Shown here piece by piece: positions 1 through 43,875 of a DNA stretch of 43,875 nucleotides. This DNA comes from Pseudomonadota bacterium (GTDB lineage: Bacteria; Bdellovibrionota_F; JAHFAK01; JBDREC01). Under the pieces are notes generated by a model. The model was not told the DNA's origin and did no database searches. It saw nothing but the letters and a program-made list of their open reading frames with translations. The stretch lies in contig JBDREC010000103.1 in NCBI GenBank assembly GCA_043820105.1, positions 79,405 to 123,279 on the forward strand, in the 5' to 3' direction. A program made the position numbers and the translations under genes. Position 1 is the stretch's first letter. The number at the start of each line of letters is the position of its first letter.

Positions 1-17
1 GATGATGTAATGCTTTC

Positions 18-48
18 AGTCTAGCAGAGGGAGATGACAGGAAATGTC
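18..48 (-). promoter_or_regulatory. WYL-activator-type promoter (GAC-N7-GTC-N12-TAGACT), pointing left out of the window
   Basis: Minus strand reads GAC ATTTCCT GTC ATCTCCCTCTGC TAGACT; same spacing as six other copies. Confidence 0.7.
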
Positions 49-103
49 CAAAGGTGACAAAAAATATTCTATTTAAATTAATTATTAAAATATGTCCTGA
101 TTT

Positions 104-134
104 GTCATTTCCTGTCACATAAGTATGTTATAGT
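104..134 (+). promoter_or_regulatory. WYL-activator-type promoter (first half-site GTC instead of GAC)
   Basis: GTC ATTTCCT GTC ACATAAGTATGT TATAGT; divergent from the 18-48 copy. Confidence 0.65.
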
Positions 135-140
135 AAGACA

Positions 141-251
141 ATGAGAGAAATATTAATTGAAATAATAAAAAGCACATTAAGGTTGTGGATCCTGAGAATA
201 AAGATCTTCATCCTGGATATAAGGATCTTTATTTGTGAGCTTTTTAATTGA
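141..251 (+). CDS. Putative leaderless 36-aa hydrophobic peptide (MREILIEIIKSTLRLWILRIKIFILDIRIFICELFN)
   Basis: ATG lies 7 nt after the -10 hexamer, at the expected +1; internal 21-bp tandem repeat; below the ORF-track cutoff. Confidence 0.35.
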   Translation: MREILIEIIKSTLRLWILRIKIFILDIRIFICELFN

Positions 252-480
252 ATTTCAATTTTGTGACCCAGGTCACAGACTTGGCTTGAAAAAAATGATA
301 AAATTGTTTTGGGTTATGCTGTTTGAAAGCTGATAGCCTGCTGTTATTTAAGTAAAATAGTCTTTTCAGGGCATTCGCCAGATGCATTTGTGTGTTGATT
401 TTAATTTTCTTTTCAATTTGTTTTTCTGAAACTTCAAAAGCCAGTACCCATAACCCAAACACAACTATGGGGAGGCATCT

Positions 481-2928
481 ATGAACAGCAAAATAATATC
501 AATATTTATCTTTTTAACCTTGTTTATTAGCTGCGGTGATTTTCTTGAGAGAATGACTCTTGAGGAGGAAAAATCACAGGGTAGTCAGGCCAATCTTTCA
601 GACAATAATGAAAACCTTGGTACTGAAACTGATACGAGTAACGAAAAACAGGATCCTGAGCTTTTAGATAGTGGCATAAATGACTTTGATGCAGGTGAAG
701 CTGATTATAATTTAGGCAACGATAAAATAAATGATCCTTTTATGGAAGGCAAAAAGAAACCTAAAGACAAGGATAGGGATGGAGAAGAACTTGATGAGTT
801 TGCTTTAATCTTTGATTTGGACCTTGATGAAACTGAATTACAGCAAGACGCCGAGGATGAAGATGATGAAGAAACAGCTGGAGAAGATGAAGAAGCAGGA
901 ATCAATGATCTTGAAGAAGGTGAGACAGATTACATTGTCAGAGAGTTAACCCTTAATTATAATGAGTTTAAGACTGCATACGGTGATGCTGATATTTTAA
1001 TCGCTGACAATCAGGCTATTGGAGCAATTTTAGATACAACAACAGATTATGTTTATGATATTGAAACCTGGTCAGGGCTTGTGACCAGGATTAAAAAGGA
1101 TGACATGGTAGTAACAGAGGGCCCTCCACATTATCATACCTCAGTTGACTGTAGTGACGCAGGTTATGTGATTCATGGCGACACCTGGGATTATTTTGAT
1201 CTGTATTTCTGGTATCTGCCTTCAACTGAAACCTTTTACAGGTTTGATGGAGCTAGTCCTGAAAGAATACATATAATTTCAAGATATTTTTGGTCCTGTG
1301 GTGAAGCAACAAGAGAGTTTGATGCGACAGCTTATCCAATATACTCTGTGCCTCAGAGTGAAATTGGCATTAAACCTGGTTATTATAGTCTATTGGTAGT
1401 TAGTGCTGAAGAGTATTATGAGATTGAAGAAGAAGAGGAGGTCATAGATGAAGCAACAGAAGCTGATGAGGAAGCTGAAGTAGCTCCGGAAGAGGAAGAA
1501 GCAGAAGAAGAAAGTATAGAAGATGAAACTGAAGCACAGGAAGAAACTCAAGAGGAGGTTTTAGAAGAGGAAATAGAAAGCGAGGACGATGCTGCTGAGG
1601 AAGAAAGTTTAGAAATTGTCGAAACAAGCGATGTTCAATTAGACTGGGTAGGAACTTTAGGAGCTGAAAGTTCTGATCAGATTTATGGCATCACCTTTGA
1701 TAATGATGATAATGTTTTTTATGCAGGTTCCTTTATGTATGAGGTTGATTTTAATATAGGTGCAGGGGAAGATATGCAACTTAACAGCTATGAAAATGGG
1801 CAGCAAAATGCCTTTGTTTCTAAAGTAAACTCCAATGGAAGTTATGCTTGGACCAGGATTTTTGGTAATGATACTTCTTTTTCTATTATATATGCTATAG
1901 CAACTGATCAGGAAGGAAATGTCTTTGTAACTGGAGGCTATTCAGGCTGCATTAATTTTAATGGTGCAGAGGACAGACATTGTTCTTACAGAAAGAGGGA
2001 CCTTTTCATAACAAAAATATTTAATGATGGTTCTTATGGCTGGACCAGAACTGTCAAAACTTCAGGTCAAACCTTTGGATTTGGAATAAGCACAGGTAAA
2101 GATAATGATATTTATCTGACAGGCTATTTTTACGGAATTGGAGACTTTGATTTTTCTGAGGAAGGGCAGGATGAACACAGGTCTTTAGCCAGTGATAATA
2201 TTTTTATCATGAAAATAAATAGTGACGGATCCTATGCTTATACAAAAAGCTTTGGCAGCACAGGTTCAGATCAAGCCTTTTCAATTGCGACAGACAGCCA
2301 GGATAATCTTTATGTGGTAGGAGAATTTGAAAAAGATCTCAATATTCTAATAAATGGGGTAGAAATGGATTATGAAGGACCTAAGTCCTTTCTTTTGAAA
2401 ACAGATAAAGCAGGCAATAATTTATGGATAAAAACTTACTCTGAAGAATCAAATTCTGTGCATGATTCAGTGAAGGTTGATAGTGAAGACTATGTTATTT
2501 TTGCCACCTCAAAGGATATTAGAAAAGTTAGGAATGATGGAACTGCTGTTTTTTCAGTTCTGGGAGGCAATATAAGAACATATTCCATTGCTGTGGATGC
2601 TGAAAATAATATATATGGTACCGGATTCTTTTGGAACAGTATGAATTTTTCCTGTGCTTTGTGCAATGAAAGCGGGACTTATATGTCAAAGGGTGCAGCT
2701 GATATTTTTATAGTAAAATATGACAAAGCTGGAAACAGTCAATGGATAAAAACTATTGGCGGAGATGAGAATGAAATAGCTCATTCTATAACTGTGGATT
2801 CTCAGCAGAATGTTTATGCTGTTGGTATTTTCGAAGGTGAAGTTGATCTGGATCCAGGAGAAGATGAATTGTTTAAAGAATCAAATGGTTATAGAGATGC
2901 GTTTATTCTAAAACTTCAGGAAGAATAA
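481..2928 (+). CDS. Lipoprotein with acidic low-complexity regions and a C-terminal SBBP-type beta-propeller
   Basis: Lipobox FISC; E/D-rich tracts; repeated 'IATDxxxNVYVxG..DIFIxKxxxDG' blades; RBS GGAGG. Confidence 0.8.
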   Translation: MNSKIISIFIFLTLFISCGDFLERMTLEEEKSQGSQANLSDNNENLGTETDTSNEKQDPELLDSGINDFDAGEADYNLGNDKINDPFMEGKKKPKDKDRDGEELDEFALIFDLDLDETELQQDAEDEDDEETAGEDEEAGINDLEEGETDYIVRELTLNYNEFKTAYGDADILIADNQAIGAILDTTTDYVYDIETWSGLVTRIKKDDMVVTEGPPHYHTSVDCSDAGYVIHGDTWDYFDLYFWYLPSTETFYRFDGASPERIHIISRYFWSCGEATREFDATAYPIYSVPQSEIGIKPGYYSLLVVSAEEYYEIEEEEEVIDEATEADEEAEVAPEEEEAEEESIEDETEAQEETQEEVLEEEIESEDDAAEEESLEIVETSDVQLDWVGTLGAESSDQIYGITFDNDDNVFYAGSFMYEVDFNIGAGEDMQLNSYENGQQNAFVSKVNSNGSYAWTRIFGNDTSFSIIYAIATDQEGNVFVTGGYSGCINFNGAEDRHCSYRKRDLFITKIFNDGSYGWTRTVKTSGQTFGFGISTGKDNDIYLTGYFYGIGDFDFSEEGQDEHRSLASDNIFIMKINSDGSYAYTKSFGSTGSDQAFSIATDSQDNLYVVGEFEKDLNILINGVEMDYEGPKSFLLKTDKAGNNLWIKTYSEESNSVHDSVKVDSEDYVIFATSKDIRKVRNDGTAVFSVLGGNIRTYSIAVDAENNIYGTGFFWNSMNFSCALCNESGTYMSKGAADIFIVKYDKAGNSQWIKTIGGDENEIAHSITVDSQQNVYAVGIFEGEVDLDPGEDELFKESNGYRDAFILKLQEE

Positions 2929-2943
2929 TAATTGTCAAATCAG

Positions 2944-2974
2944 GACATTTTCTGTCACAGAGTTATGTTAAAGT
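2944..2974 (+). promoter_or_regulatory. WYL-activator-type promoter of the FHA/kinase operon
   Basis: GAC ATTTTCT GTC ACAGAGTTATGT TAAAGT. Confidence 0.75.
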
Positions 2975-2981
2975 TAATTAA

Positions 2982-3069
2982 GCAGTAAGTTGTTTGCAGT
3001 AAGTTGTTTGCAGTAAGTTTTTAGACTTATCACTTACCACTTACAACTTACCACTTACCACTTACCACT
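2982..3069. repeat. 14-bp repeats (GCAGTAAGTTGTTT x~2.7) followed by six 7-bp ACTTACC-like units, partly complementary
   Basis: Read directly; GTAAGT in the left block pairs with ACTTAC in the right block. Confidence 0.85.
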
Positions 3070-3085
3070 AAACGGGGGGGGCGCC

Positions 3086-3385
3086 ATGAAACCAGCAAAC
3101 AATAAAGTCATAAAACTACAAAAATACTCCAAAAAAAAGAGCATATACGAAGCCCTTATAAAAGAGACTATTAATGGATTGGAAGCTTTAATCGACGAAT
3201 TTGACCATCTGGCCTTTAGCCTGGCTGTTAATAATAAATGGCAGGAATGGGATGAGGCACAACCTGTGGGCACCATTATTGACTATGATATGGAAATGCT
3301 GCTGCAAACCGGTGATCCAAAGGTGACCATGATTATGAAGCTAAGAAATAAAATGGTTGAAACCCTTAAAGCCCTTGAAGAGTAA
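3086..3385 (+). CDS. Hypothetical protein (99 aa), first gene of operon
   Basis: ORF with G-rich RBS, co-directional with downstream genes. Confidence 0.65.
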   Translation: MKPANNKVIKLQKYSKKKSIYEALIKETINGLEALIDEFDHLAFSLAVNNKWQEWDEAQPVGTIIDYDMEMLLQTGDPKVTMIMKLRNKMVETLKALEE

Positions 3386-3410
3386 ATAAAACAGGAGATT
3401 TGGATAAAAC

Positions 3411-5231
3411 ATGAGTATTCAAAGAAAAATATTTATTATCATTTTAATGTCCCTTGCTGGAATTTGCTTTTTAGTCTGTGCCCATTATTTCCTGAAAAAT
3501 CCTCAGGAAGAGCAAAAAGCAAAGCCTGTATATCTGGCCCCTGTTGATATAGATGCAGTAATTAAAGAGCTTTGCCAGGAGCTGGGTGCAAAGGCAAAAA
3601 ATGAACGCTTTGCAGGACCTGTGCTTGAGCTAAAGCATATTGAGGGTCCTGAAAAGGATGAATTTGTGCAAACTAAAAAGCCTCTGATCATGGCTTGTCT
3701 CGCGGGGAGTTTCAATAAGCAGATAGTAGCTTCTGACTCAGACAGGGAAAAGATAAAAAAACTGGTGGAGGAGCTGTTCAGCAAACAAAGCCTTTATAAA
3801 AACCTGAAGCTGGATCTGGGTACAGCTGAAGCTCCAAAATATGATATAAGCGGCAGATGGGAATGGCTTGTGAATAAAAAGGATGTGCAGCTTAGTATTA
3901 GAATCTCTAAAATAGGGATAACACCCGCATATATTGAGGCCTCAGGTATCTTCACTCATCCTGCTTTTATCAGGCAGGTAAATCTTGAGCTGGATAAGCA
4001 AAAGGCAGCGTATTTCAGCAAAAGAAGACTAACTGTTTATCTGGCATATGCTGATTGCGGGCTGCTTATTTTAATGTGGCTTTATTTATCGGCAATACTA
4101 GGCTTTCGGCACATACAAAGGAAGAACTTAAGCCAGACTTTGCCTGCGACCATGGGAAAGCTGGAAAACCTGATCAGAGGGGGCTACTATGTATCTGCTG
4201 GTAAACTTATAGAAAGCTGCCTTAACTACTTTCCCAATGAAACGGATCTGCTCAGTATAAAAGCCAGACTGGAAATTATAACAGAGGGCAGATTAAAAGA
4301 CGCTGAAAAGGCCTTTGTTAAAGCTAAAATATTTAAAACTTATGTGGCAAGCGGGCAAATCCTTGCACCAAAAGATCAGGAAGATCTGCTGCAATTACCG
4401 GGACCTGAGATGGAGCATATAAGAAATGATTATACTCTAAAGCTTCTGGAAATGCAGGAAGAGAATAATAATAAAGCAGCCGTTTTATATAAGGAAGCCC
4501 TGGAATTAATCAGCAGGGGAAAGCCAGAGGAGGCCATTGGTAAGCTTGGAACTGTAATTAAACTGAACGCAGAAGATGAAAGCCCTTTGTACCTGTTTGG
4601 AAAACTTATAAAGGCCCGAAGCCTTACCTGCCTGAAACTTGTGCCCTTAAAAGTTGGTAAAGAAGTTTGGCTTTTCAAAACTGACTGCCTTTACCTCGGA
4701 AGAGAAGACAGCGATATAATCATTGAACATCCCAAAATCAGCAGACAGCATTTAAGGATAAGCTTATTGGAAAAAAAAATAATAGCAGAGGATTTAGAAA
4801 GCACTAATTTTACCTATTTAAGGGGAGAAAAATTAAAACTGGCTGAAATAGAAGACGGAGATATTCTGGACTTAGCAGGCACTCACAGCTTTACTGTACA
4901 TATTGCAAAAGCAGGGCAAAAGGTTTCCAAAGCAACAATGGCAAACACTACAGTTGCAGAGATAAATGATCCTGCTGTAAAGGATCTATCAGAAAATGAT
5001 GGTTTATTGCAAGGAATGTTTCTGGAGGGAGAGGACCGGCATTATCTTTTGATAATAGATGAGGTGGGAGCAGATATTACTGCTGTGGGTATTTTATACA
5101 ATCAAAACCCCTCACATAAAATCGTAATAAGAGCTAATACCTTGATGCTCTGCCTTGGTGATAAGTACGAGCTGCTTTATCCCGGAGAGGTTATTGAATA
5201 TCAGGGTATCAAATATGAAGTGGAGGAATAA
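3411..5231 (+). CDS. Membrane protein with TPR-like helices and an FHA domain
   Basis: Two hydrophobic segments; FHA motifs LGR..ISRQHLRI..DLESTNFTYL. Confidence 0.8.
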   Translation: MSIQRKIFIIILMSLAGICFLVCAHYFLKNPQEEQKAKPVYLAPVDIDAVIKELCQELGAKAKNERFAGPVLELKHIEGPEKDEFVQTKKPLIMACLAGSFNKQIVASDSDREKIKKLVEELFSKQSLYKNLKLDLGTAEAPKYDISGRWEWLVNKKDVQLSIRISKIGITPAYIEASGIFTHPAFIRQVNLELDKQKAAYFSKRRLTVYLAYADCGLLILMWLYLSAILGFRHIQRKNLSQTLPATMGKLENLIRGGYYVSAGKLIESCLNYFPNETDLLSIKARLEIITEGRLKDAEKAFVKAKIFKTYVASGQILAPKDQEDLLQLPGPEMEHIRNDYTLKLLEMQEENNNKAAVLYKEALELISRGKPEEAIGKLGTVIKLNAEDESPLYLFGKLIKARSLTCLKLVPLKVGKEVWLFKTDCLYLGREDSDIIIEHPKISRQHLRISLLEKKIIAEDLESTNFTYLRGEKLKLAEIEDGDILDLAGTHSFTVHIAKAGQKVSKATMANTTVAEINDPAVKDLSENDGLLQGMFLEGEDRHYLLIIDEVGADITAVGILYNQNPSHKIVIRANTLMLCLGDKYELLYPGEVIEYQGIKYEVEE

Positions 5232-5234
5232 TAA

Positions 5235-6698
5235 ATGAAGCAATTTATTTTATTTATTTTAGTATGTCTTGCGCTAAATTCCTGCGGGCTTTTTATGCAC
5301 AAAAATACTGTAAAGGCTAATAGTCAAATAGAGGCTGCAGCAAGGAACAGCTATGAGCAGCAGCTTAGGGAAAATGAAGCTGCTATCAGTAAGCTGCAAA
5401 ATAAATATCCTGCACATTATTGGGGAGAAGGTATATCCAACATAGGTGCTGATTTAGGCGAAGCCAAAGAGCAGTCCAAGGTAAGAGCCAGAACAGATTT
5501 ATCAAGAACCTTAAAAGTGCAAATCAAAAGTGATCTGGTTGATATAATGGGAAAGTATCAGGATGATTATGTGGAGATTGTGGAACAAAAAGCAATAAGC
5601 TATACCAACGCTGTATTTGAAGGAGTAGAGGGAGAATGTTTTTATCCATATCCTGCGCTTAATAATATCACCTGTTTTTATTGGATTTCCATTGCAGCTT
5701 ATAAAGAAAAAGTCAGGAAGGATCTGGAAAAGAAAAAGAGTATGATTAAGGGCTCAATGCAAAATGGGAAAAAGGCGCTTTGGGACACTGATTATGTACT
5801 GGCTTTGACGGCCTTTGCTCAGGCAAAAAATCATCTGCTTAATTTTTTTGGAAATGTACCAATAATGGATGACAGTGATAGTGCTTCAAAAGCTGAAGAA
5901 CTTAGTTCGGTCATTGACGGCTATATTAATGAGATTCTGAGTGGTATTAATATTACAACCCTTGATCCCTCTGTTGCATATACCTCAGAGGGAAAGATAA
6001 ATAAGAAACCTTTAATTTATGCCCAATATGTTAAAAATAATGCTAAGCAGGCTTTGCCTAATTTACCCCTTAAAGCTGAAATTATTGAGGGAGAGGGTGA
6101 GATAGTGGACAGGCTCACAACAGGAATAAATGGGGAGACCTATGTGCTGATAAATTTAATTAACCCTGCTATCAAAAAAAGTGTAGTCCGCGTAAAAACA
6201 GATCTTGAAAAACTAGGCATCTCAGCTAAGGCAAGACCTGTTTCTGGCTGCGAAATTCTTTTATCAAAAGCAAGAACCGTTGCCTTATCAGTTGTTTTTG
6301 AAAATAGCAGTACTATTTTAGAAGATGTAAATATGTTTCAAAAAATAAAATCAGCCTCCTTAAAAAATAATTTAAACACTCTAAGTTTTACTATTAAGCA
6401 AAAGCAAATCACCAGCGAGGATAAAAATAAAGCCACTTTATTGAATGCTGATTACCTTTTAGCTGTTTTGTTTTCAGCAGACAGCTCGAAACTTCCAGAT
6501 TATGATATGTATGCTGCAAATGCAACTGTTACCATTGAAATGTATTCCCTTCCTGATGGCAGCCTGGTATTTAGTGAAACAGGCCCTGTTTCCAAGGGCT
6601 TTGGTACAAACAGGTCAGCCGCCGGGTGGGATGCCATTGGCAAAATAAAGGAGCACGTATTGAAACTTATAAACACGAAACTGGAGCAGTTAAGATGA
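5235..6698 (+). CDS. LPP20-like lipoprotein
   Basis: Lipobox LNSC; GEG...EAKEQSKVRARTDLSRTLKVQIKS resembles LPP20. Confidence 0.65.
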   Translation: MKQFILFILVCLALNSCGLFMHKNTVKANSQIEAAARNSYEQQLRENEAAISKLQNKYPAHYWGEGISNIGADLGEAKEQSKVRARTDLSRTLKVQIKSDLVDIMGKYQDDYVEIVEQKAISYTNAVFEGVEGECFYPYPALNNITCFYWISIAAYKEKVRKDLEKKKSMIKGSMQNGKKALWDTDYVLALTAFAQAKNHLLNFFGNVPIMDDSDSASKAEELSSVIDGYINEILSGINITTLDPSVAYTSEGKINKKPLIYAQYVKNNAKQALPNLPLKAEIIEGEGEIVDRLTTGINGETYVLINLINPAIKKSVVRVKTDLEKLGISAKARPVSGCEILLSKARTVALSVVFENSSTILEDVNMFQKIKSASLKNNLNTLSFTIKQKQITSEDKNKATLLNADYLLAVLFSADSSKLPDYDMYAANATVTIEMYSLPDGSLVFSETGPVSKGFGTNRSAAGWDAIGKIKEHVLKLINTKLEQLR

Positions 6699-8485
6699 AA
6701 TATTTTATTTTAATTGTGTTTTGCCTCTTCCTGGCGCCGCTTAGCATTTGGGCCAGCATAATTCTGGCAATATTGGGTGCGTGTATTATATCTGGTATTG
6801 AAGCAGAACAAAACAGTGAAAGAGTAATTTATAATAACAGTGAAGGAACTCCCATGATTGGCAACGATTATATTATAAGTGATGAAATGCTTATTAATGG
6901 TTTTCCGGATAAAATAGAAAGAGGTTTTGTTACTTTAGATCCGGACACTATTGCTTCAATAATTGCCTCTAATGAGTCTGCGGAATCTAAAAATATCACA
7001 GAAGAATTAAAAGAAGCAAACTTAGCATTCCATGTTTATAAAAATGATGTTTCCGGAAATAATGTTATTGTAAATGAACAGGTAAAACTAAGTTGCGATG
7101 AAATCGCTGAAATTGCCCAGAATAAAATATCTTCCAGAAAAACCTATGATTTTGCTGGAAACATTAGAGGCAAACATCCCAGGGACCTTGATGAGTACAT
7201 CCTGAATTATCTTGAGGCTTATGGTTTTTTATATCCACGCTACTTTGATAAGTTTATGGAGCTTTTACAGGCCGATGGCCATTATTGGAGCCCTGCTGAA
7301 ATTATTCAAAAGATTGAAAAAACTATAAAGGAAGCCGGTCCCTTGAATGACGCCTACTGCATGAAAAAGTATTACTTTAATCTTATTTGCAGACATGGGG
7401 ATTTTATGCTCTATAATTCCGGGCTGCTTATGATCCATAATATGAGACATCCGGAGCGAATGGTTGATCTGGTGGCTTCTGGTGAATTCCTGCAAAAGGA
7501 TATTAAAATAAAACTGGAGGATTTGTTTATAGATGGCAAGATAGCATTTATTACAAGTGCCGACAATGAGACTATGCTTGGAATTGCATATTTAAAGAAA
7601 AGAGTTCTTAAAGTAGCTATACCCGAAAGCAAGGAAACAAAGATCTCCAATATCCCTGAAGGCTGTACAAAACTTCTGGCTGATAAATATCAGCTGCTAA
7701 GTGAAATCGCCAGGGGAGGCATGGGACAAGTATTTGAAGGATACAATATTAAAAGAAAGCATAAGGTAGCTATTAAAAAATTAAAGGAAGAACTAAAGAT
7801 TTACAGAAGAGAAAGAGAACGTTTCATAAAAGAAGCAAAAATTATTTCCAGACTTAAGCATCCGGACATTGTAAAGCTTTATGAAATTATTGAAGAAGAC
7901 TATAATATTTATCTGGTTTTTGAACTGCTCAAAGGTCAGAACATTGAAGATATGATAAATAAGATGAGCAAGTTTCCTCTGCTGCAGGCGCTAAAGATAG
8001 CGTGCGATGTTTCCATGGCTCTGGCTTATGCCCATAAGTTCGGAATAATTCACAGGGATCTGAAACCTTCAAATATATTTTTTTGCGATGATGGAAAAAT
8101 AAAGGTCATGGATTTTGGAATAGCCAGAGAAGTCAAAGATTCTGTCTCCAGATTAACCGGAAATAATGATACTTCCGGAACCATGCAGTACATGTCCCCG
8201 GAACAAATCCTGGGAGCAAGAGATATTCGGGGCGATATATATGCTCTTGGAGTGACCTTATATGAAATGATCACAGGCAAAGTTCCTTTTCGTGGCGGAG
8301 ATGTTTATATTCAAAAAAAGGAAATGGCTTACATAAAGGCATCTGAAATAGACAGTTCTATTCCAAAAGAGGTTGATATAATAATTGAAAAATGCCTGCA
8401 GGCAGATCCCGAAAAAAGATATTCATCTTGCCTTGAATTATTCAGGGCCTTAAGGACTCTGCATAATATGTTAGATATAAATTGA
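6695..8485 (+). CDS. Membrane-anchored Hanks-type Ser/Thr protein kinase 1
   Basis: ARGGMGQV, VAIK, HRDLKPSN, DFG, SPE; start re-assigned to the ATGA overlap at 6695. Confidence 0.92.
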   Translation: MKYFILIVFCLFLAPLSIWASIILAILGACIISGIEAEQNSERVIYNNSEGTPMIGNDYIISDEMLINGFPDKIERGFVTLDPDTIASIIASNESAESKNITEELKEANLAFHVYKNDVSGNNVIVNEQVKLSCDEIAEIAQNKISSRKTYDFAGNIRGKHPRDLDEYILNYLEAYGFLYPRYFDKFMELLQADGHYWSPAEIIQKIEKTIKEAGPLNDAYCMKKYYFNLICRHGDFMLYNSGLLMIHNMRHPERMVDLVASGEFLQKDIKIKLEDLFIDGKIAFITSADNETMLGIAYLKKRVLKVAIPESKETKISNIPEGCTKLLADKYQLLSEIARGGMGQVFEGYNIKRKHKVAIKKLKEELKIYRRERERFIKEAKIISRLKHPDIVKLYEIIEEDYNIYLVFELLKGQNIEDMINKMSKFPLLQALKIACDVSMALAYAHKFGIIHRDLKPSNIFFCDDGKIKVMDFGIAREVKDSVSRLTGNNDTSGTMQYMSPEQILGARDIRGDIYALGVTLYEMITGKVPFRGGDVYIQKKEMAYIKASEIDSSIPKEVDIIIEKCLQADPEKRYSSCLELFRALRTLHNMLDIN

Positions 8486-8585
8486 CAGAAAGCCTTTAAA
8501 AAGTGCTGTGCCTTAACAAATATAAGAGGACCCAAAATGGTTTCAGGATAAATAACCAAGCAATTTAATAAATGCAGAGGGGAAT

Positions 8586-10457
8586 ATGAAAAAGGCATAT
8601 TATAAAAACAGAGCCTTCTTTAAATTGGGTAATAAAGGCTCAGTTGACTATTCAGGCCTTATTGGAGGGATAATATTATATTTTATTATAGGTATAATAG
8701 TAGCTCATTACAGTGTTCTGATTGCCTTTTTAATTTTAATCTTTGGAGTGATAAACCTGTTAAAGGAAACCATAGATGTTGAGACCAAGATTGTGCCTGT
8801 AGGAAGCGAAAGCAAGGTTACCTCGAAGGTCAATAAACTTGAGTATAATATTACTGATAAATTAACCCGCAAACACTTTCCTGACAGGCTGGAAAGAGGC
8901 TTTGTTACCCTTGATCCTGCAACTATATTTGAATTGGTGTCAGCACAAAGCCCTAAGGCAAAAACCATACAGGAAGATTTAAAAGACTCAGAGATGCCCT
9001 TCAGGGTTTATGGTGATCACATTACAGGGAACAGGGTAATAGTACATGATAAGATTGAGCTAAGCATGCAGGAAGTCAGCAATATTGCTGCTAGTAAGGC
9101 TTCAGCTGTAAAAACATACTGTTTTGCAGATAATATATATTTTAATCAGCCAGAAAGCATAGAAGAGTATCTGGCAAACTTTCTGGATTATTATGGCTTT
9201 TTATATCCAAAACATCTCAGTGAATTTATGCTGATCATCAAGGGAGTAGGCATTGCTTTGTCAAAAGCAGAGGTAGAGGAATTAATAGAAAAAATCCTCA
9301 GAGAAGCAGGGCCTTTGCATGAACCGGCCTGCCAGAAGGATTATTATACAAATTTATTTTTCAGGTACGGGAATGCAATGATTTACAGATTGGGGCTAAT
9401 GCTGCTCTACAATTTCAGGTATGCCAATGGTGGGCCAGAATTTGCACTTTATGCAGAATATTATATGAAACAGATTGATAAGGAGCTGGATGCTGCATTT
9501 CTGTCAGGTGATATAGCCTATGTTACCTCAGCAGACGATGAAAGCGTATTGGGAGTTGAGCATTTGCGCGGAAAGGGAATACGCAAAGCGGGTGTAGCCA
9601 GCAGAGAAACCATGCTTTCTAATTTTCCAGAAGGCACAAGCAAATTGCTCAAGTCCAGATATCTGCTTATTAGGGAAATTGGACGTGGAGGGATGGGAAT
9701 TGTATACGAAGCCCTTGATGAAAAAACAGGCAATAAAGTTGCTATCAAGAAGATGAAAGAAGAACTTAAAATCAGCAAAAGGGAAAAACAACGTTTTCTG
9801 AAGGAAGCGGCCATTGTTGCAAAGCTGCATCATGACAATATTGTTGAATTATATGACCTGATAGAGGATGCTGATAATATTTATCTTGTTTTTGAGTACA
9901 TTAAGGGGATTACAGTTGAAGATATTCTGGAAAAAAAAGGGAAACTCAGATACAGAGATGCTCTTATATTGGGCCTGGAAATATGCAAGGCCCTTGATTA
10001 TGCGCACGGGCAGCATATAGTGCACCGTGATCTTAAACCATCCAATATTCTGGTGAATAAGGAAAAAAAGATAAAGATAATGGATTTTGGCATTGCCAGA
10101 GAAGCCAAGGATAGTATCACCAGATTAACAGGATCAGTGGACACTTCAGGGACTATAGTATATATGGCGCCCGAGCAGATCCTGGGAAAATATGATTACA
10201 GAAGTGATATCTATTCACTGGGTGTGACTTTATATGAAATGCTAACGGGCGAGGTCCCTTTTCGTGGCGGGGATGTTTATATTCAAAAAAAGGAAATGGC
10301 TTATACAGAAGCATCTGAAGCGGATAGGAGTATTCCACGAAAGATAGACACGATAATTGCAAAATGTCTGCAGGTGGATCCTGACAAAAGATATACCTCT
10401 TGCCTTGAATTATATTATTCATTGAAGTATATTTATGAGAGTATGGATTTAATTTGA
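8586..10457 (+). CDS. Membrane-anchored Hanks-type Ser/Thr protein kinase 2 (paralog)
   Basis: GRGGMGIVY, VAIK, HRDLKPSN, DFG, APE; shares the pre-kinase domain with kinase 1. Confidence 0.92.
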   Translation: MKKAYYKNRAFFKLGNKGSVDYSGLIGGIILYFIIGIIVAHYSVLIAFLILIFGVINLLKETIDVETKIVPVGSESKVTSKVNKLEYNITDKLTRKHFPDRLERGFVTLDPATIFELVSAQSPKAKTIQEDLKDSEMPFRVYGDHITGNRVIVHDKIELSMQEVSNIAASKASAVKTYCFADNIYFNQPESIEEYLANFLDYYGFLYPKHLSEFMLIIKGVGIALSKAEVEELIEKILREAGPLHEPACQKDYYTNLFFRYGNAMIYRLGLMLLYNFRYANGGPEFALYAEYYMKQIDKELDAAFLSGDIAYVTSADDESVLGVEHLRGKGIRKAGVASRETMLSNFPEGTSKLLKSRYLLIREIGRGGMGIVYEALDEKTGNKVAIKKMKEELKISKREKQRFLKEAAIVAKLHHDNIVELYDLIEDADNIYLVFEYIKGITVEDILEKKGKLRYRDALILGLEICKALDYAHGQHIVHRDLKPSNILVNKEKKIKIMDFGIAREAKDSITRLTGSVDTSGTIVYMAPEQILGKYDYRSDIYSLGVTLYEMLTGEVPFRGGDVYIQKKEMAYTEASEADRSIPRKIDTIIAKCLQVDPDKRYTSCLELYYSLKYIYESMDLI

Positions 10458-10984
10458 GGATAAAAATGATAAAGAGAAATAATTTTATATTTATTACAAT
10501 AACTATATGTTTATTGTTTTCAGGTGCTTTGGTAGCTAGTGCCTATAAGGTATCTAAAATTATAGATGGTGACACCATAGAATGCACAGATGGCAACATC
10601 AATTTCCGGGTCCGCTTAGCCGGCATCGACGCCCCTGAGAAAAAGACCTTTTGGGGCAGAAGAGCTAAGATGTATTTAGAAGAGCTCTTGCAAGGCAAAT
10701 CTGTGGATATTAAGCAGTATCTGATTGGGCCTTATAATAGAATTATTGGGGATGTTTTAGTTGGAAGTGAAAATGCCAGTTACAGGATTCTTAAAGACGG
10801 CTATGCTGAGTATTACAGGGAAGGGTGTATTGATTATGAGCTGCAGAAGAATAAGAAGGTCTATAAGTACGATATCCTGCCTTACATAAAACTTGAACAG
10901 GAAGCTAGGGCTAAGAAGCTTAATATATGGCTGTCAAGTGACTATGTGAGTCCCTGTAAATACAGGAAGCAGAATAAGAAATGA
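10454..10984 (+). CDS. Secreted thermonuclease (SNase family)
   Basis: IIDGDT, RVRLAGIDAPE; signal peptide; ATG at 10466 is the likelier start. Confidence 0.9.
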   Translation: MRIKMIKRNNFIFITITICLLFSGALVASAYKVSKIIDGDTIECTDGNINFRVRLAGIDAPEKKTFWGRRAKMYLEELLQGKSVDIKQYLIGPYNRIIGDVLVGSENASYRILKDGYAEYYREGCIDYELQKNKKVYKYDILPYIKLEQEARAKKLNIWLSSDYVSPCKYRKQNKK

Positions 10985-11134
10985 TACTTTTGCGCCATTT
11001 TCAAAAATGGTCATTACATTGCCTTTTAATTCTAAAATATAATCATATATTTCCGGGACAGGTATTGTAACAAAAATATGAAATATTTAAATTGAAAGGG
11101 TTATGAATTTAAAAAGAGGATTATTGGAAGTACT

Positions 11135-12370
11135 ATGAAAATAATTGTGCATAAAGGTTCGAAAGAGATCGGAGGCACCTGCATCCAATTGTCAACTATC
11201 AACACAACTATACTGCTTGATGCCGGTTATCCTTTGGCAGAAGGAAGTGTTCCCGTTGATATAAAGAAGATAAAAACAGATGCAATATTAATCAGTCATC
11301 CGCATCAGGATCATTATGGATTAATCGAGCAACTTGGAAATGATACTAAAATTTGGATAGGCAAGACGGCTGTCGATCTTATAAATGCTTCAAGATTATT
11401 TCTTGGCAAAAAATCTTTAGAGTTCAATTTTAATTATATCGAAAAGTGGAAACCTTTCAATATTGGTGATTTTATAATAACCCCATATTTAATGGATCAC
11501 TCCTCAGTTGATGCTTATGCATTTCTTGTTGAAGCTGAAGGCAAAAAACTATTTTATAGCGGAGATTTCAGAGCGCATGGCAGGAAGAAGACACTGTTTG
11601 AGAAATTTATAAAGAATCCCCCAAAAGATATTGATGTTTTGTTCATGGAAGGAACAATGATGCAGCGGTCAAATGAAAGATTTCCCGATGAGAATGCAGT
11701 TGAAAAGAAAATATTCGACACCATAAAAGATCAAAAAAACATATCCTTCATTTCCATGTCATCACAGAACATTGACAGGATCGCTGCTGCATACAGAGCT
11801 TGTAAAAGATCAGGTAAAGTTTTTGTTGTTGATGCTTATACTGGCTGGGTTCTTGAAAAGATTAAAAATATATCTAGTAGCATGCCTGATATTGATTGGA
11901 AGGAGGTTAGGGTTTATTTACTTCCTAAGCATTATGAAGGAATTAAAAATAATAAAGAAATATTTGCCAAATACTCGGATAAAATATTTAAAAATAGAAT
12001 ATTTAAGGAAGAATTGTATAATGAACCTTCAAAATATTTGATGTTTTTAAAATCATGTAAGGATGAATTTATAAATAACTTTAAGAAAGATCCAAAACCA
12101 AACCTCATCTATTCACAATGGGAAGGCTATATTAAGCGAGATGACCAAAGCAAATCCTATAAGCAATTGAAGAAAATTATAGCTGAAGATAAAGTCAATT
12201 ACATCTACGCCCACACAAGTGGTCATGCGGTCTTAGAAGATTTAAAGACTTTTGCTAGAGCCCTGAATCCTAAAATGCTTGTGCCTATTCATACGGAATA
12301 TGGGATTGATTTTGAGGATTATTTTGATAATGTTTGTATATTAGAGGATAATGAAATACTAGAACGATGA
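11135..12370 (+). CDS. MBL-fold beta-CASP (RNase J-like) nuclease
   Basis: EIGG, SHPHQDH, YSGDF, HTSGH, PIH motifs. Confidence 0.88.
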   Translation: MKIIVHKGSKEIGGTCIQLSTINTTILLDAGYPLAEGSVPVDIKKIKTDAILISHPHQDHYGLIEQLGNDTKIWIGKTAVDLINASRLFLGKKSLEFNFNYIEKWKPFNIGDFIITPYLMDHSSVDAYAFLVEAEGKKLFYSGDFRAHGRKKTLFEKFIKNPPKDIDVLFMEGTMMQRSNERFPDENAVEKKIFDTIKDQKNISFISMSSQNIDRIAAAYRACKRSGKVFVVDAYTGWVLEKIKNISSSMPDIDWKEVRVYLLPKHYEGIKNNKEIFAKYSDKIFKNRIFKEELYNEPSKYLMFLKSCKDEFINNFKKDPKPNLIYSQWEGYIKRDDQSKSYKQLKKIIAEDKVNYIYAHTSGHAVLEDLKTFARALNPKMLVPIHTEYGIDFEDYFDNVCILEDNEILER

Positions 12371-12415
12371 ATTAATTTGTTGGAAAAATTATAATCAAAT
12401 AAAAGGAGTCTTAGC

Positions 12416-13141
12416 TTGAACAGTAATATTGAAAAAATCTTTTATAATCTTGATAAATGGAGAAATTTTCCTGGTTATCAACTTGAAAGAAGGGTAGATA
12501 TATTTTTCTCAATTTATCTTGAAGATATTTTCATGGATATTACAGGTAAGAATCCAATAGTGATACCAGAATTCCCTTTAAGAAAAGGTACAATAAAAAA
12601 TAAGATGAGTTCTAAATTTGCAGAAAAAATTGAAGATAGGCACCATAATAATTCATTTAAAATGGATTATTTGATTATTTCTAAAAATCTTAACAAAATA
12701 TTATTTGTAGAACTAAAAACTGATAATAATTCAATCAGAAAGGATCAGCTCGATTATCTAATTGCAGGGGTGAAAACTGATTTTAAAGAACTTATTGATG
12801 GAGTGTTTGAGCTCAGGGATAATTCTGATAAAAAAAGAAAGTATGATTATTTACTTAAATATTTAGATGAGGAAAAACTTTTTGATGTAAAAGAAAAAAA
12901 AGTGAATGATCATATTTTCAAATATCCGTTTGAGAAAAAGATAACATTTATTATCCCAAAGGATAAAGAATCTTTGATCCGAAAATTTAATAATGAAAGT
13001 GAGAAGAATACCTATAAATTGGACGAAGATTATATAATTACATTTGATGATATTATAAAAAAAATCAGTAAATATAATGACAAATTATCTATTGAGTTCA
13101 GAAAAAGTCTAGAGGACTGGAAAAAAGATGCAGGTTCATAG
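12416..13141 (+). CDS. Probable PD-(D/E)xK nuclease
   Basis: IPEFP...MDYL...FVELKTD...Q..Y pattern. Confidence 0.6.
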   Translation: MNSNIEKIFYNLDKWRNFPGYQLERRVDIFFSIYLEDIFMDITGKNPIVIPEFPLRKGTIKNKMSSKFAEKIEDRHHNNSFKMDYLIISKNLNKILFVELKTDNNSIRKDQLDYLIAGVKTDFKELIDGVFELRDNSDKKRKYDYLLKYLDEEKLFDVKEKKVNDHIFKYPFEKKITFIIPKDKESLIRKFNNESEKNTYKLDEDYIITFDDIIKKISKYNDKLSIEFRKSLEDWKKDAGS

Positions 13142-13230
13142 TTGAAAAAAGTAGTAGCAGATTTGATTTGGAGGCAAGTTAACCAATAGATATTTTAGAT
13201 TATTCAATTTTAAATTATAAAGGAGACAAA

Positions 13231-13758
13231 TTGAAGATTTACCAAGAAATTAGAGATGAATTTCAAATGAATTCCTACAAACCTCTTGATGGGTATTATT
13301 CTTATATTGCTTATAATCAAGATATATTAATAGCTGTTGGTGAAAGTAAGGGAAATAGAGTTAATTGTCTAATCAATCCATCGACTCCAGGAAAACACTC
13401 AAAATACGGTATTGCCAAAATGGCTGTGGCTCTAACAGGAATTAGTAATACCATTTTATTTATTGAACATGCTAATAAAAAAGAAGCTCAGAATAGTGAA
13501 AGAAATATTAAAGCTAAAATAAGAAATTATTTTAACATCTCAGACAACAGAAAAGGTGGAACTTGGTACAAAGGAGAAATTGACAATAAAATTGTTCAAT
13601 TCAAAATGATTTTAGAATTGTGTGTTAAAAATTCAATTACTATTAATCCTTTTGAAAAAGATGTTTTAGAAATGATATGCTATGATGGAGATACTTTCAA
13701 TAATGTATATCAGGTAAATAATACGGTTACTGAGCTTATTAATAAAATAATTAGATAA
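13231..13758 (+). CDS. Hypothetical protein, weak GIY-YIG-like pattern
   Basis: RBS AGGAG; YIAY...AVGES..NR...E; similarity weak. Confidence 0.5.
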   Translation: MKIYQEIRDEFQMNSYKPLDGYYSYIAYNQDILIAVGESKGNRVNCLINPSTPGKHSKYGIAKMAVALTGISNTILFIEHANKKEAQNSERNIKAKIRNYFNISDNRKGGTWYKGEIDNKIVQFKMILELCVKNSITINPFEKDVLEMICYDGDTFNNVYQVNNTVTELINKIIR

Positions 13759-13816
13759 GAAGTTACTTGAGATCAAAATATAGATAAATTTTATAAATAA
13801 TTTAGGAGAAAATGAA

Positions 13817-14179
13817 ATGCCTCACTTACCAAAACTTCTCGATCCGGCAATTTCAAAAGATGATTTTATTAAAAAACTTAAAGATTGGTGCGCTGGCAAA
13901 GGTCTGGATCCAGACGAATATGTAGGAGATTTTGAAAATTACGGCAGAGTGACATGGATAAGGATTCACTTAGTTGCTAATATTTACCTCTTCTTAAATT
14001 CAGATACAAAGCGAAAGGGAGTAGAAAAATTCTTAAAAGTTTATGAAAATGATTGGTATGTAGTTGAAAATACAAGGGGGAATTACAATAAAGTTGCATT
14101 TGGTGCAAATAAAGAGGTGATTGAGAATTTTTATTTATATACATGTGATGTGTATAATAAAGAAACAAAGTTGGATTAA
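13817..14179 (+). CDS. Hypothetical protein
   Basis: ORF with RBS AGGAG. Confidence 0.6.
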   Translation: MPHLPKLLDPAISKDDFIKKLKDWCAGKGLDPDEYVGDFENYGRVTWIRIHLVANIYLFLNSDTKRKGVEKFLKVYENDWYVVENTRGNYNKVAFGANKEVIENFYLYTCDVYNKETKLD

Positions 14180-14274
14180 ATATTAATATAGAAATATTAT
14201 TATATATTATTTCATTTAAAATTTGTCTAAGATATTATTAATCTTTATCAACTAAATCAATATTGAGGTGCTAA

Positions 14275-15288
14275 ATGTCAGCTTCAGCTGAAAGATTTTT
14301 GAGTCTAATTTTAAAACTTAAAAATTCAAGAGTTGGTTATTCCCTTGAGCAACTATCTTCCAATTATCAATGTAGTGAAAAAACAATTAGACGTTACCTT
14401 ACAGCCATCGGGGATGTTGGCTTTGACCTAAATAAAATAAAGAATGATGAAGGGACCATTTGTTGGTTTATCGATAGGAAAAAATTTGAGGATGTTCCGA
14501 TCTCTTTTACTAAAGATGAATTAAGTTCCTTATATTTGGCTACTGATTATTTCAGGGGAAGTGTTTTTTCCAAAAGCATGGGATCTGCCTTTGATAAAAT
14601 TAAAAATAATCTTACTGACAAGCAACGGGAATATGTTGAAGAGTTAGGAGAACTTTTGTATACATCCTCTAATCCCGGAATAGATTACAGTAAATCTTAT
14701 AACAAGATTGAAGATATAAAAGAAGCAATCATTAACAAGAAAAAGCTGCGGATAAAATATAAATCACACTCAGATGAGGCATATATTAATGAGTCCCATA
14801 TTGATTCAAGACCCAAATTTAGAATTATAGATCCATTTCAAATCTATACTCATGATAACATCCTTTACCTTGTCGCAAATTGTAATGAAAGAAAAGCAAA
14901 AAGAACCTTTGCAATCCACAGGATTATAAGTTGTGAAATTCAGGACCAAACCTTTAAGGTTGATAAAAATTTCAGTCTTGCTGATTATCTCGCTGAAGGT
15001 TTCAATTCCTATAGGGGTGAAGAAGAATCTATAAAATATAAAATATGGTTTGATAAAACAGTTGCAGCTTATGTAAAGGACAGGAAATGGCACAGAACAC
15101 AGAAGGAAAAGGACCTTAAAAACAGAGATGTAATAATAACTTTCAAATCGCGTGGAAAAAAGGCAGTTAAAAGATGGGTAATGGGTTACGGTGATAAGGC
15201 AAAAATTCTTGAACCAAAAGAGATAGCAACTGAAATTAAGGACGAAATTTCAAATATCCTCAAATTATATGGCAAGGATTCATCTTAA
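14275..15288 (+). CDS. HTH-WYL-WCX transcriptional regulator (PafB/DriD/YafY-like)
   Basis: N-terminal wHTH (SEKTIRRYL); WYL domain (RIIDP..LYLVANC..RTFAIHRI); WCX (WVMGYGDKAKILEP). Confidence 0.92.
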   Translation: MSASAERFLSLILKLKNSRVGYSLEQLSSNYQCSEKTIRRYLTAIGDVGFDLNKIKNDEGTICWFIDRKKFEDVPISFTKDELSSLYLATDYFRGSVFSKSMGSAFDKIKNNLTDKQREYVEELGELLYTSSNPGIDYSKSYNKIEDIKEAIINKKKLRIKYKSHSDEAYINESHIDSRPKFRIIDPFQIYTHDNILYLVANCNERKAKRTFAIHRIISCEIQDQTFKVDKNFSLADYLAEGFNSYRGEEESIKYKIWFDKTVAAYVKDRKWHRTQKEKDLKNRDVIITFKSRGKKAVKRWVMGYGDKAKILEPKEIATEIKDEISNILKLYGKDSS

Positions 15289-15397
15289 AAATCAGACACT
15301 TATTTCATTTATATGAAATTGCATAACAATTAGTTTCAAATGTTCAAATAAGTTTCATATCCACTTGATATCATTAGAATATTATTTTTCTCTCAGG

Positions 15398-15428
15398 GAC
15401 AACATGTGTCACTTTTTAATGATATACT
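15398..15428 (+). promoter_or_regulatory. WYL-activator-type promoter directly downstream of the WYL gene
   Basis: GAC AACATGT GTC ACTTTTTAATGA TATACT. Confidence 0.8.
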
Positions 15429-15470
15429 GGTATCATTACAAGAAATAAAATTAAAACGAAAGAGGAACAA

Positions 15471-15566
15471 ATGGCAAATAAAACAGATCAGGCTATTCAA
15501 TTAAGTGTTGAATATATAATACTTTGTGTTTTTATCAAATCAGATCCTGTATATAGCTATATATGA
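15471..15566 (+). CDS. Possible 31-aa small ORF or gene remnant
   Basis: RBS GAGGA then ATG; first ORF after the promoter. Confidence 0.3.
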   Translation: MANKTDQAIQLSVEYIILCVFIKSDPVYSYI

Positions 15567-15627
15567 TGATAAAGGAAAAATTAATAATATTTTTATTTAT
15601 ATCAACAATATTAAAGAGGGGAGTAAA

Positions 15628-16494
15628 ATGAAAGAAGATTTTAAAGAAAATATTAAACTTATAAAAGAAGAAGAAGAAGCTATTGCAGATGATCTTCAGG
15701 TAGCTATGACTTTGGGAGATATTTATTTTCATGGATCACTGGATGTGGTTCGCGATTATCGGGAGGCTTTCTTCTGGTATAAAAAAGCAGCAGAAATGGG
15801 GAGCCTAGATGCGACTTTTAATCTTGGCTATTTATATTTTAATGGATTGGGTATCCAAAGGGACCGTAAAAAAGCATTAGAATGGTACATGAAAGCAGCA
15901 GAGCCGGGAAATGCCAAAGCTATGTATAATATTGGGAATATTTACTCTAATGGGCTGGGAGTCAGTCAGGATCACGAAAAGGCACTTGGTTGGTATAAAA
16001 AAGCTGCGGAATTGGGAGATGTTCAGGCCTGTTCTGATATCGGTGTAGCTTATGCTGAGGGCATGGGAGTCGAGCAAGACCTAGAAGAAGCTGTCATATG
16101 GTATAAAAAAGCAGCCCATGGAGGGAATGCAACTGCCATGGTTAATCTTGGGTATATGTATTCAAAAGGCTTTGGCATAACAAAAAATAATCAAAAACAG
16201 ATTTATTGGTTAAAAAAAGCAATAGAGCTTGGAAGTGTTGAGGCAATGTTTAATCTCGCTTGTGTTTATTATAAAGGAGCAGGACTTAATCAGGATTTTA
16301 AGGAAGCATTTTACTGGTATCAGCGGGCAGCAGAATTAAACCATCCTGTTTCCTGGTTTAATCTTGGATATATGTACCAGAAAGGTGAAGGTGTAAATCG
16401 GGATCTTGAAAAGGCAAAGCATTGGTACAAAAAAGCTGCTATGGCGGGTGATTTTCGGGCAAAGCTGGAGTTATCATCATTAATTGAACAATAA
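15628..16494 (+). CDS. Sel1-like repeat protein
   Basis: About 7 repeats of A.FNLG..Y..G.G...D..KA..WYKKAA; start moved to ATG 15628 after RBS GAGGGG. Confidence 0.93.
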   Translation: MKEDFKENIKLIKEEEEAIADDLQVAMTLGDIYFHGSLDVVRDYREAFFWYKKAAEMGSLDATFNLGYLYFNGLGIQRDRKKALEWYMKAAEPGNAKAMYNIGNIYSNGLGVSQDHEKALGWYKKAAELGDVQACSDIGVAYAEGMGVEQDLEEAVIWYKKAAHGGNATAMVNLGYMYSKGFGITKNNQKQIYWLKKAIELGSVEAMFNLACVYYKGAGLNQDFKEAFYWYQRAAELNHPVSWFNLGYMYQKGEGVNRDLEKAKHWYKKAAMAGDFRAKLELSSLIEQ

Positions 16495-16525
16495 AGATTA
16501 TTAATTACTTTGCAAGGGGGGAGCA

Positions 16526-17254
16526 ATGTTTTTTATTTCATCAATTATTTTGCTTTTCGGATATATAATTTGGCTCACAAGACCTCTTGATTATGATTCG
16601 ATCAAAATTGTTGGAGAATCAAAGCGGCTTTCGGATATTAAAAATTATTATTTAAAAAAATCAGCCGGGTTTTTCGATAGCACAGGAATAAAAAAGACAT
16701 GGAACAAATTTCAGGCAGGAGAGTTTTTAAAAGTGGATTTCAGCCTGAATGTTTTCCCAGGAATTGTCAGCGCTTTTCTTAATGGAAAAAAGCATGAATG
16801 GGTAATAATTGGTTTTGTTTCCAAACTAAATGTAAAAATGATATGGATAAAAAAAGGGGACAGAAGGCGAGTATTACTTGGACTTGATAATGAGGAGCTT
16901 ATATCGCTTGCCAGGGAAAATAATGCAGACACAGTAGTTATCCTGCACAATCATCCCAATCCGAATGCAAGGATCTATAACTGTTCAAAACCTAGTGCCG
17001 CAGATTTGGGTTCTGCCGGAAGGATTGCTAGGGCTCTTAATTCAGCATTTATTACTCTGCTGGAATTTGTGTGCGAAAGAGGTTCTAGTTATCTTTTCTT
17101 TCTTGCACCTTCACGGAAATGCTTCCCTCTTGAGCAATATTATAAAGCAATTATGGCAGATGCAGGGAAATTTGCCTTTACTAACATTTTATACCGCCTG
17201 CAATATTTATTTTTCAAAAGAAGAACCAATAGCCATTATGTAATGGAGGGATAA
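16526..17254 (+). CDS. Membrane-anchored JAB/MPN (RadC-like) domain protein
   Basis: N-terminal TM; E...ILHNHP....PSAAD metal motif. Confidence 0.7.
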   Translation: MFFISSIILLFGYIIWLTRPLDYDSIKIVGESKRLSDIKNYYLKKSAGFFDSTGIKKTWNKFQAGEFLKVDFSLNVFPGIVSAFLNGKKHEWVIIGFVSKLNVKMIWIKKGDRRRVLLGLDNEELISLARENNADTVVILHNHPNPNARIYNCSKPSAADLGSAGRIARALNSAFITLLEFVCERGSSYLFFLAPSRKCFPLEQYYKAIMADAGKFAFTNILYRLQYLFFKRRTNSHYVMEG

Positions 17255-17257
17255 ACT

Positions 17258-17956
17258 ATGAAAAAAAACAAAAAGGCTGATCTGTTAAAAAAATATAAAA
17301 CCCTTTATGAAGTGTTTGAAAAGAAAAGACTTGAACATGACAGCCTCTATTCTCATATGATTGATTTTTTCAATGAGAACAGCGGCCTTATGGAGGAGCT
17401 CAGTAAAAAAACAGCCAACCTAAGCACGCGCCTTGCCGAGCTTGAAGAACTTATAGAACCTGTAAGGCAGAAGGTAAAGCTGATTAGATGGGAATATGAA
17501 TTTAAAAAATTAAAAAAGGAGGGTATTATGCTTTTTCATCCTGACAGACATGGGGGGAGTAACCAATCTGCTCATGAATTATTTGTAAGTTTTAACGAAG
17601 CCGTTAAGCAAAAGGATCTTGAGCAGATGCAAAGAATTATTGATGAATATAAGCTTTTACCGGATCCTGAAATGCTTGATGAGGATTTTGATGAAGCAAA
17701 AATTCTGGCCTCTATCAGTTATCTTGAAAAGGAACTTTCTGAACTTGAGTTAAGAATAAATGAGATTAAGGAGAGTGACAATTGGAAAGAGGTTGAAGAA
17801 CTGGAAAAAAACGGGAACGCACCTGAGCCTATTTTAAAGTTAAAAAAGGGAATAAGTGAACTTGAGGATAAAATATCCTCTTTATTAAAAGAACAGCAAA
17901 GCCTGGAGGAAGAAATGGAAAGGAGTGTATCTTCTTCCGGTAAAATCTTTGAATAA
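17258..17956 (+). CDS. Coiled-coil protein with an embedded J-domain
   Basis: LFHPDR...FVSFNEA flanked by heptad repeats. Confidence 0.75.
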   Translation: MKKNKKADLLKKYKTLYEVFEKKRLEHDSLYSHMIDFFNENSGLMEELSKKTANLSTRLAELEELIEPVRQKVKLIRWEYEFKKLKKEGIMLFHPDRHGGSNQSAHELFVSFNEAVKQKDLEQMQRIIDEYKLLPDPEMLDEDFDEAKILASISYLEKELSELELRINEIKESDNWKEVEELEKNGNAPEPILKLKKGISELEDKISSLLKEQQSLEEEMERSVSSSGKIFE

Positions 17957-17994
17957 AAAGGGCAGAAAAAAATTAATAATAACTAAATTAAGAG

Positions 17995-18546
17995 GTGAAT
18001 ATGAAAAATATGAGCAATAATGAAAAAAAGAACATTATAGTTACAAACGCCATCGGCGGATCAAGTAACGATCAGCCAGGATCGGTGTACAGCAAAGGCA
18101 AGCTGCCACCGACAATAAAGGTACTTGAAGGCTTAAAAAACAAGCTTACACCAAACCTTAATAGAACGAAACGAGTATTGAAGATAACACTTGGTGGAAA
18201 CGGATTCTTTGTATTTAAGGATTTTGGTCAGGATTATGTTGGGAAAGAGGGAAAAGAATTATTTGATCTTCAAATTATTGCAGACAAAATAGATCTTTTT
18301 ATTCAGGATGTTTCGCTTCAGGTATTAGGGAATATTAACCATAATAGGAAACATATGAGATTGAATGTATTTTTTAATACTAGCTTTATGGAATTGGAAG
18401 ATAATTCAACAATTATAACAAAAGAAAGAACCGATACATTTTCTCTGCTTGAAGAGGCTTATAAAAATGGAAAAATTATCAACAATTCAGACTGTCCTGT
18501 AAAAATAAAGAGGAAAAACTCAAACAAATACTTTATTATTTTATAA
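17995..18546 (+). CDS. Hypothetical protein
   Basis: ORF in operon with RBS GAGGTG. Confidence 0.6.
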   Translation: MNMKNMSNNEKKNIIVTNAIGGSSNDQPGSVYSKGKLPPTIKVLEGLKNKLTPNLNRTKRVLKITLGGNGFFVFKDFGQDYVGKEGKELFDLQIIADKIDLFIQDVSLQVLGNINHNRKHMRLNVFFNTSFMELEDNSTIITKERTDTFSLLEEAYKNGKIINNSDCPVKIKRKNSNKYFIIL

Positions 18547-18562
18547 GATTTGGAGGGATAAT

Positions 18563-18823
18563 ATGGAAAACATTTTGATTGTACTTGCTATCACGATCCC
18601 AATTTCCTTTGCGATCTACATGGGAATAAAGCATGCTCCCAATATGAAAAATCTTTCGGATGATGAAAGGGTACAGTTATTGCAGATGTTTAAAGACTCA
18701 CAAATGCAAGGAATAGAAAAAGCTAAACTTGATGAATTATACAGGACCAGGAGAATTTTAGAGAAGGACAGGATTGAAAATTATACCAGAAATATTGGGA
18801 ATAATAATAATTTGGGTAAATAA
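18563..18823 (+). CDS. Small single-TM membrane protein
   Basis: RBS GGAGG; N-terminal hydrophobic helix. Confidence 0.65.
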   Translation: MENILIVLAITIPISFAIYMGIKHAPNMKNLSDDERVQLLQMFKDSQMQGIEKAKLDELYRTRRILEKDRIENYTRNIGNNNNLGK

Positions 18824-18846
18824 TATGGGGGGAAGGATAAATTATT

Positions 18847-19305
18847 TTAAGATTTTATAAAGTAAACCAGACTAACTTCATAGGCTGCTTTTACAGCTTC
18901 TTTCTTAGTAAAATATATTTTATTAAAAGAGCAGGGTATGTAGCCGATTTCTGCTTCGCCTGCTTGTAAAGAGGCCAGTTTTAGAATGTTTTCACAAAGG
19001 TTTCTTAATACAGCATAATTGTTTTCCCTAAATAGCTTACCAAACTTTCTCTTATTATCCCCGATTTTAGCGGGGTCTGCGTAAAAGATAAATCTGATTT
19101 CTACATTGTTCGGATCGTTTCCAAGGGTCATTATCAGCAACTCCAGTTTGTTGAAGGCTTTGTGCGGCGGATTCTTGATGGTCACTGCAAAGTTTTTAAA
19201 ATCAGCATAATCATCTTCAATCTCAATTTTCCAGTCAGTTTTACTGATTTGTGCATAAATACTTTTAGAAACACTTGTAATATCCAAAGCCTTTTTCTTT
19301 GTCAT
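18847..19305 (-). CDS. Hypothetical protein
   Basis: ATG 19305 follows RBS AAGGTG. Confidence 0.6.
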   Translation of the reverse strand: MTKKKALDITSVSKSIYAQISKTDWKIEIEDDYADFKNFAVTIKNPPHKAFNKLELLIMTLGNDPNNVEIRFIFYADPAKIGDNKRKFGKLFRENNYAVLRNLCENILKLASLQAGEAEIGYIPCSFNKIYFTKKEAVKAAYEVSLVYFIKS

Positions 19306-19449
19306 AGATTCACCTTTTGCCTGATTGGAGAAAATCAGCATATCATATTTAAGTGATCATGCAAGCTGGAAAAAACAAGTGTAGCATTTAATATCTACAC
19401 TCTGAGTATTGTTTATTTGTAGCAACCGGTTGAGATTGAGCCATGCTAT

Positions 19450-19983
19450 TCAGGGTGAAAGTATAATTATTTGCAGTTTAAGCTCTTCTGCCAGAGTTTT
19501 TAATGCATGAACAATTGTAGTATCTTCTTCATTTCGATTATTAAAGTCCTGTGAGGTTCTGATAAGCTTGAGGGAAGTAATAATTATGAGTTCAATATTT
19601 TTTTCGGCTTTAAGTTTTTTAGCGGTAGCTATTATATCTGCAACAGCCCTAAGCCTATCATCAATGAAGATGTTTGCAGAAGACAGTTGCCCGCTTGCCC
19701 TGGCTAGCTTTTTCCATGCTCTCTTGTTTAGGTGGCCTAAATTGTAATTCTTAATATTAATCCCGGCCTGATTACAAATAATATCTTCAACCAGCCTGAC
19801 TTTATCATTATTAAGCGAAGCAAGGAAAACACTTCTATTTTCCATGATGCAGGTGTTGATGACTGATGAAGGCGAAAGGGTGCATTTGTTCTTATGAGGA
19901 ATTGTCTCAAGAATTCTCAATTCACCCAGGTGCAAGTCTGATAAAGCATTATCTAAAGTACTAAAACCTGTTCTACTTGTCAT
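19450..19983 (-). CDS. Truncated, catalytically degenerate DnaB helicase C-terminal-domain homolog
   Basis: TGFSTLD..L..GEL, IFIDD, LKTLAEELKLQIIILS; Walker A reads ETIPHKNKC and Walker B reads IIITSL. Confidence 0.75.
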   Translation of the reverse strand: MTSRTGFSTLDNALSDLHLGELRILETIPHKNKCTLSPSSVINTCIMENRSVFLASLNNDKVRLVEDIICNQAGINIKNYNLGHLNKRAWKKLARASGQLSSANIFIDDRLRAVADIIATAKKLKAEKNIELIIITSLKLIRTSQDFNNRNEEDTTIVHALKTLAEELKLQIIILSP

Positions 19984-20023
19984 GCCTTTGAGCTCACTTA
20001 ATTAATTTAATTAGATTTAATAT

Positions 20024-20054
20024 ATTATATATCATGAATGTGACAGATAAGGTC
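20024..20054 (-). promoter_or_regulatory. WYL-activator-type promoter of the DnaB-like gene
   Basis: Minus strand GAC CTTATCT GTC ACATTCATGATA TATAAT. Confidence 0.8.
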
Positions 20055-20071
20055 AAAGGCATTAATGTATT

Positions 20072-20515
20072 TTAAGAATTAAGAATTTTATGTGCGGTTA
20101 ATAGAAATTCCTTTGCCATATTGACCATCTCTTCTGCGCCTACTTCCGACCATTGTTCATAATAATCAGCATCCTCTCTTAGGCGCTTACCATTTTGCAG
20201 ATATTCAACAAAATGAACTGGCAGTTTTCCTTCTTCAATATATAAAGCTCTTAATGCAATAATTAAACAATAATGGCTCTTTTCTCTATAGTTCTTTTTA
20301 TATAAAAGTGCCCTGGCTGTATGAAACATAGAATAATAAGCCTGAATTGTGGCCCATTTATAATTACTACGCCCGAGGGACTCCAGGGCTTCAGCAGAGT
20401 CTCTTCCTGCTATTTGCAGCTCTTTGGACACCAACGCAGTACCTTGTGAAAATTCCCTTATTCTTTTCCTTTTTATACACTCAGCGAAATCCGGATTCTT
20501 TATATCTGGTCCCAT
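20072..20515 (-). CDS. HEPN domain protein (MNT-HEPN partner)
   Basis: AYYSMFHTARALL...SH...REDADY. Confidence 0.85.
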   Translation of the reverse strand: MGPDIKNPDFAECIKRKRIREFSQGTALVSKELQIAGRDSAEALESLGRSNYKWATIQAYYSMFHTARALLYKKNYREKSHYCLIIALRALYIEEGKLPVHFVEYLQNGKRLREDADYYEQWSEVGAEEMVNMAKEFLLTAHKILNS

Positions 20516-21043
20516 AAATTTATTCCTTTTAATATTTGCTCATAAAAAGTCGGATCTTTAGTTTTTAATTCCAGCAATCCTGATTCAGTTAAAATAATTG
20601 TTTGAATATTCATTTTTCGTTTCAATTTACCAAGACTCGCTTCAATCTGTTCTTTGAGATTGTTGCTAATGATTAATAAATCCAAATCACTATCAATAAG
20701 GTTTTCGCCTCTGGAGGAACTGCCAAATAGTATAATTTTGCTTGCCAATGGCGCAAGTTTTTTTACTATTGGTTGGATAGAATTAATAGTTTTTAAAACT
20801 TTTAATTGTTTAATTACCGAAATTTTATGATTTAAAGTATAGAAATGCATCATTCCTTTTTTTTTGTAAAAACAAATAATTTGCCTTTATAAGTTCCCTT
20901 AACGCATAATTTGTGCCTGATTTGCTTATATTTACTTTTGTTTGTATTTCTTTTTCTGTAAATTCCTGCCCAGGATAATCAAGCATATAAAATAAAACCT
21001 TTTGAGAATTTGTTGCAATTAATAAATTAGTTAATCCATCCAT
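20500..21043 (-). pseudogene. HTH-minimal nucleotidyltransferase (MNT) fusion split by one extra A in an A9 run
   Basis: HTH ORF 20825-21043 and MNT ORF 20500-20853 (LFGSSSRG..SDLDL) join in frame if the T9 run at 20857-20865 were T8. Confidence 0.7.
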
Positions 21044-21058
21044 AATTTTGTACAGCTG

Positions 21059-21111
21059 CCTATTATATTGGACAAGTGTCCATTATAATGGAAAGACTCT
21101 TTCGTTGTCAA
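21059..21111 (-). promoter_or_regulatory. Sigma-70 promoter TTGACA-N18-TATAAT of the MNT-HEPN operon, with palindromic operators
   Basis: Perfect palindrome TCCATTATAATGGA (21079-21092) over the -10; related copy at 21059-21072. Confidence 0.7.
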
Positions 21112-21168
21112 GTGTTTTGTGTTAAATTGGTTTGTTTTTATAAATGGATTTTTTTAGCGAGCATATAA

Positions 21169-21199
21169 GACACAAAATGTCCCTGGCTCCTGTTATAAT
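21169..21199 (+). promoter_or_regulatory. WYL-activator-type promoter
   Basis: GAC ACAAAAT GTC CCTGGCTCCTGT TATAAT. Confidence 0.75.
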
Positions 21200-21227
21200 A
21201 AAGATAAACAACAAGAGGAGCAGCATC

Positions 21228-21884
21228 ATGGCAGCATATCCAATAACCGATCTTATATTGCAAGCAATGCAGGATAAGCAACTTAGCAAAAAAGACCTGG
21301 TGCAGGCTATGAATTATAAGAATATCGCCAAAGGTTTAAGAAGGCTTGATCGTTTCCTTGAGTGCAAAAGATTTTATAAGGGCATAATTGAAAAACTGCC
21401 TCAGATACTTGGCCTTGATGAAAGTTCGTTTAAAGCTGAAATAGCGCGCACACAGGCTCTTATTGCTAAAGAAAAGGAAGATAAAGAAAGACAAGCCTTT
21501 GTGCCGCATATTATTGTAAAGCATGAGCGGACTGGGCCCTCCTTGATTTTTGTGGTAGCTATAACAGGAGTTGAAAGATTCAAGTATATTGTTCTGCCAG
21601 CTAACATTGCAGAGCTTTCTGAAGCGGAGCAATTTGACATAATTCGTGAAACATTAAAGGCTCACTACATAAAAAACATGATTGAGAATAAAGCTATGCA
21701 ACTTTTTGGTGATATCACAGGATACTTCTATCGACAAACCTATGACAGAACTATCTTATTTTCAGTCAAAGGAGAAGTGCTGAATGCGCATTTAGGAAAG
21801 AAGACGCTGCCTAAAGCCTCTTTGCATCTTGAAGGTGACCAAAGGGATATTTCCTTTAATTTTAAAAACGCTAACCGAAATTAA
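21228..21884 (+). CDS. Hypothetical protein with an N-terminal XRE-like HTH
   Basis: LSKKDLVQAMNYKNIAKGLRRL; ATG 21228 follows RBS GAGGAG. Confidence 0.6.
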   Translation: MAAYPITDLILQAMQDKQLSKKDLVQAMNYKNIAKGLRRLDRFLECKRFYKGIIEKLPQILGLDESSFKAEIARTQALIAKEKEDKERQAFVPHIIVKHERTGPSLIFVVAITGVERFKYIVLPANIAELSEAEQFDIIRETLKAHYIKNMIENKAMQLFGDITGYFYRQTYDRTILFSVKGEVLNAHLGKKTLPKASLHLEGDQRDISFNFKNANRN

Positions 21885-21902
21885 TATTATCCTTTTTCTT
21901 TA

Positions 21903-22751
21903 TTACTTAGCCTCATAACACTTTTGATAAACAACATTAATATCTACCCAGATATTCCCAACACTACAAACATCCCTTTTATCAATCTCCTGATGGGAAA
22001 TATAATCATGCATAAGGTAGCAAAAGGACAGCCTGGAAAGCGGATGCTTTTTGGTTATAATTTTATAATCATTCCATTCTATGTTACTGCCCAATAGTCC
22101 TTCATCCTTTATTCGAGCCCAGGTTTGCTCATCCTTATCAAGCGTAGGAATCGTTTTGGCGGTAACTAAAAAATTATCAGAATCGTCGCGATAAAGCAGA
22201 TGATTTTCCCTTAACATATAATCAATGCTAATATCTATTTCATAATCTTCCAGCCAGTCCTTTTTATCTTGAATTCTTTTGTTTAGTTTTTTTATAAGAT
22301 CTTTTTGCTCTTTTATTAAAGCAGTTTCAATTTCCATTAGTTTTTTATTAAGCTCTTTTAAAAATAATATTTCTTTTTTCGAAAACTGGTGTGGCTTATC
22401 TATAAGCTTCATATCATTTTTAAGCTCTTTCCAGGTCATTTCAGGCTTGTGCCAGAAATACATAAAGGGCATTCTGTATTGTTTGATACTATCCAATAGG
22501 CAGCGACGGTCTTTTTTGTTGAGAAAGCATATCCCGTCAATAATTTTTACAGCATCCTCATTTATGTCCAACTTAACAGTAAAGCCTTCATCAACCTTTT
22601 TTCTAAAGATCTTTAGTCTGGGAGACAGCTCATATTCCTTACCTGGCTGCGTAAGGTGCAGATTGACATTGACTCCAAACTTATGATTTTCTGGGCCTAT
22701 AATAATAAATTTTAAGTTCTTGTTTTTTGCTTTGTTCATTTTAATCACCAT
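21903..22751 (-). CDS. Hypothetical protein
   Basis: Long ORF; no family recognised. Confidence 0.6.
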   Translation of the reverse strand: MVIKMNKAKNKNLKFIIIGPENHKFGVNVNLHLTQPGKEYELSPRLKIFRKKVDEGFTVKLDINEDAVKIIDGICFLNKKDRRCLLDSIKQYRMPFMYFWHKPEMTWKELKNDMKLIDKPHQFSKKEILFLKELNKKLMEIETALIKEQKDLIKKLNKRIQDKKDWLEDYEIDISIDYMLRENHLLYRDDSDNFLVTAKTIPTLDKDEQTWARIKDEGLLGSNIEWNDYKIITKKHPLSRLSFCYLMHDYISHQEIDKRDVCSVGNIWVDINVVYQKCYEAK

Positions 22752-22771
22752 AAAATAATTTCAATTCATTA

Positions 22772-23329
22772 CTATAAAACCACCGGCAAAAAACATGCAA
22801 AATTCTCCACCTTATCCATATTTAAAACCTTCTTGCCAGGAACTATTTTCGCAGCAGTGAAGCCTTTATCCAGGCCACCTGACAAACAAAGAAAATTTTC
22901 CTTTGTGAAATGCTTATTGATCCAGTCAAGAAAGGCTTTAAAAGTGTGTTCCTTGAATAATTCTTGCCTTGAGGTATAATATCTCTTATGTTCAGGAGTA
23001 CATTGATCGCAGTAATATTCACCTATGCTGCTTCTTTTTTCATGGATATCAAAATCCATTATTATATCCCAAAAAATATTATCATGATAAACTCTGACTT
23101 CAAACCCTCCAGATTTGCTGACCTGAACAGTAATTTTGGGAGTGATACCATGCAATTTAAAAAGAAAATAATTCCATCGCTGCCTAAAGATTATTGGCTG
23201 ATATTTAAAATTATGCCGATTTTCCTTAAGCCAACTTACAAAGGTTCTTTGCATATAATATTTTCTCAAGGGATTCCTCAAATATTTAAAAAATAATTTT
23301 AAAAACTCCATAACATAGAACAGTGACAA
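22772..23329 (-). CDS. Hypothetical protein with CxxC; true start probably downstream of the ORF-track start
   Basis: YYCDQC; the annotated start overlaps a GAC-N7-GTC palindrome. Confidence 0.55.
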   Translation of the reverse strand: MSLFYVMEFLKLFFKYLRNPLRKYYMQRTFVSWLKENRHNFKYQPIIFRQRWNYFLFKLHGITPKITVQVSKSGGFEVRVYHDNIFWDIIMDFDIHEKRSSIGEYYCDQCTPEHKRYYTSRQELFKEHTFKAFLDWINKHFTKENFLCLSGGLDKGFTAAKIVPGKKVLNMDKVENFACFLPVVL

Positions 23330-23407
23330 TTAAGGTCACTTTCGTATATACCATTATTATAACATATACTCTGGTCATTAAGAATCCTGTGTTTTATTAA
23401 GTAAATT

Positions 23408-23438
23408 GACCTAAGCTGACACAAAGGCATGCTAGACT
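23408..23438 (+). promoter_or_regulatory. WYL-activator-type promoter of the DnaA-like gene (second half-site GAC)
   Basis: GAC CTAAGCT GAC ACAAAGGCATGC TAGACT. Confidence 0.6.
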
Positions 23439-23469
23439 TTTTGCCTTTATTTTATCAGGAGATTCATGC

Positions 23470-24225
23470 ATGGAATTAAAAATGCCAGGAATACTTAGTC
23501 ATTATAGGTTGAATAAAGCATACACCTTTGAAAATTATATCTGTTCAGCTAAGAATAAGTATGCTGTAAAGCTATTAGAATCTTCTGTTGCAGATTCAAA
23601 AAGTAAATTCAATCCTTTATATATTTATGGTGAAACAGGTTCAGGAAAAACCCATCTTTTACATGCAACAGCCAATAATATGTTAATCTTAAACCCAAAG
23701 CTAAAAATAGTCTTTATTAATGCAGAAGACTATATGAATCATTTTATTGCCGCTATCAGGTATGATGAAAAGCATAAATTTAGAGCATTTTTTGAAAACA
23801 GGATAGATGCGCTCTTTATAGATGATATTCATTATATTAGCTCCATGGAAGGTACCCAAGAAGAGCTTTATTCTATTTTTAACAGTTTGCTTGAAAAGCA
23901 AAAGAAAATTATTGTTTCCTCTTATTATCCACCAGAACTGTCACAAGGCTACAATGAACAGCTAAGTTCAATCATGCAGGGTAGTGTTGCTGCAGAAATA
24001 TTTGCTCCCAATAAAATAAATCTAAGAAAAATTATAAAACATAAGGCCAAGGTCATGGAGTTGATCTTGTCAGCTGAGATGATAGAGGTAATTATTAGAG
24101 AAACAAAAGGGAATATGAAAAGACTCAATGCATTTTTAGATACTTTTGATAATTATCTTTATAGAAAAGAAAAAGATCCTGATTTGGAAGCTGTTAGAGG
24201 GGTTTTGGAGTATGGGGAGTGGTGA
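23470..24225 (+). CDS. DnaA-like AAA+ (domain III only) protein
   Basis: YTFENY, NPLYIYGETGSGKTHLL, FIDDIH, TQEELYSIFN; lacks domains I, II and IV. Confidence 0.85.
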   Translation: MELKMPGILSHYRLNKAYTFENYICSAKNKYAVKLLESSVADSKSKFNPLYIYGETGSGKTHLLHATANNMLILNPKLKIVFINAEDYMNHFIAAIRYDEKHKFRAFFENRIDALFIDDIHYISSMEGTQEELYSIFNSLLEKQKKIIVSSYYPPELSQGYNEQLSSIMQGSVAAEIFAPNKINLRKIIKHKAKVMELILSAEMIEVIIRETKGNMKRLNAFLDTFDNYLYRKEKDPDLEAVRGVLEYGEW

Positions 24226-24417
24226 CGGGTATTTTTATCTATTAGGTTTTATATTACAGAACATTCACTGACTGTTAGGTGAACTCGTGACTAGTGCATA
24301 TAATTAATTGAAAAAATATGATTAAAATCTCCTTGGGGAGGAGTCTGCTGTTTTCTCCTTATGTCGAAATTTCAGAATGATAAGAAATAAATTGATTTTT
24401 TATGTTATCTGTTTATC

Positions 24418-24457
24418 TTTAACCGTATTTAACCCAATATGGCTTGATTTAGCCCAT
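24418..24457 (+). repeat. 10-bp-period direct repeats (TTTAACCGTA/TTTAACCCAA/TATGGCTTGA/TTTAGCCCAT)
   Basis: Read directly, upstream of the excisionase-like HTH gene. Confidence 0.5.
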
Positions 24458-24523
24458 TAAATACTTCTAAGTAATTGTATTGAAAACTCTTATGGGCAAC
24501 CTAAGTAGTGATGGAGACTAAAA

Positions 24524-24712
24524 ATGGAAGACAGATGGTTATCAGTAGATGAAATCGGAGATTATCTCGGTGTAAAACGGGATACAATTTATAACTGGAT
24601 AAATGAAAAATCGATGCCTGCCCATAAAGTTGGCCGTCTTTGGAAATTTAAAAAGGACGAAGTGGATGAATGGGTAAGAAATGGCGGATCTTCTAAAACA
24701 AAGGAACAATAA
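24524..24712 (+). CDS. Excisionase-like HTH (HTH_17/BldC-like) regulator
   Basis: WLSVDEIGDYLGVKRDTIYNW..MPAHKVGRLWKF. Confidence 0.9.
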   Translation: MEDRWLSVDEIGDYLGVKRDTIYNWINEKSMPAHKVGRLWKFKKDEVDEWVRNGGSSKTKEQ

Positions 24713-24714
24713 GA

Positions 24715-27444
24715 ATGAATACAAAAGAAATAATCGATAAAATTTTTAAAGACCCTAAAACAAAATATGAGCTCACTGAATTTGACAATCTTGGGAAACG
24801 ATTACACGAAATAATTGAAATTTATCCTAAGGTAACAGATTCTGGCCGTGACGCAGGAAAAACCAAATATTTTATGAAAAGCTTTGTCCCCTTCTATTCA
24901 GGGAAAGAAGAAGTTCAAGTCTTTGATGAAACAGGTAAATCAAATCCAGAAGAGATTGTAAGACAGTTATGGGTTTATAAGCTCCTTCACAATTATGAAT
25001 ATAAGACTGAAGAGATTGAATTGGAGAAGAGTGTTCATTTTGGAACGGAAGTAAATACAAAAGCAGCAGATATTGTTGTTTATACAGACGCTACAAAACA
25101 GACACCTAAAATCATAATAGAAGTTAAAAAACCAAAACGTAAAGATGGGATTGAACAGCTTAAAAGTTATCTCAATGCTGAAGGCTCACCTGTTGGTGTT
25201 TGGTCAAATGGCAGTGACAGCATCATTCTTTTCCGACCATACCCTGCGAACTTTGATGATACCCTAGTCGACATTCCGATGAGAGGGCAAGAACCGAAGG
25301 ATGTTCTTGAAGTAAAAAAAACACTTTCACAATTAAAAAAGAGCTTTAATTTTAAAAAGATTATTCAGGATCTTGAAGAACTGGTGCTGGCCGATAGCGG
25401 TAAAGATGAATTTAATGAGATTTTTAAAATTATCTTTGCAAAAATATGGGATGAAAAAGAGGCTCTTGAAAATCGTAGCAACCAGGAGACTCATTTTAGT
25501 AAAGCACTTGATCCTGAAATCACCTATGAACGAATAAACAATCTTTTTAAGAAGGCTTGCGAAGAGTGGCCAGGTATTTTTAAAGAGGGCGAAGATATTG
25601 AACTAACTAAAAAGCATCTTCAAATATGCATTGGGCCTATTGAAGGAGTGCGATTAATGGGTTCAAATCTTAGAATCATGGATGATGCCTTTGAATATCT
25701 TTTACCTACTGAAGCAAAAAAGAAAAAAGGTCAGTTTTTTACACCACGTCATGTTATTGAAATGTGTGTTCGCATGCTAAATCCTAAAAAGAAAGAATTT
25801 GTCATGGATCCATCCTGCGGTTCTGCTGGATTCCTTCTGCATGCTATGGACTGGGCTTATCCTACTAATAACAATGAAAGCAGAGAACTTCGTAAACATC
25901 GGTATGCATCAAAATATCTTTGGGGTATCGATTTTGAAGAGCGGGCTGCAAAAACTTCCCGTGCATTGATGCTAATAGCAGGTGATGGGCATACTAATAT
26001 ATTTGGTCCAGATGTGAGCAGTCTTGATCCTAAAAGTTGGTATGAAACAAAATCAGGTCAAAGTTTGATGAGCAAACTTATGGAAGCAAAACTATTAAAA
26101 AATAAGCCAACCCATGAGGATGAGCCGAATGTGTTAAAAGATGATGATCTAGCCTGGAAATACTTTGATGAGCTTCAGTTTGATGTAGTTCTTGCCAATC
26201 CTCCCTTTGCTGGTGAGATGAAAGACAAGAAAATGCTTGCTCATTACGATCTTGCAAAACCAGCGCTTAAGAGGGCAAAAGATAAAGCGGCAAAAGAAGA
26301 GCGTGATGTTCTCTTTATAGAACGAATCCTGAAATTCCTCAAACCCGGTGGACGCGCTGCAATTGTTTTACCACAAGGCAAGTTTAACAATTCATCTCTT
26401 GCTTTTATCCGTGAATGGATACTTCGTAAAGCACGACTTCTTGCTGTCGTTGGTTTGCATCCCAACAGTTTTAAACCTCATACAGGCACAAAAACATCTG
26501 TTCTTTTTGTTCAAAAGTACACTCAAACAGAACTTGATAATATTGAATTGGTAAAACAGAAAGCTGCAAAAGCCTGCCCTGACTATGAAATGCAGATTAA
26601 AGAACTTCTAAATACTTTTAAAGGTGAGCTCGATGTTCCTGAAGAAAATCTTTCCGAAGAGATTGCAGAGCTTCTATTTGAAGCCTTCGGAGAAGCTGAG
26701 AGAGAATCAGTTGATGATACTGAAATTAATGAAATTGATGAGGAAGCTGAGGATAGTATAGAGCTTGAAGATAGTATTGCTCAAGCCGAAGAGAAAATTT
26801 CAGATTTAAGAAATGAACTACTCAAAGAAAAAAATAAACTTGAAAATCTTGCTTCAGATATTGAAGCTCTTGAAATAAAAGCAAGACAAGAAATGAACAT
26901 TATCATTGAAAATTGGACAGGTACAAAAAAAGATCTTAAGGTAAAATTAAAACCTCTTAAGGAGAAACTAACTTCTGATAAAAAAGCTCTTAAAGAAATA
27001 CAAAAAGAACAGACCAAAAAGATTAAAGCTTCCATTAAGTCACTTGAAAAAGCAATCCCTGATGCTGAGTTTGAGTTGAAAAAGCTTACTAACAAAGGCA
27101 AGCTTGAACTACTGTTAGCTGATGATGATTTGATGGCAACACTAAATAATCGTTGGATTAATGCAAAAGTGGCCCAAAAATTGGACTATCCGATTTTTAT
27201 GGCTGTCTCTGAACGGAGTGGCAAAAATAACTCTGGTGATTATGAATATCTAAAAAGTGAGGATGGAAACATGGTTGAATACGATGATGGGCAACCAGTC
27301 ATCGATCAGGATTTAGTAAACTTCGATTTAGGATCTGATGATCTGGTTAATGCAGCTTCTCTTCCCGAAGACAAGCGCTGTATTGCTGAGGCTTTTGTAC
27401 AGTTTGCCCAAAAACACGAATTTGATTTTTGGAGGGAGGACTGA
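24715..27444 (+). CDS. Restriction endonuclease (HsdR_N-like) / N6-adenine methyltransferase fusion with a coiled-coil insert
   Basis: PEEIVRQ, ADIVVY..IEVKKP nuclease motif; GQFFTPR, DPSCGSAGF, NPPF. Confidence 0.9.
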   Translation: MNTKEIIDKIFKDPKTKYELTEFDNLGKRLHEIIEIYPKVTDSGRDAGKTKYFMKSFVPFYSGKEEVQVFDETGKSNPEEIVRQLWVYKLLHNYEYKTEEIELEKSVHFGTEVNTKAADIVVYTDATKQTPKIIIEVKKPKRKDGIEQLKSYLNAEGSPVGVWSNGSDSIILFRPYPANFDDTLVDIPMRGQEPKDVLEVKKTLSQLKKSFNFKKIIQDLEELVLADSGKDEFNEIFKIIFAKIWDEKEALENRSNQETHFSKALDPEITYERINNLFKKACEEWPGIFKEGEDIELTKKHLQICIGPIEGVRLMGSNLRIMDDAFEYLLPTEAKKKKGQFFTPRHVIEMCVRMLNPKKKEFVMDPSCGSAGFLLHAMDWAYPTNNNESRELRKHRYASKYLWGIDFEERAAKTSRALMLIAGDGHTNIFGPDVSSLDPKSWYETKSGQSLMSKLMEAKLLKNKPTHEDEPNVLKDDDLAWKYFDELQFDVVLANPPFAGEMKDKKMLAHYDLAKPALKRAKDKAAKEERDVLFIERILKFLKPGGRAAIVLPQGKFNNSSLAFIREWILRKARLLAVVGLHPNSFKPHTGTKTSVLFVQKYTQTELDNIELVKQKAAKACPDYEMQIKELLNTFKGELDVPEENLSEEIAELLFEAFGEAERESVDDTEINEIDEEAEDSIELEDSIAQAEEKISDLRNELLKEKNKLENLASDIEALEIKARQEMNIIIENWTGTKKDLKVKLKPLKEKLTSDKKALKEIQKEQTKKIKASIKSLEKAIPDAEFELKKLTNKGKLELLLADDDLMATLNNRWINAKVAQKLDYPIFMAVSERSGKNNSGDYEYLKSEDGNMVEYDDGQPVIDQDLVNFDLGSDDLVNAASLPEDKRCIAEAFVQFAQKHEFDFWRED

Positions 27445-28811
27445 TGGCTGTTTGGAGTAAGATAACATCTGGTAAGCTGGAAAACTTTTTTGATTGTTCA
27501 CCTGAGTTTTATCAACCAAAATATTTAAAGTTATCTAAAAAGCTTCGTTCATTACCATTGTTGCCTGTAGGAAAGTTGGCTTATATTACTGATGGAGAAC
27601 ATGGTAGTCCACAATGGGATAATAGTTCTAATATTAAATATGTTACAGCTGAGTATATTGGTTCCAATGTCATCAAAAATGGTAAAATGAAAACAATATC
27701 TATTGTTCAGGATAAACGCAATGCAAGAGCGAGGTTGCAGAAAAATGATGTGCTTGTTTATTCAGTTGGTGCTTACGCTGGATTAACAGCCAAAGCAGAA
27801 CCTCACTTATTTCCCGCAAATATTCCAAGATCTGTCGCAATCATTAGATTGAATAATATGGAGCTAGTTCTTCCTGGTTTTTTAAGTATATTTCTCAATT
27901 GTAAATATGGTACTTTCCAGAGCATACGTTTTCGTGCAGGAAATTCGCAACCTGTACTTGCTCTAGAAAAAATAAAACAGTTTGAGATACCATTGCTTGA
28001 TATTAAGTTTCAAAATGAAATTGATAATCTATATGACTATGCGTATGAAAAAAGAATGACCTCCAAATCCCTATACTCCCAAGCACAGGAACTTCTGGAA
28101 AAAGAGCTGGGGCTAGATAAGCTAGTTCTGGAAAAAACAAAAAGCTATGAAACAAGTTTTAGTGAAGTTGTGGATGGTGGACGGATAGATGCGGATTATT
28201 TTCAAGTTCAATATCTACAAATAAAAAATCAGATTATGAATTACTCAAAGGGCTATATTCCATTGCTAAAAACTGTTGATGTTCTGGCACCAAATGTTGA
28301 TCCACATAAAACACCTAATTCTAGATTCCAGTATGTTGAATTATCAAATATCAATTCTTCATTAGGTATGATTGATGGTTCAAAGTCATTGTTAGGGAAA
28401 GATACTCCATCTCGTGCTAGAAGGAAAGTTGAGACAGGAGACATTCTAGCATCATCAGTAGTTGGATCTGTTGAAAAAGCAGGTATTGTTGATGAAACAA
28501 AGAACGAAGGGCTTGCTTCAACTGGATTTTTTCATTTCAGAACAAAAGGACCTATCGTTGAATACTTACTGATTTTGATAAGATCCTTAATTGTCAAAAT
28601 GCAATTACAACAAGAATCGACAGGTGGTATTTTAAGTGCGGTATCCGAAACAAAATTAAAAAATCTTATAATTCCTGATTTTTCTCAGGAATTTCAGAAT
28701 AAAATTGCTGAATTAATTAAAAAATCCCATAAGGCTAAGAAAGAATCCGAACAACTCCTCGAACAAGCAAAGCTTCGAGTAGAGGAACTGATAGAAGGAG
28801 TGGTACAATGA
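27444..28811 (+). CDS. hsdS: Restriction-modification specificity subunit
   Basis: Two TRDs separated by conserved helices (QNEIDNL / QNKIAELI); TGATG coupling to the MTase. Confidence 0.85.
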   Translation: MAVWSKITSGKLENFFDCSPEFYQPKYLKLSKKLRSLPLLPVGKLAYITDGEHGSPQWDNSSNIKYVTAEYIGSNVIKNGKMKTISIVQDKRNARARLQKNDVLVYSVGAYAGLTAKAEPHLFPANIPRSVAIIRLNNMELVLPGFLSIFLNCKYGTFQSIRFRAGNSQPVLALEKIKQFEIPLLDIKFQNEIDNLYDYAYEKRMTSKSLYSQAQELLEKELGLDKLVLEKTKSYETSFSEVVDGGRIDADYFQVQYLQIKNQIMNYSKGYIPLLKTVDVLAPNVDPHKTPNSRFQYVELSNINSSLGMIDGSKSLLGKDTPSRARRKVETGDILASSVVGSVEKAGIVDETKNEGLASTGFFHFRTKGPIVEYLLILIRSLIVKMQLQQESTGGILSAVSETKLKNLIIPDFSQEFQNKIAELIKKSHKAKKESEQLLEQAKLRVEELIEGVVQ

Positions 28812-28996
28812 AACTAAGTAATGAGGACATAAAACTTCTTAAAGAGCTTTGCTCCAAACATCAGGTAAGTTTTACCAAAGTAATCAAACTTCTTGATACC
28901 GAACAGGAGTTCGAGTTTAAGGACCGTAGAACCGGTATCTATGATGCCTTACGTGATATTGTAAAAACCTCTTTTTCTGAGGAGGTGAGTCGATGA
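28808..28996 (+). CDS. Small protein of the type found upstream of dndD in DNA modification loci
   Basis: 62 aa; ATGA overlaps on both sides; LLKELCSKH..R.GI...L. Confidence 0.65.
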   Translation: MKLSNEDIKLLKELCSKHQVSFTKVIKLLDTEQEFEFKDRRTGIYDALRDIVKTSFSEEVSR

Positions 28997-30987
28997 AATT
29001 TCGTAAACTAACTATAGAAAACTACAAATCGTTTCAATATCCAACAGAGATATATTTTCCGGATGGAGAAAATGGTAAATCGATCTTTCTTGTGGGTGGT
29101 ATGAATGGCGCTGGAAAAACATCAATAATGGAGAGTATTAATTTTTGCCTCTATGGAGGTAAAGTTGATGAAATATACAGAGCAATAAACCGTAAAGAGA
29201 TCGCCAAGGGCAACTCAGCGGTAAGCTTTGAATTGGTTGCTGAACTTGACGATCATTCGGAGCTTATTGTAAAACGTTCCTGGAGTGCTGGAGTTATAGA
29301 TAGTCCGAAATCTAAAGATCTTAATGAACGTTTAGTTGTTGTAAAAGATGGCAAAAGAGTATCAGTCCAAAACCAGCAAATGTGGCAGGATTTTATTCGA
29401 GCAACAATTCCTCCAGGTATTACACAGTTTTTCTTTTTTGATGGTGAAAAAATCCAGGAAATAGCCGCTGATGACCACTCCGAGGTCAGGTTAAAATCAT
29501 CTCTTGAAGCTGCTTTAGGCATTCAAAATATCAACCAACTCTCCAGTGATCTTCTCTATTTAAAACAGGAAGAGCGGAAAGGATTTATTGAAATATCTGA
29601 TGAAGATTTGACCTACAAGGAGAGTGAACTTAAAAAAGAGAAGGCAAAACTTAGTAGACTTATCCGAGAACGTGATGAAGTCAAAGAAGATTTAACAAGG
29701 TTTAAAGAACAGTATGAAGAGGCTAAGAAACGATTTCAGGCAACTTTTAATCGAGATCCTGAAAGTAAAGATTCCATTCGTAAGCTTGAAAAAAGAAAAA
29801 TTCAAACTTCAAATCGTTTGGGCCAACTTGAAAATGAGATTCGTTCTCTTTGTGAGAAAAGTCTTCCCTTCAGTCTTATTGGAGGGCTTTTTGATGGTAT
29901 TCGTGAGCAAATTGAAAAAGAGCGAGAGTCATTGCAAGGAGAAGCCATTAAAGAACATGCGTCTGAGTTAGCAAAAAAGATAGTTCGCGTTGTTGAGGAG
30001 CCTGAACCGATCTATTCAGAGCATCTTTCAGAAGAGAAGATGCAGGAATTGGAAACTCGAATTTTCAAACTTCTGCGTGAAGGTAATAATAAAACAACTA
30101 TAGATAAGATTCTTAACCTATCAGACCGTGATGCAGCTCGTATTTTACATATGATGGAAGAATTAGAAAACAGTGATGTTTTTATGATTCAACCCCTAAT
30201 AGAAGAAAAACAAGAACTGAGTATAGAGATTAAGAAAATTGAAGCATCATTAAATAGTGGTATCTCAACCGATACAGAGCAGGAGCTTTTTCAGCAGCTA
30301 CAGGTAGAGATGGAGAGTTGTTCTACTCAAATAGGGAGAAAAACGGAACAGTTGCGAATTATGGAAGAGGATATTCTTTTACTTGAAAAGAATATACGAG
30401 AGATTGAACAGGAAATAGAGAAACTCTATGAAAGGTACAACCTCTCAAAGGGAAAAACGGATTTTATTAACGAATGTGATTCAATTGTAGGACTTCTAAG
30501 TCAGTTTATTGTTCGTATGCGTAAAAACAAAGTTCACCTCCTGCAGGAAAAAGCTTTTGAGATGTACAAACTACTTTCTTCAAGAAGTGGTCTTATTAAG
30601 GATATAATTATTGATGAAAAAAGCTACGAGGTTAGAATCTCTGATCGGAATGGTCACGAGATTAAAAAATCAAGTCTTTCTGCAGGGGAAAAAGAGGTTT
30701 TTGCTTTATCACTTCTCTGGGGGCTTTCACAAACCAGTCAGCTTAATCTTCCAATTATAATCGATACACCACTATCCCGCCTTGATAGTGCACACAGAGA
30801 TAATATTATTCGTAATTACTTTCCAAATGCTGGGAATCAAGTAATTATTTTATCTACTGATACTGAAATAGATAAAAATTATTATAAAATGTTAGAACCA
30901 CATTTAAGTGGAGCTGCAAGTCTTGTTTTTAATCAACAGCAAGAACTCACAACAGTGGAAACTGGATATTTCTGGGAGGGCAAATAA
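28993..30987 (+). CDS. dndD: DndD-like SMC/Rad50-type ATPase
   Basis: GGMNGAGKT, FFFDGEKI, LSAGEKE, IIDTPLSRLD, YFP..QVIILSTDTEI. Confidence 0.88.
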   Translation: MKFRKLTIENYKSFQYPTEIYFPDGENGKSIFLVGGMNGAGKTSIMESINFCLYGGKVDEIYRAINRKEIAKGNSAVSFELVAELDDHSELIVKRSWSAGVIDSPKSKDLNERLVVVKDGKRVSVQNQQMWQDFIRATIPPGITQFFFFDGEKIQEIAADDHSEVRLKSSLEAALGIQNINQLSSDLLYLKQEERKGFIEISDEDLTYKESELKKEKAKLSRLIRERDEVKEDLTRFKEQYEEAKKRFQATFNRDPESKDSIRKLEKRKIQTSNRLGQLENEIRSLCEKSLPFSLIGGLFDGIREQIEKERESLQGEAIKEHASELAKKIVRVVEEPEPIYSEHLSEEKMQELETRIFKLLREGNNKTTIDKILNLSDRDAARILHMMEELENSDVFMIQPLIEEKQELSIEIKKIEASLNSGISTDTEQELFQQLQVEMESCSTQIGRKTEQLRIMEEDILLLEKNIREIEQEIEKLYERYNLSKGKTDFINECDSIVGLLSQFIVRMRKNKVHLLQEKAFEMYKLLSSRSGLIKDIIIDEKSYEVRISDRNGHEIKKSSLSAGEKEVFALSLLWGLSQTSQLNLPIIIDTPLSRLDSAHRDNIIRNYFPNAGNQVIILSTDTEIDKNYYKMLEPHLSGAASLVFNQQQELTTVETGYFWEGK

Positions 30988-32513
30988 TGTCGGATAGACT
31001 CTATACAAATGTGGAAAGCGATGAAATACTAAGTGGACTTCGTTATGAAACCAAACTGGAAAAATATATTTTAGCCAGGATTGCTTTTTCGGTTTCTATC
31101 GCTTTGGATGGAAATAAAATACCACGCAGTACAGATTTTAGTGGTGCAGAAGTAAAACGCCCAACATTTATCGGATCAGATGAACTTTTTTTCAGAACCA
31201 TTCTTGCATACGTACATCAAGCGAAAGAGTTAAGTGAGGATGAATTTTATTCGAACAAATCGCTGATAAAAGATCACATTGATAATGGAAGTAAACATCT
31301 TACTCGCATTTTTGAAGAATCAAACCATAATTCTGAATTGTTTTTAAAAAAAATCACAAAGCTTGTTCAATTTTCGGGACGCAAAGAAATAAAAGGAACG
31401 GGACTAGAAATTTTTATTGGGAAAACACTGCTCGACCAAAAAGACCAAATTCTTGAGATCAATAATACCACTAGACATGCAAACTCACACCTGGCAATTA
31501 TGGGTAAGCCAGGAGTAGGAAAAACGCAATTTGTTTTGAAAGTTTTAGCAGATATACGTATCCAATCAAATTTCCAGACAAACTTTATATTTTTTGATTA
31601 TAAAGGTGATGTTGTTGATAATCAAAAGTTTCTTGATATAGCAAAGGTACAACCATTTCGTTTACTTCAAGGGAACCAGACTTTACCAATCAACCCTTTT
31701 GTTCTTCCAAATTATGATGAACAAACGATTAATATTTCAGCTCGAGAAAAAGCTGAAAGTTTTGCATCGATTAACTCTAAACTTGGAGTTGTTCAAAAAG
31801 GTGCACTTACTGAGGCAATCAGAGCAGCCTATGCCAAAAGAGCAGATTCAGCAATGCCTTTTCCGGACTTTCGGGATGTTTTGAATATCGCAGTAGCAAT
31901 GTATGAAGAGAACAACAAGCGTGATGACAGTTTGATAGAAGTGCTTCGTGATCTTGCGGATTTTGATCTTTTCTGGGCACATGGGAGTGAAATTGCCCCA
32001 ATTGAAAAATTATCTAATCGAACTCTATTGATTGATGTACATGCAATGCCTGTACTAAAAGAACTTGTTGGATATCTAGTAATCGAAAGATTATATAAGG
32101 AAATGGCATCACTTCCAGATAGTCCGGTTCAGGATGGTAAAAGAACTATTCGTACTATTTTGGTTATTGATGAAGCTCATAATTATCTCAGTCAAAAGAA
32201 TATCTTTCTTGAAAGAATTATTCGTGAAGGGCGCTCAAAAGGAATTGTAGTATTCTTTGCAAGCCAGTCCCCAAATGATTATCAACAGAAGTTTTTTAAC
32301 TTCCAGGAATTGCTTGAATTTGCCTACATCTTCCAGTGTGAAGGTGTATCAGCTAGCTCTGTTCAAGATATTCTTGGATGCAACAATAAAACTGCCAAGG
32401 ATCTACAAACAGAAATTGCTCGCTTAGAACCTTTCCAGGTAATTTCTCGAAGTAGTGAAAAGACAGCGGAATATATGAAATTTAATGCAGAGGCTTTTTA
32501 TAGGAGTTATTGA
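30987..32513 (+). CDS. DndE-like domain fused to a HerA/FtsK (DndH/DptH-like) ATPase
   Basis: N-terminal LARIAFSVSI...HIDNG; GKPGVGKT, DYKGD, IDEAH, REGRSKG, ASQSP. Confidence 0.75.
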   Translation: MSDRLYTNVESDEILSGLRYETKLEKYILARIAFSVSIALDGNKIPRSTDFSGAEVKRPTFIGSDELFFRTILAYVHQAKELSEDEFYSNKSLIKDHIDNGSKHLTRIFEESNHNSELFLKKITKLVQFSGRKEIKGTGLEIFIGKTLLDQKDQILEINNTTRHANSHLAIMGKPGVGKTQFVLKVLADIRIQSNFQTNFIFFDYKGDVVDNQKFLDIAKVQPFRLLQGNQTLPINPFVLPNYDEQTINISAREKAESFASINSKLGVVQKGALTEAIRAAYAKRADSAMPFPDFRDVLNIAVAMYEENNKRDDSLIEVLRDLADFDLFWAHGSEIAPIEKLSNRTLLIDVHAMPVLKELVGYLVIERLYKEMASLPDSPVQDGKRTIRTILVIDEAHNYLSQKNIFLERIIREGRSKGIVVFFASQSPNDYQQKFFNFQELLEFAYIFQCEGVSASSVQDILGCNNKTAKDLQTEIARLEPFQVISRSSEKTAEYMKFNAEAFYRSY

Positions 32514-32514
32514 A

Positions 32515-32700
32515 ATGTGTTCCTCTACTATAGATAATTGGCTTTCTCAAAGACCTAAATGGCAGCAATTTGCTGCAAAAATATTATTAGATAAAGGTTC
32601 AATTACAGAAAAAGAAGTCACAGAGCTTACCTCGCATTGTCTAAAAGCGCGCTTTACACCTCCGGACACATTATTTTTTTTGGCTAAATACAAAGGCTGA
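32515..32700 (+). pseudogene. Probable 5' remnant of a large defence-type ATPase gene
   Basis: WLSQRPKWQQFAA..LL resembles such N-termini; ORF ends after about 60 codons. Confidence 0.4.
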
Positions 32701-32897
32701 AGGCAGGTCATTGATAATAAGAGTTAGAAAATGTTCTTAACAATAGTCCATTGTCAGAAAAAACTATTGGGGGTTGGGTTCCATTTTCTAGAATAAAATT
32801 CAATTATTTCAAAATTAGCAGGGTCTAAATATTTTACTAGAAATTGTTGTCAAAAGCTGTTATTGACATTTTTTAGAATAACTATTTGTTAATAAGG

Positions 32898-35800
32898 ATG
32901 AGTTATTTGAAATATTTAATATTATTAATTCTATTTATGACTTCATGTATTGATTTCTCTTCTTTTGAGCGTTCTAATCCTTTTGATGAAGAAAATGAAG
33001 AAACTCATGGTGTTGCTGTTGATATTACAGTTACTCAAGGACAGGATTATATAAAGATTGAATGGGATAGTCTTGAGTCTTATGATGTTGATGGGTATCT
33101 GGTATATCGGGGATCAAATTCAGACAGTTATTTGAAAATTAAAAATTCTTTTGATGTTAGTCTTAGTTATCTGGAAATATTGGAAGCAACAGTAACCAGC
33201 TATACAGACTATGATCTTACTGATGGAATATCGTATTATTATTATGTTATGCCTTGGCTTGGGGAAGATGTTGAGGAAAATTTATCAATATCAAGGAGTG
33301 ATTGCTATTCTATTCATGCAAGAATTGATACTGATGGTGATGGTTATTTAGATAGAGATGATGATGACAGTGATAATGATGGCTTAATAGATGAGGAGGA
33401 TAATTGTCCTTATGATTCGAATGAGGATCAAGCTGACTATGATGAAGATGGTGTTGGGGATCTCTGTGATAATTGCTATGCACATTCAAATTCAGATCAA
33501 TTAGACACAAATGATGATGGAGTGGGTGATGAATGTACAGTGACTCCTGATACAACGCTTTTAGCTTCTCCTGCTTTAATTACTAATTCAACTACAGCTG
33601 AATTTGAGTTTTCTTGTGATGCTTTTGAATGTTCGTTTAGATGTGGAATTGATGGAGAGTCAGTAACCTCATGTGTTTCACCATTGGAATTAGATGATCT
33701 GGAAGATGGGGAACATACCTTTGGGATCTATGCTGTTGATTATTATGGAAACTTTGAAGAAGAGGGTGTTGGTTATACTTGGGTTGTTGATACAACAGAG
33801 CCTTATACTTTTATTACAACAAATCCTGATTTATATGATAGTGTTAATAATTTTGAATTATCATCTGATGAAGATATTTATGATGGTGCTGATCTTACTT
33901 ATGAATATAAAATAGATGATGGTCCTTATCAGGAATGTTCATCAACTTTAAATTTGACTGGTATAACCGAGGGATCACACACAATTTATGTTAGATCCTA
34001 TGACGCTGCTGGAAATTATGACGAAAGCCCAGCGACTTATACTTGGACTTATGATGCTACTAATCCAACAACTATTATAGATTCTTATCCTAATAATCCT
34101 GATAACACTGCAACATTTACTTTCGAGGCTGATGAAGAAGTTACATATGAATGTAAAATAGACAGTGAGGCATATGAGGCATGTACTTCACCTAAAACAT
34201 ATTCAAGCTTGTCACAGGCTTCACACACTTTTTATGTGCGAGGAACAGACTTGGCTGGGAATGTAGAGGAGACTCCGCAATCTTATACATGGGTTTATGA
34301 TACGGTATATCCAAGTTTAACAGTTATTTCTACCCCAGATAATCCTGGAAGCGGATCAACATTTGAATTTTCCTCTGATGATATTGCAGGGAATTTTTAC
34401 TGTAAATTAGATGCAGAAGCATATTCTGCGTGTAGTTCTCCCAAAACATATTCGTCATTAACACAAGGAAGCCATACTGTTTATATGAAAGTTATTGACC
34501 AGGCTGGTAATCAAGATATTTCTTCATACAGTTATACATGGGTATATGATACAATTGACCCAACTACTTCAATTGAATCAACACCAGAAAACCCTGGCAA
34601 CACCTCAACTTTTAGCTTTGATTCTGATGATGAAAGCACAACATTTTATTGTAAGATAGACAGTGAAAGTTATAGTGAATGTACATCTCCAAAAATTTAC
34701 ACAGGATTAAGTGAAACTTCACATACTTTTTATGTTAAGTCTATAGATCAAGCAGGTAATGAGGATGACACCCCAGCTTCTTATTCATGGACATATGATG
34801 TTACAAATCCAACTTCGACTATTTTGACAAATCCAGAAGAATACACTAATGAAACTTCATACACCTTTTCATTTTCTGCTGATGAAACTGTAACTTTTGA
34901 GTGTAAAATAGATACTGGGAGCTATGAAACATGCACTTCACCTAAGACTTATTCAAGTTTAAGTGAATCAAGCCATACATTTTATTTGAAGGCTAATGAT
35001 TTAGCAGACAATGAAGAATCAAGTCCCCAAGCTTATACTTGGACTTATGATAATACAGACCCTAGCACTACAATAACAGGGTATCCAGATGATCCATCTT
35101 CTTCTAGCTCAGCTACATTTAATTTTAGTGCTGATGAAACTTCTACTTACGAATGCAAAATAGACAGTGGTGACTATGAAACCTGCACATCGCCTAAAGA
35201 ATATTCAAACTTAACCGAGCATAATCATACATTTTACGTTAGAGCAACAGACCTTGCTGGAAATTTAGAAAGTACAGAAGCTTCTTACTCTTGGGATATG
35301 GATTGGTACCAATATGGATGGAGCTATAATCTTGGAGGAATCAATGGTGATTATGGTAGAAGTATATTTGTAGATTCAAATGATAATCTTTGTTTTGGAG
35401 GGTCTTTTTCAGGGACAGCTAATTTAAATGATTTGGATAATCCAACTTATTATACAGCAGAAGGGTCAAGAGATGCTTTTATAAGAAAAATTGCAAGTAA
35501 TGAGGTTCAACGGGGGTTTTTGGATATTATTGAGGGTGATGGATATGCTTCCGTTTATGGTATAGCCGAAGATAGCAATGGAAACATATACATAGCAGGC
35601 ATTTGGACAGGTGTAGCTGATTTTGGTGGACCATATGAGTTCACAGGTGATGGAGGTATATTTGTTGCAAAATATACACCTGAAGGTGGTTTGCATTGGG
35701 CAAAGGTAAATGAAGCCAGTTTCAGGACTATCGGAAATCCTATTGCGGTTGATAGTAACGACAATATATATTTAACTGGCTATTTTGTAGACACAGTTGA

Positions 35801-36671
35801 CTTTGATTTTAGTGACGAAATAGATGAATATACAGCTGATGCTTATGGAGATATCTTTGTTACAAAAATAAATTCTGATGGTGGCTATGTTTGGACAAAA
35901 GCATTTGGAGGATCAGGTTATGATAGAGCACACTCAATAGCTATTGATTCAAATGATAACATTTTTATTATTGGTGAATATGATTCTGACCCAATAGACT
36001 TTGATTTTGATGGTGGAGGGGATGAGCATGGTAATCAAGGGATTTGGGACGTTTTTTTGACCAAAATAAATTCAGATGGTGCTTACGCTTGGACAAAGGT
36101 TTTTGGTGGGGACAACGATGACTTAGGTCATTCAATTGTAATAGATAGTAATGATAACATATGGCTTGCTGGTAAATTTATGTCAACTTCAGTAGATTTT
36201 GATTATACAGAAGCTGATGATACAATTTATCCTTCAGGTGGAAATTATGATACATTTGTTATGAAAATTAATTCAAACTATACATATAATCAAACAATAA
36301 CTTTTGGAAACACAGATTATGGAGTACAGGGTTTTAACATTACAAAGGATAGTCTGGATAACATTTTTATCACAGGTGAATTTAAATATACTGTAGATTT
36401 TGACTTTACTGATGGAGTTGATGAGCACACAGCTTCTACAAAACAAATTTATATTACAAAAATCAATAATGACATGACATACGCTTGGACTAAAGTATTT
36501 GGTGCAACGATGGAAGGCATGGAAACTTTTGTAAATAGTAGTGGTGATATTTATACTGTTAATTATTTTAGAAATACTGCTGACTTTGATTATTCAGATG
36601 GTACTGACAATTTAACATCTGAAGGAGATGATGACTTTTCAATCACAAAAATTGAGCGAATTGAGGATTAA
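32898..36671 (+). CDS. Large surface lipoprotein: FN3-like domain, TSP3 Ca-binding repeats, about six Ig-like repeats, SBBP propeller
   Basis: Lipobox MTSC; DGDG..DNCP; repeated ECKID...CTSP..HTFYV..D.AGN. Confidence 0.85.
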   Translation: MSYLKYLILLILFMTSCIDFSSFERSNPFDEENEETHGVAVDITVTQGQDYIKIEWDSLESYDVDGYLVYRGSNSDSYLKIKNSFDVSLSYLEILEATVTSYTDYDLTDGISYYYYVMPWLGEDVEENLSISRSDCYSIHARIDTDGDGYLDRDDDDSDNDGLIDEEDNCPYDSNEDQADYDEDGVGDLCDNCYAHSNSDQLDTNDDGVGDECTVTPDTTLLASPALITNSTTAEFEFSCDAFECSFRCGIDGESVTSCVSPLELDDLEDGEHTFGIYAVDYYGNFEEEGVGYTWVVDTTEPYTFITTNPDLYDSVNNFELSSDEDIYDGADLTYEYKIDDGPYQECSSTLNLTGITEGSHTIYVRSYDAAGNYDESPATYTWTYDATNPTTIIDSYPNNPDNTATFTFEADEEVTYECKIDSEAYEACTSPKTYSSLSQASHTFYVRGTDLAGNVEETPQSYTWVYDTVYPSLTVISTPDNPGSGSTFEFSSDDIAGNFYCKLDAEAYSACSSPKTYSSLTQGSHTVYMKVIDQAGNQDISSYSYTWVYDTIDPTTSIESTPENPGNTSTFSFDSDDESTTFYCKIDSESYSECTSPKIYTGLSETSHTFYVKSIDQAGNEDDTPASYSWTYDVTNPTSTILTNPEEYTNETSYTFSFSADETVTFECKIDTGSYETCTSPKTYSSLSESSHTFYLKANDLADNEESSPQAYTWTYDNTDPSTTITGYPDDPSSSSSATFNFSADETSTYECKIDSGDYETCTSPKEYSNLTEHNHTFYVRATDLAGNLESTEASYSWDMDWYQYGWSYNLGGINGDYGRSIFVDSNDNLCFGGSFSGTANLNDLDNPTYYTAEGSRDAFIRKIASNEVQRGFLDIIEGDGYASVYGIAEDSNGNIYIAGIWTGVADFGGPYEFTGDGGIFVAKYTPEGGLHWAKVNEASFRTIGNPIAVDSNDNIYLTGYFVDTVDFDFSDEIDEYTADAYGDIFVTKINSDGGYVWTKAFGGSGYDRAHSIAIDSNDNIFIIGEYDSDPIDFDFDGGGDEHGNQGIWDVFLTKINSDGAYAWTKVFGGDNDDLGHSIVIDSNDNIWLAGKFMSTSVDFDYTEADDTIYPSGGNYDTFVMKINSNYTYNQTITFGNTDYGVQGFNITKDSLDNIFITGEFKYTVDFDFTDGVDEHTASTKQIYITKINNDMTYAWTKVFGATMEGMETFVNSSGDIYTVNYFRNTADFDYSDGTDNLTSEGDDDFSITKIERIED

Positions 36672-36678
36672 TTAAGGT

Positions 36679-38931
36679 ATGAAAAACATAAGCATAATAA
36701 TAGTATTTTGCCTGTTGATCAGTTTAGGTCTTTATGCTCAAAAAGATAACATCGTTATTCTTAATTTCAACAACAAAGAAAATGTAATTAAGAAATCTGA
36801 TCAAAACTACCTTGAAGATCTATCAAGATCAATAGTCTCAAACCTTCTTCCTAAAAATAAATATAATGTTTATACAAGTGAAAACTTGCTTCAGATGCTT
36901 CAAGCAAATGATATTAAACTTTGTGAAGCTGAAGGTGATTGTGAAGTTGAGACAATGAGGAATATTCAGGCTAAATATGGTGTCACCGGCAATATAATAA
37001 AGTTTTCCGGGCAGATAAAGATTATACTAAAAATATATCATTCTGGCTCTGGGTCTATGATAGGTTCTGAGATAATTGAAGGAAAAAAAGTTTCTGAACT
37101 CGAAGAAAAGATCAAAGATTCTGTGAAAAAACTTATTGGGAAGATTTATGATTATAAGTTTAATAAGCCTATTGTAACAATGTTTGATAAAGAAAATCTT
37201 GGAGAGATTGTTTTGAATATCAATGTTGATGAATCTTATGTATTTTTAAACAATAGCTCATATGGTATTGCTAAACTAAATACACCATTCAACCTTTCAA
37301 TACTACCAGGTGAATATGATCTGAAACTAGCCAAATATGGATACTTAGATCATATTGAAAACATAACAATAGAAAAGAATAAAAAGCTTGAAAGAAGCAT
37401 AAGTCTTAATCCGATTCTACTAGAAACAAAAAAGCTGGGAGAATCACGTATTGCAATCTCTTCAACACCAGAAGAGGGTGCTGATATTTACTTTGAAAAT
37501 AAAAACACGGGTTTTAAAACACCATATACATTTAAAAAAGTTCCAACAGGTAACTATAACATTTACTTGAAAAAGAAATTTTATCATGAACATCAGGTGC
37601 CAATTGAAATAAAAGAAGGCGATGTGAAAGTTATAAAAGGAGAGCTTAATTCTAATCATGGTTTTATATTCATTCAAAGCAAGCCTTCTGAAGCTTCAGT
37701 TTTTCTTGATGAGACAAGTATGGGTGTGACTCCTTTTACATCAAGTCGACTTGTTAGTGGCAAATATAAACTCAGACTTCAAAAACCTCTTTATCATACT
37801 TTGGAAAAGGAAATTATTGTTGAAGATACAAAGCACGTAATTGAGGAGTTTGATTTAAAACCTGCTTTTGGCATAATTAATATAGAGTCCCTCCCAGAGG
37901 GAGCTACAATTTTAATTGATGGTGTGGAAAAAGGAATAACACCTTTTGAGCAGTTGACATTAATATCAGGGTCACATCAAATTATATTAAGAAAAGACCT
38001 GCATCTTGAATACAACAGAGACATTGATATTCAAGATGGTCAAACAAAGAACTTTAAAGGGATTTTAGAACCGAATTATGGTGTCCTGAAGATAGATGCT
38101 GAACCAATAAAAGCCAATTGTTACATAAATGGAGAAATGATTGGAGTAACTCCACTTGAGAATTATAAAGTTTCTCCAGGAACTATTACAGTAAAATTAT
38201 TGCCTGAACAAAGCTATTATAAGGAGTATTCTGAAATCATTGATATTGGAAGAGGTGATTATAAAATAATCAAACCTAAACTAGAAGAGCTAAAAGGTGA
38301 TCTAATTATCAGCTCAACTCCACAGGGTGCAAATATTTATATTGATGGTGAATACAAAGGGCATACACCCCAGAGAGTCTCCAATCTATTAGCTAAAGAA
38401 TATAAAATAGAATTAAAAAAAGAAGGTCACATTAAATGGGAGACAGAAATTGAAGTTGAAGATAAGGACACATTGAATGTTGATGGGGAATTGATAGCTA
38501 TTAATGAGCTTATCTTAATAAGGAATAAACATCTCATCTTTTCTTCCACTAGCGCTGCAGTAGCAGCTTTAGTTGCTACTGGGGCATATTTTTTATATGG
38601 TCATGGAGTTGATCTTAAAACACACGCGGATTCAGTTTTCAATACTTATGAGAATAGCACAGGAAGCCAGGAATCATTAGATACTCTATATAATAGAGCC
38701 GGTGATCTAAATATTGAGTCAGTTGTTTATAAAAGTTTGGGTATTGCTACATATGCTATAGCCGCTGGAAGCTTAGGCTATGCAATCTATGAACTTATTA
38801 CAATGCCATGGGTATTGTCTCCAAAAGTTTCTGATCAAGCTTCGACATTGAAAATTATTCCATTTTATAATCCAGTTTCAAGTTTCATTGGTGTTTCATT
38901 TAAATATCAAAAATTGGAGTTTTATGAATAA
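36679..38931 (+). CDS. PEGA-repeat protein with signal peptide and C-terminal hydrophobic segments
   Basis: Repeated S.P.GA.I.IDG...G.TP. Confidence 0.88.
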   Translation: MKNISIIIVFCLLISLGLYAQKDNIVILNFNNKENVIKKSDQNYLEDLSRSIVSNLLPKNKYNVYTSENLLQMLQANDIKLCEAEGDCEVETMRNIQAKYGVTGNIIKFSGQIKIILKIYHSGSGSMIGSEIIEGKKVSELEEKIKDSVKKLIGKIYDYKFNKPIVTMFDKENLGEIVLNINVDESYVFLNNSSYGIAKLNTPFNLSILPGEYDLKLAKYGYLDHIENITIEKNKKLERSISLNPILLETKKLGESRIAISSTPEEGADIYFENKNTGFKTPYTFKKVPTGNYNIYLKKKFYHEHQVPIEIKEGDVKVIKGELNSNHGFIFIQSKPSEASVFLDETSMGVTPFTSSRLVSGKYKLRLQKPLYHTLEKEIIVEDTKHVIEEFDLKPAFGIINIESLPEGATILIDGVEKGITPFEQLTLISGSHQIILRKDLHLEYNRDIDIQDGQTKNFKGILEPNYGVLKIDAEPIKANCYINGEMIGVTPLENYKVSPGTITVKLLPEQSYYKEYSEIIDIGRGDYKIIKPKLEELKGDLIISSTPQGANIYIDGEYKGHTPQRVSNLLAKEYKIELKKEGHIKWETEIEVEDKDTLNVDGELIAINELILIRNKHLIFSSTSAAVAALVATGAYFLYGHGVDLKTHADSVFNTYENSTGSQESLDTLYNRAGDLNIESVVYKSLGIATYAIAAGSLGYAIYELITMPWVLSPKVSDQASTLKIIPFYNPVSSFIGVSFKYQKLEFYE

Positions 38932-39433
38932 GAAATCTAACTTAATTCTTATTATCATTTTTCTATCTATTTCAATATCTCTACAAGCAAGCTACAAAGT
39001 CACCAAAATCATTGACGGCGACACCATAGAATGTACTGACGGAAATATAAATTTTCGAGTTCGCTTGGCTGGCATAGATGCTCCTGAGAAAAAGACGTTT
39101 TGGGGAAGAAGAGCTAAGATTTATTTAGAAGAGCTTGTAAAAGGCAAGTCTGTTGATATTAGACAATATTTGATTGGGCCCTATAATCGAATTATTGGTG
39201 ATATATTGCTTGAAAATGAAAACATTAATTACAAAATCCTAAATAATGGTTATGCTGAATACTATAGATACGGCTGTGTTGACTATGAGCTGCAGAAAAA
39301 CAAGAAAAAGTATAAATATGATATTAAGCCATATATAAAGCTTGAAAAGGTTGCTAGGGCTAAGAAGTTTAATATTTGGCTGGCTAAAGATTATATTAGT
39401 CCTTGTGAGTATAGGAGAATGAAGAAGAAGTAG
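38924..39433 (+). CDS. Secreted thermonuclease, close paralog of 10454-10984
   Basis: Identical KIIDGDTIECTDGNINFRVRLAGIDAPEKKTFWGRRAK. Confidence 0.9.
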   Translation: MNKKSNLILIIIFLSISISLQASYKVTKIIDGDTIECTDGNINFRVRLAGIDAPEKKTFWGRRAKIYLEELVKGKSVDIRQYLIGPYNRIIGDILLENENINYKILNNGYAEYYRYGCVDYELQKNKKKYKYDIKPYIKLEKVARAKKFNIWLAKDYISPCEYRRMKKK

Positions 39434-39602
39434 TTATTGCTTGATGTTATCTGATAAAAATAAATTGTGATTATCTATGTTTTTTATTGAAAATAGATGG
39501 TAATAGGGTAGGATCAGGCATTAGATTTAAATCCCCCCCCATTTTATGGGCCAAGGATTTGGGTAAAAAGAATAAAAATAATAGATTTAGAGAGATTAAA
39601 TT

Positions 39603-39677
39603 ATGTTTGAACAGACTTTTAAGAGAATTGATGATGTGCTTTGGAAAGATGCTGGTTGCTCAAGTGAGCTTGACTAA
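39603..39677 (+). pseudogene. hsdM: 5' remnant of a type I hsdM, ending next to the RAYT inverted repeat
   Basis: MFEQTFKRIDDVLWKDAGCSSELD* matches a typical HsdM N-terminus. Confidence 0.7.
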
Positions 39678-39789
39678 GCTTAGGTGCCAGGCGACAATAG
39701 AACAAAAAGGAACATGCACTTTCTTCCAATTTCCAAAAAACAGAAAATTCATTTTTTGATAAGTTCTTGAAACATTACAACATAATCTT

Positions 39790-39806
39790 TAGGCATTAAT
39801 TTTGCA
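39790..39806 (+). promoter_or_regulatory. Putative sigma-54 promoter upstream of the RAYT
   Basis: TAGGCATTAATTTTGCA = GG-N10-GC. Confidence 0.5.
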
Positions 39807-39819
39807 TAAACCCCCTATT

Positions 39820-40473
39820 ATGCCCAGAAAAAAAACACCAAAACAAATGCAAAGTGTTCATGTTACACACAGGTGCCATAATAAAAGCTATTTTTTTAAT
39901 CTTAAACAAAATTGGCACGATATTGTTTCTTGGATAAATTGTTTGCCTTTATTTTTTCAAATTGAAATTCATCACCTTGTTTTTCTGTCCAATCATCTTC
40001 ATATGCATCTAACTCCGAAACTTGACAATTTTGGAGAGGCAATGTGCTATACATTTAGCAATCTTGCTAAATATCTGAACTACAAAAACAATAAGATTAA
40101 TCAAATATTTGGCTCAAGATATTCTGCCACACGCATAATACATCAAGAGCATACAGAAAATATTATTAGATATATATACCAGAATCCTATTAAGGCAGGA
40201 ATTGCAAAAAGTCCTTTTGATTATCCCTTTTCTAGCCTAGGTTTTTATTTTGGTTATAAAAACAACGGCTTAGTTTTAAAGCCTGACCAATATACTCAAA
40301 ATTTATTAAATCTTGGAATTGAAGGTTTGTTTAAATTAAAAAGGAAAATAGAAGACCCCATAAAAAAGGAGGATCATCGCTTAATACAAGAATCCTTAAG
40401 GAGAAGTGAATTTAAGTTTACCCTAAAGCAATTAAAAGAAATTCGTGGAAGACAAAGTAGTTTGATTTTATAA
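39820..40473 (+). CDS. REP-associated tyrosine transposase (Y1_Tnp)
   Basis: MPRK, HVTHRC, NHLHM (HUH), YIYQNP.KAG, YPFSS. Confidence 0.88.
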   Translation: MPRKKTPKQMQSVHVTHRCHNKSYFFNLKQNWHDIVSWINCLPLFFQIEIHHLVFLSNHLHMHLTPKLDNFGEAMCYTFSNLAKYLNYKNNKINQIFGSRYSATRIIHQEHTENIIRYIYQNPIKAGIAKSPFDYPFSSLGFYFGYKNNGLVLKPDQYTQNLLNLGIEGLFKLKRKIEDPIKKEDHRLIQESLRRSEFKFTLKQLKEIRGRQSSLIL

Positions 40474-40534
40474 ATTCGCATGTTCCTTTTTGAACGGATG
40501 TCACCTGGCACCTTGTTCTTTCAGTTTCTTTTCC

Positions 40535-40576
40535 ATACTGAATACTGAATACTGTATACTGAATACCGAATACTAA
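40535..40576 (+). repeat. Heptamer tandem repeat, ATACTGA-like x6
   Basis: Read directly. Confidence 0.9.
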
Positions 40577-40624
40577 ATAGGCTAATAGCCCAATTATTAA
40601 CAACTTTTTTCAAAGGAGAACACA

Positions 40625-41119
40625 ATGAAAAAAAAAGGCTTTACACTGGTTGAACTAATGATCGTTGTTGCCATTATCGGCATTTTGGCAGCGATCGCGA
40701 TTCCATCTTTTATGGCTTATATTAAAAAGTCAAAAAAATCAGAGGTTAATGCTTTGATAAATGGAATCTTTGCTGCTGAAGCTGATTATAACATTGATGC
40801 AGCAAAATTTCATGCATGTCCTGTTAAACCAACTGATGACGTTAATGTTTTAGATGGAAATAAACAGGCAGGTTCCCAAGCAGCATTTGCAGGTGACACT
40901 AATGGTTTTAAAATCATTGGCTTTGTTCCTGATCAGGATATTTACTCAGGAGCTTTTGTAGCATGTCCTGATACAACAACATTCTGTGGGGTTAATGTTT
41001 ACCAAGATTTAGACGATGATGGCACAAGGGCAAATTATATTCAAGGGATTAGAAGAGATAAGCTTGGTGGTGCTAATGCTTATAAAGATGGCGCTGTTAA
41101 TACTATTCAAGAAGATTAA
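40625..41119 (+). CDS. pilA: Type IVa major pilin-like protein
   Basis: [35 protein letters not shown]. Confidence 0.85.
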
Positions 41120-41334
41120 TTAACACTAAATGTAGATAGTAAATTTCAATTATCTGCTACCCACAATTCATCTAGCTTCTTTGCTAAAGCTTTCCAGGAA
41201 ATAATATTCAAGTCTGTTCTATCCTGCTAATAATCAGCACCTAAAATGACTGTTTTTTTATCCAGAGAAAAATGTGAAAATATGCCACCCACATTTTATT
41301 ATAAGATATATTCTCTTTTTATTTTGTTCCATCT

Positions 41335-41497
41335 TCATTTTTGCAAAACAATATAATTTTCTAATATAATATTCTGAAAAGATTCTGAAATACTGTGCCA
41401 GTCAAGAACATCAACAATATAGGGTATATTTGATTCTGAAAAGACCTGTTTTATTTCATTTAACTTTGAAAAACTAATTTTAAAAAAACTTAGTCAT
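41335..41497 (-). pseudogene. Internally deleted minimal nucleotidyltransferase remnant
   Basis: RBS GAGGAG and ATG, then an out-of-frame C-terminal half FSESNIPYIVDVLDWHSISESFQNIILENYIVLQK*. Confidence 0.6.
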
Positions 41498-41523
41498 TTT
41501 TTATCTCCTCTCTACTATTTTAA

Positions 41524-42069
41524 TTAACTACAATTATCAGCATGAACAGAGTAATAGCCCTTAATAATAGTATTTCTTTTAAAATAACTTGAAACCGCGA
41601 AGATGATGTTATGCTTATATACCACTTCAATTCTACTCATTGGATGAATCGTGTATGCGCATCCGGTATCAACTTCGGGATAAGGGTTTCCTTCTACTTC
41701 GATCCTAAAAATTATATGATCATGAACAGACGAGTCTGTGGCTTTTACTAATCCTTCAATATAAGGAAAACCATGCCCAGATCTTTTTTTTATTTTCCAT
41801 GTTGAGTTCTCAGAAAATTTCACTTTAAATTCTGCTGGCATATATTTATTTAATTTATTTTCCACTTCTTTAACTAAACTTAATAAGAACTCAGGATCTG
41901 TTACATTACCAATAAATTCATCATCTAAAATCGGTAAGGCTCTGCTTACAGGTTCTACCATAATTTCAATTCCATTATCATCATAAATGATTACTTCATC
42001 CTGAGCATACAATGAACAAAATGAAATTACTAAAATTGCTAGTGTTGTTAATAATATCTTTGTTTTCAT
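41524..42069 (-). CDS. Secreted hypothetical protein
   Basis: Signal peptide MKTKILL...LYA; RBS GGAGG. Confidence 0.7.
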   Translation of the reverse strand: MKTKILLTTLAILVISFCSLYAQDEVIIYDDNGIEIMVEPVSRALPILDDEFIGNVTDPEFLLSLVKEVENKLNKYMPAEFKVKFSENSTWKIKKRSGHGFPYIEGLVKATDSSVHDHIIFRIEVEGNPYPEVDTGCAYTIHPMSRIEVVYKHNIIFAVSSYFKRNTIIKGYYSVHADNCS

Positions 42070-42141
42070 GGTCTTTCCCTCCATTATTTAGCTTCAAATA
42101 TTATTTATGAAGCCTTAAATTATTAATAAATACCCTCAATA

Positions 42142-43168
42142 TCATGAGGTCAAAAAAGAAGAGCTTTCTTCTTTTTGTTTTGAGTTTAGTTTTACATCAA
42201 TATAGGTTTTTATAATATTTTCATCAGCAAGTATAAAAAGCTTATCTTGCTTGTATGCTTCGGCTTTATTGTTTAAGGAATTATATCTTGGTTTTAGTTT
42301 TTCTATTTTTTCCTTAATTTCTTCCATCCTAGCATGAAAATATTTTTCAGATACTGTCCCATCAAGAAAAGCCTTCTGATATTGCAAACTCACTAAAACC
42401 ATCTTTTGAGACTCTTGTAGGATTTCTCTTCTGACTATTTCAGCTTGTGCATATTTTTGTTGATAAATTGAAACTTGGTATCTTTGATTTTCATCTAAAT
42501 TTGCCATTGCAGCTTCAAAATCCCTCATAGTTTTTTCATTTTCAGCGGTATTTATAAGTGGATCTTCATATCGATTTTCTTCACCATTTTCATTTTCTGT
42601 ATGTTGGGAAGGAGGCATTGGACTTTCAGTTGCATTGCCTGCTTTGGAAGTTGCATTATTTTCTTCACCCTCAGGTTTATTAGAATGATCGCTATTGCCT
42701 CTAACTGCCAAGTCATTTTCCACTGATGCGATGGTTTCTTCAGCAATAGATTTTGGACAATTTCTGTTTTTAGTATTTTCGCCAAATATGATTGAATTAA
42801 AATCTTCTAATATTCTATTAGCTCTTTCATATTCATCAATAACAACATTATCACAGTCAGCACCAAGAGCAAAACCTTTGCTTACTCGATCCAAACAATA
42901 ATTATATCTATCCTGCAAAGCACCCTTATTTCTTTCTGCCAAATAAACATGCATTTCACTTTGACAGCCAATAGTGAGCTTTTTAAGCTTTCTTTTTCCA
43001 TCATAAATATTATCAAGGTCAAAATACCTTAAACCAGCTGTTTCTTTGACTTTAATAATATCTTTTTCTTTTGCTTCAGTGATACATTCATTTAAGGAAG
43101 CATAACTTAATGATGAAAAAATAATAGATACAAATAGTACTTTACTTATAAAAGTTGAAAAGTTCATA
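42142..43168 (-). CDS. Secreted hypothetical protein with a C-terminal coiled coil
   Basis: Signal peptide; ATG 43168 follows RBS GGAGG. Confidence 0.7.
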
Positions 43169-43214
43169 TCCCATCCTCCAAATTTAATATTTAACCTAGC
43201 TAGCATATTATCAT

Positions 43215-43231
43215 AGCAAAACTAATGCCAA
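43215..43231 (-). promoter_or_regulatory. Sigma-54 promoter
   Basis: TTGGCATTAGTTTTGCT. Confidence 0.7.
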
Positions 43232-43484
43232 TTCAGATAAGCTCATATTTCATTACAATTACTGTTACTTATGAATCGTGATTTTTTGTAATAAACTAAA
43301 AAGAGACAATAGTGCAAGCCCCCTTGAGGACGTTTCTCTTACCTATAATCCCGGCACATTTCCCCCTGGGCTTGTGACATAATTGTCCCGGGTGATTGTG
43401 CACAAAGTGCATGTTTTAGTTTATGACTCAAAAGCCAATGCCCATAAGTCCTCGAATATATTTAATTATATTTAAGGCAAGTTA

Positions 43485-43500
43485 TTGGCATCTAAAATGC
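43485..43500 (+). promoter_or_regulatory. Sigma-54 promoter
   Basis: TTGGCATCTAAAATGC, GG-N10-GC. Confidence 0.55.
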
Positions 43501-43540
43501 CATATAATCAAAGTATGTTCAATTAACAAGCGGGGTAGAC

Positions 43541-43771
43541 ATGAGGGGATTATTTATTAAAAAGATTTCATCTTTAAAAGTTATTATTTTTACTTTTGTA
43601 ACGGTCCTTTATAATTATTCATGGGCTAATCAAACAAACTACTTATCAGATGAGCAAGTTAAAACCCTGTTATCAACACATAAACTTGAAGTGTTAGATA
43701 ATGTATTCGAATTTGCTGTTTACGATGGGGCAGCATCCGTAGGAACTTTCTGGGATAATATTCAAGTATAA
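43541..43771 (+). CDS. Short secreted protein or truncated gene
   Basis: Signal-peptide-like N-terminus; only 76 aa. Confidence 0.45.
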   Translation: MRGLFIKKISSLKVIIFTFVTVLYNYSWANQTNYLSDEQVKTLLSTHKLEVLDNVFEFAVYDGAASVGTFWDNIQV

Positions 43772-43809
43772 AGGTTCAATTGGTGCAAAAGATATAAAAA
43801 CTAAAACAT

Positions 43810-43857
43810 AAAGCACATATTGAGGAGGATGTACTCATCATCCTCAATATGTGCTTT
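43810..43857. repeat. Long hairpin (21-bp stem with one mismatch, 4-nt loop)
   Basis: AAAGCACATATTGAGGA...TCCTCAATATGTGCTTT. Confidence 0.8.
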
Positions 43858-43875
43858 GCAAAAGTTATGTTCATG

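Follow-up and report, generated by a model that had tools for sequence, protein, structure and literature searches.

The window, a 43.9-kb stretch of contig C103 (43,875 nucleotides), carries a series of predicted promoters of one composite pattern, GAC-N7-GTC-N12-TAnnnT, together with the gene of a WYL-domain regulator, P0001. At its left edge an exact copy of the pattern (18..48, minus strand), with a third half-site N7 upstream, faces left out of the window, towards the genes of a 75-aa HTH_11 protein (P0005) and a 126-aa Gly/Ser/Asn-rich ORF (L001 19986-19233). On the plus strand, a copy at 104..134, in which GTC replaces GAC and whose third GTC is at 94-96, is followed after a 346-nt leader by the gene of an SBBP beta-propeller lipoprotein (481-2928), and an exact copy at 2944..2974 (third GTC at 2934-2936) precedes an operon at 3086-10984 that encodes a 99-aa protein, a 606-aa FHA protein, a 487-aa protein, two Ser/Thr kinases and an SNase. 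A weak copy at 11057..11087 (+), which has two mismatches (GTA and AATATT) and keeps the TG extension described below, lies before a metallo-beta-lactamase-fold gene; this gene heads a same-strand run (11135-15288) of which the last member is the gene for P0001 (14275..15288, plus strand; 337 aa). An exact copy at 15398..15428 (+), co-directional with the WYL gene and 110 nt past its stop codon, is followed by a run of genes for a Sel1-repeat protein, a RadC/JAB protein and proteins of 232, 183 and 86 aa, extending to 18823.

The right-hand part of the series begins with an exact copy at 20024..20054 (-), behind which lie a 177-aa paralog of the DnaB C-terminal domain (19983-19450) and a 164-aa ORF. 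Another exact copy, at 21169..21199 (+), precedes a 218-aa ORF with a likely start at 21228, and a copy with the hexamer TATGGA at 23307..23337 (-) precedes ORFs of 160 and 282 aa (23254-21903). The last, at 23408..23438 (+), with GAC for GTC, stands before the gene of a 251-aa DnaA-type AAA+ paralog (23470-24225), with a MADS/Dnd-like restriction-modification cluster of the same orientation beyond it (24524-32513). To the left of the window there are a strong site at C103:68103-68136 (-), which scores 30.2 bits with a weight matrix built without that site, a G[AT]C-variant site before a DUF2779 gene (near C103:75740, minus strand) and a weak site before a DnaE-like gene (C103:71661). Three truncated replisome paralogs stand behind motif sites of their own: a DnaE that lacks the C-terminal third, a DnaB reduced to the ATPase domain and a DnaA reduced to the AAA+ domain. 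Ten of the motif-target proteins gave no match in Pfam, NCBIfam and PADLOC.

An earlier note on this DNA had listed seven copies of the pattern, five perfect and two with one mismatch. A pattern scan recovered all seven on the strands and at the positions listed, those at 18-48(-), 2944, 15398, 20024(-) and 21169 being exact and those at 104 and 23408 carrying one mismatch; the weaker copies that the note had added were also found, with one mismatch at 23307-23337(-) and two at 11057-11087. In 104-134 and 23408-23438 alike, the mismatch is an A/T exchange in the centre of a half-site. The third GTC described for three copies is present in each of them (18-48(-), 104-134 and 2944-2974), N7 from the distal half-site, which corresponds to 10 bp centre to centre. 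An exact match absent from the note, antisense in the SNase gene (10922..10952, minus strand), scores below 9 bits with the weight matrix; it is probably a chance occurrence and was left out of the promoter set.

Recurrence of the motif is beyond chance, as the exact-match, one-mismatch and spacing counts all exceed expectation. Exact matches to GAC-N7-GTC-N12-TAnnnT number 6 in the 43.9-kb window against 0.14 expected, and matches with at most one mismatch number 14 against 4.1; these counts were reached in none of 100 shuffles in either case. When the distance to the hexamer was varied across the island (G[AT]C-N7-G[AT]C-Nx-TAnnnT, x = 6-18), there were nine matches at x = 12 and 0-7 at the other values, and when the half-site gap was varied there were nine at a gap of 7 and 0-2 at the others. 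The genome as a whole (3.81 Mb) holds 15 exact matches, 6 of which are inside the window. The nine strong sites given by a weight matrix are confined to C103:68.1-102.8 kb, each lying between genes and pointing towards one, and score 27-39 bits (10-30 on leaving each site out), against a top score of 20.0 outside the island. Coding sequence makes up 86% of the region, and all 11 sites examined (the nine strong and two weak ones) are intergenic and face a gene on the same strand, which bears out the note's placing of the copies upstream of gene starts. The hexamer lies 19-111 nt from the start in ten of these, and 346 nt from it at site 104.

The proximal half of the palindrome, TGTCAC, is strongly conserved across the sites; the distal half falls into two groups, GGACA-type before five units and TGACC/TGCCC-type before five others. 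Counted from the hexamer's first base, the centre of the palindrome lies approximately 19 nt upstream. A feature not recorded in the earlier note is a TG one base 5' of the hexamer, i.e. an extended -10, in eight of the nine strong island sites. Similarity to TTGACA at spacers of 16-18 is no better than 3/6 in all 11 island sites. Ordinary promoters in this host do carry a -35 element, to judge from a perfect canonical promoter (TTGACA, 18 nt, TATAAT; 12/12) at 21082..21111 (-), before an operon for HTH, nucleotidyltransferase and HEPN proteins. An extended -10 (TGn) is able to support transcription without a -35. Two other readings of the upstream block were ruled out: TGTCA cannot be the -35 of a later -10, as there is no conserved hexamer 16-18 nt downstream, and the distal TTGACC, taken as a -35, would have a spacer of 21 nt.

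The gene at 14275 had been read in the earlier note as HTH-WYL-WCX, and here Pfam (which reports the WYL and WCX domains), profile and fold agree. The AlphaFold model of P0001 (pLDDT 91.6) has, in order, a winged HTH, a three-helix bundle and the WYL and WCX domains. Its top Foldseek matches are DriD chains (E 8e-20, TM 0.61-0.63), and the family profile gives full-length matches to PafBC and DriD (E 1.4e-46 and 9e-43, respectively), with identity to DriD at about 20%. Against CapW and BrxR, the TM scores of the model are 0.28-0.35, and the profile matches only the WYL domain, over some 70 residues (E 2.5e-10 to 4e-6). By sequence and modelled fold, the closest kin of P0001 are the activators DriD and PafBC, and not the repressors BrxR and CapW. 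The recognition helix carries Lys36 and Arg40, of which Arg40 is invariant in the family, the consensus at 36 being Arg; in DriD (R37/R41), PafB (R46/R50) and SiwR (R38/R42) this helix reads bases through a pair of arginines spaced by four residues. In activators of the DriD/PafBC type, single-stranded DNA bound by the WYL domain triggers activation; an indirect hint that this may hold for P0001 is that R210 and R216, on either side of the WYL-equivalent strand, are invariant or nearly so in the family and align with arginines of DriD.

The P0001 family has roughly 6,300 members; a search of 401 genomes for it gave matches in 127, and the best 29 foreign loci were analysed, each taken as the WYL gene plus about 1.5 kb per side (109 kb in total). 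Fourteen of these best 29 loci contain G[AT]C-N7-G[AT]C-N12-TAnnnT, with 15 occurrences in total where 2.8 would be expected; the other 15 loci have no match to the pattern. The 15 sites at x = 12 compare with 0-3 at other spacings, and the 15 at a gap of 7 with 0-5 at other gaps. Thirteen of them lie between -2 and +430 nt past the 3' end of the WYL gene, co-directional with it and facing the next gene, which is often cas6 or cas3; site 15398 of the window, just after the WYL gene and facing the gene that follows, has the same arrangement. The 14 motif-bearing genomes span 11 families. The TG extension is present in 3 of the 15 sites and none has more than 3/6 similarity to a -35, a composition that would fit dependence on an activator. 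Close relatives are few: a homologous-protein search with P0001 gave two at E <= 1e-10, both on contigs under 2 kb, a search over genome contigs for P0001 loci revealed no close orthologous island, and two genomes of the same order that were searched had no P0001-family match. The assignment of the motif to the P0001 family is supported independently of this genome, since foreign relatives have the composite motif, with its spacing unchanged, next to WYL genes of their own; this supports the tie to the WYL gene at 14275 (or a chromosomal paralog) proposed in the earlier note. P0001 is likely to be the cognate binder of the motif.

The regulon does not extend over the genome but is confined to the island. 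In the rest of the genome, outside the island, there is no motif excess at this spacing, and the recA promoter, which the earlier note had named as one to check, has no motif site. On these grounds, with recA as the gene examined individually, a genome-wide damage regulon was ruled out. Of the sites that score best outside the island, C85:11649 and C88:50509 are inside genes. It should also be noted that a site at C57:1630(-), on a 4.4-kb contig, is well placed before a 105-aa ORF beside a Fic gene; it is indistinguishable from chance.

Among the known systems closest to that of the island are DriD and PafBC, and what the earlier note stated of the two (the PafBC spacing and the GAC-N7-GTC core of DriD) agrees with the published text. 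DriD, which acts in the SOS-independent damage response of Caulobacter crescentus, is like P0001 in its full-length homology, closest fold and domain order. Its site, ATACGAC(X)7GTCGTAT, overlaps the place of a -35, its distance to the -10 is constant, and the promoters have no -35 (PMC13004042); the island shares with it the palindromic GAC-N7-GTC core at that position and the fixed distance to the -10. In an 'optimised -35' oligonucleotide for didA, TTGACA replaces positions 3-8 of the palindrome (PMC13004042), and this placement, with a 17-nt spacer, would put the DriD -10 approximately 12 nt after GTC. The differences are that the DriD half-site is longer (ATACGAC), that its targets (didA, bapE, recJ, dnaG) are scattered and not gathered in one island, and that it has Arg37 where P0001 has Lys. 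The mycobacterial PafBC, described in terms of sigma adaptation and a -26 element, has the consensus tGTCgg(N10)tA(N3)T, equivalent to GTC-N12-TAnnnT, in promoters without a -35 (PMC8635444); the register is identical to that of the island. However, PafBC is a heterodimer of adjacent paralogs that reads one half-site, in contrast to the single gene and two-sided palindrome here, and its damage regulon is genome-wide and includes recA, which has no site here.

Two further activators resemble the island in part. SiwR of Mycobacterium smegmatis is a homodimeric WYL activator that turns on an adjacent operon from an imperfect palindrome in the -26 region (PMC10693628); position and next-door operon are as in the island, but SiwR has one (dinB-like) target operon compared with about ten here. 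DdaA of the Moraxellaceae, a WYL activator of damage-response and anti-phage genes including those for Cas and restriction-modification, has the motif CGWCA-N5-TGWCG (PMC12392091), and so the same G[AT]C-N7-G[AT]C core; the two one-mismatch sites of the window differ exactly at the W position. The DdaA motif, by contrast, sits some 50 bp upstream of the start site, an arrangement stated to be distinct from that of PafBC, and its regulon is genome-wide and replaces SOS, unlike the island with its lack of motif excess elsewhere. The traits common to DriD and PafBC, namely the domain order and a GAC/GTC core that takes the place of the -35 and keeps a fixed spacing to a housekeeping -10, are found here; those of PafBC proper, adjacent heterodimer genes and a recA regulon, are not.

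We consider the best explanation, with a probability of about 0.65, to be a local regulon, extending over the island, under a DriD-like activator. Counting against it are the Lys36 of P0001, two other candidate binders in the island (P0002 and P0005) and the 15 of the 29 relatives' loci in which the pattern has no match. The composite promoter would consist of a GAC-N7-GTC palindrome, bound by a dimer and fixed 12 nt before a housekeeping-type -10, so that the palindrome occupies about -37 to -25 and replaces the -35 element. The DriD-like P0001 of the island would recognise this palindrome and, as part of the initiation complex, recruit RNA polymerase to promoters without a -35, by analogy with DriD, PafBC and SiwR. 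The signal sensed by its WYL domain is probably a nucleic acid, and single-stranded DNA arising from DNA damage or phage replication may be the inducer. A single switch would then serve approximately 10-12 transcription units of an anti-phage defence island of about 35 kb (C103:68-103 kb), which is probably switched on as a unit.

The sign of this control is the point at which an alternative survives best, although we regard it as rather unlikely. The same binder could act as a WYL repressor, or as a dual switch, on extended -10 promoters that are active by themselves, and be released by single-stranded DNA in the manner of CapW and BrxR. The TGn before the hexamer in most of the strong island sites would allow this, and a protein at -37 to -25 could block such promoters. 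BrxR and CapW, the WYL regulators of defence systems studied so far, are encoded, like P0001, beside defence genes, and both are described as repressors, with CapW sensing single-stranded DNA (PMC9122601, PMC11662680). Many relatives of P0001 adjoin cas6 and cas3 genes, and Sll7009, a WYL regulator similarly placed at a CRISPR-Cas locus and the sole cas-linked one with genetic data that was found, is reported as a negative regulator (PMC10212523). Against this, the similarity of P0001 to BrxR and CapW is confined to the WYL domain, compared with full length for DriD and PafBC, and the fold agrees. The BrxR operator, downstream of the -10, consists of an inverted repeat of 11 bp whose gap is 5 bp, unlike 3-bp cores 7 nt apart before the -10; neither whole-protein kinship with these repressors nor a long-repeat operator at the core promoter is found here. 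The rigid 12-nt register in distant genomes would be expected of a protein in complex with polymerase and is not needed for a roadblock, and the relatives' sites, with their few TGn and no -35, would leave little promoter activity to repress. We favour activation by P0001 over repression.

It is considerably less probable that the motif is read by another protein: P0002, P0005, or a mixed WYL pair like the PafB/PafC heterodimer. P0002 is a second WYL-WCX protein, encoded just left of the window (C103:77472-78542). Both it and P0005 have R-x3-R in their likely recognition helices, as in DriD R37/R41, where P0001 has Lys36; the gene for P0005 is itself behind a motif promoter, and the two flavours of distal half-site could reflect different or mixed readers. 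Nevertheless, the alignment with DriD runs through the winged HTH for P0001 only, and the motif is conserved right after P0001-family genes whose matches are full length, HTH included. Foreign matches to P0002 cover the WYL-WCX half and are the C-terminal halves of genes of the P0001 family itself, so that no separate P0002 family could be distinguished, and P0005 has no significant similarity to P0001 or P0002. The P0001 gene also stands alone, with no adjacent paralog, 16 kb from that of P0002, unlike the adjacent pafB and pafC. Least probable is an alternative sigma promoter, for which two blocks at fixed spacing would also be typical, or, without any regulator, a pattern due to chance or to a dispersed repeat. 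The downstream block has the form of a housekeeping-type -10, TAnnnT preceded by the TG extension, and the upstream block is a palindrome at a spacing known for WYL dimers; the sequences flanking the sites cannot be aligned with one another, which rules out repeat copies, and the counts exceed chance.

Immune-adjacent WYL regulators have mostly been described as repressors of one operon, and WYL activators are known from DNA-damage regulons. Activation of the island by P0001, if true, would link WYL activators to defence, through a promoter in the PafBC/DriD register that is present in about ten copies firing jointly; in the open-access papers and preprints searched, no description of such an island-wide set of WYL promoters was found. 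As a speculation that we hold to be doubtful, a WYL activator of a type usually tied to one cas operon might have been co-opted as the master switch of the island, with the inducible truncated DnaE, DnaB and DnaA serving as replication poisons or decoys in an arrest triggered by damage or phage. The activator-type promoter architecture also occurs next to cas and further defence genes in numerous genomes that are not related to one another. The combination of G[AT]C-N7-G[AT]C, 12 nt and TAnnnT would provide a predictor of inducible defence genes that needs nothing but the DNA sequence, and in the present island it flags the unannotated genes as probably co-induced.

It is the fixed geometry of the composite element GAC-N7-GTC-N12-TAnnnT, in which a palindrome of distal and proximal half-sites is followed by a -10-like hexamer, that marks it out in this DNA. 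The exact form occurs six times in the window versus 0.14 expected, a number reached in none of 100 shuffles, and 14 matches versus 4.1 expected are obtained when one mismatch is allowed; the whole genome holds 15 exact matches, including these six. A pattern search of the window recovered all seven sites that the earlier note had listed, together with its two weaker copies and its three extra upstream GTC triplets. An exact match that it had not listed, at 10922 on the minus strand, is taken as a chance occurrence because it is genic and antisense. Weight matrices were built from eight window sites and then from nine sites. A new site outside the training set, at C103:68103-68136(-), 11 kb to the left of the window on the same contig, scores 30.2 bits; with the nine-site matrix all nine score 27-39 bits (10.0-30.2 on leave-one-out) and the best score elsewhere in the genome is 20.0. 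The best match outside the roughly 35-kb defence island (C103:68-103 kb), an exact pattern match of 20 bits at C57:1630-1663(-), lies on a 4.4-kb contig, 27 nt before a 105-aa ORF, in divergent orientation to a Fic-domain gene, and is indistinguishable from a chance match. Coding DNA makes up 86% of the 39.4-kb region that holds the 11 sites examined; every one of them lies between genes and is oriented towards a same-strand gene, the placement that the earlier note had claimed for its seven, with 19-111 nt between hexamer and start in ten and 346 nt at site 104.

The 12-nt spacing is not produced by the choice of search pattern. When x was varied from 6 to 18 in G[AT]C-N7-G[AT]C-Nx-TAnnnT, the island gave nine matches at x = 12 and 0-7 at other values; when the half-site gap was varied from 3 to 11, a gap of 7 gave nine and other gaps 0-2. 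The rest of the genome gave no spacing peak (41 at x = 12, range 15-41). The proximal half-site, TGTCAC (TGACAC in one site), is the best-conserved part of the element, and the distal half-site is looser (GGACA, TGACC, TGCCC or TGTCA). An extended -10, with TG one base ahead of the hexamer, is present in eight of the nine strong sites, and no site matches TTGACA at more than three of six positions with a 16-18-nt spacer. A perfect TTGACA-18-TATAAT promoter does occur in the same island, ahead of an operon for HTH, nucleotidyltransferase and HEPN proteins within the window's first 24 kb. The main sigma factor of the organism thus uses ordinary promoters, and the motif promoters form a distinct class that lacks a -35 element. 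With the hexamer set at -12 to -7, the palindrome covers approximately -37 to -25, its conserved GTC falling at -27 to -25. Site 21169 has a palindrome (21169-21181) that also reads as a one-mismatch minus-strand site, 21151-21181 with hexamer TAAAAA; this lies some 60-90 bp ahead of the HEPN operon's canonical promoter, so that it might influence both directions.

Published WYL activators offer close parallels. The in vivo PafBC consensus printed in PMC8635444, tGTCgg(N10)tA(N3)T, is exactly GTC-N12-TAnnnT, as stated in the earlier note; the same source describes these promoters as lacking a -35 and gives the two guanines of the GTC triplet, located between -23 and -28, as the bases read by the PafB HTH. 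The GAC-N7-GTC core attributed to DriD is likewise borne out by the site given in PMC13004042, ATACGAC(X)7GTCGTAT, where the hexamer of an 'optimised -35' oligonucleotide takes over palindrome positions 3-8; with a 17-nt spacer the DriD -10 would lie twelve nt past GTC. SiwR is described as a homodimeric activator whose palindrome occupies the -26 region of the operon adjoining its own gene (PMC10693628). According to PMC12392091, DdaA recognises CGWCA-N5-TGWCG and switches on genes for the damage response, Cas and restriction; its motif lies about 50 bp ahead of start sites, unlike the island palindrome.

The candidate binder is P0001, the WYL-WCX protein encoded at 14275-15288. Its sequence alone, compared with structure chains, matched DriD over residues 7-324 (E 1e-5), PafC/PafB weakly, and no BrxR or CapW chain at E <= 1. 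The family profile matched PafBC (1.4e-46) and DriD (9e-43) over the full length, PafC at 6e-28 and PafB at 2e-23, versus only about 70 residues of the WYL domain in BrxR and CapW (2.5e-10 to 4e-6). An AlphaFold model (pLDDT 91.6) has a winged HTH, three helices, a WYL sandwich and a WCX domain in the same order as DriD; Foldseek placed DriD chains at the top (E 8e-20, TM 0.61-0.63), PafBC next, and CapW and BrxR lower (E ~1e-7 to 1e-6, TM 0.28-0.35). Family profile and predicted fold mark P0001 as a WYL protein, probably of the activator kind. In its recognition helix, K36 and R40 correspond to the base-reading R37 and R41 of DriD; among 60 aligned family members R40 is invariant and the consensus at position 36 is R. 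The strand that corresponds to the W-Y-L motif is flanked by the nearly invariant R210 and the invariant R216; around this strand arginines contact ssDNA or are needed for activation in the accounts of CapW and SiwR (PMC11662680, PMC10693628); by this analogy P0001 may bind ssDNA.

The genome is phylogenetically isolated (of 400 others offered as relatives, two belong to the same order and one to the same class, and with all the others it has only the domain in common). Close relatives of P0001 are few, two at E <= 1e-10 in a word-indexed search; the family is large, with 6,320 representatives at E <= 0.001, many of them full-length at about 30% identity. The 60-member alignment, used as query at E <= 1e-20, matched in 127 of 401 genomes. 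The best 29 foreign loci, each comprising the gene and about 1.5 kb on either side (109 kb in total) and chosen without regard to DNA features, hold 15 sites of the G[AT]C composite in 14 loci versus 2.8 expected, and eight of the exact form versus 0.84; the other 15 loci have no match to the composite, and the bare palindrome is not enriched (22 versus 21.8 expected). The register recurs: 15 sites are obtained at x = 12 and likewise at gap 7, versus 0-3 for any other x and 0-5 for any other gap. Thirteen of the 15 lie -2 to +430 nt past the 3' end of the WYL gene and co-directional with it, one is divergent from its 5' end and one is placed otherwise; site 15398 has the same layout, starting 110 nt past the P0001 stop codon, co-directional. 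Pfam assigned the ten downstream genes searched to Cas6 (six), Cas3 (two), DUF2779/Cas4-like (one) and HIRAN (one), a DUF2779 gene being a target in this island too; the other four motif-bearing loci yielded only short ORFs of 43-96 aa. The 14 genomes are not all independent, since they fall into 11 families and several cas6 loci are visibly related. The motif is tied to the protein family of P0001. Extending 20 of the loci to 11-17 kb (303 kb) gave 18 matches versus 6.7 expected and at most two per locus, so that the approximately ten sites of this island are exceptional among the loci examined.

We therefore favour, at a probability of about 0.65, a scheme in which P0001 is a signal-dependent activator of -10-only promoters. 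Probably as a homodimer, given the palindromic site and the precedents of DriD and SiwR, it would bind at -37 to -25 and help the housekeeping holoenzyme to use the promoter, having been rendered competent to bind or activate by a nucleic-acid signal sensed by the WYL domain. The motif is absent directly upstream of its own gene, and the weak copy at 11057 alone heads the same-strand run; constitutive synthesis with allosteric switching would fit this arrangement. The main alternative, that P0001 binds the same sites and represses, is appreciably less probable. The extended -10 of the island's sites speaks for it, as do the repressor precedents among immunity-linked WYL proteins: BrxR is reported to repress through 11-bp repeats with a 5-bp gap located after the -10 (PMC9122601), CapW to be released from DNA by ssDNA (PMC11662680), and the cas-linked Sll7009 to be a negative regulator on knockout evidence (PMC10212523). 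The family kinship of P0001 speaks against it, and so do the register, which is rigidly kept in distant genomes, and the relatives' promoters, which are weak, with TGn in three of 15 and a -35 in none. That another protein reads the motif is improbable, since the likeness of P0002, a second WYL-WCX protein, to proteins of other genomes is confined to its WYL-WCX half, and P0005, a 75-aa HTH_11 protein, has no detectable similarity to either WYL protein.

The activated set would comprise units spread over the island, which continues leftward through the 20 kb beyond the window (L001); the window itself is the right end of a 123-kb contig in a 3.81-Mb draft of 32% G+C. In L001, which encodes two Schlafen/AlbA_2 proteins, AIPR/AbiU, a DnaE-like protein, DUF2779, P0002 and P0005, the strong site C103:68103-68136(-) precedes only a 37-aa ORF with a twin-arginine-like N-terminus (8540-8653, minus), which may be what is left of a longer gene or may encode a small secreted peptide. 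Weaker candidates precede the DnaE-like gene (C103:71661) and the DUF2779 gene (near C103:75740, minus, GTC-N7-GAC-N12-TATAAT). Site 18(-) is followed first by P0005, a stand-alone winged helix (L001 19759-19986, minus) and possibly an extra regulator in the circuit, and then by an ORF of 126 aa that is rich in Gly/Ser/Asn/Cys and belongs to no known family (L001 19233-19613, minus). The first 24 kb of the window, which also hold several genes of no known function, contribute an SBBP beta-propeller lipoprotein (481-2928); an operon for an FHA protein, two Ser/Thr kinases (PADLOC PD-T4-6/mad6 models) and SNase; a run that comprises a metallo-beta-lactamase-fold protein, three unknowns and finally the WYL gene, behind a weak site; a Sel1-repeat and RadC/JAB operon; a DnaB C-terminal-domain paralog; a 218-aa ORF; a pair of 160-aa and 282-aa ORFs; and a DnaA-type AAA+ paralog. 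Transcription from the last possibly reads on into a MADS/Dnd-like restriction-modification cluster (24524-32513), made up of a mad1-like HTH_17 protein, a 909-aa type I-like methyltransferase, a specificity-subunit/mad5-like protein, a DndD/PbeC-like SMC ATPase and a DndE-HerA fusion resembling the DndH C-terminus and mad8. No site precedes AIPR/AbiU, the pair formed by Schlafen-HTH and P0002, or the toxin-antitoxin-like HEPN operon, whose promoter is canonical. The putative regulon is local: recA (on contig C19), whose promoter the earlier note had named as a place to look, has no site, and the spacing scan gave no motif excess in the rest of the genome. The LexA DNA-binding domain (PF01726) was not found in the 93%-complete draft, in which RecA is present.

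Several other features of these genes were observed. The leaders of the P0005 gene (around window position -14) and the SBBP lipoprotein gene (465-483) share their final 14 bases, gggaggcatctatg, which take in the ribosome-binding site and ATG. The P0002 gene (356 aa, L001 18068-19138, plus; C103:77472-78542), just left of the window, overlaps the end of a Schlafen/AlbA_2-HATPase_c_4-HTH gene; a paralog 59% identical to P0002 lies at the start of contig C52 (27-1085), and the N-terminal 150 residues of P0002 have almost no counterparts among the 400 other genomes searched. SNase-domain and SBBP beta-propeller genes each occur both inside the motif-controlled part (10454-10984; 481-2928) and outside it (38888-39433; 32886-36671), the outer copies being accompanied by a PEGA-domain protein and a pilin-like gene. 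Directly after site 2944, the FHA-kinase operon has a 5' leader (2985-3070) filled with heptamer arrays, in which GTAAGTT-type units precede ACTTAC[CA] units, so that long hairpins could form; such arrays also fill the recA leader (C19:25341-25399). With at least 93 clusters (five or more units per 120 nt) scattered over the genome, the heptamer is a genome-wide dispersed short tandem repeat rather than one peculiar to the island.

The island also holds truncated second copies of three replisome proteins, each preceded by a motif site of the TGACC flavour: DnaE without its C-terminal third (L001 12307-14727, plus; 806 aa, 59% identical to residues 11-805 of the 1169-aa housekeeping copy), the ATPase part of DnaB (19450-19983, minus; 177 aa, 37% identical) and the AAA+ part of DnaA (23470-24225, plus; 251 aa, 33% identical). 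Full-length housekeeping DnaE, DnaB and DnaA genes are on C105, C28 and C33. The idea that the truncated copies serve as inducible poisons or decoys of replication is speculative and rather doubtful.

The repeated motif reported in the earlier note is confirmed and extended, and its interpretation in terms of a WYL activator is supported as far as sequence allows. No prior description of such a regulon was found in open-access papers and preprints. The island would represent an activator-type WYL promoter architecture, tied to defence genes, that has been multiplied into an island-wide regulon.
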